A stretch of 64,000 nucleotides of DNA, taken from NCBI GenBank assembly GCA_015059335.1, contig SVAP01000001.1, forward strand, positions 66,244 through 130,243. The letters are read 5' to 3'. Made by a program: the position numbers and the translations under genes. This document shows, piece after piece, positions 1-64,000 of this stretch. The stretch comes from Bacillota bacterium (GTDB lineage: Bacteria; Bacillota_I; Bacilli_A; RF39; UBA660). How positions within the stretch are numbered: position 1 is the first letter of the stretch; every line of letters starts with the position of its first letter. Under the pieces are notes generated by a model. It saw only the letters and a list, made by a program, of their open reading frames with translations, was not told the DNA's origin and searched no databases.

Positions 1-24
1 TACTAAATGTAAGGAGGTAGAAAA

Positions 25-270
25 ATGAAAGTCAATTATACAGAAGTATCTGAGTATTTGAAACTTGAAAGGTTTAAAAAGAAAGTGTCACAAGACAAAA
101 TTGCCGAATTTATTGGAATTTCTGGCAATACCTATAGAAGTTATGAAAATAATCCGGAAACAATAACATTGGATGTCGGAGTGAAAATTAGTGAATTTCT
201 CGATTGTAATATCTTTCAATTTTTTTTGGACTCTATGTTGCAAAACGCAACAAAAGAAAAACAAGAATAG
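25..270 (+). CDS. XRE-family helix-turn-helix transcriptional regulator (Cro/CI-like)
   Basis: 81-aa ORF; SD aaggaggt upstream; segment QDKIAEFIGISGNTYRSYENN matches HTH_3 recognition helix pattern; first gene of rightward phage-like operon. Confidence 0.6.
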   Translation: MKVNYTEVSEYLKLERFKKKVSQDKIAEFIGISGNTYRSYENNPETITLDVGVKISEFLDCNIFQFFLDSMLQNATKEKQE

Positions 271-281
271 GAGAATAAACA

Positions 282-479
282 ATGATATCTAATTATTTAA
301 AAGAATACTTTAAAGAAAATAAAATATCTCAATATGAGATAGAAAGAAAAACTGGAATAAAACAATGCAAAATAAATTTAAGTTTTAACAACAAAAGAAA
401 ACTAACAGCAGATGAGTTAATTACAATTTCAATTGCATTTAATATAGATTTAGAGAAAATAAAAAAAGAAATCAAGTAA
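282..479 (+). CDS. small XRE-like HTH DNA-binding protein
   Basis: 65-aa ORF; SD aggagaa; ISQYEIERKTGIKQCKIN HTH-like segment; tandem with preceding regulator. Confidence 0.5.
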   Translation: MISNYLKEYFKENKISQYEIERKTGIKQCKINLSFNNKRKLTADELITISIAFNIDLEKIKKEIK

Positions 480-777
480 GGTCGCCAAACTCACACTTGA
501 TTCCACTAACTATCACTTTTTAAAGTTATTTTTATCTCCAACAATAACAAAAACATTTACTGTCAAGAGACTACTAAAAAGTGACTTTAAAAATTTTGTT
601 ACTATTTTCTTTCATCCTTCCTTTTTGAAGAAAGAAAGAATTGATTTTATGGCAGCAACAAAATGCCCCATACAGGGCAATTAAAGTATATCAAATAATA
701 ATTAGAAAATCAAACTAATTTATAAAATAGTACAAGCAATAAAAAAATATAATTAACCAGAAAAGAGTGATGAAAAA

Positions 778-894
778 ATGGCTGAATTAACAGAACAACA
801 TGTAGAAGTGTTTTGTAAGAAACTAATAGAAATATTAGAAAACAAATTTAATGTCAACATTGAGTACGAACTTAAAGATAAGGAAGAAAAATAA
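778..894 (+). CDS. small hypothetical protein (38 aa)
   Basis: ATG with SD aaagagtga 8 nt upstream; below ORF-track threshold; acidic C-terminus. Confidence 0.25.
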   Translation: MAELTEQHVEVFCKKLIEILENKFNVNIEYELKDKEEK

Positions 895-932
895 TCTTCC
901 AAAATATGGACAAGTTGAAAGGAGTTACAATT

Positions 933-1190
933 ATGATCAATAGAAAAAATAAAAAAAAGAAAGCTCTAAATCACTACATTAAAAAGCTCTCTTTGAAAAA
1001 AATTTCTCTTATATTTTACACAATAATATCAATAAAGTCAATATTAATGCATAATATTGTGAATTTAAGTGATTTGTTAATTGAATTATCAGTGTATTTA
1101 TGTATTGGATGTGGACTATATATAAGTATTAAAAATGTATCAATTAAACAAATACGAGAAGATTTCAAATTATTATTTGGAAATGATTAG
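933..1190 (+). CDS. hypothetical membrane protein
   Basis: internal ATG of track ORF 906..1190 preceded by SD aaaggag; two hydrophobic helices. Confidence 0.4.
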   Translation: MINRKNKKKKALNHYIKKLSLKKISLIFYTIISIKSILMHNIVNLSDLLIELSVYLCIGCGLYISIKNVSIKQIREDFKLLFGND

Positions 1191-1202
1191 GGGGTAAAAA
1201 TT

Positions 1203-1820
1203 ATGAATAAACCAAATTTTTATTCAATATTACCTGCAATAATCAGATATGATAAGGATTTAACAGATAAGTCAAAATTAATTTTCAGTGAAATAACATC
1301 TCTATGTAATGCAAATGGTGAATGTTATGCACAAAATAGTTATTTTGAAGAGTTATACAATTTAAGTGAATCAACAATTACTAGAATAATCCGACAACTC
1401 AAAAAAAAGGGGTATATTGATATTAAATATGTGTATAAAAATGAAACAAAAGAAATCGAAAAAAGAGTGATAACTTTACCTACAAACTCTCATGAAGAGG
1501 TGGTGTCAAAAATGACGGTAGGTGGTGTCAAAAATGACCAGGATAATAATATAAAGAAATATAATATACCTAAAGGTATATTATACAAAGAAAGTTCAAA
1601 ATATCCGTCTTTAGATGAAATTAAGAATTATGCTAAAAAAAGAGAAATGAAATATGTGGACTGTGAATACTTTTACAATTACTTTAACGATAGTAATTGG
1701 ATTGATAGTAAGGGACGTAAAGTACGCAGTTGGAAACAGAAAATGTTAACTTGGGAAAAGCATGAAAAAGAAAAAAGAGGAAAAGAGGAAGAAGAAAATG
1801 GAAAATACACTAGAATCTGA
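1203..1820 (+). CDS. phage replisome organizer / DnaD-like replication initiation protein
   Basis: N-terminal winged-helix region (TSLCNANGECYAQNSYFEELYNLSESTITRIIRQLKKKGYI) typical of the replisome-organizer N-terminal domain; carries an internal iteron pair; immediately upstream of DnaB-type helicase. Confidence 0.6.
   Translation: MNKPNFYSILPAIIRYDKDLTDKSKLIFSEITSLCNANGECYAQNSYFEELYNLSESTITRIIRQLKKKGYIDIKYVYKNETKEIEKRVITLPTNSHEEVVSKMTVGGVKNDQDNNIKKYNIPKGILYKESSKYPSLDEIKNYAKKREMKYVDCEYFYNYFNDSNWIDSKGRKVRSWKQKMLTWEKHEKEKRGKEEEENGKYTRI
1499..1538. repeat. two perfect 18-bp direct repeats GGTGGTGTCAAAAATGAC separated by 4 bp (22-bp period), inside the replisome organizer gene
   Basis: seen directly; iteron-like arrangement encoding duplicated peptide VVSKMTVGGVKNDQ. 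Confidence 0.55.
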
Positions 1821-2994
1821 TTTTTTATCCTTGCTAATTAATTATCCTGAGTATTTTGAAAGAACCATCATTACTTCAGAATATTTAAATGGTGCTAATA
1901 AGATTTTATTTGAAATACTCCAAAGAGAATATTCAGAAAGAAAAGTTTTGATTATTGAAAACATGGCTAAGCATAAAGATTTTGATATTGCATATTATTG
2001 TGCACTTTTATCAACAAACATCTATAGTAGTTCAAAAGAAATTCATTTTAATGAGTTTCAAAAACTAATCATTGAAAAGTACAAAGATACACAAACTAAG
2101 GAATTAATAAATAAATATGTTAGTGAAACAATTAGTTATAAGAATTTCTATGATGGATTAACAAAATTGGATAAACTCGGTTATCAAGAGACTTCTTATA
2201 TTACTGCTAAAGACATGTATGAAAACATTTTTAACAAAGATAAAAAGATTAATTTTAGATTTGAATGTTTAACAAAATCTTTAAATCTAGTACAAAATGA
2301 TTTATTAGTTATTGCGGGGAAAACTGGAAGTGGTAAAACCGCTTTTGCATTAAATCTGTTAGAAGATTTATCTAAAACTTATCCATGTATCTATTTTAAT
2401 TTAGAAATGAGTAAAAAGTTATTATATAAACGTTTGGTATCCTTAAGAACAAAAATAGAAATGTCTAAATTAAACAATTACGAAACATTAAGTATTGGTG
2501 AAAAGGAAAGAATTAAAGGGACTTTATTAGAATACGAAAAAAGAAACATAGCATTAGAAAATCAAAGTCAAGAAATTAATAGAATACGAAGTTATATTGC
2601 TAATTTTAAAAGTGATAAACATTTTATCGTAATAATTGATCATATTGGTTTAATATCAAACAAAGGAAATAGCAGTTATGAAAAAATGACCGAAATAGCG
2701 AAAGAATTAAGAAGATTATCATTAGATTATAATTGTACAATAATTGCATTGTGTCAGTTATCAAGAGAAGCTGCAAAAGAAAACCAACCAAAATTATCTC
2801 ATTTAAGGGATAGTGGAGAAATAGAACAATCTGCTAGAAAGGTTATATTACTAAATCCAAAAGATAATTCAAATTCTAGAAACAGTAATATTGATGTATA
2901 TATTGCTAAAAATGATGATGGAATATTAACAGTAAAAGAGTTTGTTTTTGATAAGCATTGTCAACATTTTAAAGAATCGGAGGCTAGTAAATGA
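1798..2994 (+). CDS. DnaB-family replicative DNA helicase
   Basis: Walker A GKTGSGKTAFALN; DnaB C-terminal signature LSHLRDSGEIEQSARKVILL (compare LSDLRESGSIEQDAD); start chosen at internal ATG 1798 with SD aggaaga; overlaps previous gene. Confidence 0.85.
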   Translation: MENTLESDFLSLLINYPEYFERTIITSEYLNGANKILFEILQREYSERKVLIIENMAKHKDFDIAYYCALLSTNIYSSSKEIHFNEFQKLIIEKYKDTQTKELINKYVSETISYKNFYDGLTKLDKLGYQETSYITAKDMYENIFNKDKKINFRFECLTKSLNLVQNDLLVIAGKTGSGKTAFALNLLEDLSKTYPCIYFNLEMSKKLLYKRLVSLRTKIEMSKLNNYETLSIGEKERIKGTLLEYEKRNIALENQSQEINRIRSYIANFKSDKHFIVIIDHIGLISNKGNSSYEKMTEIAKELRRLSLDYNCTIIALCQLSREAAKENQPKLSHLRDSGEIEQSARKVILLNPKDNSNSRNSNIDVYIAKNDDGILTVKEFVFDKHCQHFKESEASK

Positions 2995-3146
2995 TATCTG
3001 ATGAAAGATTAGAAATAATATTTTATATTATGAATAAAAAAAATATATCAATTGAATTAATTAAATCATTATTTGAAGTTGATAACTTAAAAGAAATAAG
3101 TAAGGGACAAGCAGTTGCATTGGAAAAACTTTTAGTAATTTTATGA
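2991..3146 (+). CDS. small coupled ORF (51 aa) of unknown function
   Basis: ATGA overlap with the DnaB stop and ATGA overlap with the recombinase start; coupled on both sides. Confidence 0.4.
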   Translation: MISDERLEIIFYIMNKKNISIELIKSLFEVDNLKEISKGQAVALEKLLVIL

Positions 3147-3781
3147 GAAATTATTATCCCAGAAAATATAAAAGACCATCTAGTAAAAATGCAACTCTTC
3201 CACTTAAAAATCGAAATGATATAAATATAATTTTAAACTATTGGCTTCAAAAAAGAGAACATTCTAAATCTGAAGTAAAAAGATTCCAAGCACACAGAAA
3301 TTATATGATTTGTTTATTAGGATTTAATACTGCATTTAGATGTGAAGATTTAGTACAACTTTATGGTAAAGATGTATCAAAAGGGTTTATAAATATTATT
3401 GAATTTAAGACAGGCAAATCACAGGTCTTTAAATTAAATAAAAAATTATATATAGAAATTATTGATTATATAACAGAATATAACATAAAAGATTATGATT
3501 ATTTATTTCCAATAAAACCACATGGTACAAAACCAATTACAAGACAGAGAGTGGATGATATTTTAAAAGAAATGTCAAAAGATATAAAACTTAATAGACC
3601 ATTCTCTGCACATAGTATGAGAAAAACATTTGCGTATCATAAATACGTTGAAACTGGTGATATTTATAAGGTCCAAAGAATGTTAAATCACCGTGATCCA
3701 TCAACAACTTTACTTTATATATGTTGGGATTCTACTGGCTCTGAAATCGAACGAGAACAGACTTATTTTGGACTAATCTAG
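3143..3781 (+). CDS. tyrosine recombinase/integrase, catalytic domain only (212 aa)
   Basis: motifs of the phage integrase family: AFRCEDLVQL (Arg I region), HSMRKTFAYH (H-x-x-R), LLYI (catalytic Tyr region); no N-terminal core-binding domain; translationally coupled to replication genes. Confidence 0.75.
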   Translation: MRNYYPRKYKRPSSKNATLPLKNRNDINIILNYWLQKREHSKSEVKRFQAHRNYMICLLGFNTAFRCEDLVQLYGKDVSKGFINIIEFKTGKSQVFKLNKKLYIEIIDYITEYNIKDYDYLFPIKPHGTKPITRQRVDDILKEMSKDIKLNRPFSAHSMRKTFAYHKYVETGDIYKVQRMLNHRDPSTTLLYICWDSTGSEIEREQTYFGLI

Positions 3782-3824
3782 TGATTAATTTGTTTAAAAA
3801 AGTGTTAGAAATCATTAGGAAAGA

Positions 3825-4010
3825 AAAAAGTTCGCAACTTTTTTAAAAACAAGATATCAAAAAACTGTATTTTCCCTATATAAAACAAAGGAAAACAACG
3901 ATATATAAAAAAGTTTACAGAATTGTAGAAGATGTCAACTTTTTTGATTAAAAATAAACAAGATGCTAACACGAATTAAAAAAACATTTTGGACCTCGCA
4001 ACTTTTTTTA
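3825..4010. repeat. palindrome AAAAAGTTCGCAACTTTTT plus repeated (T/G)CGCAACTTTTTT / GTCAACTTTTTT motifs in the 245-bp non-coding region downstream of the recombinase
   Basis: seen directly at about 3825-3843, 3934-3945, 3996-4009. Confidence 0.45.
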
Positions 4011-4026
4011 AAAGGAGATTAAATTT

Positions 4027-4635
4027 ATGGATGAAAAATACCAAAAATGTCCTCATTGTGATAGTACAAGAAGAATTTATTTAAATAACAAAATCTACTG
4101 TAGAAAATGTTATTCAAAATTACCGAAAGGATTTGATAATATGTTCAATAAATGTGAGCATTTAAAAATAAGAACAAAAAAAGGAAAAAAATATCTTTAT
4201 TGTAGTTTGCAAAAGAAGATATTAGAAAAAGGGGATTGTTATGGTTGTGAAAATAAAAAGTTTAAAAAATATAAACATTTAAAAAAACAAAGCTCAAACC
4301 AAAGAAGAAAAGAATCAAAAAGATTTAGCGTATTTACAAACGATATGGAAATATGTATTGAATGTGGAAATCCAAAAGAGGACAAGCATGAATGCATAGG
4401 TGGTAGTAATAGAAGTAATTCAATCAAATATGGATTAGTGGTACCTTTCTGTAGAAGATGTCATAATAATCCAAAAATAAGAAAAAAATGGCTTTTAAAT
4501 GCACAGGATAAATTCATTGAATTACATGGATATAATCTATTTATAAAAATATTTAAAATGGATTTCAAGAAAAAACAGGAGAGATTACTATATGGAAATA
4601 TTTACAATAGCACTCTTAATAACAATAATAGTTAG
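4027..4635 (+). CDS. cysteine-rich zinc-ribbon protein (possible NinG/Rap-like recombination-associated protein)
   Basis: multiple CxxC pairs (CPHCDS, CRKCYS, CYGCEN, CIECGN, CRRCHN); basic; SD aaaggaga. Confidence 0.45.
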   Translation: MDEKYQKCPHCDSTRRIYLNNKIYCRKCYSKLPKGFDNMFNKCEHLKIRTKKGKKYLYCSLQKKILEKGDCYGCENKKFKKYKHLKKQSSNQRRKESKRFSVFTNDMEICIECGNPKEDKHECIGGSNRSNSIKYGLVVPFCRRCHNNPKIRKKWLLNAQDKFIELHGYNLFIKIFKMDFKKKQERLLYGNIYNSTLNNNNS

Positions 4636-4798
4636 AATGTATGATGTTATAAAAGAGAAAAATGAAGAAATAAAGACATTAAAAATATCAAATGCTAGTT
4701 TAACAAATCTAGCAGTAGCAGAGGGATTAATACCACAAAAGTTTAGGGTAGATAATCCAGATGTGAAAATGAAAATAGGAGGAATTGAAAATGATTGA
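4592..4798 (+). CDS. small hypothetical membrane protein
   Basis: 68 aa, N-terminal TM helix; overlaps end of previous gene. Confidence 0.3.
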   Translation: MEIFTIALLITIIVRMYDVIKEKNEEIKTLKISNASLTNLAVAEGLIPQKFRVDNPDVKMKIGGIEND

Positions 4799-5039
4799 AC
4801 CAACAAAAGAAGAAATAGAAGTTTTAGAAAAATTAATTAGTGTAAGAAAACAATTTAGAAAAGAACTAATTAAACTGATTAATAAATACAGTCTAGAAAA
4901 TGATACTAATACACCAGATTATATTATAGCTGACTGTATGATAAGTAGCTATTTAACAATGAACGAAATAAATTTCAAAAGGGATGAATGGTATGGTGTA
5001 CATTTAGAACCTGGAAATAAATATTTTAAAGAAAAATAA
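4785..5039 (+). CDS. hypothetical protein
   Basis: 84 aa; SD ggagga; ATGA-type overlap with the previous ORF. Confidence 0.45.
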   Translation: MKMIEPTKEEIEVLEKLISVRKQFRKELIKLINKYSLENDTNTPDYIIADCMISSYLTMNEINFKRDEWYGVHLEPGNKYFKEK

Positions 5040-5107
5040 GTGACTAGAAACGATAAATAAAAAAACTACAATAGCTAAGTTCCATTAGCTTACACTCCAA
5101 CTATATA

Positions 5108-5150
5108 TTTAAATGCAGCAAGTTTTAAGTAGTTTTCTTGCTTTTTATTT
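5108..5150 (+). terminator. putative rho-independent terminator
   Basis: GCAAG...CTTGC stem followed by TTTTTATTTT. Confidence 0.35.
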
Positions 5151-5161
5151 TAGGAGAAAAC

Positions 5162-5371
5162 ATGGAAAAAGAATTACTAAAGATAATGGGGGATTTTGAG
5201 TTTGAAAATAAAACAATAGCAATTAGAAAAATGATTAAAACAGCATTACCATTTAAAAAGGTATATTTAACTATTCAATTAGTTAAATTAAAAAGATTAT
5301 ATGAAGAGGTGGAAAATGAAAGAAAAAATATATATGATTGTGGATTCAAAGGGCAAACCAATGAAAAATAG
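5162..5371 (+). CDS. hypothetical protein
   Basis: internal ATG with SD taggagaaaa; overlaps the next ORF so only one may be real. Confidence 0.35.
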   Translation: MEKELLKIMGDFEFENKTIAIRKMIKTALPFKKVYLTIQLVKLKRLYEEVENERKNIYDCGFKGQTNEK

Positions 5372-5507
5372 TCAAGGAAGATTAAGACTATATAGAAGCT
5401 TAGAACAATTAAAAGATTACAGTTATCTATTTGAAGAAGAATATGTAAAAGTATATGAATTAAAAGAAACTATAAGAGTAAAGGAATTAGAAAATAGACA
5501 AATATGA
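5316..5507 (+). CDS. hypothetical protein
   Basis: ATG preceded by gaggtgg. Confidence 0.35.
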   Translation: MKEKIYMIVDSKGKPMKNSQGRLRLYRSLEQLKDYSYLFEEEYVKVYELKETIRVKELENRQI

Positions 5508-5683
5508 TAGATGAAATATTAAAAGATATTAAAGCAAAAAGAAAAAGGATTATGGAAACTAAAGAAACATTAAACGATCCATCAGAGGGATATTTAAGAC
5601 AATATAAAGGACAAATATTTGAACTTAATTATGTTATAGAGTTAATAGAAAAAACTAAATTGAAATATAAGAAAGAGGGTTAG
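5504..5683 (+). CDS. hypothetical protein (59 aa)
   Basis: ATGA overlap with previous stop; below track threshold. Confidence 0.3.
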   Translation: MIDEILKDIKAKRKRIMETKETLNDPSEGYLRQYKGQIFELNYVIELIEKTKLKYKKEG

Positions 5684-5686
5684 AAC

Positions 5687-6004
5687 ATGACTAAAGAAGA
5701 AGATAAAAAATTTAAAGAAATATTTAATAAAGCAACAGATAGATTATTAGATACATTAAATAATAATCCTGATGAACTGTTTGATATTAAAAAACTATCA
5801 AAACAATTAGCAGAAAAATCACAAAAAATATATAACTTAGTAAGAGAAAATAGAAAACTACAATCCAAAATAGAACAACAAGACCAAATAATAAGAGAAG
5901 CAAGGGAATATGCAGAAGAACATAAAACAGACTATATATGCAAAAAAGACAGGTTAATAAGTGCTAAATCATTATTAGAAATATTAGATAGGAATGTGAA
6001 ATAA
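5687..6004 (+). CDS. hypothetical coiled-coil protein
   Basis: 105 aa, K/E/Q-rich heptad character; SD agagggt. Confidence 0.5.
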   Translation: MTKEEDKKFKEIFNKATDRLLDTLNNNPDELFDIKKLSKQLAEKSQKIYNLVRENRKLQSKIEQQDQIIREAREYAEEHKTDYICKKDRLISAKSLLEILDRNVK

Positions 6005-6005
6005 G

Positions 6006-6233
6006 ATGTTAAAGATAAAAGATAATGTAGATTTAAAAGAAATTGATAAATTAATTAAAGGTGGTCATTATGATAAAAGTGTTGACAAATATTATTTGAA
6101 AAAGTTGTGGATAGATAAAGAGGGAATAACAACTGAATATGTAAATGGTTATTTATCTATAACCGACATTGATAAAATGTTAGATATAATATACGACTTA
6201 ATCAAATCTGACTTGGTAGAAAAGATAGATTAG
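6006..6233 (+). CDS. hypothetical protein
   Basis: 75 aa; tightly packed after previous gene. Confidence 0.45.
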   Translation: MLKIKDNVDLKEIDKLIKGGHYDKSVDKYYLKKLWIDKEGITTEYVNGYLSITDIDKMLDIIYDLIKSDLVEKID

Positions 6234-6246
6234 GAAGTGAAATAGA

Positions 6247-6432
6247 ATGAATAAATCATTAAGACAAATCGCAAAAGAATTAAACATAAGTGTTAGTTAT
6301 TTAAGTGATATATTAAATGGTAAAAGAGGTTGTAATGAAGAATTAATGAATAAAATCAAAGAATATTATTCTAACCTAGAATTTTATATTTTTACTAAAC
6401 CTAGATACAAAGTTATTAAAGGAGTGAAATAG
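6247..6432 (+). CDS. small HTH-like DNA-binding protein
   Basis: LRQIAKELNISVSYLSDILNGKRG resembles an HTH. Confidence 0.45.
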   Translation: MNKSLRQIAKELNISVSYLSDILNGKRGCNEELMNKIKEYYSNLEFYIFTKPRYKVIKGVK

Positions 6433-6540
6433 AATGAATGAAAGAATAAAAGAAATAATAGACATCATAGCAACAAATCCTCAAACACCATATTATCCAA
6501 ACATTTGTAATGAATTAAATAGAATACTAGGTGATGAATA

Positions 6541-6780
6541 ATGAATAAGTTAATAGATAATTGTGAAACAGTACAAGAATATTGGTATAAGAGTTGGAGA
6601 AACAAAAGTAAAAAAGTAATTGATTTAAAAAGCAACTGGAATGAATTAAAAAAGTGGTTAAAAGAAATGATAAATGAAATAAAAGAAAATGATATATATG
6701 ATAGAACAGAATATGAATGTACTCAAATTGCAACATTAGAAAGTACATTAGCAAAAGTTGAAGAAATAGAAAGGTTATAG
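6541..6780 (+). CDS. hypothetical protein
   Basis: 79 aa; ATGA overlap with a 35-aa upstream mini-ORF. Confidence 0.45.
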   Translation: MNKLIDNCETVQEYWYKSWRNKSKKVIDLKSNWNELKKWLKEMINEIKENDIYDRTEYECTQIATLESTLAKVEEIERL

Positions 6781-7085
6781 AGATTATGAAAGAATGTGGA
6801 TGGGTTAGAAATGGTGGCACTTGTTTATTAGAACAAGAAAACAACCAATTAAAAGAAGATATAAAAAATTTAATAAAAATAATTAGTAAAAATTGTGATG
6901 AGTTAGAAGCAACAGAAGAAGAATTTGAAAGTTTATATAGGTGGGAAAATGAATAATTTAGAAAGGTTATAGAATATGGAAGAAATATTCAAGATAATCG
7001 CTATACCATTTTTTATTGTATATGGAATTGTAGAAATAGCAATAATTATAAAAATTTGGTTTGGGGATTAGAAAGATTATAGAGT

Positions 7086-7340
7086 ATGAAAGAAGATTTT
7101 TTATATACATATAAAGAAACTCTAATGGCACAAGTAGTAAATAAACGAGATGAAGTTATGTTAAAAGCAATACAAGATTATATAAATGAAAGAAAATTAA
7201 AATATGATGAAAATATAACAGCATTACTAATTGATGAAGAACAATTAAATCATATCTTGAAATTAGGTATTGCAGAATATGAAAGACGAAAAATAGAACT
7301 TAAAACAAATAATTTAGAAATAGAAAGTAGGAATAAGTAA
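7086..7340 (+). CDS. hypothetical protein
   Basis: 84 aa; compact operon. Confidence 0.45.
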   Translation: MKEDFLYTYKETLMAQVVNKRDEVMLKAIQDYINERKLKYDENITALLIDEEQLNHILKLGIAEYERRKIELKTNNLEIESRNK

Positions 7341-7627
7341 TGAAACAAGCAGAAATTAATTGGGAAGAAAAATATAAAAATTTGGAACAAGAATTTTTCA
7401 AAATGCAAAAAGAATATGAAGCAAGATTAAATAGACCAGTAAACGATACATCAGTTGATGTTATTAGAAAATTAGATAGTATTGGTTATTTATTAAAGAA
7501 CTTTATTAAACGTCAAGACTTATTAAAATTTACAGAAAGAGAAGAAAAACTAAAAAGAGAATTAGAAGAAATACATAATCAAAGAATATATATAGATAAT
7601 GATTATAGTAGATATGATGAAAGATAG
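7340..7627 (+). CDS. hypothetical coiled-coil protein
   Basis: 95 aa; ATGA coupling. Confidence 0.45.
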   Translation: MKQAEINWEEKYKNLEQEFFKMQKEYEARLNRPVNDTSVDVIRKLDSIGYLLKNFIKRQDLLKFTEREEKLKRELEEIHNQRIYIDNDYSRYDER

Positions 7628-7876
7628 GTGTTGTTAATGAATAAATACATAATACCCCTAATACTAACATTCTTTTGTACAATATATCTAACATATTTAA
7701 TAACATATACAGTAGTAACAAATAACTATGAATATCAAATAAATGAATATGAGGGCATGAAAAGAACATACAAAGAAGAAATATACAAAAGAGATGATGT
7801 AATAGGTCAAATGGAACAAGAGATATATGAATTAAGGTTTAATTTGGAATCATGTGAGAGTTGGCAAAACAAATGA
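7628..7876 (+). CDS. hypothetical membrane protein
   Basis: N-terminal TM helix. Confidence 0.4.
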   Translation: MLLMNKYIIPLILTFFCTIYLTYLITYTVVTNNYEYQINEYEGMKRTYKEEIYKRDDVIGQMEQEIYELRFNLESCESWQNK

Positions 7877-8064
7877 AATATAAAGTAATAGAAGAATATG
7901 ATAGATTTTATTTAACAGTACATCCAAAAGGTTATAAAGAAAATTTTCCAAAATACAAATATCAACCTGATGAAAATGGTTATATCACAGTTAAATCAGA
8001 AACAAATTATTTTGGTGGTAAAGCATTACCATCAGGCAAAGTAAATAGATCATTTATTAAATAA
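7873..8064 (+). CDS. hypothetical protein
   Basis: start ambiguous (7861 or 7873). Confidence 0.35.
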   Translation: MKYKVIEEYDRFYLTVHPKGYKENFPKYKYQPDENGYITVKSETNYFGGKALPSGKVNRSFIK

Positions 8065-8098
8065 ATTAAAGGGTAGTGGTTGAATTAGAAAGGGTTGT

Positions 8099-8536
8099 AT
8101 GAAATTAATAGATGAAGTTAAATCAAAATTATACAAATCATTATTAGAGAAAAAGAAAAAAATAAAAAGTTTAGAAAAAGATATAGATAAGTATGAAATT
8201 CTAGCAACAAGTGATGATATAACATTCGATTATAAAGTAATGAATCCAGATGAAAACTGGTGGATTAAAGCACCATATCCTTGTAATAGAGATTTAAAAT
8301 CAGAATATTATGAGGAAATTGTCAAAAAACTAAAAGATGATTTAAAAACTAGTGAACATAATTTTAAGAAATTAAAAGAAAAATTAAAAATAGAAACAGA
8401 TATATATGACAGGATATTTTATTACAAATATTTAGAAGAATTAGACTATAAGGAAGTATTACAAAAGACACCATATAGTGAGTCTAGATTTAATGTTTAT
8501 TATAGGATTATAAGAGAATCATTAAAAAAGGAGTAA
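8099..8536 (+). CDS. putative late-gene transcriptional regulator (ArpU/sigma-70 region-4-like C-terminus)
   Basis: 145 aa; C-terminal YKEVLQKTPYSESRFNVYYRIIRESLKK resembles a sigma region-4 HTH; positioned just upstream of the packaging module. Confidence 0.35.
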   Translation: MKLIDEVKSKLYKSLLEKKKKIKSLEKDIDKYEILATSDDITFDYKVMNPDENWWIKAPYPCNRDLKSEYYEEIVKKLKDDLKTSEHNFKKLKEKLKIETDIYDRIFYYKYLEELDYKEVLQKTPYSESRFNVYYRIIRESLKKE

Positions 8537-8560
8537 AAAAGGAGTAAAAGAGGAGTAAAC
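8527..8560. repeat. three tandem copies of about 11 bp AAGGAGTAAA(A) overlapping the stop of the preceding gene
   Basis: seen directly: aaaaaggagtaaaaaaggagtaaaagaggagtaaac. Confidence 0.6.
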
Positions 8561-8624
8561 TTGACTTATAATATTATAATAGGGTGAAACCCTAGAGAAC
8601 TAAGGACACTTAGTTCACCCCCTG

Positions 8625-8650
8625 AAGAGATAGTGATATCTCTTTTTGTT
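8625..8650 (+). terminator. rho-independent terminator
   Basis: AGAGATA-gtga-TATCTCT hairpin followed by TTTTTGTT. Confidence 0.5.
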
Positions 8651-8654
8651 ATGT

Positions 8655-8805
8655 AGACAGTATCCTGAAAACAATAACAAAGAATAATAGAGGTATTATT
8701 CTGGTTATAAAAAGTTTACCGACTTATCTTGATACTAATTAGGTGATTTATCACATCAGCTGACTAGTTAGTTATAGATACCAATTGTTTTCGGAATACT
8801 GTCTA
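8655..8805. repeat. about 22-bp imperfect inverted repeats (GACAGTATCCTGAAAACAAT ... ATTGTTTTCGGAATACTGTC) flanking about 110 bp, upstream of terS
   Basis: seen directly; candidate pac/cos or late-promoter element. Confidence 0.5.
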
Positions 8806-8911
8806 TATGATTTTTATGTGGTGATGATATTGAGAAAAATTGATGATTCATTTTGTATGAGACAACCTACTTGTAGAGGTTGTATTCTATCAAAAAAGTG
8901 TGGTGAAATTA

Positions 8912-9376
8912 ATGGCAACAAGTCAGTACGAAAAAAAAGTAAGACCAAAGTTACCACTGGTCGCAAAATGGTGCAGAAGTGGACTAACAGATAAAGAAAT
9001 CTGGAATAGATTAGGTATAGAAAAATCTAGTTATTATGCTTACCAAAATAAATTTCCAGAATTTAAAGAAATAGTTCATAAAAATAAAGAATTTTGTGAT
9101 GCTGAAGTAGAAAATCAATTTTATAAGAATTGTTTGGGATATGAATATGTTGAACAAGCATTAACCACTAAAAAAGAAGTAATATACGTAGATGGGAAAC
9201 GAGTTAAAGAAATTAGTGAACCTGTAGTGGTTGAGCTAAGAAAACATAAACCATCAGAAACTAATGCTGCTAAATTCTGGTTACAAAATCGTGATCCAGA
9301 AAATTGGAAAGAAAAGCAACAAATTGATTTAGGTAATAAAGATGATAAACCATTCAAATTGGAAGATGTGATTTAA
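8912..9376 (+). CDS. terS: terminase small subunit
   Basis: N-terminal HTH-like region plus KFWLQNRDPENWKEKQQ motif typical of TerS; immediately upstream of terL; start at internal ATG with SD ggtgaaatta. Confidence 0.7.
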   Translation: MATSQYEKKVRPKLPLVAKWCRSGLTDKEIWNRLGIEKSSYYAYQNKFPEFKEIVHKNKEFCDAEVENQFYKNCLGYEYVEQALTTKKEVIYVDGKRVKEISEPVVVELRKHKPSETNAAKFWLQNRDPENWKEKQQIDLGNKDDKPFKLEDVI

Positions 9377-11172
9377 TGAAATGTACTGCTAGTTTTTTAA
9401 TTGAACGTAGAAAACAAAAATGGTATGAAGATAATGATATTGAAAGAGATAAAATATTTAGGGAACTAGTTGTCGAAGAGTTAAGTATAAATGAAGAGTT
9501 ACGTAATGAGATTAAAGCAAACCCAGAAAAATTAATAGAATTAGTATTTATAGTTGTTAACAAAGAAAAGAAAACTGTACCTTTTTTCTTAAGTGAGGTA
9601 CAGTTAGATTTTAAAGATATATTAAATCAAGCTAAACAAGATTTTAAAGAAGGTAAATTGTTAGATTTATCTTTTTTAATTTTAAAAGGGAGACAGTTAG
9701 GATTTACTACGTTTATAACTGCATATCAACTAGCATGTACTATAACTACAAGAAACTTTGAGGGATATACAATTGCAGATAATACAGATAATGTAGAATC
9801 AATATTTACAAATAAAGCAAAATTTATGTATAACAATCTTCCCGAAAAATTAAAGCCAACAGAAAAATATAATACTAAAAGACAATTAATATTTGAAAAG
9901 ATAAATAGTAGTTGGGGAATAGATTCAGCAACTAAAGACATGGGACGTTCTAGAACAATAAACTTCCTACATGCTTCAGAGTGTGCTTTCTGGCAATACG
10001 GAATTGCAATTACACAAGCAGGTCTTGGAGAAGCTCTTACTAAAGATTCTATAAAAATATATGAATCTACTGCTAATGGATATAATGACTTTCAAAAAAT
10101 GTGGGCAAGTGGAACCTGTATCAATTGTTTCTATGAGTGGTGGAGAACAAAAGAATATGCTCTAGAATTTGAAAGTGAATCTATCAAACAACAGTTTATT
10201 AACAATATTAACAATAAAACTGAGTGGATATATACTAGATTAAAGTGGCTTAAAAATGTTAAACATTTAACTTTAAACCAATTATATTGGTATTATAAAA
10301 AATATGAAAAATATATTGAAAAAGATATGATTAAACAAGAATATCCATGTACACCAGATGATGCATTCCTAAGTAGTGGTAGATGTGTATTTGATACCGA
10401 ACAAGTAATGTCAAGAATAGAAGAACTTAAAGATAAAGAACCTATTAAGGTAGGATATTTTGAGTATAAATATGATGATACAAAACCAACAAAAGAAAAA
10501 ATATCAAATATTGAGTGGATAGATGATCCTAATGGTTTTATTAAGATATATGAAGATGTTCAAAAAGGTTATCCTTATGTTGTAGGTGGAGATACTGCTG
10601 GTGATGGTTCTGATAACTTTACAGGACAAATAATAAATAATATAACTGGTAATCAAGTTGCAGTTTTAAAACATCAATTTGATGAGGATATTTATTCTAG
10701 ACAAATGTACTGTTTAGGTAAATATTTTAACAATGCTTTACTAAGTGTTGAAGTTAATTATTCTACTTATCCAGTTAAGGAACTAGAAAGATTAGGATAT
10801 GATAATCAATTTATTAGGGAAGCAGAAGATACTTACACAAAAAGAAAGTTTAATAAATATGGTTTTAAAACAACAACACAAACTAGGCCATTAATAATAT
10901 CACTAATTATTAAATGGTTTAAGGAAAATATAGATAAAATCAATGATATAGATACTCTAGAAGAAGCATTAAGGTTTATTAGAAATGAAAAAGGTAGACC
11001 CGAGGCAGAAGTAGGATATCATGATGATTTAATTATGGGATTTGCTATATGTATTTATTCTAGGGAGCAAGGATCATTTGAAATTGAAATAGAGGAAGAA
11101 CCAAAAGTGGTGCTTCCTTTTGCACTTCAAGATGATGATGAAGAAGATGATGGTGAATATATAAGGTGGTGA
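9376..11172 (+). CDS. terL: terminase large subunit
   Basis: N-terminal ATPase region (LKGRQLGFTTFI); C-terminal RNase-H-like nuclease motif VVGGDTAGDGSDNFTG; ATGA overlap with terS; 598 aa. Confidence 0.8.
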   Translation: MKCTASFLIERRKQKWYEDNDIERDKIFRELVVEELSINEELRNEIKANPEKLIELVFIVVNKEKKTVPFFLSEVQLDFKDILNQAKQDFKEGKLLDLSFLILKGRQLGFTTFITAYQLACTITTRNFEGYTIADNTDNVESIFTNKAKFMYNNLPEKLKPTEKYNTKRQLIFEKINSSWGIDSATKDMGRSRTINFLHASECAFWQYGIAITQAGLGEALTKDSIKIYESTANGYNDFQKMWASGTCINCFYEWWRTKEYALEFESESIKQQFINNINNKTEWIYTRLKWLKNVKHLTLNQLYWYYKKYEKYIEKDMIKQEYPCTPDDAFLSSGRCVFDTEQVMSRIEELKDKEPIKVGYFEYKYDDTKPTKEKISNIEWIDDPNGFIKIYEDVQKGYPYVVGGDTAGDGSDNFTGQIINNITGNQVAVLKHQFDEDIYSRQMYCLGKYFNNALLSVEVNYSTYPVKELERLGYDNQFIREAEDTYTKRKFNKYGFKTTTQTRPLIISLIIKWFKENIDKINDIDTLEEALRFIRNEKGRPEAEVGYHDDLIMGFAICIYSREQGSFEIEIEEEPKVVLPFALQDDDEEDDGEYIRW

Positions 11173-11177
11173 TTAAT

Positions 11178-11423
11178 ATGTTAGAGGGAATTATTTATTT
11201 AATATTCTTTGGAATTGGACTATATTGTGGTCTTAAACTTGAATTTAAAGACAAAGATAAATTTATTGATGATATTGTTGATGAAGTTGTTGATGAAACA
11301 GTAACTGAAATATTTGAATCTAAAAATACTAGTCAAGAACAAACAGAAGGTACACAATATCCTAATGAGTTAACTCCAGAAATTATAGATGAATGGATGA
11401 ATGGTGCAGGTGATAATAAATGA
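11178..11423 (+). CDS. small hypothetical protein (TM helix plus acidic tail)
   Basis: SD aaggtggtga; lies between terL and portal. Confidence 0.4.
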   Translation: MLEGIIYLIFFGIGLYCGLKLEFKDKDKFIDDIVDEVVDETVTEIFESKNTSQEQTEGTQYPNELTPEIIDEWMNGAGDNK

Positions 11424-13126
11424 GACATGTAACACTATGGAATTACTTTAAAAAAGGTTTAAAATATCAAAGTGATAATAATCTAGATGAAAAGTGGAAA
11501 ATGTGTGCTGACTTTGTAGATGGTAAACAATGGCCAGAACCAACAAAAAAGACAAAGAATTTACCACGTCCTGTTATAAATTTCTGTGATATGATTTTAA
11601 ATAATAAAAAATCAAATATTTTAAATCAAAATATAAAGATTTTATTTAAACCTGGTGAAATGTTTGGACCAAATGTGGATACTGCAATGATAGGATCAGA
11701 CATATTTACTAGATTTGCAGAAGTAGTAAAAGAAGATTTAGGACAAAGTGATTTAGATGATGAAGCACAAAATCATGCAGGTAAATATGGTACTTACATT
11801 TATCATTATTATTGGGATAAAGAAATTATAGGTGGTATGCAATCAAAATATATTGGTGGTATGCGTGGTGAAATAATTAATCCTAAAAATATATTCTTTG
11901 CTAATCCTAGAAAAAAAGATGAACAAAAACAAGAATACATACAAATTGCTAGTATAGAAAAAGTAAAGGATGTAAAAGCAGAAGCTAAGAAAAATAATAT
12001 TTCTACTTGGGATAACATCGTGGCAGACCATGAAATAGAAGAAGAGGAATATAAAGATGAAGAAGTTGTTACCGTAATAACTACATATTCAAGAAAAGAT
12101 GGTAGAGTTATTTGGGAAAAATCAACTAGTACATCTATGGTATGTGAAGCAACATACTTAAATCCAGAAATTAATAGTAAGATTAATTTAGAAAAGGAAT
12201 CTACAAATGAAATAAATGAACCTGATAAAGCAAATATTGGTTCATTTAAAAATGAAATGTATCCAATAGTTGTTGGAAATCATTATAAGGTAGAAAAAAG
12301 TATATTTGGTCGTGGAGAAATAGAAAACATTATTCCTAATCAAAAAGCATTGAACTTTAATGTAGGTTTAATGCTTTTATCAGTTCAACAAACTGCATGG
12401 CCAAAGTTAATTGCCAAAATAGGTGCTTTAGGAAAACAAGATATTACTAACGCACCAGGTGAGATTCTTTATGATTATTCTAGAGAAAATGGTTGGGGTA
12501 TTAAAAATATGGAAACTCCAGCATTTAATCCACAGGCAATTCAGTTAACAGATAAATTGTTAGAATTAACAAGGACTGTATCTGGTTCTACAGAAGTATC
12601 TACTGGTGAAGTTGCTGGTGCCAATATGGCAGCAAGTGCTATTATTGCACTACAAAATCAAGCAAAGAAACCAATTGATATGTTACAAAAATCTTTTTAT
12701 AGAAGTTATAAGAAGATTGCTAAACTGTACGAACAATTTTTCAAAATGTACTATACAGATAACAGAGTTTTTTCATTTGAAGAAGATGGTCAAAATTATG
12801 CTGTTGAAATGAATGGCAAAAACTTTGAAGAATATGAATTTAATGCAACTGTTGAAATTGGTGCTGGAGGAGTATTTAGTGAATCATTAACAGTTAACTT
12901 GTTAGAGTCATTAAGAAATAGAAATACAATTGATGATGATGATTTAATAGAACTATATCCAGATAGTGCAATGCCATTTAAAGCACAGTTAAAGAAAATT
13001 AGAGAAAGAAAAGCCAAAGAAATGATGTTGCAGCAACAAATGCTTGCTCAAACACCTATTGGTGATAATCCTACATTACCACCAATAGAAAACGTAAATA
13101 ACGAAAATATGAGAACACCAATTTAG
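11420..13126 (+). CDS. putative portal protein
   Basis: 568 aa; position after terL and before scaffold/capsid; ATGA coupling. Confidence 0.6.
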   Translation: MRHVTLWNYFKKGLKYQSDNNLDEKWKMCADFVDGKQWPEPTKKTKNLPRPVINFCDMILNNKKSNILNQNIKILFKPGEMFGPNVDTAMIGSDIFTRFAEVVKEDLGQSDLDDEAQNHAGKYGTYIYHYYWDKEIIGGMQSKYIGGMRGEIINPKNIFFANPRKKDEQKQEYIQIASIEKVKDVKAEAKKNNISTWDNIVADHEIEEEEYKDEEVVTVITTYSRKDGRVIWEKSTSTSMVCEATYLNPEINSKINLEKESTNEINEPDKANIGSFKNEMYPIVVGNHYKVEKSIFGRGEIENIIPNQKALNFNVGLMLLSVQQTAWPKLIAKIGALGKQDITNAPGEILYDYSRENGWGIKNMETPAFNPQAIQLTDKLLELTRTVSGSTEVSTGEVAGANMAASAIIALQNQAKKPIDMLQKSFYRSYKKIAKLYEQFFKMYYTDNRVFSFEEDGQNYAVEMNGKNFEEYEFNATVEIGAGGVFSESLTVNLLESLRNRNTIDDDDLIELYPDSAMPFKAQLKKIRERKAKEMMLQQQMLAQTPIGDNPTLPPIENVNNENMRTPI

Positions 13127-13207
13127 TGTTCTTTTATTTTGTCCTTTTTTAGTAGGACTGAAAGAACTATCTACGCATTGAAGAGCGCAAAAATCTAAGG
13201 AGGAAAT

Positions 13208-13990
13208 ATGGAAAACGAATTAATTGGAAGCGGAAAAGAGTTGGAAGTCGCTGAACCAACAACAGAAGTAACAGATGATGTTACTGAAAATCCTGGTGAA
13301 GAACAAGGTGAAGATGGTCTTGTCTTAACTGATGATTCATCAGAGGAAGAATCTGAAAGTGATGATGGTGAAAAGAAAGAAAAAACACCTCAGTCAAAAG
13401 AAGATAATTCTAAATATGCCGAAGCTAGAAGAAAAGCTGAAAAAGAGGCAGAAATAAAAATTAAGGAAGCCTATGAAAAAGGAAAACTTGAGGCTTATAT
13501 TGGAAAAATTAATCCTTATACAAATGAAGAGATTAAAGATATCCAAGATGTTGAAACATACGAGACAATGTTTCAAATATCACAAGCTGGAAAGGATCCT
13601 ATTCAAGACTATCCGAAAGCAGTCGCTGATAAGAGAAGAGTTGATTATGAAAAAGAACTTAAAGATAAAGAAATTAAAGAAAAAGTTCAAAAGGAAGTCG
13701 AAGACTTTAAAAATAAATATCCTAGTATCAACTTAAATCAATTATTAGCAGACAAGAACTTTAACGATTATATGGATGGAAAACAAAAACCATTAGTTGA
13801 AGTTTATGAATCATTTGAAAATCTAAAAAAATCTTTTAGAAATGATGCAATAGAAGATGCTAAAAAGACTATTTCTAATGCGCATAGTTCACCAGGTAGT
13901 TTAAATGGTGGAACTGAAATTAAGTACGATTATGCAACTATGTCTAGTGCTGACTTTCAAAAAGAGGTTGATAAAGTATTAAGCCAATAA
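13208..13990 (+). CDS. putative scaffolding protein
   Basis: very acidic N-terminus, K/E-rich coiled coil, directly upstream of the capsid gene; SD aaggagga. Confidence 0.6.
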   Translation: MENELIGSGKELEVAEPTTEVTDDVTENPGEEQGEDGLVLTDDSSEEESESDDGEKKEKTPQSKEDNSKYAEARRKAEKEAEIKIKEAYEKGKLEAYIGKINPYTNEEIKDIQDVETYETMFQISQAGKDPIQDYPKAVADKRRVDYEKELKDKEIKEKVQKEVEDFKNKYPSINLNQLLADKNFNDYMDGKQKPLVEVYESFENLKKSFRNDAIEDAKKTISNAHSSPGSLNGGTEIKYDYATMSSADFQKEVDKVLSQ

Positions 13991-14008
13991 TGAAAGGGAA
14001 GTGATAGT

Positions 14009-14947
14009 ATGCCTAATACTCAAACAATTACAACTTTAACAGTTGAAAATCAAACATTTTATGATAGAGCTTTGTTAGAAAGATTATTACCTGAATTACA
14101 TTTTTATAATGATGGTAAAAAGAAAAAAGTTCCTAAAGGAAAAGGAACAAAAATTGAATGGAGAAAATTTGCTTCATTAGCAATTCCAGAACAAGCATTA
14201 ACTGAAGGTACTACTCCAAATGGTAGTTCTTTAAGTATTACATCATTGGTTGCTGAATTAAGTCAATATGGTGACTTTGTTGAAATCTCTGATGTATTAG
14301 ATATGCAATCTAAAGATCCAGTTATTACTGAAACATCACAATTATTAGGTGAACAAGCTGCATTACTTGTTGACACTAAAATAAGAGATGTTGTTACTGC
14401 TGGAACAAATGTAAGATTTGTTGGTGGTAAAACTGGTCGTTCTGAATTAACTGCTGCTGATGTTTTAACTGGTGAAGAAGTTAAAAAAGCAGTAAGAGAT
14501 TTAAGAAAAAATAATGCAAAAACATTTGCAGATGGATATTTCCATGCTGTAATCAGTCCAGAACAAGCATATGACTTAATGAGTGATACTGCTGATGGTG
14601 GATGGATTGATGCCAATAAATACACTGATAATAAGAAATTATTAAAAGGTGAAATTGGTGAATATGCTGGTGTAAGATTTATGACATCAAGCAACACTGC
14701 TACTGGAACTGGTGCTAGTGATGCAACAGTACATTTAGGAGTTATTTATGGTAAAGACTCTTATGGTGTTCCAGAAATTGGTGAAGGGTCAGCTGCAAAA
14801 CCATCTATTATAGTAAAAGCACAAGGTAGTGCTGGAACTGCAGACCCATTAAATCAAAGAAGTACAATTGGATGGAAAAACTTCTTTGAATCTAAAATAT
14901 TAGAACAAAATGCTATTGTAAGAATTGAAACAGGAATATCTGCATAA
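14009..14947 (+). CDS. major capsid protein
   Basis: 312 aa; position after scaffold; G/T/A-rich composition typical of capsid proteins. Confidence 0.6.
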   Translation: MPNTQTITTLTVENQTFYDRALLERLLPELHFYNDGKKKKVPKGKGTKIEWRKFASLAIPEQALTEGTTPNGSSLSITSLVAELSQYGDFVEISDVLDMQSKDPVITETSQLLGEQAALLVDTKIRDVVTAGTNVRFVGGKTGRSELTAADVLTGEEVKKAVRDLRKNNAKTFADGYFHAVISPEQAYDLMSDTADGGWIDANKYTDNKKLLKGEIGEYAGVRFMTSSNTATGTGASDATVHLGVIYGKDSYGVPEIGEGSAAKPSIIVKAQGSAGTADPLNQRSTIGWKNFFESKILEQNAIVRIETGISA

Positions 14948-14990
14948 GGTATTCCTTTTCTAATTCTAAAATAATGAGAGGAAGAGATTT

Positions 14991-15272
14991 ATGAGTAAAG
15001 TAGAAACTAATATTGATAATAATGAAAATCAAACAAAACCTGTTGAACCAGTAAAACCTGAACCAACAAAACCTGTTGAAAAAGAATATGATTTTGTTAA
15101 AAGATTAAAAAAGGATATGGTAGAAATTAAAATACCTGTTGATCCTATGAATAAACATTTAAAAACAGAAGATGTTTATATCAATGGTTATCGTTGGACT
15201 ATTGAAAAAGGTAAAACAGTAAAAGTACCAAGAGCAGTAAAAGAAGTATTAGAAAATGCTGGTATTATCTAG
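14991..15272 (+). CDS. hypothetical virion protein (Pro-rich linker KPVEPVKPEPTKPVEKE)
   Basis: 93 aa; SD gaggaaga. Confidence 0.4.
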   Translation: MSKVETNIDNNENQTKPVEPVKPEPTKPVEKEYDFVKRLKKDMVEIKIPVDPMNKHLKTEDVYINGYRWTIEKGKTVKVPRAVKEVLENAGII

Positions 15273-15335
15273 CATTTTTTTATCAAGTTAAGAGTATTAT
15301 GGTGGTGCAACTCCACTAAACTTGTCTAGGAGGAA

Positions 15336-15914
15336 ATGTTTATGAGATATGGAGATATATTACTTAGTGCATTAAGAAAAATGTTTTTAAATAAAGGAAA
15401 TATTAAAATTGAGGAATTAGAAACTTTAAAAAATGATAAAAACTATAAAACATACTTAGATGGAATCCACAATGTTGTTAATGAATGTATTGATAAACTT
15501 TTAGAAGTTAAACCATACATACAATATACCGAAGTTACTGACAAATACGATTTAACTGATGATGAAGATTTCAAATCTGTTTATGATTTATTTGATGAAA
15601 AAGGAAATAGAAAACAATATCACGTTGAGGGTGAAACAATACTAAGAATACACGATGCAGAAGAAAATGAAGTTTATACTATGTATTATGAATCTTATTA
15701 TTATGTAACTGAAAGAACTACACCAACAACAAAGTTACCATTAGCAAGAGAACTATGTAATTTAATACCTCTATATTTAGCAGGTGAACTATATAAGGAT
15801 GATGATATTGCACTTGCTACAACATATATGAATGAGTTCGAAGCAGGACTTGATGGATTAAAAGGTCATGCTCCAGAACAAAAATCTATTAAAGATGTAT
15901 TTGGAGTGTTTTAA
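15336..15914 (+). CDS. putative head-tail adaptor/structural protein
   Basis: 192 aa; position; SD ctaggagga. Confidence 0.4.
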   Translation: MFMRYGDILLSALRKMFLNKGNIKIEELETLKNDKNYKTYLDGIHNVVNECIDKLLEVKPYIQYTEVTDKYDLTDDEDFKSVYDLFDEKGNRKQYHVEGETILRIHDAEENEVYTMYYESYYYVTERTTPTTKLPLARELCNLIPLYLAGELYKDDDIALATTYMNEFEAGLDGLKGHAPEQKSIKDVFGVF

Positions 15915-17686
15915 TGAAATATCCTATGCCAAAAAGTTCTAAATTATTAGTTATTAATGATTTTAAAGGTGTAGATTTTACAAGTTCAAGTGTTGATAAA
16001 AAAAGAAGTGGTAATGCTTATAATGTTATAAATAATAATGGTTATATTGAATCAAGACCAAGTTATGAATTATTAAAAAAAATAGGCAATAAAATAAATG
16101 GTTCATGGAATGTTGATACTAAATCTGGTGACTATTTTTTAATTCATAGCGGAACTAAATTATATCAGGTAACTAGTGATTTTTCATCATATGTTGAAGT
16201 ATGTAGTAATTTAAATGATGTTAAATCAACAGGACAATATATAAATGGTTATTTAATAATTATAGATGGAAAGAGAAATATTATATTTGGTAACTTTGGT
16301 AATAGTTATGAAGCCAGATATTTAGATGAATGTGGTACGATTCCCATAACAACTATTGGCATGAGTCCAAGTGGTGGTGGTAAATCTTATCAACCTATTA
16401 ATATGGCTAGTAAGTATAGAATTAATATGATTAGAGGTACTGCAGAAGATACAGTTTATAATTTAAATGATACAAATTTAGATGATAATAGTGATGTTTT
16501 AATTCAATTGTTGACTTTAGATGGATGGGAAGTCTTAGATAGTAGTGAATATACTGTTGATTATGTAAATGGTAAGGTTACATTTAAAATTGCTCCCGGA
16601 GAAACCCCTCTTAATGAAGAAGATAATGTTAGCATTAGATATTGTAAAACTAATACTGAATATCTAGATATATTAAATAATTGCACAATATCAACAGTAT
16701 TCGGTTACAACGGAAATGATGATAGAATTTTTATTACAGGAAATAAAAATTTTAAAAATATGGTATGGTATAGTTATTCAAATGACGTAACATATTTTCC
16801 AGATATAAATTATATTCAAGTAGGTCAAGAAGAAATTAATAACTTTACTAGAATTAATAGTGGTAAATTAGGAATACAAAAACCAAAATCAGATTCAGAC
16901 AGCACTATCTATTATTTAGAAAGTGCTATTTTTAATAATGAAGAAGTATTCCCATTAACTGCTGGAGTTAAAACAATAGGATGTATTGGAAAATATGCTA
17001 ATTCTAATTTAGTTAATGATCCTTTAACTTTAACAGAACAAGGTGTCTTTGCAATAGTTTCTTCTGATAACGAAAAATTTGCAATGTTAAGAAGTTATTA
17101 TGTTAATGGTAAATTATTAAAAGAAAAAAACTTAGAAGAAGCAGTTGCAATTAGTTTTAAAGGAAAATATTATTTAGCTATTAATAATAATGTGTATATA
17201 GCTGATAGCAGATTTAAAAGTTATGCTAAAAATAGTCAAACAGAAGATTACCAATATGAATGGTATTTTTGGAAAGATATACCTGTTAGGGTATGGTTTA
17301 TATTTAATAATGAACTTTACTTTGGTACTGAAACAGGTGATATATGTAAAATAAACGATGTTCAAAATAACGAAGATAATTTCGAATCGTATTTTGAAAC
17401 TCCACCACTTAGTTTAGATAGTACTGTTTTAAATAAGACTATTAAAAAAGTAGGATTAATTTACAAAAATAATAGTGAATTTGAATTTGGATATATTACA
17501 CCTGATGGTGAAGAAAAAATTATTGATTTAAAAAGTGGTGAAACAGATTTTCCTGTTGTTATTTTAGAAAAGGAAAAAATAAGAAAATTCTTATATATTA
17601 AATTTTTTGTTAGAAGTAAGAAAAGACTTACTTTAGAACAGTTAAATGTGGAATATGTATATAGTGGAAGATACAAAGGAGAGTGA
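15914..17686 (+). CDS. putative tail/structural protein (590 aa)
   Basis: ATGA coupling; beta-rich N/T/S/Y-rich sequence. Confidence 0.45.
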   Translation: MKYPMPKSSKLLVINDFKGVDFTSSSVDKKRSGNAYNVINNNGYIESRPSYELLKKIGNKINGSWNVDTKSGDYFLIHSGTKLYQVTSDFSSYVEVCSNLNDVKSTGQYINGYLIIIDGKRNIIFGNFGNSYEARYLDECGTIPITTIGMSPSGGGKSYQPINMASKYRINMIRGTAEDTVYNLNDTNLDDNSDVLIQLLTLDGWEVLDSSEYTVDYVNGKVTFKIAPGETPLNEEDNVSIRYCKTNTEYLDILNNCTISTVFGYNGNDDRIFITGNKNFKNMVWYSYSNDVTYFPDINYIQVGQEEINNFTRINSGKLGIQKPKSDSDSTIYYLESAIFNNEEVFPLTAGVKTIGCIGKYANSNLVNDPLTLTEQGVFAIVSSDNEKFAMLRSYYVNGKLLKEKNLEEAVAISFKGKYYLAINNNVYIADSRFKSYAKNSQTEDYQYEWYFWKDIPVRVWFIFNNELYFGTETGDICKINDVQNNEDNFESYFETPPLSLDSTVLNKTIKKVGLIYKNNSEFEFGYITPDGEEKIIDLKSGETDFPVVILEKEKIRKFLYIKFFVRSKKRLTLEQLNVEYVYSGRYKGE

Positions 17687-17691
17687 TTATA

Positions 17692-18642
17692 ATGCAAGGA
17701 GCAAGTAATTATGCACAAGCACAAGCAGATTTAATTAAAAAACAACAACAATATTTATTAGATGAAGCTAAAAAATCAGAAGAAAATAGATTAAAGGCAC
17801 TAGAATCATCTAATCAACAAGCAATAAACCAATTAAATCAAAACAAAGTTACTGTTAATGAAAATGCTGATAGTTTAAATAGACAAGAATATTTATATAA
17901 GATGTTAAATCAAGAAGCATTAAATCAAAATTTAAGTAGATATAGAATAGGTACTAGTGGTGCTAGAGAAACTTCTTTAAATGATTTATATGCACAATAT
18001 GGTGAAAACGTAAATAAAATAAATACTGACAGAAATCAGGGATTAAGAGATATAGATAATCAAATTAGTGATACTAATCTAGCTTATGAAACAAATAAAA
18101 ATACTGCACTAAGTGAAGAAGCACTTAAAAGATTACAATTACAACAATCAATAGATGCTCAAGCTCTAGATAGATATAACAATGCCTATAATTGGTTTGT
18201 TCAAGAAGAAGCAAGAAAACAAGCATTAAAAGAGTATGAAGCTGCACAAGCGCAAATTGAAAGAGAATATCAATTACAGAAAGAACAATTAGCATTCCAA
18301 AGGGAATATCAACAACAACAGCTAGCATACGAAAAATTGAAATGGCAACAAGAATATGAACTATCAAAAAAACAAGCTGAAAGTTACAGTTATGATTTAA
18401 TAGACAGTATTCAAAATAATCAACAAAAAACTCAGAATACTAGTAATTTTAGCAATGCTTCTGCATTGCAGTCTAAACTTTCTAAATCAAAACCAACACA
18501 ATATGGTTCTACAAATTCGGCTTATACTATGAAATATAATGCTTGGAAAGAAAACGCAAAATTATCTTTACAAGATGCATTAAAATCGGGACAAATAACA
18601 GAATCAGATGTAAAAACAATATATAAAAATTTAGGTTTATAG
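17692..18642 (+). CDS. Gln-rich coiled-coil virion protein
   Basis: SD aaggagag; strongly Q/A/E-rich. Confidence 0.45.
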   Translation: MQGASNYAQAQADLIKKQQQYLLDEAKKSEENRLKALESSNQQAINQLNQNKVTVNENADSLNRQEYLYKMLNQEALNQNLSRYRIGTSGARETSLNDLYAQYGENVNKINTDRNQGLRDIDNQISDTNLAYETNKNTALSEEALKRLQLQQSIDAQALDRYNNAYNWFVQEEARKQALKEYEAAQAQIEREYQLQKEQLAFQREYQQQQLAYEKLKWQQEYELSKKQAESYSYDLIDSIQNNQQKTQNTSNFSNASALQSKLSKSKPTQYGSTNSAYTMKYNAWKENAKLSLQDALKSGQITESDVKTIYKNLGL

Positions 18643-18652
18643 TGGTGATTAA

Positions 18653-21600
18653 ATGAGTAAATCAGATTTGGATTTAATATTAAGTGGAAATTATAAACCA
18701 TCATTTAAAACAAAACAAAGTAGTGCCAAGACTAATGATTTAAATAAAATTTTAAGTGGTACATATAAGCCAGAATTTAATAAAAATGATTATACTAACA
18801 TAACTAAAACAAATTACTCAAAAACTCAAAATAACAATAATAAATCTTTTGACTTTTCAGTTAATGAAAAGCTTTCCAAACAATCACTAATAAATGAGTA
18901 TAAGGATTTACAGAAGCAACTTGCAAATTATGATAGAAAAGAAAAAACAAAATGGTGGGATTCCGATAAAAATATATTGGAAAACTCAGGTAACGTACTT
19001 TATAAATTATTTGTAGAAGACCAAGATAATAAATATAAAAATGATGAAGAATATAATGAATTATTAAACAGATATAAAAGTATTAAAAAACAAATAACAG
19101 ATGAAACTGTAAAAGAAGAAAGTAAAGACCTTAGCAATACAGAAAAAATTGGATATACTCTTATGGGTAATTTAGAAACAAGTTTAAAAGGTATTGAAAG
19201 TACTGTTCAAAAATTTACAGGACAAAATCGTGATAATTCAGAATTATCATTTGGTGAGAGAATGGCACAAGAATCAATTGATCAATCATCTGGTGCAGGT
19301 AAAGTCGGATTAAACATATTAGGTTCTACTGCAAGAATGATACCACAAGTGGCAGCAGGAAGTCCTGTAGGTGCTAAACTTATTGGTTTTGCTAATTATG
19401 GTGGAAGTGCATATAACGAAGCAAAAAGAGACGGATATGATGAAGATAAAGCAACAAAATATGGTGTTGTAGTTGGTTCCTTAGAAACTGGTTTAGAATC
19501 ACTATTAGGTGGTTTTGAAAGTATATATGGGAAAAGCATAGGTGGAAAATTAACAAATAAAGTAATGAAAAACATTGTTAAAAATGATACCTTTAGAAAA
19601 ACTGTAAGTGGAATTTCAGGTGAATTTACTGAAGAATATTTACAAGAATTTCTTAACCCCATTGTTAAAAATATAGTATTAGAAGAAGAAAATGGTGCAG
19701 ATTTCTGGAATACAATGCAAAAAGATTTTAAGCAAGGTGTAAAACAACTATCTTCACAACTATTTAATTCCCAAAATCTATATTCAGGTATGATGGGTGC
19801 TATGACATCTGGTGTTATTAGTGGTATAAATAATCTTTCAACTGCAACTAATAATAGAACACAACCAAATAATGTAAAAAACAATATAATATCAACCCAA
19901 AACATAACAGATAATACAAATAATAGTTTGGAAGCAAAAATGTCTGAAAATGTCTTAAATCAAGTTCAAAACAATATAAATAATTATCAATATCAAAAAA
20001 GTAATAATATTAAAATAGATAATTTAAGAAAAAGTGCAAGTACCTATTTTGATAATAGTACCGAAACTAAGAATTTAATAAATACTTATGAAAAAATTAT
20101 TACTGATAAAAATTATAATGTTATATTTGATAATACATTAACCAATAATAGTGGTAATATTGTTGATGCAAAAATAAGTACATTAGATAATGGTGAAACT
20201 GAAATAAGAATTAACCCCAACTCAACTAGAGCTGGGGAGTTTTTGATTATGCATGAAGTAACTCATGCCATTGAAACAGATGAAATCAAAAATTTAGTTA
20301 TAGACTATGCTTCTAAAAATAGTGAGTTTAATAACGCATTAGAAAGTTTAAAACAAACATATAATACTTCTGATGTTTCTAGTGAGGTATTAGCTGATAT
20401 TTCGGGTCAATTATTTGGTAACCAAGAATTTATAAATGAATTATCTATACAAAAACCTAATGTATTTACAAGAATATATAATAAAATAATTGAATTAGCA
20501 AATAAGATAACTGGTAATTCAAAGGAAAGTTTATTTCTTAAAGATTTAAAAAACAAATGGGAAAATGCCTATAGAACACAAAACAATATCCTAAATGATA
20601 GTAAATATATGATGACAGGCGTAAAAGGTTTAAAGAACGCAATCAAAAGTAGTGCTGATAATCAATGGTTATATAATAATTATAACAAGTCTAAAATTTT
20701 GAGAACAAAAGGTTATGATAATAATATCATTAGACAAAAAACAGGATGGTTTATTGGAACAGATGGTAAAGAAAGATTTGAAATCAGCGATAATGAAGCA
20801 CAAATTAATGGAAACGTTAAAAAGAATGCCAAATATAAATTAGATGAAATACTGAATCATGATGACTTATATGAATTATATCCTAAATTAAGAAATTCTA
20901 AAATCATATTTAAAGATATTAAAAATTATAATAATAAGGTGGTTGCAGGTCAATATAATCCACTTACTAACTCAATAGAATTAAATAATAAACTATTGGA
21001 CATGAATAACTCTCTAGATAAAGTTAAAAATACATTATTACATGAAATTCAACATAATATTCAAAAAATAGAGAAATTCAATAAAGGTTCTGCTGGAAAC
21101 AAAGGTATAGCTGAATATATTAATAATGCAGGTGAAATAGAAGCGCGTGATACAGAAAAAAGAAGTAAGTTATCATATGCGGAAAGGTTAAATTCTCGAC
21201 CAAAATCCATGAAAACATCAACTAGTAATATTGATAATAAAACAAATATATTATATAATCTTGGTAAGAGAAAGGACATTGATATTGATGAAAATATTAA
21301 AGAAAATTCTTCAAAAAATAAAAGAGATGTTCATAACAGAAAGATGCCTAGTGATAGAGGAGGACGAGAACTAAATAATAGTTCTTTTTCTTTACCGTCA
21401 AATGAAGATAGTAAATGGCAAGAGCATTTAGAAAGTAATTATAAATCATCAGGAACCAGAACAGATATGAGTAATATCAAAAGCAATAGTTTTATGAAAA
21501 AAAGTATATCAAAAGGAAATTTGCTATACGATATAGATGAAGGTATAATAAAAAGAACTGACAGGAAGCTACAATTGCGACCAACCAGTTCAACTGCTAA

Positions 21601-24600
21601 CAATATACAACAATCTAACAATATTGTCAAATCTAATACATTACCTAATTATTCTATGCAAGAAAATATAAATAATTCACAAGAACTAGAAAGTAGTTCT
21701 TTTTCTTTAACGTCAGATGAAGATAATAATGCTACAAATGAAATACCTAAAGATCCAACTAAAGAAGAAAGTTATAATTATGTTGATAACTACAATGTTG
21801 AAATAAATAATATTAAAAATATGTTATCAAAATATACTTCTTTGGAACGTAGTGAGTTAATTAGCGAAAAAACATATGATTCAATTAATAGTGAATTAAG
21901 AAGATTAGGCAAAGGTTTAGATGATAAAACAATTGATAATTTAACTAATAAAATATTTAAAAATCTTATTGATGGTAAGGATATTAAGAATATAACAAAT
22001 ACTGTGTATAACTTTATCAATAATCCTAGAAAAGCTAAAATTAATGAATATAGAAAACTTGCTTCTAATATGATAGATGATATTGTAGATTGGAATGATA
22101 AAAAAATAGGCCTTTCATATCAAACAGAAACGATGAAAAGAAATTTGTATGATATTATTCCAGATAAAAATAAAGCTAAACAGGTATATGAAACTTATTT
22201 TCAAACAATATCAGAAAACGAGGCAACTGCTAAAAATTTTATAAATGAATATAATGATAAAATCAAGAAATTAGATTTAAATAATAAGGAATCTATCGCA
22301 GTTCAAATGTATGGAGAATATAAATATAATCCAGAAACTACATTAACGGGATTACAAGTTTATGAATATATAGAAAAAAATAATCTTGATTTGAACAAAA
22401 TCAAAAATTCAGTTGAAGTATTTAGAGATACTTATGATGAACTTATAAATAAAGTAAATAATGTATTGATAGAACAGGGATATAAACCTATTGAATACAG
22501 AAAAGGATATTTCCCTCATTTTGTTACTGATAAATCTACTTCTATAATAGGTAAGTTTGCTGAAAAACTAGGGTGGAAAATAAAAAAAGAAAATTTACCT
22601 ACTGATATTGCAGGTATGACTGAAATATTTAAACCAGGTAAACGTTGGACTTCTTTTTCTCAACAAAGAACAGGAGATTCAACTGATTATAATGCTTTAA
22701 AAGGTTTTGATACTTATATTAGAGGCGCTGCTGATTTAATATATCATACAGAAGATATTCAAAAATTAAGAGCATTAGAAAATGAAATAAGATATCAATA
22801 TGCCTCTGACACTATTAAAAAAGAAATAGATGAAATAAATAAAGATAGTGATTTAGATACTCAAGAAAAGCAAGAAGAAATAGATAAGATATTTGATAGA
22901 TTTAATAATCAAATGCCTAACTTTGTTACCGAAATAAGAAGATATACTGATGGTCTAGCTAATAAAAAAGCAATAGATGATAGAAATATGGAACATAAAT
23001 TGAATAGAGAAATATATTCAGTCATGACAAATATTCAAAATCGTGTTAGTGCTAATATGGTCGGATTAAATGTATCTTCTGCATTGACAAACTTTATACC
23101 AATTACGCAAGGTTATTCACAAATAAGTACCAAGAATATGTTAAAAGCTATTAAGGATACTATTAGTAATCAAGTTAACAATGATGGATTTGAGAATAGT
23201 TCAACATTCTTAACCAATAGACTTAAAAATCCTGATAATTTATATAAAACTGGATTAGATAAATTTAATGATAAAGCATCTTTCTTATTTGAAGGAATTG
23301 ATAGTATTACGTCAAATATTCTGGTTAGAGGAAAATATTACGATAATGTAAGTAATGGTATCTCGGAGACAGAAGCGATTAAAAATGCCGATGAATTTGC
23401 TAAAGATGTTATGGCTGGTCGTAGTAAGGGTGAAATGCCTACTATTTACAATGAAAAGAATCCGATAACAAAATTATTAACCTCTTTTCAATTGGAAGTT
23501 AAAAACCAATATGGATATATGTTTAAGGATATCCCTCGTGATTTAAAAGATAAGGGCATGAAAACACTAGTTAGTGCCTTTATGAAAATGTATTTAGGAG
23601 CATGGTTATACAATAAGTTTGCCGAGTCATTGACTGGTAGAAAGAGTGCTTTTTCACCTGTTGACATAGTTGAAGAAACACTTTCTGCTGCTACAAACAA
23701 GAATTTATCTACTTATGACAAATTAGAAAACATTACAACAAATGCACTTCAAGAAGTTCCTTATATTGGTGGTATTCTTGGTGGTGGTAGATTACCTATT
23801 AATTCTGCTATTCCTGATGTTAAAACTTTTGAATATTTTGTTAATTCATTTAGTGATGATAAGGATAAAAAGAAAACTGCTATTAATAATTTGAGAAAGG
23901 AACTAACTAAACCTTTTATGTATATTGTAATGCCTGTTGGTGGTGGTCAAATTAAAAAGACTGTCGAAGGCTTATCAATGTATTCTAAAGATAAAGATAT
24001 AAAAGGTAGTTATACAACATCTGGTGACTTAAGGTTTCCAGTTAAGGAAGATATTTTAAGTAAAACCCAAGCAGCACTATTTGGTCAATATTCAAGTAAA
24101 GAGGCAAGAGAATATTTTGATAGAGGCGAAAAACCTTTAACAGAAAATCAAATTGAGGATTATAAAAATCTTAATGTTCCTATAACAAAATATTGGAAAT
24201 ATAGAAGTGATTTAAGGGAAATTAATAAAATTAAATCAGATAAAGATGAAAATGGTAAATCAATAAGTGGAAGTGCTAGTGGTAAAAAAGCATATGAAAT
24301 TATGAATAATAATTTATATTCTAAAAAAGAAAAGAATTATTTGTTAAGTCAGTTATCAAGTAGTGATAAAGATGAAACAATAGAATCATTAAAAATACTT
24401 GATAATGATAAAGAAGTATATAAATACTATTTTGGTTTAAATACGAAAGGAAGAGAAAATTTTGTAAGTGCTATAAATGATTATGATTTTAGTGCTAAAG
24501 ATTTGTATGATTTTAATACTAGTATTGATAAAGAAGATTCTACTAGAAAAAAAATTACTGTTACTAATTATCTTAAAAATAGTAATTTAAGCGACAAACA

Positions 24601-25018
24601 AATTGCTTATCTATATGAAAAGAGTGGATATTCTAGTGAAGAAAAATTAGATGTATTATTAAACTCTAATATATCACTAAAATCATTTATTGATTTACAA
24701 TTAAGAATAACAGATATTAAGGGTGATACTGATACAAAGAGTGGTGTAGTAGGTAAAACTATATCTGGAAGCAAAAAGAAAAAAGTACTAAAAGAAATTA
24801 ACGAAACAAAAGGTCTTTCAAAAGAACAGAAACTTCTAACTACTTATTTGTTAGGTTATTCTGTTTCTACTGGTGATTTTTCTGGTTATACTACCGATTC
24901 TTCTAGGAAGATAGTATTTGATTATGTTAATAAGTTAAGGTTATCCACAACAGAAAAACGTGATATCTTGGAACAAGCAGGATACAAAATTTATAAAAAT
25001 GGCAGAATAGGTTGGTGA
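18653..25018 (+). CDS. giant virion protein (2,121 aa): tape-measure-like or ejection/polyvalent protein with two zincin-like HExxH motifs
   Basis: Gly-rich hydrophobic TMP-like segment GAGKVGLNILGSTARMIPQVAAGSPVGAKLIGFANYGG; motifs FLIMHEVTHAIE and LLHEIQHNIQ...GEIEARD (gluzincin-like); SD gtggtgatt. Confidence 0.55.
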   Translation: MSKSDLDLILSGNYKPSFKTKQSSAKTNDLNKILSGTYKPEFNKNDYTNITKTNYSKTQNNNNKSFDFSVNEKLSKQSLINEYKDLQKQLANYDRKEKTKWWDSDKNILENSGNVLYKLFVEDQDNKYKNDEEYNELLNRYKSIKKQITDETVKEESKDLSNTEKIGYTLMGNLETSLKGIESTVQKFTGQNRDNSELSFGERMAQESIDQSSGAGKVGLNILGSTARMIPQVAAGSPVGAKLIGFANYGGSAYNEAKRDGYDEDKATKYGVVVGSLETGLESLLGGFESIYGKSIGGKLTNKVMKNIVKNDTFRKTVSGISGEFTEEYLQEFLNPIVKNIVLEEENGADFWNTMQKDFKQGVKQLSSQLFNSQNLYSGMMGAMTSGVISGINNLSTATNNRTQPNNVKNNIISTQNITDNTNNSLEAKMSENVLNQVQNNINNYQYQKSNNIKIDNLRKSASTYFDNSTETKNLINTYEKIITDKNYNVIFDNTLTNNSGNIVDAKISTLDNGETEIRINPNSTRAGEFLIMHEVTHAIETDEIKNLVIDYASKNSEFNNALESLKQTYNTSDVSSEVLADISGQLFGNQEFINELSIQKPNVFTRIYNKIIELANKITGNSKESLFLKDLKNKWENAYRTQNNILNDSKYMMTGVKGLKNAIKSSADNQWLYNNYNKSKILRTKGYDNNIIRQKTGWFIGTDGKERFEISDNEAQINGNVKKNAKYKLDEILNHDDLYELYPKLRNSKIIFKDIKNYNNKVVAGQYNPLTNSIELNNKLLDMNNSLDKVKNTLLHEIQHNIQKIEKFNKGSAGNKGIAEYINNAGEIEARDTEKRSKLSYAERLNSRPKSMKTSTSNIDNKTNILYNLGKRKDIDIDENIKENSSKNKRDVHNRKMPSDRGGRELNNSSFSLPSNEDSKWQEHLESNYKSSGTRTDMSNIKSNSFMKKSISKGNLLYDIDEGIIKRTDRKLQLRPTSSTANNIQQSNNIVKSNTLPNYSMQENINNSQELESSSFSLTSDEDNNATNEIPKDPTKEESYNYVDNYNVEINNIKNMLSKYTSLERSELISEKTYDSINSELRRLGKGLDDKTIDNLTNKIFKNLIDGKDIKNITNTVYNFINNPRKAKINEYRKLASNMIDDIVDWNDKKIGLSYQTETMKRNLYDIIPDKNKAKQVYETYFQTISENEATAKNFINEYNDKIKKLDLNNKESIAVQMYGEYKYNPETTLTGLQVYEYIEKNNLDLNKIKNSVEVFRDTYDELINKVNNVLIEQGYKPIEYRKGYFPHFVTDKSTSIIGKFAEKLGWKIKKENLPTDIAGMTEIFKPGKRWTSFSQQRTGDSTDYNALKGFDTYIRGAADLIYHTEDIQKLRALENEIRYQYASDTIKKEIDEINKDSDLDTQEKQEEIDKIFDRFNNQMPNFVTEIRRYTDGLANKKAIDDRNMEHKLNREIYSVMTNIQNRVSANMVGLNVSSALTNFIPITQGYSQISTKNMLKAIKDTISNQVNNDGFENSSTFLTNRLKNPDNLYKTGLDKFNDKASFLFEGIDSITSNILVRGKYYDNVSNGISETEAIKNADEFAKDVMAGRSKGEMPTIYNEKNPITKLLTSFQLEVKNQYGYMFKDIPRDLKDKGMKTLVSAFMKMYLGAWLYNKFAESLTGRKSAFSPVDIVEETLSAATNKNLSTYDKLENITTNALQEVPYIGGILGGGRLPINSAIPDVKTFEYFVNSFSDDKDKKKTAINNLRKELTKPFMYIVMPVGGGQIKKTVEGLSMYSKDKDIKGSYTTSGDLRFPVKEDILSKTQAALFGQYSSKEAREYFDRGEKPLTENQIEDYKNLNVPITKYWKYRSDLREINKIKSDKDENGKSISGSASGKKAYEIMNNNLYSKKEKNYLLSQLSSSDKDETIESLKILDNDKEVYKYYFGLNTKGRENFVSAINDYDFSAKDLYDFNTSIDKEDSTRKKITVTNYLKNSNLSDKQIAYLYEKSGYSSEEKLDVLLNSNISLKSFIDLQLRITDIKGDTDTKSGVVGKTISGSKKKKVLKEINETKGLSKEQKLLTTYLLGYSVSTGDFSGYTTDSSRKIVFDYVNKLRLSTTEKRDILEQAGYKIYKNGRIGW

Positions 25019-25022
25019 TGTA

Positions 25023-27185
25023 ATGTACAATCAAGCTAAATATGATAATGAACATGTTACTTTAGGTCAGTTAAAGGAAAGTATTACTGAAGTAGAGGAA
25101 ACAATACCTGATTCAAGTGAGTATTCTAAAAACTTTGGTTTAACACCTAAACCACCATATTCTGTTGGAGATACTTGGACAGATGATGGAAGAGTATATA
25201 AATGTGTAAAAGAGCGCCTATATGGCGCTTTTTCTATTTCTGATTGGCAATTGGTTGCTACTGATGATTCTAGTTTTAATCAATTTGTGGAAAATGTTTA
25301 TACTGCATATGAATTATCTATTCCTAATCAGTCAGATGGAAAGATAGAATCATTTTATCAAGATTCAGATCCTAGTGCAGAATGGGATACTGATGTTCTT
25401 AAGGAAATTCATAATGGTGATTTATGGTACTCTAATTCTTCTGGAGTACAGAGAAGATATACTAAAAAGAATACAAATCCTGTGTCTTATTCTTGGGATA
25501 TTGTTTCAGTACCTATGGTTCTATTTAATCTTGTTGATGGTCACAAAAATATTTTTGTTATAAAACCTAGTGAATATTCTAAAGATGATTATTGGGTAAT
25601 AGATACTGAAGAAGATATTCCTAGTGACTGCCAAATTGGCGAGATAGTAATTGCTATTAATGATTCTAATATATATAACAAAGATGACTTTATTAAAAAA
25701 GATTTAAAGACAATAAAGGTTAGTGCTATAGAGGATGAGTACTACAACAAAGAGGAAATTAACATTAAGACTAGTGAATTAGAAAAATATACTGAAACAA
25801 AAATACAACAAGCAAAAGATGAAATTAGTTTAGAAGTGTTATCCACAATAAAACCAGAAATTATTACTATTAAACAAGTTGATGAAGTTCTAAAATTAGA
25901 AAATACTCCTAATAGTAAAGGAGCTATCAAAAAATTATCTATTAAAGGGATTCCTATTATTCCTTTATATCCAGGTATGGCTTATCCTACTCCTTATACA
26001 TATCCTGGGGCATATAATCACTATAATTTGATTTTTAGTAATGATGAGTCATTTAATTCCTATGAGGAACTTGATATTGAAAGTCCTATAATTTTACGCG
26101 CAATTAATATTGATGATGTCATTATTTCTGATGAACTTTTGATTTATGAAAACTATGTGTCAATTGTTCAAAATGTTGGTTATGACAATTATGGTAATTG
26201 TGTTAGTTTAGATGACCCTATTATTCATGAATTAAAAGATATTCTTGTACCTACCTATGATGGTGGAACGTATATTAAACTTAAACATATTAATGTTAAT
26301 GTTGAATTTAATTGTGAATATATTAAGAAAAATGAATTAAGTGATATTTTCACTACTGAAATCGAAACAAGAGCAGCTATTAATATATCAGATCAAAATA
26401 TTAAATCTAAGGTTTCTAGAGGAAATATCATAAGTGAAATTAATCAAAGTCCTGAGTTAATAAAAATAATTGCTGAAAGGATTATGCTTGAGGGTATTGT
26501 TACCGCTAATAATAATTTTAAAGTGTTATTAGATGGTTCAATAGAAGCAAAGAATGGACGTTTTTTTGGGAATGTATATTTACCATCTGGTGGACAAGTA
26601 ATTGGTGGAGATGGTCTTTTAACTAACCTACAATATGAAACAGGACAAGATTTTGAAAGATTAGGATTTACTTATCATTATACTTTAGATAAGTATGTTG
26701 CTAATACTTTACCGTTAAGTGTTTATATACCAGATAATTTTAAGATAAAAGAGGCTAAGGTTACTTTATTCCATATGCCACAACGTATTAATATGACTAC
26801 TATTGACGGTGTGTTAACAGAGTGGTGCTATTCTAGGAATATAAAATTGTATAAAGTTGATTTGACAAATATCTTATGGGATGGATGGGTTGATAGTGAA
26901 TTTTATATGGATGAAAGTAGCAAAATGACAGAAATTATTGAGGCTTTTGGTAAAAATGGGTATACACCACCAATTCCTAGTAATAGTGATTATTCTACTA
27001 AAACTATTGTTTCAGGGGATATAAAGAATTATCTAAAATCTGGTATGAATAATTTGGCATTAAAATGTGATTATGAAGTAAATGATTCTGCTGGTGTGTT
27101 AGAATCATTTATTTCTTATAAGTACTCTGGAAGAGTAATTGCGTTTTTAGACATAGTTGGATATATGTCTACAGAAGAGGAGTGA
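25023..27185 (+). CDS. putative tail fibre/baseplate structural protein (720 aa)
   Basis: position after giant protein; no enzymatic motifs seen. Confidence 0.45.
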   Translation: MYNQAKYDNEHVTLGQLKESITEVEETIPDSSEYSKNFGLTPKPPYSVGDTWTDDGRVYKCVKERLYGAFSISDWQLVATDDSSFNQFVENVYTAYELSIPNQSDGKIESFYQDSDPSAEWDTDVLKEIHNGDLWYSNSSGVQRRYTKKNTNPVSYSWDIVSVPMVLFNLVDGHKNIFVIKPSEYSKDDYWVIDTEEDIPSDCQIGEIVIAINDSNIYNKDDFIKKDLKTIKVSAIEDEYYNKEEINIKTSELEKYTETKIQQAKDEISLEVLSTIKPEIITIKQVDEVLKLENTPNSKGAIKKLSIKGIPIIPLYPGMAYPTPYTYPGAYNHYNLIFSNDESFNSYEELDIESPIILRAINIDDVIISDELLIYENYVSIVQNVGYDNYGNCVSLDDPIIHELKDILVPTYDGGTYIKLKHINVNVEFNCEYIKKNELSDIFTTEIETRAAINISDQNIKSKVSRGNIISEINQSPELIKIIAERIMLEGIVTANNNFKVLLDGSIEAKNGRFFGNVYLPSGGQVIGGDGLLTNLQYETGQDFERLGFTYHYTLDKYVANTLPLSVYIPDNFKIKEAKVTLFHMPQRINMTTIDGVLTEWCYSRNIKLYKVDLTNILWDGWVDSEFYMDESSKMTEIIEAFGKNGYTPPIPSNSDYSTKTIVSGDIKNYLKSGMNNLALKCDYEVNDSAGVLESFISYKYSGRVIAFLDIVGYMSTEEE

Positions 27186-27189
27186 TGAT

Positions 27190-27855
27190 ATGAGTATAGA
27201 TAAATTAAATCTTAAATTTGTTAATTATCAAGGACCAATAATGGATGATATTTTAATGACAAAAATAACTGATAAAATTGATGAGGTTGTTGATGGTGTT
27301 AATAACTGTGATGGTGGAGGAGGAACTGGCGGAAGTTCTGGAAACGAAGTAGTAATAGGAGACGAATCAAAAATAACAGAAGATACAAAGATATTTATAG
27401 ATCCTAATGAAGTATTACCACAAGGGAATGATGTAGTAGATAGTTTAGAGGGTAATGAAACAGATAAAGCGCCTAGTGTAAAAGCAGTTAAAGAGGGATT
27501 AAAAGATGTGTATTCAACAGAAGAACAAGTAATTGGTATATGGAAAGATGGTAAACCGTTATATAAAAAAGTGTTTGATATACCAACAACATTAGATGAT
27601 TCACATTGGTCTTTTTTAGATATACGTTCTATAAATATAGAAACATTAACAGATTTAACTGGAAAAGTAAATGTTACAAGTGATGTAGGAACTAAAATTC
27701 AACCTATACCTCGTGTTGTAATTGATGCTATTTCTCAATATGGTATTGGATATGGAGATATAGACGCTAATAGGATTGGTATTCAGTATGGAAGTGCTTA
27801 CACAAAAATAAATAGTGGTTTTATAACGCTAATATACACAAAAACAACTGATTAG
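27190..27855 (+). CDS. tail fibre protein with Gly-rich hinge and C-terminal module shared with the next gene
   Basis: DGGGGTGGSSGN hinge; C-terminal KDVYSTEEQVIGIWKDGKPLYKKVFD...ITLIYTKTTD paralogous to the C-terminus of the following ORF; SD gaggagtgatgat. Confidence 0.5.
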   Translation: MSIDKLNLKFVNYQGPIMDDILMTKITDKIDEVVDGVNNCDGGGGTGGSSGNEVVIGDESKITEDTKIFIDPNEVLPQGNDVVDSLEGNETDKAPSVKAVKEGLKDVYSTEEQVIGIWKDGKPLYKKVFDIPTTLDDSHWSFLDIRSINIETLTDLTGKVNVTSDVGTKIQPIPRVVIDAISQYGIGYGDIDANRIGIQYGSAYTKINSGFITLIYTKTTD

Positions 27856-27867
27856 GTGGTGAAATAA

Positions 27868-28827
27868 ATGAAATATAAAGATGAAAATGGAAATTGGATA
27901 GATATACACGTTAAAGCAATAGATAATGAACCTTTAGCATGTACTAAAATCTATTTTGGAACAACAGAACCAAATGGATATAAATTTGCCAATGGACAAG
28001 AATTATCAAGAACTGAATATGCAGAACTATTTAAAGTAATTGGAACTAATTATGGTTCAGGTGATGGAAGTACAACATTTAATCTTCCTAATATGAATGG
28101 CAGAGTACCAGTAGGATTAAACGTAAATCAAGAGTGGTTTAATACTTTAGGAAAAACAGGTGGTAGCACAGAATTACAAGAACATAGTCATATTCAAACA
28201 GTTGGTGGATTTCCGTCGGTTGATGGGAACGCTAATGGCTCTACAGAAGCGTATGGATATAGAATAACAAGTTTGGATGTTGAAACTTCAAAAGTAAATA
28301 TGACACTTCCAACAGGTTCTGGAAACACTGGAAACTTACAACCATATATAACAGTAAATTACATAATAAAAGTTAAAAATCTAGCCACACTACCTCCTAA
28401 TGCTGAATTAATAGATGAAAATGGAACACCAAGTGATACAAATACCTATAATGCTAATGCTATTAATGAGTTAGTGAAAGATGTTTATTCAACAAAAGAA
28501 CAACAAATTGGAACTTGGTTAGGTAAACCATTATATAGAAAAACTCTACAATTTACCGATACAGTAGATTCTGCCACTGCATTAGCAAAACCACATGGGA
28601 TTTCTAATGTAGACACAATTTGGATAGATACAAGCAACAGTTTTTTGAAAAGTGGAAATTCCACTTTTCCACTACCACAAGTTTGTTATTATGGTAGTTT
28701 TACAGATAGAGTAGGTGTACACGTCGACATAGAAAATATTAATATGTATAGTGAAAGTGGTTGGGGTTCTAATTGGCTTAAAATAGTAACATTAAATTAC
28801 ACAAAAACAACTGATGAAGAGGTGTAA
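27868..28827 (+). CDS. phage tail-collar fibre protein
   Basis: tail-collar (microcystin-dependent protein-like) motif YKFANGQELSRTEYAELFKVIGTNYGSGDGSTTFNLPNMNGRVPVG; shares C-terminal module with upstream gene. Confidence 0.65.
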   Translation: MKYKDENGNWIDIHVKAIDNEPLACTKIYFGTTEPNGYKFANGQELSRTEYAELFKVIGTNYGSGDGSTTFNLPNMNGRVPVGLNVNQEWFNTLGKTGGSTELQEHSHIQTVGGFPSVDGNANGSTEAYGYRITSLDVETSKVNMTLPTGSGNTGNLQPYITVNYIIKVKNLATLPPNAELIDENGTPSDTNTYNANAINELVKDVYSTKEQQIGTWLGKPLYRKTLQFTDTVDSATALAKPHGISNVDTIWIDTSNSFLKSGNSTFPLPQVCYYGSFTDRVGVHVDIENINMYSESGWGSNWLKIVTLNYTKTTDEEV

Positions 28828-28828
28828 T

Positions 28829-29047
28829 ATGGATAATACAATAATGACAATATTAGGATTTATAGGTGCAATGATTCCAGTTGTAGCAGTAATAATTAAA
28901 CTAAATACCACTATCACTACATTAAATGTAACAATAGAACAATTAAATAAACAAATGAAAAATAGTCAATCTGATAGAAAAGATATACATGACCAATTAA
29001 ACGATCATGAAACAAGAATAACTATTTTAGAAAAAGATAGGGATTAA
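28829..29047 (+). CDS. small TM plus coiled-coil protein (XhlA/holin-associated-like)
   Basis: N-terminal TM helix, C-terminal coiled coil ...NDHETRITILEKDRD; SD gaggtg. Confidence 0.35.
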   Translation: MDNTIMTILGFIGAMIPVVAVIIKLNTTITTLNVTIEQLNKQMKNSQSDRKDIHDQLNDHETRITILEKDRD

Positions 29048-29094
29048 AGACACTATTAATTAGTGTCTTTTCTTATTAGAAAGGGTGATTAATA

Positions 29095-29469
29095 ATGTTC
29101 AAGATAGTAAATAAGGAAATACATTTAACTAGAGGAGATATAGCATGTATAGAAGTAAAAGCAACAAATGAAGATGGTACAGACTATACTTTTAAAGTGG
29201 GGGATGTAGTTAGATTAAAAGTATTCAAGAAAAAAGATTGTGGATGTGTAGAACTACAAAAAGATGTAGAAATAACAGAAGAAAGTACAAGTGTAGATAT
29301 AAATTTAGATGGCACAGAAACAAAAATAGGTGAAGTAATAAATAAACCTACTACTCTATGGTACGAAATAGAATTGAATCCTGAAACAAGTCCACAAACA
29401 ATTATAGGATACGATGAAGAGGGTGAAAAAATCTTTGTTTTATATCCAGAAGGGAACGATAAACTATGA
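29095..29469 (+). CDS. hypothetical tail-associated protein
   Basis: 124 aa; SD aagggtga. Confidence 0.4.
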   Translation: MFKIVNKEIHLTRGDIACIEVKATNEDGTDYTFKVGDVVRLKVFKKKDCGCVELQKDVEITEESTSVDINLDGTETKIGEVINKPTTLWYEIELNPETSPQTIIGYDEEGEKIFVLYPEGNDKL

Positions 29470-30290
29470 TAGATGCAAAAGAAAGTTTAAGTGGTAATGT
29501 ACCAGACAAACAAAGTCTAACAGGAGATTTTAAAATACAAGTAGCACCAACTCCAAATATAACGGTAGGAACAACAACTACATTAGAACCTAATTCAAAT
29601 GCAATAGTAGAATTAGATGAAGCGTCAACTAAGTTAAATCCTATATTCAATTTTGGAATACCTAAAGGGGAACAAGGTATTCAAGGAGAACAGGGAATAC
29701 AAGGAATACAAGGTCCACAAGGAATACAGGGTGAAATCGGACCTGCTAACGTTTTAACAATAGGTACAGTAACAAAAGGTGATAATGCTGCTGCTACTAT
29801 TACAGGTGATTCTCCTAATCAAACTCTTAACTTAGTACTTCCTAAAGGTGATAAGGGAGACAAAGGTGATAAAGGCGAAGTTGGTTCTATTGGACCATCT
29901 AATACATTAACAATAGGAACTGTAAGTAAAGGAAATGAAGCTCAAGCAACAATAACTGGTACTTCTCCTAATCAAGTATTAAATTTAGTACTTCCTAAAG
30001 GTGATAAAGGTGATACAGGAGAACGTGGTATTCAAGGTATTCAAGGTATTCAAGGTCCTAAAGGAGATACTGGGCCTCAAGGAACAAAAGGTGATAAAGG
30101 AGATACTGGTTCAATAGGTCCTCAAGGTCCACAAGGAATACAAGGACCACAAGGAATACAGGGAGAACAAGGACCGCAAGGAGAACAAGGTATACCAGGT
30201 AATGATTATGTTCTTACTGATGCTGATAAAACAGATATAGCAGGATTAGTATTAGCTAGTTTTCCAATAGCAGAGGAGGTTAGTTTCTAA
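29466..30290 (+). CDS. collagen-like (G-X-Y) repeat tail fibre protein
   Basis: runs of GEQGIQGEQGIQGIQGPQGIQGEIGP and GDKGDKGDKGEVG; internal duplicated roughly 45-aa segment. Confidence 0.7.
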   Translation: MIDAKESLSGNVPDKQSLTGDFKIQVAPTPNITVGTTTTLEPNSNAIVELDEASTKLNPIFNFGIPKGEQGIQGEQGIQGIQGPQGIQGEIGPANVLTIGTVTKGDNAAATITGDSPNQTLNLVLPKGDKGDKGDKGEVGSIGPSNTLTIGTVSKGNEAQATITGTSPNQVLNLVLPKGDKGDTGERGIQGIQGIQGPKGDTGPQGTKGDKGDTGSIGPQGPQGIQGPQGIQGEQGPQGEQGIPGNDYVLTDADKTDIAGLVLASFPIAEEVSF

Positions 30291-31336
30291 TGGCTAAATA
30301 TAGTATAGAAGATACAACTTTAACTAATATAGCAAATGCTATTAGAAACAAAACAGGAGATAGTGCAACATTAAAACCTAGTGAAATGCCTACAGCTATT
30401 GAAGGAATCGAAACTGGTAGTAGTGGCGAAATGAATGTGAAAATATTAACCAAAATGTCAGGTAATATTGATGGTAATCCTAAATATATATTACAAAGAC
30501 TTATAACCGAAATTCCAACAATAACAGTATCTGGTACTAGTATGCAGAGTGCATTTGAAGATTGTATCAATTTAACAAAAATTCCTACACTAAATACAAA
30601 TACTATTCGGAATATGCAAAATATGTTCCGAAACTGCGCTAAATTAACAGAAATACCATTATTAAACACAAGTAACGCAACAAATTTTTATTATATGTTC
30701 GCTGATTGTGATAATTTAATAACAATCCCACAATTCGATACAAGTAACGTAAAGGACATGAGTTATATGTTTTACAATTGTTATGCATTAGAATCAATTC
30801 CTTTATTGAATACATCTAACGTAACGAAAATGGACTATATGTTTTACAGTTGTCGCAGTTTATTAGAAATCCCACAATTCGATACAAGTAACGTAACGAA
30901 CATGAGTTATATGCTATACGGTTGCGATAATTTGATAACGATCCCTTTGTTAAACACATCAAAAGTAACAGCTATGACTTATGTATTTTATAGTTGCGAT
31001 AAGCTCAAAACTATACCGCAATTAGATTTATCCAGTGCAACATCTATTAATTATATACTGACAAATTGCCCTGCATTAGAGAATTTCGGAGGTTTTCTAA
31101 ATTTAGGCGCTGCTTATCTTACATCGAGAGCAGAAAACTACACTGCTTACAAATTAGATTTATCGAAATCTACAAAATTAACTCACGACAGTTTAATGAA
31201 TGTAATTAACGGTTTATACGATATTGCTACGTTAGGTTGTAAAATACAACAATTAACAATCGGGGCAACTAATTTAGCAAAATTAACAGCAGAAGAAATA
31301 GCAATAGCGACTTCTAAGGGATGGTCGGTTGCTTAG
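30290..31336 (+). CDS. BspA-type leucine-rich-repeat protein (putative receptor-binding protein)
   Basis: about nine tandem roughly 23-aa repeats of form IP(L/Q)(L/F)NTSNVTxMxYMFYxCxxL, visible also as about 69-bp DNA periodicity. Confidence 0.65.
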   Translation: MAKYSIEDTTLTNIANAIRNKTGDSATLKPSEMPTAIEGIETGSSGEMNVKILTKMSGNIDGNPKYILQRLITEIPTITVSGTSMQSAFEDCINLTKIPTLNTNTIRNMQNMFRNCAKLTEIPLLNTSNATNFYYMFADCDNLITIPQFDTSNVKDMSYMFYNCYALESIPLLNTSNVTKMDYMFYSCRSLLEIPQFDTSNVTNMSYMLYGCDNLITIPLLNTSKVTAMTYVFYSCDKLKTIPQLDLSSATSINYILTNCPALENFGGFLNLGAAYLTSRAENYTAYKLDLSKSTKLTHDSLMNVINGLYDIATLGCKIQQLTIGATNLAKLTAEEIAIATSKGWSVA

Positions 31337-31351
31337 AAAGGAGAATAAAAT

Positions 31352-31570
31352 ATGAAATTATTTACTTATACAAAACCAAGAATGATAGTAGCAGATGAGG
31401 GGAAACACATCAGAAATATAAATGATGTTTATGTACCAGAACATACTGACGAAGAAGGTAATCTAGTACCAGAACATTTTCCTTATTATTCGACTACAAT
31501 ATTTGTTCCAGATAATTTTACTGAAGAACAAATGTATGAATTATATATTGAAGAGCCAATAGGAGAATAA
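31352..31570 (+). CDS. hypothetical protein
   Basis: 72 aa; SD aaaggagaa. Confidence 0.4.
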   Translation: MKLFTYTKPRMIVADEGKHIRNINDVYVPEHTDEEGNLVPEHFPYYSTTIFVPDNFTEEQMYELYIEEPIGE

Positions 31571-31612
31571 AAGCAAACGAAATAATTAATTTTATAAAGG
31601 AGGTAGTATTAG

Positions 31613-31798
31613 ATGAAGAAAGCACTGAATGATGTAAAGAGCTTTGTAACAATACTATTCGCAATAGCTTTAGTTGCGTTACTGTTTATTGCTGTGTTTA
31701 AAAGTCAAAATATATTTGAAATAGTATTCTTATTATTTACTAATTTATGTACAGCAGTTTTTACATATTTTTTCACTAAAAAGAAAGAGGTAGAGTAG
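31613..31798 (+). CDS. holin
   Basis: 61 aa, two TM helices, charged C-terminus KKKEVE; directly upstream of the endolysin; SD aaaggaggt. Confidence 0.6.
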   Translation: MKKALNDVKSFVTILFAIALVALLFIAVFKSQNIFEIVFLLFTNLCTAVFTYFFTKKKEVE

Positions 31799-31800
31799 TT

Positions 31801-32490
31801 ATGACTATAAAACAAAAACAATTAAATTTAAAACATCTAGGATATTACAAAGGAAATATTGACGGAATATGGGGTAATGGAAGTAAAGAAGCAACAAAGA
31901 AATTTCAAAAAGCATATGGACTAGTTGTAGATGGTATTTTCGGGGCAAATACAGAAGTAAAATCTATTCAAGTATGGAAAGACATTCAAAACAAGTTAAA
32001 TAAGCATGGTTTTAGACTTTCTGTGGATGGTTTAGTAGGAACTAACACAATTAACGCCATCAAAGACTTTCAACTTAAAAACGACCTTTCTATTGATTAT
32101 ATAGTAGGTCCTAAAACAACGGCTAAATTAAATGCTGAGCCACTAAGTTGGAATGATATTAAATACTTCAAAAAATCAGAATTTACTTGTAAATGTGGAT
32201 GTGGTAGTAATAACATCTCATTAGAGTTAGTAAAAATCGCCGATGAAGTAAGAAAACATTTTGGTAAACCTATGACTATTACAAGTGGGACAAGATGTTC
32301 TAAACATAATAAAAATGTTGGTGGAGTATCTACTTCAAGACATTTATCAGGCAAAGCATGTGATTTCTATATCAGTGGTGTATCACAAAATCAAATACTT
32401 GACCTTACTAATAAATTAGTATCTCAAGGAAAATTAAGATACACTTATGGAATAGCAAATTCAAGTGCAGTTCACATGGATATATTATAG
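31801..32490 (+). CDS. endolysin: two PG_binding_1 repeats plus M15-type (VanY-like) peptidase domain
   Basis: LKHLGYYKGNIDGIWGNGSKEATKKFQKAYGLVVDGIFGANT repeated twice; C-terminal SGTRCSKHNKNVGGVSTSRHLSGKACDF...VHMD zinc-ligand pattern. Confidence 0.7.
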   Translation: MTIKQKQLNLKHLGYYKGNIDGIWGNGSKEATKKFQKAYGLVVDGIFGANTEVKSIQVWKDIQNKLNKHGFRLSVDGLVGTNTINAIKDFQLKNDLSIDYIVGPKTTAKLNAEPLSWNDIKYFKKSEFTCKCGCGSNNISLELVKIADEVRKHFGKPMTITSGTRCSKHNKNVGGVSTSRHLSGKACDFYISGVSQNQILDLTNKLVSQGKLRYTYGIANSSAVHMDIL

Positions 32491-32566
32491 GGAGTTGGTA
32501 GCCCCTGCCTAGCTTCGGCATTACAATAGAAGGACGTTGCCTATTATTAGGCTGCTACTATTAATT

Positions 32567-32606
32567 AAAAGCTAGTTCTCTTAATTGAGGACTAGCTCTT
32601 TTTTTA
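32567..32606 (+). terminator. rho-independent terminator after lysis module
   Basis: AGCTAGTTCTC / GAGGACTAGCT stem (1 mismatch) followed by TTTTTTTAT. Confidence 0.6.
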
Positions 32607-32668
32607 TTGATTTTTATTATGATAACATATATAATAACCTTATATACTTATTTTACAGGGGTGATTAT

Positions 32669-33409
32669 ATGTCATTACAAGTTTATTATGATAATATATA
32701 TAGTGCAAAAATCAATGGAAAAAACATGAAAGTCTTAATACTATATAATATATCCGGAAACCATTATGTTGGGTTCCCAGTATATGATAAAGAAAAGAAA
32801 AATACTATTAAGATAAAGTCTATTAACAAATATATTAATATAGATGAAGTAATGGATATTTCAAAAAATTCAATCAAGTCATTAATATATATAAAAGGGA
32901 AACCGTTAAAAATTTTATCTAAAGAAAGAAATTATATAAACAAAAAATTGAAAGATTCTTTAGTATCAAAAATTGAAAATGGCATTAATCCTCAAAAACA
33001 AGAGGACTTATCATATATAAAATGGGTAAAAAAAGTATTAGATTTAAATACTGCTTCAATAAAAATGCAAAACTTAAAACCTAGACAAATATATTGGGTT
33101 GATTTTGGTTTTAATGTTGGTTCAGAGTTAAGAAAGTTAAGACCAGCAATTTTATGGAGAAGTACTGCCGATAAAAAAGTTTGGACAGTTATACCATTGA
33201 GTACAAAATGCAAACAAGACAATTACTATTTTCATTATGATTTATTATCAGTCAATGACTGTTCAATTAAAGTTGAATCAATGATGAATTTTAGTTATAA
33301 AAGAATTGAAAGTGCTTATTTTGCTAAAAATGTTAAAGCATATATAAATGATGATGACTTTAATAACATAAAAGAAATTTTAAAAAAATATTATACATTT
33401 ACATTTTAA
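32669..33409 (+). CDS. MazF/PemK-like toxin domain fused to roughly 120-aa N-terminal extension
   Basis: PRQIYWVDFGFNVGSELRKLRPAILW matches the PemK/MazF core (GDIVLVDF..GSEQ.G.RPAVV); SD aggggtga; no adjacent antitoxin-sized ORF. Confidence 0.5.
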   Translation: MSLQVYYDNIYSAKINGKNMKVLILYNISGNHYVGFPVYDKEKKNTIKIKSINKYINIDEVMDISKNSIKSLIYIKGKPLKILSKERNYINKKLKDSLVSKIENGINPQKQEDLSYIKWVKKVLDLNTASIKMQNLKPRQIYWVDFGFNVGSELRKLRPAILWRSTADKKVWTVIPLSTKCKQDNYYFHYDLLSVNDCSIKVESMMNFSYKRIESAYFAKNVKAYINDDDFNNIKEILKKYYTFTF

Positions 33410-33432
33410 ATACCCCCCTCATATGAAAAAAG

Positions 33433-33461
33433 TTGACATTTGCTAGTATATATGCTATATT
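33433..33461 (+). promoter_or_regulatory. sigma-A-like promoter (TTGACA-17-TATATT)
   Basis: seen directly. Confidence 0.5.
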
Positions 33462-33646
33462 AATGTTACATTTATTTGTGCATGTTGAAAAACATGGAAG
33501 TTGTTATTTCAAAAAGCAGAGTTTATCTCTGTTTTTTGCTTTTCTTTGAATAAAAATGTACTTAATTACATAACATAATAACACGTTAACGTATGCACGT
33601 AATGTGGATTTTTCGTTTAGGTAATCCTAAGCGCACTCATGAGTTT

Positions 33647-33670
33647 AGAGGGATATTTCCCTCTTTTTTT
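33647..33670 (+). terminator. rho-independent terminator (AGAGGGA-tattt-TCCCTCT plus T7)
   Basis: seen directly; about 200 nt downstream of the promoter with no ORF between them. Confidence 0.55.
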
Positions 33671-33742
33671 GTGTCTTTCTACATATTCCGACACAATTCG
33701 ACAAAACAATATTGTAGAATATTCGACTCGAGGGGGAATAAT

Positions 33743-33916
33743 ATGAAATCAAGAATATTAAAAGACTATCAATTACAATGTTTTAAAAGAGATATTAAAG
33801 TAAATAGTGATAGTATAATATTAACTGTTAATGATGAAAAAAAGAACGCATATTACGTTCTTGATGGTTCTACGAAACACAGAATTGATTACTGGTATGC
33901 TGTGTTATATTTTTAG
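33743..33916 (+). CDS. small protein (57 aa), possible partner of the convergent LytTR gene
   Basis: SD gagggggaataat; preceded by direct repeats ATTCGAC. Confidence 0.35.
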   Translation: MKSRILKDYQLQCFKRDIKVNSDSIILTVNDEKKNAYYVLDGSTKHRIDYWYAVLYF

Positions 33917-34234
33917 TTTTTCGTTAAAATATTTTTCAATCTTACAACTGTATTTATCTGATATAGTATCTATGTGTTCATCGTTAATTAGTTTAGCTTT
34001 TTTCTTTTTATTATCATAAAAAACAATATTATCTAAATTTAATATACAAGACTTGTGAACTCTAATAAAATTATCATTTAAAAGTGGTTCAATATGTGAT
34101 AATGGTAATCTAATGTTATAATTTTGTTCTTTACATTGGATTACTGTTTTTCTTTCCATAATTAAAAAATACATTATGTCTTCTGTGTTGAAAGCGTAGA
34201 ATCTTTCTTGGTCTCTTAAGTATATTTTTTCCAT
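33905..34234 (-). CDS. stand-alone LytTR-domain DNA-binding protein
   Basis: FIRVHKSCILNLDNIV is the LytTR hallmark (compare FIRVHRSYIVNLDKI); 109 aa with no receiver domain. Confidence 0.65.
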   Translation of the reverse strand: MEKIYLRDQERFYAFNTEDIMYFLIMERKTVIQCKEQNYNIRLPLSHIEPLLNDNFIRVHKSCILNLDNIVFYDNKKKKAKLINDEHIDTISDKYSCKIEKYFNEKLKI

Positions 34235-34299
34235 AAATTACCTCCGATACTGCTAGAGATAACTTTATTATAGCATTAACATATAGCAATTGGTACTAA

Positions 34300-34500
34300 T
34301 TAAGTGAATCCCCCTGGGTTTTGGTAAACAACTTGAGAAATTGATGTAATATTTTTAAAATCCAAACAATTAGCAAGTGCTCTATTAACAATTACATTTC
34401 CAACCATCAACATTCCTAAGTTGCCTTCACCAACAGCTTCAGCCCTCATAAGTCGAGCTAAAAGATCAACTTCTTTTTCATTATAACTAATTATTGCCAT
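34300..34500 (-). pseudogene. truncated CwlJ/SleB-like cell-wall hydrolase fragment (66 aa)
   Basis: LLARLMRAEAVGEGNLGMLMVGNVIVNRA matches the SleB/CwlJ N-terminal motif; a full-length protein would be about 140 aa or more. Confidence 0.5.
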
Positions 34501-34602
34501 TTTACCACCTAATATAATATATGTATATCATTTTTAATTATGTTTTCGATAAATATATTGTATAAAAAAAAACTTTATGTTATAATCTTATTATATTTAA
34601 AC

Positions 34603-34641
34603 AGGGGTATAGTTTAATGGTAGAGCGACGGTCTCCAAAAC
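34603..34641 (+). other. tRNA 5'-half-like fragment (copy 1) ending in core GGTCTCCAAAAC
   Basis: acceptor/D-arm-like AGGGGTATAGTTTAATGGTAGAGC plus anticodon-arm-like sequence, with no matching 3' half. Confidence 0.5.
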
Positions 34642-34838
34642 TCTTGTTATTGAGAGATTAAATGCCAATTTAACCCTTATAAACATTGACTTTGTTAAAA
34701 CTACCCTTTCAAAGTGTGGTCACCTTTGGTGGCAAAGTCAAAAAAATAGTTCAATATAAAACGAACTGAAACAAATAAAAAAATGTTAAAAAACACAATA
34801 AATGTGTTATAATAAGTTTGCTCTAAAAAGAGCTTTCT

Positions 34839-34877
34839 AGGGGCATGATGTAATGGTAACATAGTGGTCTCCAAAAC
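34839..34877 (+). other. tRNA 5'-half-like fragment (copy 2) ending in core GGTCTCCAAAAC
   Basis: AGGGGCATGATGTAATGGTAACAT...GGTCTCCAAAAC; no T-arm or acceptor complement downstream. Confidence 0.5.
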
Positions 34878-35161
34878 AGCTAACAGGGGTTTAAATTTTT
34901 GAAGAATAAAAACGCCACAAAACCTTATAAAATAAGGAAAGTTAAAAAAATCAATTGTTGAAATTTTAAAAAATGTACGAAAAAAGTACCAAAAATGTAC
35001 GAAATTGCTTAATTAATGTTAATTTATCTTAATTAAAATCAGTTAATTTAGTCCATTTTTTATCGTTATTTTTGTTTGTACATCTTGATTAAAAATGATA
35101 AATCATATATAATAAAATCACTTTTTAAAAATTAATTTTTTTCTAAAAGTAATTTGTTTAT

Positions 35162-35235
35162 AGGGAATTAGTTTAATGGTAAAATTTCGGTCTCCAAAAC
35201 CGCGGTTAAGTGTTCGACTCACTTATTCCCTGCCA
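35162..35235 (+). tRNA. tRNA-Trp (anticodon CCA)
   Basis: hand-folded: acceptor AGGGAAT/ATTCCCT, D-arm GTTT-AATGGTA-AAAT, anticodon loop CTCCAAA (U33, CCA, A37), T-arm AAGTG-TTCGACT-CACTT, discriminator G, encoded CCA. Confidence 0.75.
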
Positions 35236-35245
35236 CTGAAAATTC

Positions 35246-35287
35246 ACGATTTAATCTTTAAAATTAGGGATTAAATCGTTTTTTTAT
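35246..35287 (+). terminator. rho-independent terminator after tRNA
   Basis: ACGATTTAATC / GATTAAATCGT stem plus TTTTTTT. Confidence 0.6.
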
Positions 35288-35363
35288 ATTCATATAAAAA
35301 TAGACTTGCAATATCTTTCGAACAGAGTTAACATACAAACGATGATAGAAAGGAGTTTGCAAA

Positions 35364-35600
35364 TTGAAAAAATTAACAAAGTATTATACTATAAATGAGG
35401 GAGTCTTAACTTTATATAATGTCATTGAAGCTTTACAGAATTTATTTGATGGTTCACTACCAGATGACATTAATATTATCGTTGATGATTTGATTAACAA
35501 GTGTTCTGAAAACTTAGATATTGAGGAAGAAAAACTAAAGAATATTGATATGGATACAGAACTTGTAAGAAAAAGAATTTATGAAATATCAAAAGAATAA
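35364..35600 (+). CDS. hypothetical protein
   Basis: 78 aa; SD aaaggag. Confidence 0.45.
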   Translation: MKKLTKYYTINEGVLTLYNVIEALQNLFDGSLPDDINIIVDDLINKCSENLDIEEEKLKNIDMDTELVRKRIYEISKE

Positions 35601-35710
35601 GTATATATATATTATACAAATGCTACTCCCCTGTTTTATTTTAAACATAAAAACTTGTTTTAGATTGTAAAAAACATTAAAATATATATTAAGAAAAGGA
35701 AAGTTAAATT

Positions 35711-35935
35711 ATGAATAATACTAGATTAAAAGAATTAAGGACTAAAAATAATTTCACATATCAGATGATGGCGAATGAATTAAATGTGAGTAAAACATTT
35801 TATTGGCAAATAGAACACGGTGTTCGAAAGTTATCATATAAAATGGCATTTGATATTGCTAGAATATTTGGATTAAAACCAGATGATATATTTTATGATG
35901 AATTTTTAAATTATAATGATGAAGTTGCTTCATAA
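35711..35935 (+). CDS. XRE-family HTH regulator
   Basis: LKELRTKNNFTYQMMANELNVSKTFYWQIEHGVRKLS HTH_3 pattern; SD aaaggaaag. Confidence 0.6.
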   Translation: MNNTRLKELRTKNNFTYQMMANELNVSKTFYWQIEHGVRKLSYKMAFDIARIFGLKPDDIFYDEFLNYNDEVAS

Positions 35936-36011
35936 TTATATTGATAATTAAAAGAAAGTAAAAATATTATTATTTTATTATTTTACTTTCTTTTTGTTTT
36001 ATTAAACAGAA

Positions 36012-36284
36012 TTATTTTTTAGTTGATAAAGTTTCAATAAAGTTTATAACCTTGTCTTTATCACTTTGTGATAATAAATAATATTTATCTAATTCATGTG
36101 ATTTACCAACTAAATAATCAATTGAACATCCTAAAACTTCACTTAATCTATATGCAATAGGAAGTGAGGGAATACGAACTTTTTGTTCATATGCCTCAAT
36201 AGATGAGTTACTAACTCCTACAAGATGTTGTAATTTTACTTGTGAATAACCTTTTTTTATTCTTAAAGTTTTAAGATTGGACAT
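36012..36284 (-). CDS. XRE-family repressor divergent from the cargo operon
   Basis: LKTLRIKKGYSQVKLQHLVGVSNSSIEAYEQKVRIPSL HTH_3; the track ORF extends to 36446 but the N-terminal extension looks like translated promoter DNA. Confidence 0.55.
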   Translation of the reverse strand: MSNLKTLRIKKGYSQVKLQHLVGVSNSSIEAYEQKVRIPSLPIAYRLSEVLGCSIDYLVGKSHELDKYYLLSQSDKDKVINFIETLSTKK

Positions 36285-36458
36285 ATCAATTTTTTTCTTT
36301 AATATACTGAATTCTTCCCTATTATTTCTCACTATATACCACCTAATACTATCATAAATTAAAACAAACTTACAAAATCTTACACCAAGTAAGACAAAAG
36401 TAAAAAAATATGATATAATATTTTTGTAAAAAAATTTAATAATCAAAGTGGTGATTAA

Positions 36459-38327
36459 ATGATAGATTATAATGAGTTAAGAAAACGACTTGAATATGAA
36501 AATACTATAAATAATTCGAAATCAGAACTTAAAAAAGTTGAAGATTTAATAATTGAAATTGAAGGTCAATTAAATAATCTTGGAACAAAAGAGAATAGTT
36601 TAGAAATCGTTAAAAAAAACAATACAATAATAAATAAATTGTTTAATAATAAAAAAATTAAGGAACGAATAAAGATTGCCGAAAAAGATGTTGATGAATT
36701 TGTAAAACTACATGGTTCTAAAGAAGAAATCCAAACTAAACTGAATGATTTATATGAAAAAAAAAGATATTATGAAACATTAATAAAATCAATGGATAGT
36801 TCTAAATCTTTTGATAATAATCTTGTCGAAATGAATGAAGATGGAATTTTAGTAATCGATGCCGATAAGCATAATAATGTTGATATATCATATGGTCAGG
36901 AGGGAAAATTAAATAATGATGAATTTATGCTAGTTCACTCTACTGGGCATTTTCCTGATAATCACCAAATTTTATCTGGATATGATGGTAACAAAATTGA
37001 TAAAGAAAATACTTCATCAGAAACAGTAGAATTCGAATATGAAGGAGTAAGGAAAAGTTTTCCTAATTATTCTACAAGAAGAACAACTCACTTTATTTTA
37101 AATTCAGTTGTTCAAGACCATGGATTTGGAAAATTTGGAAGCGAATATATTGTGTTGGAAAATGCAAAAAACCATTCTGGCGAAATAAGAAGAAAAAGTG
37201 CTGGGGACACATGGATTCCACATTCGGTAGAAATATCTGATGCATCTATTCTTATGGTTAGACATGATGTCTATGACAAATTAACTGAAGAACAAAAAAA
37301 CATGTATAAAATAATTATATATAAGGGCGATAAAAAGAGAGCAGTAGAATTACTTTTAAATTCAATGGGATATAGTGCTTTAGAATATAATATAAACGAC
37401 ACTGGACACTCTCTGTCATCCGATATAAAAATAGAAGGAAATTTGAAAGCAAGAAACATTGTTATGAGTTATATAAACAATTATAAAGATTATTCAAAAG
37501 AAGATTTTTCTATTTCATCAGAGATGATGTCTAAAATGTTTGACGTCTGGTTTAAAGGTCATGGCGAAGGTAAAAATTCAAAAATGATATGGCGTGATGA
37601 TGAAAAAGTGAACAATAAAATTATTGAATTGTGTAAAGAAAAAAATATTGATCCCAATTTATTAAATTTTTATATTAAAATGGGTATAACATATGAAAAT
37701 GGAGTTTATAAATCACTACAATATGAGCAAATTTATAATTTATACGAATATTTTGATAATGAAGAAATTAATGTAGATTTTATTAATAATTATATAGAAA
37801 GTCAACATTTGCAAATTATTCAACAAAACATTAATAATAGTTCTATATTAGCAACTAAAACTAATAATGATGTTTCTAATATGAAGTTTGAGGATATAAA
37901 CAAACTAGAAAATTTAGATTACAGTAGGAATTTACAAATTCAATTAAACCAAGTAATTAATAGTATAAATGGTTTATTACATGCTGGTGGTGCAAATGTG
38001 TCTTTTACTGAAAATGGGTTAAAAATAAATTTGACAACTGATTATAATAATTTAACTAATTATGCTAATGAAGAATTTAAATTTTATCCTACAAAAGAAT
38101 GTGTTTCAGGTAATGATAAATGGAAAGAAGTAACTTTTATTATTGATTGTAAAGGATTAACATATCATGAAATTATTGATAAAGTTAAAAACTATGTTCA
38201 CTCAGTTAACAATAGATTATCATCGTCTATTTCAAAGTCAGAACAAATTGAGCAGTTAAAACAGTATAAAGATGAATTAACTAACACCCAAAAGATAAAT
38301 GTTGAAGAAGTTAGAAAGGGATTATAA
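36459..38327 (+). CDS. large unknown protein (622 aa), first gene of cargo island
   Basis: SD aaagtggtga; N-terminal coiled coil; -10 TATAAT at about 36408; no recognised catalytic motif. Confidence 0.55.
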   Translation: MIDYNELRKRLEYENTINNSKSELKKVEDLIIEIEGQLNNLGTKENSLEIVKKNNTIINKLFNNKKIKERIKIAEKDVDEFVKLHGSKEEIQTKLNDLYEKKRYYETLIKSMDSSKSFDNNLVEMNEDGILVIDADKHNNVDISYGQEGKLNNDEFMLVHSTGHFPDNHQILSGYDGNKIDKENTSSETVEFEYEGVRKSFPNYSTRRTTHFILNSVVQDHGFGKFGSEYIVLENAKNHSGEIRRKSAGDTWIPHSVEISDASILMVRHDVYDKLTEEQKNMYKIIIYKGDKKRAVELLLNSMGYSALEYNINDTGHSLSSDIKIEGNLKARNIVMSYINNYKDYSKEDFSISSEMMSKMFDVWFKGHGEGKNSKMIWRDDEKVNNKIIELCKEKNIDPNLLNFYIKMGITYENGVYKSLQYEQIYNLYEYFDNEEINVDFINNYIESQHLQIIQQNINNSSILATKTNNDVSNMKFEDINKLENLDYSRNLQIQLNQVINSINGLLHAGGANVSFTENGLKINLTTDYNNLTNYANEEFKFYPTKECVSGNDKWKEVTFIIDCKGLTYHEIIDKVKNYVHSVNNRLSSSISKSEQIEQLKQYKDELTNTQKINVEEVRKGL

Positions 38328-38342
38328 AAATGGAGGAAAGAT

Positions 38343-38994
38343 TATGAAAAATATAAAAATTAAAAAGTTAGAAAAATATGTGGATGAAGAACATGAGGAA
38401 ATTGTATTTTCAGTGTACAAAAATAAATCAGTGAATTATTATAGTTTTGCCTTTGAGTATGAATTAGAAGAAGGAGAAGGACAATATCCTCTAGAAGATT
38501 TACTAGATAAATTTAGTGTTTCCTGTCATGGAGATTATTATGGACAAGAATTTGAAGAGGATGGTGTAAAAAAAGCTATAGTAGAAGTAATTACATCATC
38601 TGACAGCATTAGAGAATTAATAGATATTTTAAGTTTATCAACGATTATCGATAAACAAGTAAATAATTTTACATTTAAAAATTATGAATATTTAGGTATA
38701 AACTATGGGGATGCAAAGATAATTATTAATGATAAAGAAATTATTGTCCCTATTTATGCAACTAGAAATGTTAGAAATGAAACAGAAACTTTCTGTATGA
38801 AATATCCAGAAGGACAACTTAGCAGTACGTTTAAAAAGGGTTGTGATATATCTGAATATATTAATGGTGATGTAGAATTAGAATATGTAATGTTAGATGA
38901 TTCAAAAGCATTTGTAATATACAAAAAAGATAATCAAGATTATCAATTAGTATATGATATAAAAGGATTTGTTAAAGATGAATTAATTCCGTAA
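38343..38994 (+). CDS. hypothetical acidic protein
   Basis: SD ggaggaaag; internal ATG preferred over overlapping 38299 start. Confidence 0.5.
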
Positions 38995-39009
38995 TTTAGA
39001 GGTGAAAAG

Positions 39010-39432
39010 ATGAAATTAATAGAAGAGAAGATTTTAAAAACTAGTCAACAACATGAGATTAAAAAAATGAAATATATATCAGAAAAATTTGTTGATATCA
39101 ATTATGTGTATGGCATATTATTAGGTTTAAAAAATAATAATGAATTTGTTTTTTATAGCGCATCAGCAAAAGATAGTTATCCATTAAGAGATGGAGGATG
39201 TATTGCTGAATGTAGTTCAATAAAAGAAATAGATGAATTTATACATAAAGTTGATAAATCCGAAAAAGAACAAGGAGCAGATTGGGAAGATATATTTATA
39301 TATGGCAAAATAAACGAAATTAAAATAGGTGTTACGTTTAGATTAGAAGAAAAAAATATTTGGATTAGTTGCCCTATAAATTTTGATTTTGATTTTGAAA
39401 AGTTCCTACTTGATTTAGAAAATAATATATAA
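39010..39432 (+). CDS. hypothetical protein
   Basis: SD gaggtgaaaag. Confidence 0.5.
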   Translation: MKLIEEKILKTSQQHEIKKMKYISEKFVDINYVYGILLGLKNNNEFVFYSASAKDSYPLRDGGCIAECSSIKEIDEFIHKVDKSEKEQGADWEDIFIYGKINEIKIGVTFRLEEKNIWISCPINFDFDFEKFLLDLENNI

Positions 39433-39447
39433 GAGAGATTTTTACAA

Positions 39448-39987
39448 ATGGATGAATTAGTAGTAGAAGTAGGAATGAAATTAACTCAAGATTTAATTTA
39501 TTATCATGATTTATTAGAAAATCATGGATTAAAACTGGTTTTTAGTTGTATTACTCAAGATTTATATTATACAAAGGATAATTTAGAAGGTATGACTGAA
39601 AATCAGATAAAAAACCATTGTATAAGATTAAGGATATGTAATGCTCTTAATAAAGAGAATAATAATACCGATAAAATTTATGAAAAAGAAAAAGAATTGA
39701 TTACCGATGGATATAAAAAGGTGTTCGATACAAAAAAGATTGATTTTCAATATTGTAATGATACAATGAAAAGTAGAGTTCAATTGCAAATTATAAAAGA
39801 TATTGGATTATTAGTTTATTATGATAATCCTGATTATTATAATTATCCACTTGAAGAACAAAGAAACTTATTGTTAGAAGAATTAAACACATATGGTTTT
39901 AATTTTAAAAATACTGATTTAGGATTAGACAAGTTAAGAACTTTATATTATAAAAAAGAAATGTATAGTTATAATCAAAATGGATAA
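39448..39987 (+). CDS. hypothetical protein
   Basis: compact spacing in operon. Confidence 0.5.
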   Translation: MDELVVEVGMKLTQDLIYYHDLLENHGLKLVFSCITQDLYYTKDNLEGMTENQIKNHCIRLRICNALNKENNNTDKIYEKEKELITDGYKKVFDTKKIDFQYCNDTMKSRVQLQIIKDIGLLVYYDNPDYYNYPLEEQRNLLLEELNTYGFNFKNTDLGLDKLRTLYYKKEMYSYNQNG

Positions 39988-40061
39988 TATTTTATTTTTT
40001 GAATAATAATACATATTGTTTTTAAATTTGTTACAATATTTAATAAAAAGGCAGTGATGAA

Positions 40062-40628
40062 ATGAATAAAAAGTATGTAAAAGTAATGTTTGGAACAACT
40101 AGTGGTGCTAAAAGTGATTTTGAATATAAACTTAATGAAGTCAATATTAGTAATAATTGGAATCCGAAAGCAACTAGTGGAAAAGATTTTGGTGGTTTTA
40201 ATTATACAACCGAAGATTGTATATTAAGATGGCTTCACAGAGGTGACACTTTATATGATGTAGAAATACCAAAAGATGCAGAAAATATTAAACTTGATGG
40301 TGCAACAACTATCTATAGAACTAACAAAATAATAATTAAAAACCCAAGAAAAATAACTGATGAAATGGCATTAGAATTTTATAAGATTTCAAACATTCCT
40401 GAAAAGTCTTACTATAAAGCATTAGGTGTTGTTACAATTATGAATTATAAAAAAACAGCTTATGCTATTCTTAAAGACAAAGTTAATTTTGGTAACATTA
40501 AAGAAGTATTAGATGAATGGAATGATTTTATTAGTCATGGTGGAAAAAATGACAGAAAAGACATTAATGGATTTGTTAAAGAAATTAATGATCATTTATA
40601 CAAAATTAAGAATTCTATTTCTGAATAG
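40062..40628 (+). CDS. hypothetical protein
   Basis: SD aaaggcagtga. Confidence 0.5.
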   Translation: MNKKYVKVMFGTTSGAKSDFEYKLNEVNISNNWNPKATSGKDFGGFNYTTEDCILRWLHRGDTLYDVEIPKDAENIKLDGATTIYRTNKIIIKNPRKITDEMALEFYKISNIPEKSYYKALGVVTIMNYKKTAYAILKDKVNFGNIKEVLDEWNDFISHGGKNDRKDINGFVKEINDHLYKIKNSISE

Positions 40629-40663
40629 AAGAAATATTAAATTTTATAGGAGGAATTGTAAAT

Positions 40664-41380
40664 ATGGAAAATGAAGTTTATAATGAAATAATAGAAAAAT
40701 ATCATATTCAAAATTATATGGATTTATTATCAGTGTGTTTAGGTCAAGGAAAGGCACGACAAAAAAAGTTTATAGAATATTTAGGAGATAATGCAGATAA
40801 AGATTTTTCTGTAGATGTTCCAAATGCAAAATTGACTATTGGAAGTTTAACTTTTGATATAGAATTCATTGGTTCTTCATCACAAAGTGATGGAACATGG
40901 TTATGGGCAGATGCTAACAGAAGTTTTATGAAAGAACATACTCAAACAGTTAAACAATTATATAGTATTGGAAAAAAATATAATATAAAGGAATTTTTAG
41001 AAGCAAAATCACAATTATCAACTGAAATTACTGCACATAATATGTCAAAAATTGCTTGTATATTATTAAGTAATAATTTATGTTATTATGCAGGAACTGA
41101 CAGTGGAATAACATTGTCAATGTTTGTTAAAAATTTACCTAGTTCAATATATGAACCAATAGATACTATAAAATTCAATACTATTGTTTTAGAATGTATA
41201 AGTTCATATAATATCAATCATAAATTATTTGTTCAAAGTTTTTTAGAAATGAATAAATGTATCGTTAGTTTTGAGGATAATAAAACAATTGGTACTTGGG
41301 AAAATGGTAATAAATACATTGTAGAATTTGATGAGAACGGTAGAGTTAAAAATGCTAATATGAATATGATTAGTAATTAA
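40664..41380 (+). CDS. hypothetical protein
   Basis: SD ataggagga. Confidence 0.5.
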   Translation: MENEVYNEIIEKYHIQNYMDLLSVCLGQGKARQKKFIEYLGDNADKDFSVDVPNAKLTIGSLTFDIEFIGSSSQSDGTWLWADANRSFMKEHTQTVKQLYSIGKKYNIKEFLEAKSQLSTEITAHNMSKIACILLSNNLCYYAGTDSGITLSMFVKNLPSSIYEPIDTIKFNTIVLECISSYNINHKLFVQSFLEMNKCIVSFEDNKTIGTWENGNKYIVEFDENGRVKNANMNMISN

Positions 41381-41463
41381 TATTATAAAGAAAAAAATAC
41401 TGAATTATTTAACATTAAATTTAATACTTCAGAAGAAAATTCAAATATACAAAAATTTTCCAA

Positions 41464-41495
41464 AGAAAAGTGCAATAATGCACTTTTTCTTTTTG
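41464..41495 (+). terminator. rho-independent terminator
   Basis: AGTGCA-ATAA-TGCACT followed by TTTTTCTTTTT. Confidence 0.55.
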
Positions 41496-41667
41496 AAACT
41501 ACACTACTCTATTATATTCAAAATCACTTTTTGTAAAGTAAATGTTAAAAAGCTGTATATTATTTTAGATTTTAATTATTTTTGATATAATGTAACTGTA
41601 ATATCATTAATGTTAATTATCAAAGTGAAAAATAAAGTTAATTATATATTATGAAAGAAAGTGAAAT

Positions 41668-42213
41668 ATGTATTCAGTAGAAGAAAAAGCAATTAAGTTT
41701 GTTATTAAAGCATTTGAAAATAAAAAAAGAATTAAAGAAAATATTAATTTATCATTTCATAGTATTTCGGTTGGTTTTATGTTGAAAGATATTGGCTGTG
41801 GTGAGGATGTTGTTGTTAGTGGATTACTACATGACATTATAGAAGATACTAATTATAATTACGACTATATATTAAATATGTTTGGTAAAAATATTGCCGA
41901 TAATGTTCTTGCACTTTCTGAAAATCAAAATATTACAAACTTTAAAGAATGCAAATTAGAATTTATAAATAGATTGTATAATCAAAATAAAAATATTATT
42001 TTAATTGAAGTTGCAGATAAATTACACAATTTGCTTTCTGATTATAATTTATGGAAAGAAAAAGGTAAAGATGCCCTATCAACATTATCGACTACTTATG
42101 AAATGAACAAATGGTATTATTTAGAAATGAAAAAGTTATTTAATGATAAGTTAGATAAAAATAATAGTTTATTGGTAAGATATAATGAGATTTGTGATTT
42201 ATATTTTAAATAG
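41668..42213 (+). CDS. small alarmone hydrolase (RelA/SpoT-type HD domain, Mesh1/SAH-like)
   Basis: HSISVGFML...VVVSGLLHDIIEDT...FGKNIADNVLALSE matches the (p)ppGpp-hydrolase HD signature (H...AALLHDvvEDT...FG..va.lV); 181 aa with no synthetase domain. Confidence 0.7.
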   Translation: MYSVEEKAIKFVIKAFENKKRIKENINLSFHSISVGFMLKDIGCGEDVVVSGLLHDIIEDTNYNYDYILNMFGKNIADNVLALSENQNITNFKECKLEFINRLYNQNKNIILIEVADKLHNLLSDYNLWKEKGKDALSTLSTTYEMNKWYYLEMKKLFNDKLDKNNSLLVRYNEICDLYFK

Positions 42214-42272
42214 TAAAACATGTTTATATAATGATTTGTATGACAATATATTATATCAATAAGGAGAATTGT

Positions 42273-43355
42273 ATGATGAATAAAAATGATAAAATACGTG
42301 GTTCTTTAATAGGTGGTGCAGTTGGTGATGCACTTGGATATCCTGTAGAATTTGCTAATTTTTTAAAAGATAAAGAGGTAACTAGATTTCAAGATAAAGG
42401 AATAATATCTGATGATACACAAATGACATTGTTTACTGCTAACGCATTAATATGGAGAGAAACAAGAGTTAATTTAAGAGGCATTGCAATGCAACCTTCT
42501 GACGCTATTTTCCTAGCATATAAAGATTGGTATAGTACTCAAAGTAATTATGACAATGAAAACTCTATTTCATGGATAAAAATATTACCTGAATTGAATG
42601 TACAAAGAGCACCAGGTAATACCTGTTTAAGTGCTTTATCATCAAATAAAAAGGGAACAATAGATGAACCTATAAATAACAGTAAAGGTTGTGGAGGTGT
42701 CATGAGAGTTGCACCAATTGGGATGTATATAAAAAATCCAGAAAAAGCAGGAATAATTAGTGCAGAAGCAAGTGCTATAACACATGGACATGCTCTTGGA
42801 GTAATTCCTGCCTATGTATTTGCTGTATTAATAAATTATTTAATAAATAATGATATTAGTATTGAGGATGCTCTTAATAAATCAATGGATTTGTATAATC
42901 AAAAATTCAATAAATATGAATTAAGTGATAAAATCGAATTTATTAATATTATTCAAAAAGTAATTGAATTAAGCAAGAAAAAAATATCAGATGTAGAGGC
43001 AATTAAATTAATTGGTGAAGGATGGGTTGCTGAAGAAGCATTTGCAATAGCAATTTATTCATGTTTAAAATATCCTAATAGTTTTGAAGATGCTATTGTG
43101 TGTGCAATTAATCATGGCGGAGATAGTGATTCAACAGGAGCAATTGCAGGTAATATTATGGGGGCGCATTTGGGATATTCTAAAATACCAAATTACTATG
43201 TTGAAGACTTAGAACTAAAAGATGTTATATTAGAATTAGCAGATGATATGTCAATAGATGTGCCTGTATCAGAATATAAGGAAGATAATGATAAATATTG
43301 GTTAAGTAAATACCTTTATTGCAGTAGAGATATAAATTTAAAAAATAAAGGGTGA
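42273..43355 (+). CDS. ADP-ribosylglycohydrolase (ARH/DraG family)
   Basis: N-terminal GAVGDALGYPVEF and GIISDDTQMT; C-terminal HGGDSDSTGAIAG; all are canonical ARH motifs; SD aaggaga. Confidence 0.7.
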   Translation: MMNKNDKIRGSLIGGAVGDALGYPVEFANFLKDKEVTRFQDKGIISDDTQMTLFTANALIWRETRVNLRGIAMQPSDAIFLAYKDWYSTQSNYDNENSISWIKILPELNVQRAPGNTCLSALSSNKKGTIDEPINNSKGCGGVMRVAPIGMYIKNPEKAGIISAEASAITHGHALGVIPAYVFAVLINYLINNDISIEDALNKSMDLYNQKFNKYELSDKIEFINIIQKVIELSKKKISDVEAIKLIGEGWVAEEAFAIAIYSCLKYPNSFEDAIVCAINHGGDSDSTGAIAGNIMGAHLGYSKIPNYYVEDLELKDVILELADDMSIDVPVSEYKEDNDKYWLSKYLYCSRDINLKNKG

Positions 43356-43359
43356 TAAG

Positions 43360-44568
43360 ATGGAAATAATTAAAGAAAAATCAAAGAATTGTTGTATATT
43401 TAATAAACCAGAGTTAGAATTTAAAGAAAATAAAGATTTTAGTGTAGTAAAGGAATATGGTGAAATACCAGCACCAAATAACTGTACAAGAAATTTATTG
43501 AAATGTAATAAATGTGGAGCACTTTTTCTATCACAGTCTTTGGAATGGAACATAGATGGAAATGATAATTATTATACCGACTATATTCAAGTAAAAGATA
43601 TTATAGAAGCAGATAAGTTAAACAATCAATTGGATGCTTTAAAATTTAGAAACAAGAATAATCCCATGATTATGATTGATAGTGATAATACAGTTCGATA
43701 TATATTCCCAGAATCTAATACTAATGATGAACAAGAATATGCAAAGGAATTAGTTGAAAATGCTGAAAAAATAATTAAATCTATAGAACAACAAGAATCT
43801 GAACAAGTCAATGACCAATCTAAAAAAATCATTGATACAACTGTTAAAGTTGAAATTGATAAGAACGAATACGATATATTAAAAAAACTTGAACAAGAGT
43901 ATATGGATTTTGAATTTGTTGATTTTGCTATAAAACTTTATAGTGGTAGTGTTATACCAATAAATCATCCAAATTATAATGATGATAGAATTGATATAGA
44001 GATTTTTGGATTAGATAAATATTCTATTAATATTAATGGACAAAAATATAATATTAATAGTCAACAATTATTTAATAAAATCAAATCATTTGTTACAAAT
44101 AATCTAGATACATTAATTAAATGTTCAAAAGCACAAAATAATTTATATTTAAATTCTAATTCCTATGAAGGTGGAAATTCTAGTTATATTAAAATAAAAT
44201 ACGGACAGTTAATCATATATATTAATGGACAAGTAAGCGGTAATATTGGGAATTTTTGTGAACAATTTATTGATATTGTTAAAAAACTAATTATTGATGA
44301 GGGTGAAAAAACAAATTTTAATTATTTTGATGAAATGATTGGAAAAATTAAAGATGAAAAGAAAACCGACCTTGAAGATGAATTCACAAAATATTGTAAA
44401 CTTTATGAAGAAAAATTTGGCAAAAAAGCATATATTGCTGAACCTGGTGGAACAAAAGAACAAACAATAAATGCAATTAAAATTTGTTTAGAAAAAGATG
44501 AAGATTTATTAGATAAAATACTGTATCCTACTGGTGATGATGACATAAATAATAGAGTAATGTATTAA
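43360..44568 (+). CDS. hypothetical protein with N-terminal zinc-ribbon-like CxxC...CxxC
   Basis: NNCTRNLLKCNKCGALF; SD aagggtga. Confidence 0.5.
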   Translation: MEIIKEKSKNCCIFNKPELEFKENKDFSVVKEYGEIPAPNNCTRNLLKCNKCGALFLSQSLEWNIDGNDNYYTDYIQVKDIIEADKLNNQLDALKFRNKNNPMIMIDSDNTVRYIFPESNTNDEQEYAKELVENAEKIIKSIEQQESEQVNDQSKKIIDTTVKVEIDKNEYDILKKLEQEYMDFEFVDFAIKLYSGSVIPINHPNYNDDRIDIEIFGLDKYSININGQKYNINSQQLFNKIKSFVTNNLDTLIKCSKAQNNLYLNSNSYEGGNSSYIKIKYGQLIIYINGQVSGNIGNFCEQFIDIVKKLIIDEGEKTNFNYFDEMIGKIKDEKKTDLEDEFTKYCKLYEEKFGKKAYIAEPGGTKEQTINAIKICLEKDEDLLDKILYPTGDDDINNRVMY

Positions 44569-44598
44569 AAATATATACAAAAAAGGAGAAATTTAATA

Positions 44599-45042
44599 AT
44601 GGATGTTTTTATTAAACCGTTAGAAGGAATTATTATTAATAACAAAAATATAAATTTGGGAATGAATAAAGAAGATATTATTTCAATTTTAGGAGACCCA
44701 GAGATAATTTATAATAGGAAATATTGTACTAGAAGTTATTATTATAATAGTGAACTTGCTATAGATTATGATCTAAATAATAATGTAGAGTTTATTGAAT
44801 TTTTAGGTGGAATAGAAGGTAATCTAAATCCTATAATTTACGATTTTTCAATATTTAAAGAAGATGATGAAAAAATAATTAATTTATTAAAAGAAAAAAA
44901 TAAAGGGATTGTTGATGATTCAAATAAACCTTATTCCTATGTTTTTCATAAAATTAGCGTTGGTGTTTCAAAAGAACTTAATAGTGAACAAAAAAATCAA
45001 ATTTCTACAATAGGTATTGGAGTAAAGGAATATTATTCATGA
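44599..45042 (+). CDS. hypothetical protein
   Basis: SD aaaaggagaa. Confidence 0.5.
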   Translation: MDVFIKPLEGIIINNKNINLGMNKEDIISILGDPEIIYNRKYCTRSYYYNSELAIDYDLNNNVEFIEFLGGIEGNLNPIIYDFSIFKEDDEKIINLLKEKNKGIVDDSNKPYSYVFHKISVGVSKELNSEQKNQISTIGIGVKEYYS

Positions 45043-45737
45043 CAAGAGAACAATATAAGCAAAGCGTTAAAGATATTATGATTCACAAAAACCCCTATGG
45101 TGTATATCATCAACAGAATTTTAATACATACCAAGCATATGATGAAATGACTCCTATAAATTCAGATATTATAAATAACATGCCTAATGCATCAATTGTT
45201 TTAAGTGAACAAGTTTATGAAATGTTATTAGCCGTTCAAGAAGCAACAATATCAACAAATCAAGAATTTCCTTTTTTTCTATATGGTAAAGAAACGGGAA
45301 ATAATCAAATAGAATTTACTGAGTTTATGTCAGCAAGTAATAATAGACAAAATGCTGCTGCTAGTTTTAATCAAACAATGTTAAATAATTTGCAAAGTAG
45401 AATTAATGGCAATTTAAATAATGGACTAGTAGTTTGTCATGGACATTCACATCCACCAATAGGAAATTTTCATCAGAATTTTTCACTAGGTGATTTCACA
45501 TCATATATGGAAATGAATCAAGAAAACTCTGTATTCAAAAATAAACAAGTAGAACTTACAAGTTGTTTAGTAACTAGTACAGGTGATATAAATTTTGTTT
45601 TCTATGATAATGCAAATCAAAATTTTTATAGATTTACAAATGTATTTGTTAAAGATGCTAACAATAACTATACACCTGTTAATTGTTATGGTATGAATCA
45701 ATCAGAACAACTAAGCAATGGTGGAATAACAAGATAA
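45039..45737 (+). CDS. putative JAB/MPN-like metalloprotein
   Basis: VVCHGHSHPPIGNFHQNFSLGDF resembles the JAMM motif HSHP...S-x-x-D, but with longer spacing; an upstream Glu is present. Confidence 0.35.
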   Translation: MTREQYKQSVKDIMIHKNPYGVYHQQNFNTYQAYDEMTPINSDIINNMPNASIVLSEQVYEMLLAVQEATISTNQEFPFFLYGKETGNNQIEFTEFMSASNNRQNAAASFNQTMLNNLQSRINGNLNNGLVVCHGHSHPPIGNFHQNFSLGDFTSYMEMNQENSVFKNKQVELTSCLVTSTGDINFVFYDNANQNFYRFTNVFVKDANNNYTPVNCYGMNQSEQLSNGGITR

Positions 45738-45855
45738 ATAATCAATGTTTTATGTATTGATTATTTTTTTTATATTTGTTGTGTAAACTTTTTTGGTTTT
45801 CATTAACAAAAATGCATTTTGTGATATAATTGTTTTATAAGATAGGAGAAATAAA

Positions 45856-46258
45856 TATGTTGGTAAAAAAATTTAAGGAAGATTATATTGATAAAAGTAT
45901 GGTGGAATTAGTAAAAGAAAGAAACAAGATACTTGAAAATATAAAAAATTATGAAGATAAATTTATATTTAATAATCCTAATTATAGTGAGGTTATGTAT
46001 TCAAAACCTAGTCCAAAAACAATGTATGAAATAAATAATGAAGATTTAATAATGTTAACTGAATTAATTATGGAAAAAAATAAAATAGGAAATACAGACA
46101 AATGTCAAAACCTAATTGATGAATATGTAAAAAAATTTGGAGGATTCCCACATTATTTGTTTATGGGGGCAGATGAAGAAATTATAATTCAAACAATAAA
46201 AAATGCATTAAATAGTGGAAAAGAAATATCAACAAGTGAGTCAAATATTGATTATTAA
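45856..46258 (+). CDS. hypothetical protein
   Basis: extended -10 TGnTATAAT at about 45815 and SD taggagaaa. Confidence 0.5.
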
Positions 46259-46293
46259 TGATTATATTAAACTAATAAAGGATGTGAGTAAAA

Positions 46294-47232
46294 ATGTATA
46301 ATGAGTCAATTAAAGCAGAAAATAAAATAATAACTAATAATGATTTAACGCAAATATTTCAAGCAATGGGAGAAACATTAAAAAAGTATCAAAAAATAGC
46401 TATGCAAGAAGAACAAATAAATCAAAATGTAGATTATATGCAACGAGCTTATTCCTTTAAAGATGAAGGAAGTAAAATGAAAGTTACAGTTGATTTTTAT
46501 GATAATACGGATATAACTTTTGATAACTATGATAATTTTGCAAGTATTTTTTATAGTAGGTTAGATGAAATAAAAAGTTTAGATGTATATTATTCATTAA
46601 CATACAATGTAATTACACCAGCACCAGCTAGAAGTAATGAATATTATCATCAATCAATTCAAATGCATATTAACGAAAATAAATTAGATATATCAGTAAA
46701 ATTAAGTAGTCAAGATCATAAACTAGATGATTTATATAATTTAATTAAAAACATAGTATTAAATGCTCCTGAAAAATATGACATGATAATAAAGAAAAAA
46801 AGTTCAATAACAAATACAGTTGCTTTTGCAACTGGTATGATACCTGCAATAGTTATATCAACAATATTATTATTTGTTCCTGGAATAAACACAATATTTT
46901 TAAAAGGATATGTAGTATATCCAATATGCTGTGTGGTTCTAGCATATCTTATAGGAAGTGTTTTTGCATCATCAAAATTAGATAAATATTATAGTCCTAT
47001 TATGCCAGAAAAAAAATATGCTGGATATAGTGATGGACATGCAGTATATAAAGATGATGTGGATAAATTTGTTGACACAAGTGAAATATTAATTGGTAAG
47101 AAAGTTAATAATTTATCTCATAGAAATCAAATACAACAAGAATATAACAAACATAAAGAATTAATACCTAAAGAATTATTAGTATTAATAGTTATATCTT
47201 TAATAGTAATAATTCTAGGATTATTTGTTTAA
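46294..47232 (+). CDS. hypothetical membrane protein
   Basis: C-terminal 3 TM helices. Confidence 0.5.
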   Translation: MYNESIKAENKIITNNDLTQIFQAMGETLKKYQKIAMQEEQINQNVDYMQRAYSFKDEGSKMKVTVDFYDNTDITFDNYDNFASIFYSRLDEIKSLDVYYSLTYNVITPAPARSNEYYHQSIQMHINENKLDISVKLSSQDHKLDDLYNLIKNIVLNAPEKYDMIIKKKSSITNTVAFATGMIPAIVISTILLFVPGINTIFLKGYVVYPICCVVLAYLIGSVFASSKLDKYYSPIMPEKKYAGYSDGHAVYKDDVDKFVDTSEILIGKKVNNLSHRNQIQQEYNKHKELIPKELLVLIVISLIVIILGLFV

Positions 47233-47263
47233 TTATAACAAAATATTAAGTTGGTGATTATGT

Positions 47264-47761
47264 ATGAACTTATTTAACAGAAAATTAAATAGAAATTTAT
47301 TGGTAGATAAATTAATCAAGTATCGTAAAGAAAATGAATACAATGATAATAATTATTTTTTAGATTATATAAATATCATAACAGAAGAATTTTCAAAACA
47401 TAAATTTGTTAGTGATTCGGATTTTCTTCTAAAAGGCAGAAGAAAATTTTTAGTTAATGAATTTTATGATATATTAAAAGATGAAGATAATTATAACAAA
47501 AAACATTTCATTGATAATCCACTTTATTTTGCATTAGGTCATATAGAAGAAATATTATTTGGCATTAATACTGTTTATCCTGATGATGTTGATGAAGAAA
47601 AACGTGAAATAACAGAAAATGGAAGTTATAAAATTGCTGGTATATATATAAAAGAAATAAGAGATATAGATGAAAGATATAACAGAAAGAAAATTATATG
47701 TTTAGAAGAAAAACAATTAATAGAAAAAATGATTGAGGATTTTAAAAGTAAATTAAATTAA
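47264..47761 (+). CDS. hypothetical protein
   Basis: SD ggtgatt. Confidence 0.5.
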   Translation: MNLFNRKLNRNLLVDKLIKYRKENEYNDNNYFLDYINIITEEFSKHKFVSDSDFLLKGRRKFLVNEFYDILKDEDNYNKKHFIDNPLYFALGHIEEILFGINTVYPDDVDEEKREITENGSYKIAGIYIKEIRDIDERYNRKKIICLEEKQLIEKMIEDFKSKLN

Positions 47762-47778
47762 AAGAAATGAGGATTAAT

Positions 47779-48435
47779 ATGGAAATAATTGTACAAGGAA
47801 AAGGAAAAGAATTTTTTACTCCAAATGAAGTGACATTAAATTTTACATTTACAATAAAAGGACAAACATATGAGGAAGTTTTAAGAGAAGGTGTCAAAAA
47901 TGTACAATATTTTGTAGATGAATTACTATTACAAAATAATTTTGAAAAAGAGAATTTGAAGACAAGAAACTTTGTAATTAAAGAAGAAACAAGATATGAT
48001 AATTTAACACATCAAAATATTTTTGAAGGATTTTCTTTTAATCAATATGCAACACTAAAATTTGACTATGATAAAGAGAAATTAGCAACTATGATGGTTT
48101 CTATATCAAAATTAGATAATGCACCAATGTGTCAAGTGGACTTTGGTGTTAAAGATGAAAAAGACTGTAGAAAAAAGATATTAGCAAAAGCTTATAAAGA
48201 CGCTGAAGAACAAGCATTGGCAATTGCAGAAGCTGCTGGAAAATGTTTAAAACAATGTGCTAAAGTTGATTTCAAACCATTTACGAGTGATTATCATTCA
48301 AGAGCAAGATATGGTTCTGATATTATGTATGCAGAGAAAGCAGTTGCAGGTGTAGCGCAAACTATTGCTAATACGTTTACTCCAGAAGATATAGTATTGA
48401 CTGAAACGCTATATTGTTTATGGAACGCTGAATAA
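47779..48435 (+). CDS. SIMPL-domain (DUF541-like) protein
   Basis: KKILAKAYKDAEEQALAIAEAAGKCLKQCAKVDF resembles the SIMPL core pattern. Confidence 0.45.
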   Translation: MEIIVQGKGKEFFTPNEVTLNFTFTIKGQTYEEVLREGVKNVQYFVDELLLQNNFEKENLKTRNFVIKEETRYDNLTHQNIFEGFSFNQYATLKFDYDKEKLATMMVSISKLDNAPMCQVDFGVKDEKDCRKKILAKAYKDAEEQALAIAEAAGKCLKQCAKVDFKPFTSDYHSRARYGSDIMYAEKAVAGVAQTIANTFTPEDIVLTETLYCLWNAE

Positions 48436-48456
48436 TTGTTTGACGAGGTGTTTCAA

Positions 48457-48681
48457 ATGGAAATGATTAGTCCTGAAATTTTTAAAGAAAATAATACTAA
48501 TAAAACTTATGATGAATTATTAGAAATAAAGGAAAATATTAAAAATAAAATAGAAATACATGAAAAACTATTAAATGATATTTCATCATCTATTTTTTCA
48601 GAAGAAGATTTGAAACTAATGATAGATATGAATAAATCTTATTTAATTGAAATTGATAAATTAATAAACTCACTAAAATAA
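48457..48681 (+). CDS. hypothetical small protein
   Basis: SD gaggtg. Confidence 0.4.
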   Translation: MEMISPEIFKENNTNKTYDELLEIKENIKNKIEIHEKLLNDISSSIFSEEDLKLMIDMNKSYLIEIDKLINSLK

Positions 48682-48721
48682 TCTTAAGAGTTAAAGGTGT
48701 TTTGTTTAGGAGGTAATGACA

Positions 48722-64000: not shown

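Follow-up and report, generated by a model that had tools for sequence, protein, structure and literature searches.

A podovirus-type morphogenesis module with a giant phage-type polyvalent protein, probably from a prophage of a low-GC gut Firmicute

What kind of particle is encoded by a head-and-tail gene block in which one gene alone takes up 6,366 nt, and what could the product of that gene do? The block spans positions 13208–29047 of the window, which is the whole 64,000-nt stretch of DNA analysed here. All genes lie on the + strand in the ORF layout, and the giant gene makes up 40% of the span (Table 1). The order is portal, scaffold, capsid, ORFs of 93, 192, 590, and 319 aa, and then the giant gene. 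An earlier note had counted four ORFs between the capsid and a 6.4-kb gene, which agrees with the layout. Its sizes of 93, 192, and 590 aa hold, and the fourth, given as 317 aa, is 319 aa from a GTG start or 316 aa in public gene calls. We regard the block as probably the morphogenesis module of a podovirus-type phage with a giant phage-type polyvalent protein, the phage probably being a prophage of a low-GC gut Firmicute.

Table 1 Features of the gene block and the preceding portal gene; coordinates refer to the window
Feature	Position	Strand	Basis
Portal, P22-like, 568 aa	11420..13126	+	Pfam PF16510 P22_portal
Probable scaffold, 260 aa, acidic N-terminus	13208..13990	+	Position between portal and capsid, similarity to Page gp5
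Major capsid protein, N4-gp56 family, 312 aa	14009..14947	+	NCBIfam TIGR04387
93-aa protein, head or connector accessory?	14991..15272	+	phrog_15239
Head-to-tail adaptor, 192 aa (190 aa in public gene calls)	15336..15914	+	Profile match
Predicted tail nozzle/hub, 590 aa, P22 gp10/T7 gp12 fold	15914..17686	+	AlphaFold2 and Foldseek
Q/N-rich protein, 316–319 aa	17683..18642	+	Position
Giant polyvalent protein, 2,121 aa, 242 kDa	18653..25018	+	Pfam LPD23 and SprT-like
Module A, Gly-rich N-terminal, residues 127–396	19031..19840	+	Conservation
Module B, zincin-like 1, residues 440–660, H534-E-V-T-H538 ... E578	19970..20632	+	Motif conservation
LPD23, residues 677–719, start of variable cargo slot	20681..20809	+	Pfam PF18838
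SprT-like zincin 2, residues 762–835, H797-E-I-Q-H801 ... G827-E-I-E-A	20936..21157	+	Pfam PF10263
Module C, all-alpha, residues 1090–1900, ~800 aa	21920..24352	+	Alignment and AlphaFold2
C-terminal tail, residues 1901–2121	24353..25015	+	Aligns in part of the family
Probable tail fibre or spike, 720 aa	25023..27185	+	PHROGs, weak Pfam Gp58
Fibre or receptor-binding protein, 232 aa (221 aa in public calls)	27157..27855	+	Similarity to next product
Tail-collar-domain fibre protein, 319 aa	27868..28827	+	Pfam PF07484, phrog_9116
Coiled-coil protein, 77 aa	28814..29047	+	phrog_1009

The portal matches P22_portal (E 2.9e-11, 43.1 bits, cut-off 26.1) and is 31% identical to the portal of the Bacillus podophage Page. 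The probable scaffold found no match in the family search. Page gp5, which occupies the equivalent genome position, shares 32% identity with its C-terminus. The capsid protein is a clear member of TIGR04387 (E 6.7e-71, 239 bits, cut-off 60), with 41% identity to the proteins of Page, Pony, and Pookie and 33% to that of the Paenibacillus podophage API480.

The 93-aa protein matches only the uncharacterised family phrog_15239 (E 1.7e-8), and its position is kept in some relatives. For the 192-aa protein, 289 homologues were found. A profile built from 45 of them, a search that the earlier note had suggested, matched a single PDB chain, the solved head-to-tail adaptor 9d83_B 'Head to tail adaptor Gp50' (E 1.7e-6). 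Members of this profile match phrog_13046 (40 of 45) and phrog_2125 'virion structural protein' (8 of 45). The 590-aa protein, for which a structure prediction had likewise been proposed, is modelled by AlphaFold2 with a pLDDT of 87.3 and a pTM of 0.85. The top 27 Foldseek matches of this model in the PDB are all podovirus nozzle or hub proteins, P22 gp10 and T7 gp12 included (E 3e-16 to 3e-10, probability 1.0, TM-score up to 0.69). Judged by its predicted fold, the 590-aa protein is a tail nozzle or hub; it shares 28% identity with Page gp15 'virion structural protein'. The Q/N-rich protein (13% Gln) has no family match in Pfam, PHROGs, or NCBIfam and lies directly 5' of the giant gene in relatives too. 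From its position, it is probably an internal, plug or ejection protein.

No tail-tube, sheath, tape-measure (TMP), or chaperone family was matched in Pfam and PHROGs by the ten ORFs of at least 77 aa between 14991 and 29469. In Pfam, the three large ORFs that follow, as far as 32490, gave the same result; two short ORFs at 31352–31798 (72 and 61 aa) lie outside these scans. The module is thus without recognisable sheath, tube, and chaperone genes in the tested ORFs, as the earlier note had it, and the tail-tube or TMP homology that it named as evidence against its reading did not appear there. Its view that the gene order is closer to short-tailed phages is supported by the P22-like portal, the adaptor, and the nozzle fold. 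We base the assignment as podovirus-type on the P22_portal match, the N4-gp56-family capsid, the adaptor profile match, the nozzle fold, and the lack of any tube, sheath, or TMP family match among the tested ORFs. It is also based on the closest cultured relatives. These are the Bacillus megaterium podophages Page, Pony, Pookie, and Palmer (Pagevirus) and Paenibacillus larvae API480; Page and API480 have short tails by electron microscopy. Apart from capsid, portal, scaffold C-terminus, and nozzle, the genes of Page and API480 are unrelated to those here. The nozzle homologue gp15 comes after the tailspike in Page, the G+C content is 41% in both phages but about 27% here, and lysogeny is unmentioned in their papers.

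Downstream of the giant gene, the 720-aa protein matches PHROGs families annotated 'tail protein' or 'minor head protein' at E 2e-9 to 4e-6, with Pfam Gp58 as a further, weak match. Its gene is directly 3' of the giant gene in relatives too. The 319-aa fibre protein matches PF07484 Collar (E 1.9e-19) and phrog_9116 'tail protein' (E 2e-36). Its C-terminus is 31% identical to the C-terminal ~150 aa of the preceding 232-aa protein, which has no family match in Pfam or PHROGs. The 77-aa protein matches the uncharacterised phrog_1009 (E 1.7e-11) and, below the cut-off, DUF7365. Further on, a MazF/PemK-like toxin gene lies directly 3' of the lysis genes.

The giant protein itself is identical to an NCBI protein named 'SprT family zinc-dependent metalloprotease [Firmicutes bacterium]'. 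Its 287 homologues are 1,500–3,000 aa long with variable polyvalent-protein domains. We divide it into five parts: module A, the zincin-like module B, a cargo slot, module C, and a C-terminal tail.

Module A: This region is 40–58% identical in most homologues, with A267, G286, E324, E327, E328, and G382 invariant, and has no Pfam match. Within it, residues 205–300 contain 19% Gly, compared with 5.5% in the whole protein. The earlier note had described a Gly-rich hydrophobic, TMP-like segment. We reject this reading, as the segment belongs to the conserved module A and shows neither a TMP family match nor a transmembrane-like stretch; no 19-residue window of the giant protein reaches transmembrane-like hydrophobicity (Kyte-Doolittle maximum 1.08).

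Module B and SprT-like module: The two HExxH motifs claimed for the 2,121-aa protein are present, HEVTH at residues 534–538 and HEIQH at 797–801, the latter followed by GEIEAR at 827–832. With only 10 His residues in the protein, the chance expectation is ~0.003 HExxH motifs. All 117 aligned homologues, with identities as low as 27%, retain the first motif, and in a diverse alignment the HExxH and a Glu ~40 residues downstream are invariant. The second motif and GEIEA are kept in 72 of 72. Hence, the motifs do not lie in low-complexity or unconserved sequence, a possibility that the earlier note had raised against itself. Individual members of module B match the Pfam peptidases M91, M48, and M78, all below threshold. 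The SprT-like module falls slightly below the cut-off of PF10263 (E 1.9e-5, 24.9 bits, cut-off 25.6). Both modules are best described as zincin-like, putative peptidases, the first without a significant family match and the second sub-cut-off. Zincin-like peptidases are the commonest domain of polyvalent proteins, ~8% of which carry more than one copy, with self-processing as the proposed role (PMC5512222).

Cargo slot: LPD23 is above the Pfam threshold (E 3.3e-11, 43.2 bits, cut-off 27) and fills the slot here together with the SprT-like zincin. In homologues that retain modules A, B, and C, PBECR3, ART-PolyVal with PBECR5, or LPD3 occupies this slot, which separates module B from module C, and LPD38 or MuF_C is found elsewhere in the protein. 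Because of LPD23, the SprT-like zincin, and a slot that varies among homologues, we assign the protein on sequence grounds to the phage-type polyvalent proteins, a known class of giant multi-enzyme proteins described by Iyer, Burroughs, Anand, de Souza & Aravind 2017 (PMC5512222).

Module C and C-terminal tail: Module C has 37 invariant residues in a 51-sequence alignment and is nearly all helix in its AlphaFold2 model (pLDDT 83.9, pTM 0.81). The PDB offers no match by fold (best E 0.26) or profile. By fold, 88 BFVD entries match at E <= 1e-3. They are pieces of viral polyvalent proteins, giants whose names refer to ART, LPD3, methylase, nuclease, and other such domains. Of the folds that the earlier note proposed to look for in the giant protein, the peptidase is represented by the SprT-like signal, and a solved internal-core homologue of module C did not emerge. 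The C-terminal tail aligns in only some of the family and has no family match.

Where does this protein act? Polyvalent proteins as a class are presumed to travel in the capsid and to be delivered along with the DNA. We infer from gene position and analogy that it is packaged in the virion and injected. The evidence is the nozzle–fibre synteny (the gene sits between nozzle side and fibre side, 5' of the lysis genes, also in distant relatives), the LPD23–zincin unit in H66 gp60, and API480 gp16 peptides. The HMM of residues 660–900 (LPD23 and SprT-like zincin) matches gp60 of the Pseudomonas phage H66, a Hollowayvirus and F116-like temperate podophage (E 6e-23, 27% identity over the common unit). 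As with the giant here, the gp60 gene closes the structural module and precedes the lysis genes, and the protein has more than one zincin-like domain, with domain makeup varying between homologues. Its record notes 'verified by mass spectrometry as part', and the adjoining gp64 is noted as a virion part. It differs in its 3,787 aa, an annotated methyltransferase-like region, a PLxRFG domain, and a Gram-negative host. Page gp20 (1,679 aa) and API480 gp16 (1,631 aa) are giant ORFs late in the structural module, as here, and gp16, which holds the analogous position, was identified by 71 peptides from a preparation of the phage. Modules A, B, and C have no similarity detectable with module HMMs to the Page, API480, or H66 giants, and none was detected to solved ejection proteins. 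The experimental precedents thus cover the LPD23–zincin unit only or are positional. The earlier note's injected polyvalent protein is accordingly upheld as to class, and its injection is a matter of gene position and analogy.

Other short-tailed phages offer partial parallels. The tail machines of P22 (gp4-gp10-gp26) and T7 (gp11-gp12) share the P22-like portal, the adaptor, or a nozzle of the same fold with the module here. P22 gp7/gp16/gp20 and T7 gp14/gp15/gp16 are large, mainly helical proteins encoded beside tail genes, packaged in the head and then ejected; they are three separate proteins, whereas the module here encodes a single 242-kDa polyprotein that carries enzyme cargo. N4-like phages (Schitoviridae) share the capsid family. 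The genome of N4 has ~70 kb, compared with contigs of ~35–44 kb for the relatives here. N4-like phages have a 3,500-aa virion RNA polymerase; for the 2,121-aa protein, family searches detected no RNA-polymerase domain. N4 packages and injects a giant protein that bears a zincin-like domain (PMC5512222).

As read from the genes, an N4-gp56-family shell carries the P22-like portal. Adaptor and nozzle rings, in an arrangement that we assume from solved podovirus tails, are predicted to attach to it and form a short tail without tube, sheath, or tape measure, and genes 3' of the giant ORF supply fibres and receptor-binding proteins. Modules A and C form a conserved backbone flanking the zincin-like module and the exchangeable cargo slot. 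Under the proposed mechanism, the giant protein would enter the capsid at a late stage of infection, possibly along with the Q-rich protein encoded upstream, and upon adsorption would be ejected via the nozzle, either before the DNA or together with it. The backbone would serve incorporation and passage, and the zincin modules would either release working pieces by cutting the polyprotein or act against host proteins in the first minutes of infection.

The giant could instead be an external tail part under the nozzle (tail tip, central fibre, or wall-degrading), its zinc proteases acting on the envelope from outside. Its location between nozzle and fibre genes fits this, and Gram-positive podophages often have tail-associated lytic proteins, such as the 'lytic tail fiber protein' and 'zinc carboxypeptidase' of the Page tail module. 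Moreover, the fold match of the nozzle model ranked 28th, next after the nozzle/hub set, is the crAss001 muzzle assembly. We nevertheless think this unlikely, as no peptidoglycan-hydrolase, lysozyme, or carbohydrate-binding family was detected in the protein, its all-alpha module C is unlike any solved fibre or spike, and the homologue cargo (RNase-like PBECR nucleases, ADP-ribosyltransferase) has intracellular targets.

Such cargo families also occur in polymorphic toxins and conflict systems (PMC5512222), and a toxin gene of the MazF/PemK type is encoded just past the lysis genes. A moron-like accessory toxin or conflict gene, expressed in the lysogen or late and absent from the particle, is still less probable. 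Accessory genes usually occupy the edges of modules and lack universal conservation, but the giant is co-oriented within the structural operon, with gaps of 10 and 4 nt to its neighbours, and keeps its exact position in relatives of only 30–50% identity; a signal peptide or transmembrane-like segment was not seen in it. Hardly credible is a long-tailed phage with the giant as an oversized TMP with embedded enzymes and tube and chaperone genes too divergent to recognise. Some TMPs do bear peptidase domains, and Gly-rich residues 205–300 with a mostly helical C-terminal half look superficially TMP-like. However, the nozzle/hub fold of the 590-aa protein occurs only in short tails, the portal is P22-like, and the nearest cultured relatives are short-tailed by electron microscopy. 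No TMP, tube, Dit/Tal, or chaperone family was matched by the scanned ORFs, and only the 93-, 192-, and 319-aa ORFs are left for all absent tail parts.

Regarding the injected polyvalent protein of a short-tailed phage as the preferred reading, the host side can be considered. The window yielded no integrase–repressor module and no att sites. The identical giant protein occurs on contigs of up to 578 kb, and relatives have bacterial genes on their flanks, so that the phage is probably temperate and present as a prophage. The earlier note assumed a clostridial host, which is not established: the closest relatives found are mostly in Bacilli, Erysipelotrichaceae, and 'Tenericutes' MAGs, and the NCBI label reads 'Firmicutes bacterium'. 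It also called such a temperate phage unusual, which does not stand. The Clostridium clostridioforme LM41 prophages phi1 and phi4 are temperate gut-clostridial phages without a tape-measure or sheath gene, form podovirus-like particles by electron microscopy, and have an ~8-kb ORF of nearly 20% of the genome with LPD3-like similarity (PMC11318856). This comparison is with the published description only, and their ORF is at the genome 3' end, unlike here. Among species-representative genomes, module C was confirmed at 166 loci, mostly in Clostridia and Bacilli MAGs, and the lineage is frequent among MAGs of gut Firmicutes.

Portal, scaffold, and capsid genes are followed by four ORFs and then by the giant ORF, whose product is very probably a phage polyvalent protein; this is the layout that the earlier note had read from the sequence alone. 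The 192- and 319-aa ORFs are 190 and 316 aa long in public gene calls. All genes of the structural block lie on the + strand, and the giant ORF accounts for 40% of the flagged span (13208-29047). It is located between the nozzle and fibre genes, with the probable terminase, portal, and capsid gene all upstream. The order portal-scaffold-capsid-adaptor-nozzle-Q-rich protein-giant-fibre is kept in relatives at only 30-60% identity. Tail tube, sheath, tape measure, and frameshifted chaperone gave no match in the ORFs tested (14991-32490) within the reach of Pfam and PHROGs. The absence of sheath, tube, and chaperone genes described in the earlier note is thus upheld for these ORFs, and clear tail-tube or TMP homology, which the note had named as evidence against its reading, was not found in them.

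Features of the phage part, the giant protein, and the adjoining right-hand part (nucleotide positions; residues of the giant protein where indicated)
Feature	Position	Strand	Remarks
HTH_36 protein	1203-1820		replication gene
DnaB-like helicase	1762-2994		replication gene
Tyrosine-recombinase-family ORF	3143-3781		212 aa
Portal	11420-13126	+	
Scaffold	13208-13990	+	
Capsid	14009-14947	+	
Four ORFs	between capsid and giant ORF	+	93, 192, 590, 319 aa
Putative adaptor	15336-15914	+	192 aa
Predicted nozzle	15914-17686	+	590 aa
Q-rich protein	17683-18642	+	319 aa
Giant ORF	18653-25018	+	6,366 nt, 2,121 aa, 242 kDa
Module A	residues about 127-396		Gly-rich segment, 40-58% identity
Module B	residues about 440-660		carries HEVTH (residues 534-538)
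Variable stretch (cargo slot)	residues about 660-1090		here LPD23 plus SprT-like zincin
LPD23 (PF18838)	residues 677-719		
SprT-like	residues 762-804		
HEIQH...GEIEAR	residues 797-832		
Module C	residues about 1090-1870		conserved
C-terminal tail of giant protein			conserved less well
Two fibre genes	27157-27855, 27868-28827		adjoining
Collagen-repeat protein and DUF285 repeat protein	29466-31336		274 aa and 348 aa
Endolysin	31801-32490		PG_binding_1 plus Peptidase_M15
Protein with PemK/MazF-like toxin domain	32585-33409		246-274 aa
tRNA-Trp (CCA)	35162-35235		
HTH_3 regulator	36012-36446	-	plus-strand genes next
DUF6882; HD-domain protein; Listeria-Bacteroides-repeat protein	within 36012-64000	+	
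ADP-ribosylglycohydrolase	42231-43355	+	
N6/N4 DNA methylase	51777-52592	+	
SpaA/thioester-domain adhesin	56333-58795	+	820 aa
TrbL_4 conjugal transfer protein	59482-60774	+	

Five observations speak for a short tail. The portal matches the Pfam family P22_portal (PF16510) with 43.1 bits (cut-off 26.1), and the capsid protein matches the N4-gp56 family of NCBIfam with 239 bits (cut-off 60). Among deposited phages, the closest are podophages of Bacillus megaterium (Page, Pony, and Pookie) and the Paenibacillus podophage API480; identity to the Page/Pony/Pookie group is 41% for the capsid, 31% for the portal, and 28% for the 590-aa protein. Short tails have been seen by electron microscopy in both groups of relatives (Page and API480).

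The 590-aa protein has at least 493 homologues, all unannotated. Its AlphaFold2 model (34 homologues used) reached a pLDDT of 87.3 and a pTM of 0.85, and its 27 best PDB matches in Foldseek are podovirus nozzle or hub proteins without exception (E 3e-16 to 3e-10; TM-score up to 0.69), from cyanophage A4, Pa223, PhiM1, VP1, P22 (gp10), Sf6, T7 (gp12), GP4, SU10, and Pam1. The muzzle of crAss001 comes next, behind these 27. The model thereby predicts a nozzle/hub protein with the gp10/gp12 beta-propeller fold. For the 192-aa protein, 289 homologues were found, and its family profile (45 homologues) has a sole PDB match, 9d83_B, named 'Head to tail adaptor Gp50' by the depositors (E 1.7e-6). It is a putative adaptor encoded beside the nozzle, adaptors as a class not being tied to a single tail type. 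As portal, adaptor, and nozzle are all encoded, the block would follow the short-tail plan of P22 and T7. The short-tailed reading of the earlier note, which had proposed HHpred or structure prediction for the 192-, 590-, and 2,121-aa proteins, is borne out by the P22-like portal, the adaptor profile match, and the nozzle fold.

The similarity to Page is confined to the portal, the C-terminus of the scaffold, the capsid, and the nozzle (28-41% identity), whereas the giant protein and fibres of Pagevirus are unrelated to those of the window phage. Gene content and gene order, compared genome-wide, do not place the phage in the genus Pagevirus.

Module C, a conserved part of the giant protein, was confirmed at 166 loci in a search through prokaryotic genomes, one for each species. 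The 80 loci listed, on contigs of up to 575 kb, belong mostly to Clostridia (Oscillospiraceae, Lachnospiraceae, Acutalibacteraceae, and Christensenellaceae) or to Bacilli, Erysipelotrichaceae, and 'Tenericutes' MAGs. Among 50,697 deposited phage records, a single one, an unannotated faecal contig, contains the module. Hence, the lineage is abundant but uncultured; homologues of the giant protein number in the hundreds in metagenomes. The element is likely a prophage, as contigs with the identical protein reach 578 kb and bacterial genes flank the relatives; a lysogeny module does not lie inside the window. The earlier note had expected an unusual temperate phage of a clostridial host. Neither point is supported: the closest relatives of module C (52-62% identity, among the loci listed) lie mostly in Bacilli-type MAGs, and the window has a G+C content of about 26%. 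Moreover, Clostridium clostridioforme is reported, with support from electron microscopy, to harbour temperate podovirus-like prophages that carry an 8-kb polyvalent-like ORF (PMC11318856), so that such an element is not unusual for gut Firmicutes. What remains of interest are the backbone modules, still uncharacterised, and the cargo slot with its exchangeable content. A large, uncultured prophage lineage of gut Firmicutes is here tied to a concrete virion plan, in which the tail is short and of P22/T7 type and the capsid belongs to the N4 family, and the giant protein is resolved into a conserved backbone with an exchangeable effector slot.

A database search with the giant protein returned 287 homologues, mainly of 1,800-3,000 aa. 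The identical protein in NCBI is named 'SprT family zinc-dependent metalloprotease [Firmicutes bacterium]'. Our analysis puts right the public label 'SprT family metalloprotease' and gives the adaptor and nozzle families, both 'hypothetical' so far, a predicted function. When 219 members of the family were mapped pairwise against the giant protein, the modules A, B, and C and the variable cargo slot between B and C emerged. The two HExxH motifs seen in the earlier note hold up well: the first is retained in 117 of 117 aligned homologues, and the second together with GEIEA in 72 of 72. As the protein has just 10 histidines, two such motifs (about 0.003 expected) are far beyond chance. In module B, the histidines, the catalytic Glu, and E578, about 40 residues downstream, are invariant in diverse alignments. 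HExxH with a downstream Glu is the classic zincin arrangement. Matches of module B to peptidase families were all below threshold, none being significant. In the cargo slot, LPD23 scores 43.2 bits (cut-off 27), and SprT-like reaches 24.9 bits (E 1.9e-5), 0.7 bit below its cut-off of 25.6.

The Gly-rich segment, which had been taken as TMP-like, belongs to the conserved module A. A transmembrane or TMP region was ruled out here by hydrophobicity, with no transmembrane-like stretch along the whole giant protein, and by the absence of TMP family matches. A tape measure is likewise at odds with the family scans, in which the giant protein matched zero PHROGs families and Pfam gave LPD23 and SprT-like alone; tube and chaperone genes were not found. 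Scans of the whole protein and of its segments returned no polymerase family, as would mark an N4-type single-subunit RNA polymerase domain. Against NCBIfam there was no match, including the PLxRFG model from which gp60 of the Pseudomonas phage H66 takes its name. Neither sequence nor fold revealed homology to the solved or catalogued ejection proteins T7 gp14-16 and P22 gp7-16-20. Judged by its sequence, the giant protein carries at least one LPD domain, as the polyvalent class demands (Iyer et al. 2017), and a putative zincin-like hub domain (HExxH plus downstream Glu) in the cargo slot, the SprT-like score being marginally sub-cut-off. Relatives with the same backbone carry a PBECR3 nuclease, ART-PolyVal plus PBECR5, or LPD3 between B and C, and others have LPD38, MuF_C, or ParB in other parts of the polypeptide. 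Differing domains on one backbone are a signature of polyvalent proteins (Iyer et al. 2017). In this class, zincin-like peptidases are the most frequent domain, several copies occur in about 8% of the proteins, and the role proposed for them is autoprocessing once the protein has been packaged or injected (PMC5512222). Thus, the polyvalent protein considered in the earlier note is favored by LPD23 above cut-off, the SprT-like unit, and the varying domains among homologues.

As to where the protein resides, the best reading is that the giant protein would be internal to the virion and ejected, on account of its operon position and kept synteny, the H66 gp60 unit, and the API480 gp16 peptides. 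H66 is a temperate F116-like podophage whose gp60 (3,787 aa), encoded just ahead of the lysis genes, shares the LPD23-zincin unit with the giant protein (27% identity, HMM E 6e-23); its record notes verification by mass spectrometry. API480 gp16, a positional analogue without detectable homology, was abundant in a phage preparation (71 peptides). Because modules A, B, and C resemble no experimentally studied protein, we infer this location by analogy. Homology of the modules to the giants of Page, API480, and H66 was also considered and rejected, as the module HMMs match just the LPD23-zincin unit of H66 gp60. In a bolder reading, to which we give rather little weight, a so far undescribed apparatus for ejection in Gram-positive podophages would have modules A and C at its core and would be synthesized as one self-processing polyprotein. 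Module B, the backbone zincin, would then cleave this polyprotein in the capsid or in the host, the resulting fragments would aid genome passage through the thick cell wall, and the slot between B and C would be a hot-swappable effector bay whose content (nuclease, ADP-ribosyltransferase, or protease) differs from phage to phage.

Module C has 37 invariant residues in an alignment of 51 sequences, and its AlphaFold2 model (pLDDT 83.9, pTM 0.81) is helical almost throughout. The PDB holds no counterpart by fold (best E 0.26) or by profile. Among predicted viral structures, there are 88 matches at E ≤ 1e-3 (TM-score up to 0.75). The best 50 of these are without exception viral proteins that are either uncharacterised or of polyvalent type, almost all of them pieces of longer ones, and their names refer to ART, LPD3, MuF_C, methylase, nuclease, and similar domains. 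Hence, the model indicates that module C is a backbone domain of phage polyvalent proteins that occurs widely and is structurally uncharacterised. As an all-alpha module of about 800 aa that recurs across many viral polyvalent giants without a solved relative, it is a reasonable target for work on how such giants are packaged and delivered. By sequence or profile, no meaningful match to a solved structure was found for the whole giant protein, its family profile, modules B and C, the capsid, the portal, or the nozzle; matches to SMC and 'P22' repeat proteins in the structure searches are compositional or repeat artefacts.

In two related loci, the giant gene looked split, with a 620-aa gene followed by module C as its own 882-aa gene; a real split would have argued that independent ejection proteins had fused to give the giant. 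Close to the end of the 620-aa ORF, the translation reads 'XXXX', and 10 N stand at positions 9794-9803 of one locus (L008; GCA_032063765.1, DAMBOJ010000004.1). Since this run lies inside the giant-gene homologue, the split is a scaffold-gap artefact. Many module C hits of 800-1,400 aa on short contigs may also be fragments, and given gene splitting at N gaps, short database proteins with module C alone call for caution. Untruncated ORFs with module C span 1,358-4,019 aa in the loci from species-representative genomes.

The products of the two adjoining fibre genes are homologous over a C-terminal domain of some 150 aa (31% identity, E 7e-12), which suggests duplicated receptor-binding heads. 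The collagen-repeat and DUF285 repeat proteins, located after the fibre genes and before the endolysin, are probably further components of fibres or adhesins. Directly after the endolysin, the PemK/MazF-like toxin domain forms the C-terminus of a protein with a long N-terminal extension. No antitoxin was identified for it; the related podophage API480 has a MazE/MazF-like pair. The tyrosine-recombinase-family ORF stands beside the replication genes, not at a prophage end, and could be a truncated integrase or an Xer-like resolvase. The right-hand 28 kb (36012-64000) resemble part of a conjugative element, not a phage. Between this region and the end of the phage lysis region lies the tRNA-Trp (CCA) gene, which could be an integration target for the phage or the conjugative-like element. 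In both parts alike, the + strand holds nearly all long ORFs, and GC skew is above 0 in every 2-kb window.

Follow-up and report, generated by a model that had tools for sequence, protein, structure and literature searches.

Apparent splitting of a host tRNA-Trp gene in its anticodon loop and replacement by a foreign copy at the end of an integrated conjugative element

The window, a stretch of 64 kb of DNA from low-G+C gut Bacilli, contains three sequences on the + strand that resemble the 5' half of tRNA-Trp (copies 1 to 3). Copy 1 (34603..34641, +) is cut after ...AAAAC, copy 2 (34839..34877, +) is cut at the same base, and copy 3 alone runs on into a 3' half, giving a complete tRNA-Trp(CCA) gene (35162..35235, +). 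Copies 1 and 2 are separated by interval 1 (arm 'Y2', 34642..34838, +, 197 bp), and copies 2 and 3 by interval 2 (arm 'Y3', 34878..35161, +, 284 bp), which is probably the left end of the resident integrated conjugative element (ICE). The body of this element occupies 35364..64000 (+) and continues to ~68-69 kb in window-equivalent coordinates, and a prophage lies to the left of the three copies. The three-copy arrangement is base-for-base the same in independent metagenome assemblies spanning the region (three samples).

Exactly three copies of the shared 12-mer GGTCTCCAAAAC are present in the 64 kb, all of them on the + strand (34630, 34866 and 35189), and the count stays at three when one mismatch is tolerated. 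Only 0.14 copies were expected by chance, and none of 100 shuffled sequences gave three. The 8-mer CTCCAAAA has no extra copy between 8.8 kb left of the window and 6.8 kb right of it. Nevertheless, the 12-mer is the conserved anticodon stem-loop of tRNA-Trp generally, and its sharing is therefore no evidence for recombination. The evidence for recombination is the identical break point: copies 1 and 2 both end at the same base (...AAAAC), so that only 2 nt of the anticodon stem's 3' strand are retained. Each is 39 nt long, with an acceptor strand, a D arm whose pairing is compensated, and the 5' strand and loop of the anticodon arm. The three halves differ pairwise at 8-11 of 27 non-core positions; they diverge as much as unrelated tRNA-Trp genes, with D-stem pairing kept in each. 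The Rfam tRNA model scores copy 1 at 22.5 bits, below the gathering score of 29, and does not detect copy 2, and ARAGORN calls neither. If interval 1 contains any vestige of a 3' half, it is a decayed one (Rfam tRNA, 22.5 bits). When viral contigs were scanned with a degenerate 5'-half pattern, all 120 of the 120 matches were intact tRNA-Trp genes, and distant searches with the tRNA region likewise matched tRNA-Trp genes only.

Each copy is preceded by promoter-like sequence. Upstream of copy 1, the promoter of the host tRNA-Trp gene shows an extended -10 box, TGTTATAAT, which was read by eye (34578..34586, +), within a stretch that is 85% identical in the related genome L160. A promoter scan found TTAAAA-16-TGnTATAAT in interval 1 (34786-34813, +), where a leader hairpin, GCTCTAAAAAGAGC, follows (34820-34833, +), and TTGATT-17-TATAAT in interval 2 (35085-35113, +). 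Interval 2 also carries the direct repeats AAAAATGTACGAAA (34969-34982 and 34991-35004), which are candidate protein-binding sites. The similarity between intervals 1 and 2 is not significant.

Comparison with empty sites indicates that the host chromosome normally carries the order amidase - cwlJ - tRNA-Trp(CCA), which is conserved among relatives. In 15 metagenome-assembled genomes (MAGs) of related gut Bacilli, the tRNA-Trp gene is intact and its 5' half agrees with copy 1 at 39 of 39 positions; the empty attB that the first-pass annotation had proposed to look for was thus recovered. Nucleotide homology to L160 (85%) stops precisely at 34641, inside the anticodon stem-loop, and interval 1 is missing from the empty-site MAGs. 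The host tRNA-Trp gene is thus split by a crossover within the gene, at the anticodon-loop sublocation, copy 1 being its 5' half and the B arm plus core of attL, and the DNA right of 34641 is foreign for ~34.4 kb. The crossover can be placed within core 1, TCTCCAAAAC (34632..34641, +, 10 bp), because the limit of attL homology is 34641 and homology to the attR of a related ICE, L177, begins at TCTCCAAAAC; core 2 (34868-34877, +) lies within copy 2. Copy 1 shows 0 changes in 39 positions against 85% identity in the flanking intergenic DNA, and copy 2 shows 1 change relative to L145 although interval 1 is only 80% identical there. Since both copies are nearly unchanged while the adjoining DNA has diverged, the insertion events are probably recent.

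The prophage on the left is unconnected with these events. A 5' fragment (66 codons) of a host cell-wall hydrolase gene of the cwlJ/sleB type lies at 34300..34500 (-; Pfam Hydrolase_2), and the junction of prophage and host at ~34300-34302 is the true right end of the phage block. At the other end of the prophage, the C-terminal half of cwlJ stands beside a 459-aa serine recombinase with Resolvase, Recombinase and Zn_ribbon_recom domains. The gene is intact in L160, to which the two halves are 92-93% identical in amino acids. This is the arrangement of a large-serine-recombinase prophage in a sporulation/germination gene, with the target halves at both ends, and it splits the cwlJ/sleB-type gene ~300 bp left of copy 1. 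The proposal in the first-pass annotation that tRNA-Trp is an integration hotspot used from two sides is thereby contradicted: the prophage is an unrelated insertion in cwlJ, away from the tRNA gene. The two adjoining mobile elements, which seemed to share a hotspot, use separate targets and separate recombinase families.

From the left, the ICE encodes a cro/cI-like HTH pair, an orphan 622-aa protein, strain-variable cargo and SipW/TasA-like proteins, followed by a TED/SpaA adhesin with sortase, TrbL_4, a PrgI-like protein and a VirB4-like protein; NikA and the MobL relaxase lie directly beyond the right edge of the window. The 622-aa protein was considered as a family marker and dropped, its one distant homologue being a chromosomal singleton. 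The type IV secretion system (T4SS) is collinear with that of the intact relatives L177-L180, and the L177 relaxase is 83% identical to that of the element studied here. In all of L177-L180 the relaxase is followed by VirD4, and in L177 and L180 the right end also encodes a tyrosine integrase. Between 34.6 and 69 kb of the present locus, neither VirD4 coupling protein nor integrase was recognised, including a tyrosine integrase beside an att site as found in L177 and L180; the VirB4-like protein, TrbL_4, NikA and MobL relaxase of a full ICE are present. A host HTH gene at 69247 abuts the right side of the element. The copy in the window thus appears to be a truncated member of the family that has lost VirD4, integrase and attR, because neither protein is present here, VirD4 is retained in L177-L180, and a host gene adjoins. 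No attR, no 3' half of host type (CGTTAATGTGGGTTCAACTCCTGCTACCCCTGCCA) or type 2, and no extra core was found from -8.8 to +70.8 kb (79.6 kb). The core predicted by the first-pass annotation at the far boundaries is therefore missing at this locus, which loss of the right end of the ICE would explain. Searches for near-identical DNA among phages and among plasmids (PLSDB) gave nothing relevant. Viral-contig scans with the host 3' half, arm Y2 and arm Y3 gave 0 matches each, those with the arm motif and a core+Y2 pattern gave chance matches only, and the L177 integrase has no relatives among the viral contigs.

What happens at the lost end is read from L177. Its tyrosine integrase (479 aa) lies ~230 bp from an attR of the form ...ttttttaaaC TCTCCAAAAC CGCTGATGTGAGTTCGACTCTTGCTACCCCTGCCA, that is, a non-tRNA arm, the core, an orphan 3' half of host type and then a host flank that aligns with the downstream flanks of L160 and L157. 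The repeated core and the displaced cognate fragment at the far end of the element, both absent from the present locus, are thus found in L177. ARAGORN calls no tRNA at this attR, and the attP-derived arm beside the core is not tRNA-like. That the T4SS element belongs to a family using this site, in line with the first-pass annotation, is supported by this junction, although the mechanism is taken from the relative, the copy in the window having no attR, displaced 3' half or integrase of its own. Together, the junctions indicate that ICEs of this family recombine within the tRNA-Trp anticodon loop and that neither junction regenerates the gene.

The only intact tRNA-Trp at the locus, here termed type 3, begins 284 bp inside the left end of the element and has G73 and an encoded CCA end. 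It is the sole tRNA gene called by ARAGORN, tRNA-Trp(cca) at 35162-35235, and its Rfam RF00005 score, 59.2 bits, is well above the gathering score (29), with anticodon CCA. These calls agree with the earlier reading of copy 3 as the only foldable copy. Its 3' half (35201-35235) differs throughout from the 3' half of the host-type tRNA-Trp; in the acceptor stem it forms 7 of 7 pairs with copy 3 and 5 of 7 with copies 1 and 2. Pair counts were chosen as the measure, ARAGORN being uninformative on artificial chimeras since it called every one of them. The gene is AT-rich (41% G+C), and its closest database matches are phage tRNA-Trp genes (82-84%). An intrinsic terminator with a 15-pair stem and a T-run (35246..35289, +), the only terminator-like site detected in the region, closes the unit, and ICE genes rather than a host flank follow. 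The non-host 3' half, full pairing with copy 3 only, own promoter and terminator, base composition and phage-like matches therefore mark the intact tRNA-Trp as entirely foreign. With ICE genes following a non-host 3' half, the element brings a whole tRNA gene and no restoring half. This element-borne tRNA-Trp at the left end of an ICE is seen in this window alone.

Copy 2 and interval 1 together form a unit of 236 bp (34642-34877, unit 2), which lies between cores 1 and 2 and contains no open reading frame of note. It resembles a cis-mobilisable element (CIME) in being gene-less, bounded by two direct att cores and adjacent to an ICE that uses this core. A putative arm-type integrase site, GTGGTCACCTTTGGTGGCAAA (34716-34736, +), lies in interval 1, and its motif is common to the attR arm of L177; in two sets of shuffles, 2 of 500 and 0 of 500 matched the observed score. 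TGGTGGCA has just two occurrences in 70.8 kb. Interval 1 has the arm motif of L177 type and interval 2 does not, and the motif lies left of the core in L177 and right of core 1 in the window. A metagenome scan with copy 2 did not recover the window's own contigs but gave the decisive matches, L143 and L145. In both, a decayed 5'-half remnant with a core (a 14-nt deletion lies in its D arm) is followed by a homologue of interval 1 (80% identity, with the same 236-nt core spacing) and then by an intact tRNA-Trp of a second type (type 2), whose 5' half is 1 nt different from copy 2. In L145 the type-2 gene runs directly into natural host flank (76.7% identity to L156), and the homologous unit stands there with no ICE beside it. 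Because copy 2 and interval 1 recur in L143 and L145 fused to an intact tRNA, they appear to be a separable scar unit. Interval 1 is probably element-derived.

It is likely that this locus records successive integrations, and we consider the following history probable as a whole: integration of an ICE in the anticodon loop, leaving of unit 2 as a scar, takeover by a foreign tRNA-Trp and deletion of the right end. A tRNA gene carried by an element, having the same anticodon stem-loop, would itself be a target and offer a second attB, into which a later element could insert. Excision through non-cognate att pairs would then leave a unit consisting of an arm, a promoter, a tRNA 5' half and a core, and the 236 bp of copy 2 and interval 1 could be such a unit from an earlier element. 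The tRNA of that earlier element, or a chimera of copy 2 and the host 3' half, would have been split by the present ICE, which brought type 3. A later deletion would have removed the right end of the ICE, taking VirD4, the integrase and attR together with the host 3' half and part of the host DNA, so that the element became fixed and the cell came to rely on the foreign tRNA-Trp. A wider idea is offered tentatively, namely that the ICE family lives by tRNA-gene replacement: possibly the only tRNA-Trp of the host is destroyed, the element supplies a working copy under a promoter of its own, and elements stack.

Alternatively, an ICE residing in the type-2 tRNA-Trp of a former host like L143 and L145 might have excised through an older core remnant upstream, taken 236 bp of that host's DNA (interval 1, promoter and type-2 5' half) with it as captured flank in the manner of a specialised transducing phage, and integrated here once. 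We regard this as rather unlikely. The L143 and L145 chromosomes do show the required remnant core, interval and intact type-2 tRNA at the 236-nt spacing, units 2 and 3 occur together in all examined assemblies of the strain that span the region, and one deletion plus one integration would suffice. Against this, the motif that interval 1 has in common with the ICE att arm makes interval 1 itself element-derived, and two contigs in ERZ27248370 share a 141-mer that ends at core 2, hinting at a population variant that branches there.

In an elaborated form of the first-pass model, each unit is what is left of an element whose attP holds a tRNA 5' half together with its promoter, and the gene is regenerated with the host 3' half. 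Such fragments do occur, since Islander lists a 5' tDNA fragment for 159 of 3919 islands (PMC4383910). Each copy has its own promoter, unit 2 is fused in L145 to a 3' half that runs into host flank, and the GGTGGCA motif lies ~150 nt left of core 2, comparable to the ~123 nt that separate it from the core on its right in the L177 attR; with the arm motif to the left of core 2 as well, unit 2 alone may fit this reading. For the locus as a whole it is improbable. The intact gene has a 3' half of non-host type that runs into a terminator and ICE genes, copy 1 forms only 5 of 7 pairs with it, copy 1 and its core are followed by non-tRNA DNA, the core-proximal arm of L177 holds no tRNA half, and the 'elements' between the copies are gene-less intervals of 197 and 284 bp.

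Decaying local duplications or pseudogenes, in which the 12-mer merely reflects tRNA-Trp conservation, would require no site-specific recombination, and the universal nature of this stem-loop is in keeping with them. Nevertheless, both truncations fall at one base, the halves differ like unrelated tRNA-Trp genes with D-stem pairing kept, the homology of the empty site stops precisely at the core, and the attR of a relative begins precisely there, so that this explanation is very improbable and the origin of the orphan halves by site-specific recombination in the anticodon loop, as first supposed, stands. Expressed 5' halves that join separate 3' halves, as in split tRNA genes of the Nanoarchaeum type and named in the first-pass annotation as what would overturn its reading, or that act as regulatory RNAs, are hardly credible: both orphan halves retain promoters and carry no or nearly no substitutions, but neither type of 3' half was found in the 79.6 kb, complementary joining sequences are absent, and the remnant in L143 and L145 has decayed.

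tRNA genes are classic landing sites of genomic islands, and by the accepted rule an element that splits such a gene also restores it. Island-mapping software relies on this repair rule, or on an intact tDNA with a cognate fragment, and elements such as this one would be mis-mapped or missed. In addition, host translation of Trp codons may come to rely on a mobile element, and in this strain the dependence looks permanent because the excision end has been lost. If the tentative idea of a life by tRNA-gene replacement is correct, dependence of the host on the tRNA of the element would amount to addiction-like stabilisation. Successive elements would stack, since the tRNA of each is itself a landing site, and would shed promoter-bearing 5'-half units. 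In this way scattered, promoter-bearing tRNA halves would arise in bacteria, comparable to those considered in connection with the origin of split tRNA genes, and the process would bear on ideas about that origin.

Several known systems resemble parts of this locus. A classification of tRNA-gene integration sites by Williams in 2002 reportedly includes an anticodon-loop sublocation. Islands, ICEs and prophages inserted there by tyrosine integrases are alike in the loop crossover flanked by the stem, the integrase beside attR (in the intact relative), the short identical core TCTCCAAAAC at the junctions, the displaced tDNA fragment and the tandem arrays. In standard tDNA islands, however, a tDNA fragment in attP regenerates the gene, whereas here neither junction does so, ~10 bp are shared, and a complete tRNA-Trp with its own promoter and terminator lies just inside attL. 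A 5' tDNA fragment is a known but rare feature of islands, 3760 islands in Islander having a 3' fragment and 159 a 5' one (PMC4383910). In the literature searched, no element of bacteria is described that both splits a tRNA gene and brings a full substitute for it, which is to be read as absence of evidence only.

In the ICESt1/ICESt3 family of Streptococcus thermophilus, ICEs and CIMEs accrete at one att site, the 3' end of fda. Unit 2 is similar as a gene-less unit between two att cores beside an ICE with the same core, and tandem integration with later excision by way of alternative att pairs could explain it. It differs in being only 236 bp long (arm, promoter and tRNA 5' half) and in its anticodon-loop target, and its likeness to a CIME is one of arrangement. 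MobL-family relaxases (PF18555) have that of pLS20 as their type. The MobL systems of Firmicutes share with the present element a NikA-like protein before MobL, a VirB4-like ATPase, the VirB6-like TrbL_4, PrgI-like and M23 hydrolase proteins and a sortase-anchored adhesin. Unlike pLS20-type plasmids, the present family is chromosomal by way of a tyrosine integrase, the copy in the window lacks a coupling protein, and no plasmid in PLSDB matches it at the nucleotide level. In the archaeon Caldiarchaeum subterraneum, a 5' fragment of tRNA-Thr(GGU) precedes another, intact tRNA-Thr by 1.8 kb, with a recombinase-encoding mobile element between them, as deduced from population heterogeneity among metagenomic clones (PMC3293823). 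Both loci have an orphan 5' fragment upstream of another intact allele with mobile DNA between, but the archaeal case involves intron gain and a recombinase between the copies, whereas the present locus is bacterial, has two successive fragments and a T4SS ICE, and retains no recombinase. Taken together, this is ordinary tRNA-targeted integration in an unusual variant, in which the host gene is replaced by a foreign copy and not repaired.

The 12-mer GGTCTCCAAAAC occurs at three forward-strand sites in the window (34630, 34866 and 35189), a count unchanged when one mismatch is permitted, while 0.14 copies are expected by chance in 64 kb. ARAGORN called a single tRNA gene, a tRNA-Trp(cca) at 35162-35235 (59.2 bits with the Rfam tRNA model), which contains the third site. 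The other two lie upstream in 39-nt tRNA-Trp 5' halves on the same strand, copy 1 (34603-34641; 22.5 bits) and copy 2 (34839-34877; no score; gathering score 29), so the first-pass annotation of one real tRNA-Trp and two 5' halves with a common core is confirmed. D-stem pairing is retained in copies 1 and 2 via compensated changes, and both include two bases of the anticodon stem's 3' strand before breaking off at the same point (...AAAAC). The three copies differ mutually at 8-11 of 27 non-core positions. A degenerate 5'-half pattern matched only intact tRNA-Trp genes in viral contigs (120/120), indicating that the informative feature is the same break point, not the 12-mer, which by its sequence is merely the conserved tRNA-Trp anticodon stem-loop. 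Many independent metagenome assemblies match the window base for base, and the three-copy arrangement is the same in the fetched assemblies covering the tRNA region.

To find an empty site, copy 1 was scanned against species-representative genomes. In 15 of the 17 loci returned, all 39 nt form the 5' half of an intact tRNA-Trp, recovering the attB in 15 related genomes, all uncultured gut Bacilli (Firmicutes bacterium CAG:884 among them). The intact host-type gene reads AGGGGTATAGTTTAATGGTAGAGCGACGGTCTCCAAAAC|CGTTAATGTGGGTTC[A/G]ACTCCTGCTACCCCTGCCA, the bracketed position being G in one of the 15 (contig L157), and the order amidase(LysM)-cwlJ-tRNA-Trp is common to these genomes. Alignment of the window with the related MAG contig L160 (85% nucleotide identity) ends exactly where core 1 does, at 34641. 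Together, the 39/39 match and this end point identify copy 1, at the sequence level, as the host's own tRNA-Trp, severed in the anticodon loop, with all DNA to its right inserted. Copy 1 carries no changes (0/39) against 85% identity in the adjoining intergenic DNA, indicating that the cut is recent.

The tRNA-Trp had also been proposed as a hotspot used from both sides, which does not hold for the phage side. Leftward of the window start, the left prophage end carries a large serine recombinase (459 aa), and a cwlJ/sleB-type hydrolase gene has its C-terminal half directly next to it (minus strand) and its N-terminal 66 codons to the right, at 34300-34500. The gene is uninterrupted in L160 (92-93% aa identity for the two halves), with the junction at the NPGGF codons. 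Therefore the prophage is a serine-recombinase insertion into cwlJ, not the tRNA, with its right end at ~34300. The target is a germination hydrolase gene. The prophage spans ~37.6 kb (window 1-34302; left end ~3.3 kb outside; contig L010, 5230-6898). It encodes a small tyrosine recombinase (212 aa; 3143-3781) within the replication module, a 2121-aa protein with LPD23 and faint SprT-like matches (18653-25018), a PemK-like toxin with an N-terminal extension of ~165 aa (32585-33409) and, at its right end, a lone LytTR DNA-binding protein (33905-34234); a second PemK-like gene adjoins the serine recombinase. A JGI contig, L009, stops at 34314, where prophage and cwlJ meet; excision variants in the population are a possible cause.

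To the right of the tRNA-Trp lies an integrative conjugative element (ICE), with a cro/cI-like HTH pair, cargo, SipW/TasA-like genes, a TED/SpaA adhesin with sortase, TrbL_4, PrgI-like, VirB4-like and M23 genes in this order, and NikA and a MobL relaxase immediately past the window's right edge. Neither an integrase nor a coupling protein was recognisable in the whole block. Collinear elements in other metagenomes were reached via relaxase homologues. VirD4 follows the relaxase in all four related elements examined, and a tyrosine integrase closes the element in contigs L177 and L180. About 230 bp past the L177 integrase gene, where no tRNA was called, the sequence reads ...ggattttttaaaC TCTCCAAAAC CGCTGATGTGAGTTCGACTCTTGCTACCCCTGCCA tttgaaagattcgaac...; homology to the intact L160 and L157 loci starts precisely at TCTCCAAAAC and spans the 3' half and ~70 nt of host flank. 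The attL of the window and the attR of L177 thus fit a classical B-O-P'/P-O-B' scheme with the 10-bp core TCTCCAAAAC, and the anticodon-loop-targeted integration proposed earlier is borne out by homology ending at core 1 on one side and starting at TCTCCAAAAC on the other. Neither att arm holds a tRNA part able to regenerate the gene. Judged from these junctions, this tyrosine-integrase ICE family integrates in the anticodon loop without gene regeneration.

The ICE cargo (38916-54700) is strain-variable: contig L002 shows no difference from the window until 38916 and diverges from there, L015 rejoins at 53948, and breaks in several assemblies fall at ~54.65-54.8 kb. Proteins encoded in this region include an ADP-ribosylglycohydrolase, an HD_4 protein, an N6/N4 methylase and a SIMPL protein. 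Adjoining the HTH pair is a 622-aa protein (36459-38327) without Pfam or NCBIfam match; in 5.8 billion proteins its one homologue is distant, a chromosomal singleton with 35% identity. The SipW-like signal peptidase, BsaA/TasA-like proteins, Flg_new protein, 820-aa TED/SpaA thioester adhesin and sortase (53352-59405), whose genes precede those of the T4SS, look like a self-contained surface-fibre/adhesin module.

Homology to L177 stops at ~67.98 kb in window-equivalent coordinates. The HTH gene at 69.25 kb is a conserved chromosomal gene of the lineage (467 homologues, in ordinary host contexts where looked up), and the terminator upstream of it aligns with relatives. Contrary to the expectation of cores at the far element ends, no further core, host-type 3' half or type 2 3' half (see below) was found from -8.8 to +70.8 kb. 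On the simplest reading, VirD4, the integrase and attR would have been lost in one deletion, along with the displaced host 3' half and some of the host's DNA, fixing the element in place. The same HTH gene adjoins a different integrative element in another relative (L171, 3873-9807), with VirD4, a 589-aa tyrosine integrase and an adjacent tRNA-Met; the region at this gene is also an insertion hotspot.

The intact tRNA-Trp is, by several sequence features, foreign. Its 3' half (CGCGGTTAAGTGTTCGACTCACTTATTCCCTGCCA) is dissimilar to the host 3' half, and its acceptor strand forms 7/7 pairs with copy 3, against 5/7 with copies 1 and 2. The gene has a promoter (35085-35113) and an intrinsic terminator (35246-35279 plus T-run) of its own, a G+C content of 41% and phage tRNA-Trp genes as closest database matches (82-84%). 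Element genes follow downstream, where the conserved host flank of L160 and L157 is not present. Hence, a complete foreign tRNA-Trp lies just inside attL. The host 5' half and copy 2, a foreign 5' half, end at the same base.

The origin of copy 2 is illuminated by L143 and L145, metagenome contigs of a more distant relative (cwlJ 68-71% aa identity). Both carry, in this order, the decayed remnant of a 5' half with GTCTCCAAAAC at its end, a homologue of interval 1 (arm Y2, 34642-34838; 80% identity) with its promoter and leader hairpin, and an intact type 2 tRNA-Trp that has a single base difference to copy 2 in its 5' half; the core-to-core spacing is 236 nt, as in the window. In L145 this tRNA is directly joined to the natural host downstream flank (76.7% identity to related contig L156), so that the 236-bp unit of arm, promoter, 5' half and core (34642-34877) is joined to a 3' half there in the absence of an ICE and is a separable scar unit. 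L143 (reverse strand) and L145 are identical through the type 2 tRNA-Trp and, directly past ...CCCTGCCAGA, each enters a different natural downstream flank type, which points to the 3' end of the tRNA as a second site of recombination. The interval 1 motif GTGGTCACCTTTGGTGGCAAA matches the tandem motif of the L177 attR arm and is probably an arm-type integrase site; TGGTGGCA has two sites in 70.8 kb, and the observed scores were reached by 2/500 and 0/500 shuffles. The repeats of interval 2 (arm Y3, 34878-35161) differ (AAAAATGTACGAAA, twice), and no relatedness between the two intervals was detectable. The start of arm Y3, AGCTAACAGGGGTTTAAAT (34878-34896), matches the copy 1 leader and start (AACAGGGGTATA) at 11/12 positions. 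In arm Y2, TTAACCCTT (34670-34678; TTATCCCTT in L145) lies at the distance expected for a 3' acceptor strand and may be a decayed 3' half formerly in attP.

The element's own tRNA-Trp probably serves as a second attB. Units of arm, promoter and 5' half would be left by nested or tandem insertion and subsequent excision via non-cognate att pairs, and the present ICE would have entered the tRNA containing copy 2. Two contigs of sample ERZ27248370 have in common precisely the 141-mer ending at core 2, a pattern that a population variant branching at the core 2 junction would produce. Possibly, the 236-bp unit was instead taken up from a former host, arriving together with the ICE; the earlier idea of a 5' half in attP may apply to this unit alone. 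For the working gene that idea fails, as the 3' half is non-host and terminator and element genes follow: a chimera of element 5' half and host 3' half is excluded by the foreign 3' half, the full pairing with copy 3 alone, the promoter and terminator, the G+C content and the element flank.

There is precedent for anticodon-loop integration, tandem arrays and islands with 5' fragments: 2083 anticodon-centred sites, 125 tandem arrays and 159 5'-fragment islands are recorded in Islander (PMC4383910), and an archaeal population study described a mobile element lying between a 5' tRNA fragment and a different, intact allele downstream of it (PMC3293823). Literature searches returned no description of a bacterial element such as the present one, which is a weak negative. 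Unlike in Islander-type islands, the split gene here is not repaired by attP and the element carries a whole replacement tRNA-Trp instead, which is what appears new and would account for the stacked, promoter-bearing halves.

Follow-up and report, generated by a model that had tools for sequence, protein, structure and literature searches.

Does the close juxtaposition of a small alarmone hydrolase (SAH) gene and an ADP-ribosylglycohydrolase (ARH) gene reflect a dedicated two-enzyme system, or is it a product of cargo shuffling in a mobile island? We addressed this question for a 64,000-nt stretch of the genome of an uncultured low-GC gut member of the Bacilli, referred to below as the window, in which an earlier note had proposed that the two enzymes act together against nucleotide-pyrophosphorylating and ADP-ribosylating effectors. 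The features relevant to this analysis are collected in Table 1.

Table 1. Features of the window discussed in the text, with coordinates counted from its first nucleotide.
Feature	Position	Strand	Remarks
Prophage-type module	1203–32490	+	HTH_36, DnaB-like replication, P22-like portal, capsid, tail collar, M15 endolysin
tRNA-Trp(CCA)	35162–35235	+	Flanked by the prophage lysis region and the cargo array; own terminator-like hairpin at 35246–35279
Co-directional accessory (cargo) array	36459–51700	+	Holds the SAH–ARH pair; mostly unknown genes
Terminator-like hairpin with T-run	41465–41488	+	After the DUF6882 gene; likely end of the preceding transcription unit
Promoter-like site	41564–41591	+	TTTAGA, 16-nt spacer, TATAAT with TG extension; SAH starts 77 nt further downstream; consensus match only
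SAH, 181-aa stand-alone RelA/SpoT-type HD domain	41668–42213	+	Pfam HD_4 above cut-off; invariant catalytic residues
ARH (DraG/ARH family), 359–360 aa	42273/42276–43355	+	Pfam ADP_ribosyl_GH, 215 bits; RBS at 42261–42266
402-aa three-module protein	43360–44568	+	Starts 4 nt after the ARH stop
Orphan N6/N4 DNA methyltransferase	51777–52592	+	Separates the cargo array from the conjugation genes; Pfam N6_N4_Mtase, 100 bits
Start of conjugation module	54659–64000	+	S26 signal peptidase, Flg_new, SpaA/thioester adhesin, sortase, TrbL/VirB6-like, PrgI

The first gene encodes an intact stand-alone RSH-type HD hydrolase with a predicted activity. Its open reading frame was found where it had been reported, on the forward strand, and the product matches the Pfam families HD_4 (35.4 bits at a cut-off of 27.2) and HD and nothing else; no synthetase domain (RelA_SpoT, TGS, or ACT) was detected by Pfam in the 181-aa product. 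Similarly, only the hydrolase part of the NCBIfam profile spoT_relA is matched (profile positions 23–131). The string GLLHDIIEDT...MFGK is present, and thus the description of this protein as one with the (p)ppGpp-hydrolase signature but without a synthetase was correct. Residues H31, H55-D56, E59-D60, D117, and N121 do not vary among 20 homologues, and they align to the catalytic motifs of SAH and Rel proteins with solved structures (4yf1, 7qoe, 7qoc, 7qps, 1vj7, and 3nqw). The best-matching solved SAHs are Lmo0812 (4yf1) and two further proteins (7qoe and 7qoc), all with E of about 1e-16, while Aph1 (7smg) is matched only at E 3e-5. A single HD_4 domain, a length in the range of approximately 150–200 aa, and the full set of RSH hydrolase residues place the protein among the small alarmone hydrolases.

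The second gene, also recovered on the forward strand at its reported location, encodes an intact dinuclear-metal ADP-ribosylglycohydrolase of the DraG/ARH type, again with a predicted activity. The Pfam ADP_ribosyl_GH match (E 2e-63) covers positions 1–286 of the 287-position profile, and the protein carries GAVGDALGYPVEF, ISDDTQ, and HGGDSDSTGAIAG. The motifs GDALGYPVEF (including the Glu of PVEF), SDDT, and GGDSDST are invariant in 24 homologues, in agreement with the earlier observation of ARH motifs at both ends of the protein. A full-length domain with all three metal-binding motifs assigns it to the DraG/ARH family, and its relatives in PDB include 8za7, 1t5j, and 6dre (Tri1). At that, it scores far below the equivalog cut-offs for both DraG (TIGR02662; 66.8 bits at a cut-off of 337) and Tri1 (NCBIfam NF041672; 65.6 bits at a cut-off of 490). 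The domain begins at about residue 10, without an N-terminal extension, and no DraT or ART gene was found in the window. The start of the gene was set at 42273/42276, as either ATG is preceded by an AAGGAG Shine-Dalgarno sequence and public gene calls use 42276; for the same reasons, the ATG at 42231 was rejected as an unlikely start. Hence, the gap between the SAH stop and the ARH start is about 60 nt.

The earlier note regarded the pairing itself as meaningful, and this idea is not supported: the adjacency is missing at every sampled locus of diverged homologues, from whichever side the pair is approached. All 23 contigs with the exact SAH that were read keep the block, and the adjacency is confined to these near-identical copies of the element. 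Among the matches listed, this ARH was not observed beside an SAH homologue of 39–83% identity (0 of 40 loci, 35 of which extend at least 1.2 kb downstream), and no stand-alone SAH (HD_4) was observed at close ARH loci (0 of 86 distinct loci, 72 of which extend at least 700 bp upstream). The ARH scan of metagenomic contigs was done with an alignment. The nearest relatives of ARH (65–67% identity) have other neighbours, and homologues of the 402-aa protein encoded just downstream occur without either ARH or SAH. As the samples comprise at most 80 loci per scan, and most of these are short contigs or represent one species each, the pair could have escaped notice in rare diverged copies. ARH-family matches near a distant SAH clade (L040, L042, L043, and L046) were not accepted as instances of pairing: with 26–30% identity, on the opposite strand, and at a distance of 4–5 kb, they belong to a different subfamily and lie in conserved chromosomal synteny. 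In one other lineage, the ARH clade is located 1.3–3.1 kb upstream of a Rel-type HD enzyme, within a cluster of erasers and phosphatases, which counts against shuffling. Since the pairing is limited to one element, it is indicative of shuffled cargo rather than of a dedicated two-enzyme system.

Co-transcription is a separate matter. Terminator-like sites exceed expectation (7 found against 1.6 expected); promoter-like matches, 177 found against 160 expected, are at the background level of this AT-rich DNA. The next forward-strand terminator-like site after SAH is at 51177–51214, and hence any transcript starting from the 41.6-kb site would cover many downstream genes too. SAH and ARH are probably co-transcribed, along with about ten other co-directional genes. 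The suggestion that the two genes are under one promoter is thus plausible, given the site upstream of SAH and the long run without a terminator, but it is tempered by the background frequency of such sites and by the span of the transcript, which would extend far beyond the pair. The statement that the pair opens the second unit of the island holds in part only: the co-directional cargo array begins upstream, at about 36.4 kb, and at most a sub-unit starts with SAH. The arrangement with a gap of about 60 nt and no terminator in between is also what would be expected of a functional pair, and as such it counts against shuffling.

The pair belongs to the accessory part of a mobile island and has neither a conserved chromosomal neighbourhood nor housekeeping neighbours. 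Recognised members of the cargo array are DUF6882 (40664), SIMPL (47767), Imp-YgjV (49807), and HTH_26 (about 50.4 kb), and a comparison of the array with PHROGs and NCBIfam yielded no matches except SAH and ARH. A JAMM/MPN motif (HGHSHP...SLGD), noticed by eye in the gene at 45039–45737, is treated as no more than putative, being without support from Pfam, NCBIfam, or PDB sequences. The conjugation module continues past the window (L144) with genes for a VirB4-type ATPase, an M23 peptidase, a NikA-like protein, and a MobL relaxase, and the right end of the island contains two large serine recombinases followed by rsgA and aaRS. On the left, the prophage-type module includes a 2121-aa LPD23/SprT polyvalent protein; a look-up of the DnaB-like protein, relevant to the left boundary of the island, returned only contigs shorter than 2 kb. 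The tRNA-Trp gene was considered as an attachment site and rejected, as no partial tRNA repeat occurs in the window, in L144, in L147, or at the right end of the island. A nucleotide search of the 36–48.5 kb region in phage and plasmid collections gave no match.

The composition of the island varies. The cargo is replaced to the left of position 38325 in one variant (L003) and to the left of position 53948 in another (L146), whereas two variants without the T4SS/relaxase block (L147 and L149) keep the cargo array. Another serine-recombinase element (L141–143) holds the same types of cassettes, namely, ARH, Imp-YgjV, and o142/o165-like genes.

The explanation that we favour, with about even confidence, is that SAH and ARH are independently acquired cargo cassettes in the variable array of an integrated conjugative-type island. 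According to this scenario, SAH would be a copy of the lineage's own chromosomal SAH that still hydrolyses the 3'-pyrophosphate of (p)ppGpp or (p)ppApp, its other possible substrates being pyrophosphorylated tRNA and NADPH, and ARH would strip ADP-ribose from modified macromolecules. Each enzyme would act on the product of a toxin, not on the toxin, and hence the host and the element could be buffered against toxins of the alarmone-synthetase and ADP-ribosyltransferase types, whether made by phages, by toxin-antitoxin or abortive-infection systems, or by bacterial competitors. The side-by-side position may have arisen by shuffling of cassettes in a cargo hotspot; both genes are maintained in one co-directional run. 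Precedents for the erasure of toxin products exist at the level of enzyme classes: SAHs neutralise all tested toxSAS, whatever the toxin (PMC7229694), Aph1-type hydrolases provide cross-immunity to phage Apk2 toxins (PMC12226406), and ART toxins are reversed by Tri1 (PMC8120803) and PARG (PMC11833690). Of the coordinated neutralisation envisaged in the earlier note, the enzyme identities, the active sites, and the class-level precedent stand, but the coordination is weakened by the non-conserved pairing and the lack of any known anti-defence gene in the array.

A published arrangement, the ARG-centric module combining an ARG with a phosphatase, remains a real rival, even if we consider it unlikely to apply here. 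ARH would then strip ADP-ribose added by a foreign ART, the substrate of the HD enzyme would be the phosphoester so released (ADP-ribose-derived or of the NADP type), not alarmones, and the 402-aa protein would serve as an accessory or chaperone-like subunit. Coupling of an ARG with an alarmone-type HD phosphatase has indeed been reported from other phyla, as one variant of the ARG-centric systems (PMC9503650), dephosphorylation of NADPH is known for SAH and Mesh1 enzymes (PMC9765508), and no ART or sirtuin (SIR2) is recognisable in the window by Pfam. Further, members of the ARH clade recurrently occur in fusion with, or next to, phosphatases and other erasers (PTP-SAK/Tc-R-P, Metallophos_2, NT5C, PP2C, NADAR, Macro, PARG, and Nudix), the fusions often involving NADAR, Macro, PARG, or Cys-phosphatase (PTP-SAK/DSP-PTPase) modules. 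The last 65 or so residues of the 402-aa protein constitute a promiscuous module that elsewhere is fused to the C-terminus of ARH homologues, while its N-terminal module is common to SUKH/SMI1-KNR4 proteins. The AlphaFold model of this protein is confident at residues 168–398 only, and no PDB fold matches it significantly, the top match being Mago nashi (E 0.08). This weak match involves a beta-meander sheet with helices on one face. Nor does the 402-aa protein resemble an ART toxin: it has neither an ART-like fold nor a Pfam match.

Several observations argue against such a module. Stand-alone chromosomal SAHs without a neighbouring ARG are 83% identical to the HD partner, which exhibits no accelerated change; moreover, as described above, stand-alone HD_4 neighbours are absent from the close ARH loci listed. 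CX5R phosphatases were found in 6 of these 86 loci (approximately 7%), and Metallophos_2 at L137/L138, whereas phosphatase coupling characterises approximately 55% of the described ARG-centric systems, and a Nudix-HTH or WYL-HTH one-component repressor approximately 42% (Iyer, Burroughs, Anantharaman, Aravind 2022; PMC9503650). No Nudix- or WYL-HTH regulator was found by Pfam; the HTH genes present are of the short XRE type only (35711–35935, 36012–36332, and HTH_26). Finally, the published systems come from actinobacteria, planctomycetes, and proteobacteria (PMC9503650).

It is rather improbable, in our opinion, that the two genes form a coordinated anti-defence pair, expressed early in the recipient and erasing the products of toxSAS/CapRel-type and ART-type (DarT, CmdT-like) defences to aid establishment of the element. 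The setting, a conjugative-type island with a one-directional array and an orphan DNA methylase, is suggestive of this role (cf. PMC11541004). Phage SAHs neutralise all tested toxSAS and were proposed to bypass alarmone-based abortive infection (PMC7229694), and ARH genes occur in many phages. However, the NikA/MobL relaxase genes are located about 25 kb downstream of the pair, beyond the T4SS genes, and none of the anti-defence families ArdA, SSB, Acr, and PsiB was recognised in the array by Pfam, PHROGs, or NCBIfam. Retention of the array in island variants that have lost the T4SS and relaxase genes points to an advantage for the resident host and not to a role in transfer, and the non-conserved pairing also speaks against coordination. 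PADLOC produced no matches for ten array proteins; as it catalogues defence and not anti-defence, this means only that they are not known defence proteins.

The genes might, instead, be hitch-hiking metabolic or housekeeping paralogues, with SAH tuning alarmone or NADPH pools and ARH clearing endogenous adducts such as O-acetyl-ADP-ribose, and with no role in conflicts. The closest relatives of SAH are indeed chromosomal, belong to the same lineage, and have housekeeping neighbours. The closest one (L009; 83% amino acid and 82% nucleotide identity) is situated among NrdD, NrdG-like, Def, HD_3, and PnuC-type genes, in surroundings where genes for NAD and nucleotide salvage abound (isochorismatase, NMN transporter, HD_3, HD_4-AAA_28 fusion). 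The next ones are L010 (70%), among genes read from the sequence as NusG-, GltX-, and UvrB-like, and L006 (64%), among Q_salvage, LtaS, and ABC transporter genes. Purifying selection acts on SAH as it does on the chromosomal copies: dN/dS is 0.13 in the comparison with L009 and 0.15 among the chromosomal copies themselves. The Imp-YgjV transporter recurs near SAH or ARH genes, and the ARH clade, a very large group from gut Firmicutes, is unusually conserved (thousands of members at 60–68% identity), some of its members (L137 and L139) residing in plain chromosomal surroundings. The GC3 values of the pair equal those of the surrounding genes, but this test of foreign origin is uninformative, as phage, cargo, and conjugation genes alike fall within 0.08–0.19.

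Nevertheless, a purely housekeeping role seems quite improbable. The pair resides in the variable cargo of a mobile island, away from housekeeping genes, the fusions of the ARH clade with PARG, NADAR, Macro, and PTP-SAK are typical of conflict systems (PMC9503650), and a module of the neighbouring 402-aa protein is also found in SUKH immunity-type proteins. The earlier note had named host-typical codon usage and conserved chromosomal synteny as marks of ordinary housekeeping paralogues, and they are borne out by half: the SAH family is chromosomal in the lineage and under purifying selection, with a GC3 like that of the rest of the window, but the arrangement of the two genes has no such synteny. 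A toxin-antitoxin module was rejected, as SAH is flanked by DUF6882 and ARH with no adjoining toxic synthetase of the RelA_SpoT type, no RelA_SpoT synthetase or toxSAS was found by Pfam among forward-strand open reading frames of at least 100 aa in the whole window, and no ART was recognised beside either gene or elsewhere in the window.

If the two cargo enzymes indeed protect, uncultured gut Bacilli with reduced genomes would spread "universal antidotes" horizontally. One hydrolase could then blunt a whole class of alarmone-synthetase or ADP-ribosyltransferase toxins, be they encoded by phages, toxin-antitoxin and abortive-infection systems, or competitors, and this could be used for predicting the defences and toxins that a mobile element can overcome. 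Both enzyme classes, their carriage by mobile elements, and the juxtaposition of an ARG with an alarmone-type HD enzyme have already been described. As the kinds of enzymes are known and the pairing is not evolutionarily conserved, the pair is a reasonable candidate for toxicity-neutralisation screens, rather than evidence of a new system.

Comparison with known systems delineates the place of this locus among them. Similar to the SAHs of mobile elements (ATfaRel (PbcSpo), the SAHs of Salmonella phages PVP-SE1 and SSU5, and prophage Aph1), the SAH described here resides on a mobile element and consists of one HD domain (about 180 aa) that bears the complete RSH hydrolase signature. In contrast to the toxSAS-SAH type IV toxin-antitoxin and Apk2-IapK-Aph1 modules, no toxSAS or Apk gene is adjacent to it or present in the window; and unlike phage and prophage SAHs, it has its nearest homologues on chromosomes of the same bacterial lineage, its activity being predicted. 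The ARH shares the DraG/ARH fold and the metal-binding motifs with Tri1, the immunity protein against the ART effector Tre1, but it comes from a different phylum, lacks the N-terminal toxin-occluding extension, and has no adjacent ART effector. The likeness to ARG-centric systems consists in an ARG that lacks a cognate ART or sirtuin, an alarmone-type HD protein next to it, and clade-level fusions to NADAR, Macro, PARG, and DSP-PTPase; the differences are the lack of a Nudix- or WYL-HTH regulator, an HD protein that is not a conserved partner, and the location in a mobile island of Bacilli.

One-directional arrays also occur in leading-region anti-defence islands (Samuel et al. 2024; PMC11541004), which resemble the present locus in that such an array and an orphan DNA methyltransferase are found together on an element of the conjugative type. 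The present array differs in having no known anti-defence gene and in persisting in variants without transfer genes, and its leading end is putative. No array protein matches an immunity family, and the window contains no SUKH domain as such; together with the lack of a T6SS context and the different phylum, this distinguishes the array, whose protective role is putative, from the acquired interbacterial defence (AID) clusters of gut Bacteroidales and polyimmunity loci. On the other hand, it resembles the latter in being a series of small, mostly unrelated, co-directional genes on a mobile element of a gut bacterium, with no toxin nearby (10.1101/471110), and in that one of its members, the 402-aa protein, has a module in common with SUKH immunity-type proteins. 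We tentatively suggest, while regarding it as a long shot, that the 15-kb array (36.4–51.7 kb) is a counterpart in Bacilli of acquired interbacterial-defence or anti-toxin islands: a shuffled set of toxin-agnostic protection genes, comprising erasers (SAH for pyrophosphorylation of alarmones or tRNA, and ARH for ADP-ribosylation) and modular proteins of the binding type related to SUKH-linked modules, that travels on a serine-recombinase conjugative island and is kept after the loss of the transfer genes.

The small alarmone hydrolase (SAH) and ADP-ribosylglycohydrolase (ARH, or ARG) genes that the earlier note described are what it took them to be: the assignment of each enzyme is as firm as sequence evidence permits, and in both proteins the catalytic sites are intact and conserved. 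The Pfam search found no second domain in the 181-aa SAH besides the HD domain, and residues H31, H55-D56, E59-D60, D117, and N121 are invariant across 20 aligned homologs, so the protein is a stand-alone hydrolase with a complete active site. The matching residues of RSH enzymes bind the metal and catalyze hydrolysis. The SAH residues align to the corresponding motifs of small alarmone hydrolases with known structures, and the top structural relatives are Lmo0812 (4yf1) and the SAHs 7qoe and 7qoc (E ~1e-16), with weaker matches to Rel/SpoT hydrolase domains, Mesh1, and the (p)ppApp hydrolase 7smg. The full-length ARH keeps all its motifs, GDALG...E, SDDT, and GGDSDST, which are invariant in 24 homologs. 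The first ATG of its open reading frame (42231) was rejected as the start in favor of ATG 42273/42276, which is preceded by AAGGAG (42261–42266) and agrees with public gene calls.

Features of the SAH–ARH region and of its carrier element
Feature	Position	Strand	Description
Prophage-type module	1–32.5 kb	+	phage replication, structural, and lysis genes
tRNA-Trp(CCA)	35162–35235 (with signals to 35279)	+	flanked by prophage lysis genes and the island regulator pair
Cargo array	36459 to ~51.7 kb	+	one-directional
Terminator-like hairpin	41465–41488	+	upstream of SAH
Promoter-like site	41564–41591	+	upstream of SAH
SAH	41668–42213	+	181 aa; Pfam HD_4 (RelA/SpoT hydrolase-type HD) above the curated threshold
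ARH	42273/42276–43355	+	Pfam ADP_ribosyl_GH end to end, 215 bits
402-aa protein	43360–44568	+	start 4 nt past the ARH stop; mosaic of three modules

The adjacency of the two genes, which the earlier note had considered meaningful, is not conserved in the loci sampled; the scans were limited to 80 loci each, and many of the contigs are short. On the SAH side, an alignment-based scan with one genome per species yielded 39 loci with SAHs of 39–83% identity, all from uncultured gut Bacilli-type MAGs; together with L006, another SAH locus, these make 40 loci (35 with at least 1.2 kb downstream), none of which has a window-type ARH beside the SAH homolog. On the ARH side, metagenomes, IMG/VR, and look-ups supplied 133 loci, which were reduced to 86 distinct close homologs (72 with at least 700 bp upstream), and a profile search found no stand-alone SAH near any of the 86. 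The three closest ARH contexts, judged by their neighboring genes, are mutually different: a methyltransferase with a GNAT acetyltransferase and Metallophos_2, CTP synthase with Nudix, and the cargo of another serine-recombinase element. Among the loci sampled, the SAH–ARH block is kept only in near-identical island copies. A coordinated function behind the pairing has no comparative support.

Neighbor clustering demonstrated strictly conserved chromosomal synteny in the most distant SAH clade (39–46% identity); in the clade holding the window SAH the neighbors vary, yet they are housekeeping genes. The homolog with 64% identity (L006) lies among genes for queuosine salvage, LtaS, and ABC transporters, and the one with 70% identity (L010) among NusG-, GltX-, UvrB-, and TsaD-like genes, as read from the sequence. 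In a goat-rectum Bacilli MAG (L009; 2358–3692, 10001–17358), a chromosomal SAH with 83% protein and 82% DNA identity has NrdD, NrdD activase, peptide deformylase, isochorismatase, an HD_3 nucleotidase, and an NMN transporter as neighbors, in a setting with an NAD and nucleotide salvage flavor. The dN/dS ratio is 0.13 between the window and L009 genes, vs. 0.15 between the chromosomal L009 and L010 genes; with the chromosomal relatives, these values point to the island SAH being a maintained copy from a family native to the lineage, not a fast-evolving conflict gene. GC3 had no power to discriminate gene origins in the window, and no SAH relatives above 38% identity occur in IMG/VR viral contigs.

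The L009 region also encodes an HD_4-AAA_28 fusion protein and an Imp-YgjV transporter beside the nucleotidase, isochorismatase, and NMN transporter. The same MAG contains a second, broken SAH copy (L044, 10076–11667) directly followed by an Imp-YgjV gene with 75% DNA identity to window 49806–50306. This hints at a possible link between SAH, Imp-YgjV, and pyridine nucleotides.

The ARH family is large (>8000 matches). Identity to the window protein falls from 100% straight to 68%, with none between and thousands of homologs at 60–68% across gut Firmicutes, which implies a very slowly evolving enzyme, either widely exchanged or widely retained. Relatives with 40–46% identity are repeatedly fused or adjacent to further modules that process ADP-ribose, namely, NADAR, Macro, microbial-type PARG, and DUF1810; another partner is a second ARG that itself carries a fused DSP-PTPase, of the 'Swiss Army Knife'/polymorphic-toxin-system type. 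One lineage (L237, 1533–9396; also L194, L215, L218, and L224, with one locus being an IMG/VR contig) has a co-directional eraser/phosphatase cluster in the order PTP-SAK phosphatase, Phage_30_3/NADAR-like plus NT5C protein, ARH homolog, 178-aa uncharacterized protein, M54-like metallopeptidase, PP2C phosphatase, and a full-length yet short (550–660 aa) Rel-type RSH. This cluster could be an ARG-centric system with a recruited RSH or plain synteny.

The N-terminal module (~140 residues) of the 402-aa protein is common to the N-termini of SUKH/SMI1-KNR4 proteins, its ~230-aa core is also a stand-alone family, and its last ~65 residues form an uncharacterized, promiscuous module. The latter also occurs on the ARH homologs P0129 (73% identity), P0161, P0173, and P0297, on a Sel1-repeat protein, and on a protein named in its source as a Nudix-type 8-oxo-dGTP diphosphatase, in which no Pfam domain was found. 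In other ARH homologs, this C-terminal place is taken by another small module, DUF7675. The AlphaFold model of the 402-aa protein is confident for residues 168–398 only and has no significant fold match in PDB (best Mago nashi, E 0.08); by every test run, the protein is not an ADP-ribosyltransferase (ART). The SUKH link hints at the world of immunity proteins, and we count it as a lead only, because no SUKH domain proper lies within the window. The gene also moves independently: a 79% homolog resides in a small insertion that is associated with a transposase and flanked by housekeeping genes, and a 40% homolog on a Mob_Pre/integrase/Fic element, neither with ARH or SAH beside it. Further downstream, a 232-aa ORF (45039–45737), overlapping the preceding gene by 4 nt, contains HGHSHP...SLGD, which resembles a JAMM/MPN metalloprotease motif with a wider spacing than the canonical one; Pfam, NCBIfam, and PDB sequence searches gave no support.

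The earlier note had placed both genes under one promoter. A promoter-like site does precede SAH, and since no terminator-like site occurs on the plus strand between SAH and 51.2 kb, co-transcription is plausible, although the unit would then comprise about a dozen genes and not these two alone. The gap that follows HTH_26 contains a near-perfect hairpin on the minus strand (50758–50800; 20-bp stem, repeated AATCAGAAAAAAA unit), which overlaps a strong plus-strand promoter-like site (50799–50826). This hairpin could terminate transcription in both directions or have a regulatory role where the cargo array meets the conjugation-proximal genes.

The window has a G+C content of ~25%, and almost all its genes are on the plus strand. 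The prophage-type module encodes an HTH_36 replication protein, a DnaB-like helicase, a short tyrosine recombinase, a P22-like portal, capsid, tail collar, and an M15 endolysin, and is followed by a PemK fusion, a LytTR gene, tRNA-Trp, and a divergent XRE-type HTH gene pair. A 2121-aa polyvalent protein (18653–25018) within the phage structural module carries LPD23 and a SprT-like zincin motif, most of its length having no recognized domain. A PemK/MazF-type domain forms the C-terminal half of the 274-aa fusion protein (32585–33409) just past the endolysin; a second one is a short stand-alone gene in the island variant L147 (12278–12613), beside DUF6870 and serine recombinases, and neither has an obvious antitoxin. 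The tRNA-Trp(CCA) gene has its own promoter-like and terminator-like signals (35162–35279); as no att-type repeat of it was found, it may be element-borne.

The only recognizable members of the cargo array are DUF6882, SAH, ARH, SIMPL, Imp-YgjV, and HTH_26. On its 3' side are an orphan N6/N4 DNA methylase, an S26 peptidase, a Flg_new protein, an SpaA/thioester adhesin, a sortase, and TrbL/VirB6, and, past the window end (as read in locus L144), PrgI, a VirB4-type ATPase, an M23 peptidase, a NikA-like protein, and a MobL relaxase. The island has two forms, both keeping the SAH–ARH array: one with the adhesin/sortase/T4SS/MobL block (window 55086–64000, L144), the other, from other assemblies (L147 and L149; 12278–16414), missing everything from adhesin to relaxase, with the Flg_new gene followed by PemK, DUF6870, two tandem large serine recombinases, and then the housekeeping genes rsgA and an aminoacyl-tRNA synthetase. 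Genes left of 53948 are replaced in the variant L146, and those left of 38325 in the strain variant L003 (1–6658 vs. window ~36000–38325), where five other genes, including a second DUF6882 paralog (74% identical) and a weak Zn_dep_PLPC-like protein, stand instead of a 622-aa ORF, indicating cassette exchange at the array head. More than 20 contigs encode the identical SAH protein, and the longest of them (578 kb) is labeled as a Bacilli MAG. Together with the island variants, this supports carriage of the pair by a mobile element: the two genes lie in the accessory part of an integrated, modular island of conjugative type within a bacterial chromosome.

Judging by characterized SAHs (PMC7229694; PMC9765508), the window enzyme would cleave the 3'-pyrophosphate off (p)ppGpp or (p)ppApp, with pyrophosphorylated tRNA or NADPH as further possible substrates, and the ARH would hydrolyze ADP-ribose–acceptor bonds via a dinuclear metal center (PMC8120803). 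Since both would act on toxin products, each could protect whichever toxin made the product. Several such cases are documented: ATfaRel, two phage SAHs, and MESH1 neutralize all tested toxic small alarmone synthetases (toxSASs; PMC7229694), Aph1 provides cross-immunity to prophage Apk2 toxins (PMC12226406), an orphan SAH is protective in interbacterial competition (PMC9765508), and Tri1 and PARG reverse ART toxins (PMC8120803; PMC11833690). Self-immunity to a local toxin was rejected, as the Pfam search recognized neither a toxSAS nor an ART within the window. The explanation that we favor, with about an even chance of being correct, is that SAH and ARH serve protection or homeostasis independently of each other, as cargo genes that cassette shuffling has made neighbors and that share a long transcript.

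A functional ARG–phosphatase module is unlikely. Alarmone-type HD phosphatases are explicitly listed among interchangeable ARG partners (Iyer et al., 2022; PMC9503650), the window ARH clade pairs with other phosphatases, its members share the ~65-aa module of the 402-aa protein, and in one other lineage the eraser/phosphatase cluster ends in an RSH; however, the HD partner in the window differs little from chromosomal SAHs that stand alone, the HD coupling never recurs in the sampled ARH clade, and there is no Nudix- or WYL-type regulator. Somewhat less probable still is the proposal of the earlier note, a coordinated anti-defense pair for conjugative entry: the one-directional array and the orphan methylase are consistent with it (PMC11541004), but no known anti-defense gene is present, and variants without transfer genes (L147, L149) retain the array. 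That the two are plain metabolic paralogs, as the chromosomal relatives of SAH and the NAD-salvage flavor of L009 might suggest, is improbable given the mobile setting and the conflict-type fusions in the ARH clade.

All components of this arrangement are known already: phages and prophages carry SAHs, ARHs are found on phages and also act as immunity proteins, ARG has been described in juxtaposition with alarmone-type HD, and ICEs have cargo arrays. The fusions and adjacencies of the 40–46% ARH relatives match the ARG-centric systems, which are predicted to counter foreign ADP-ribosylation (Iyer et al., 2022; PMC9503650).
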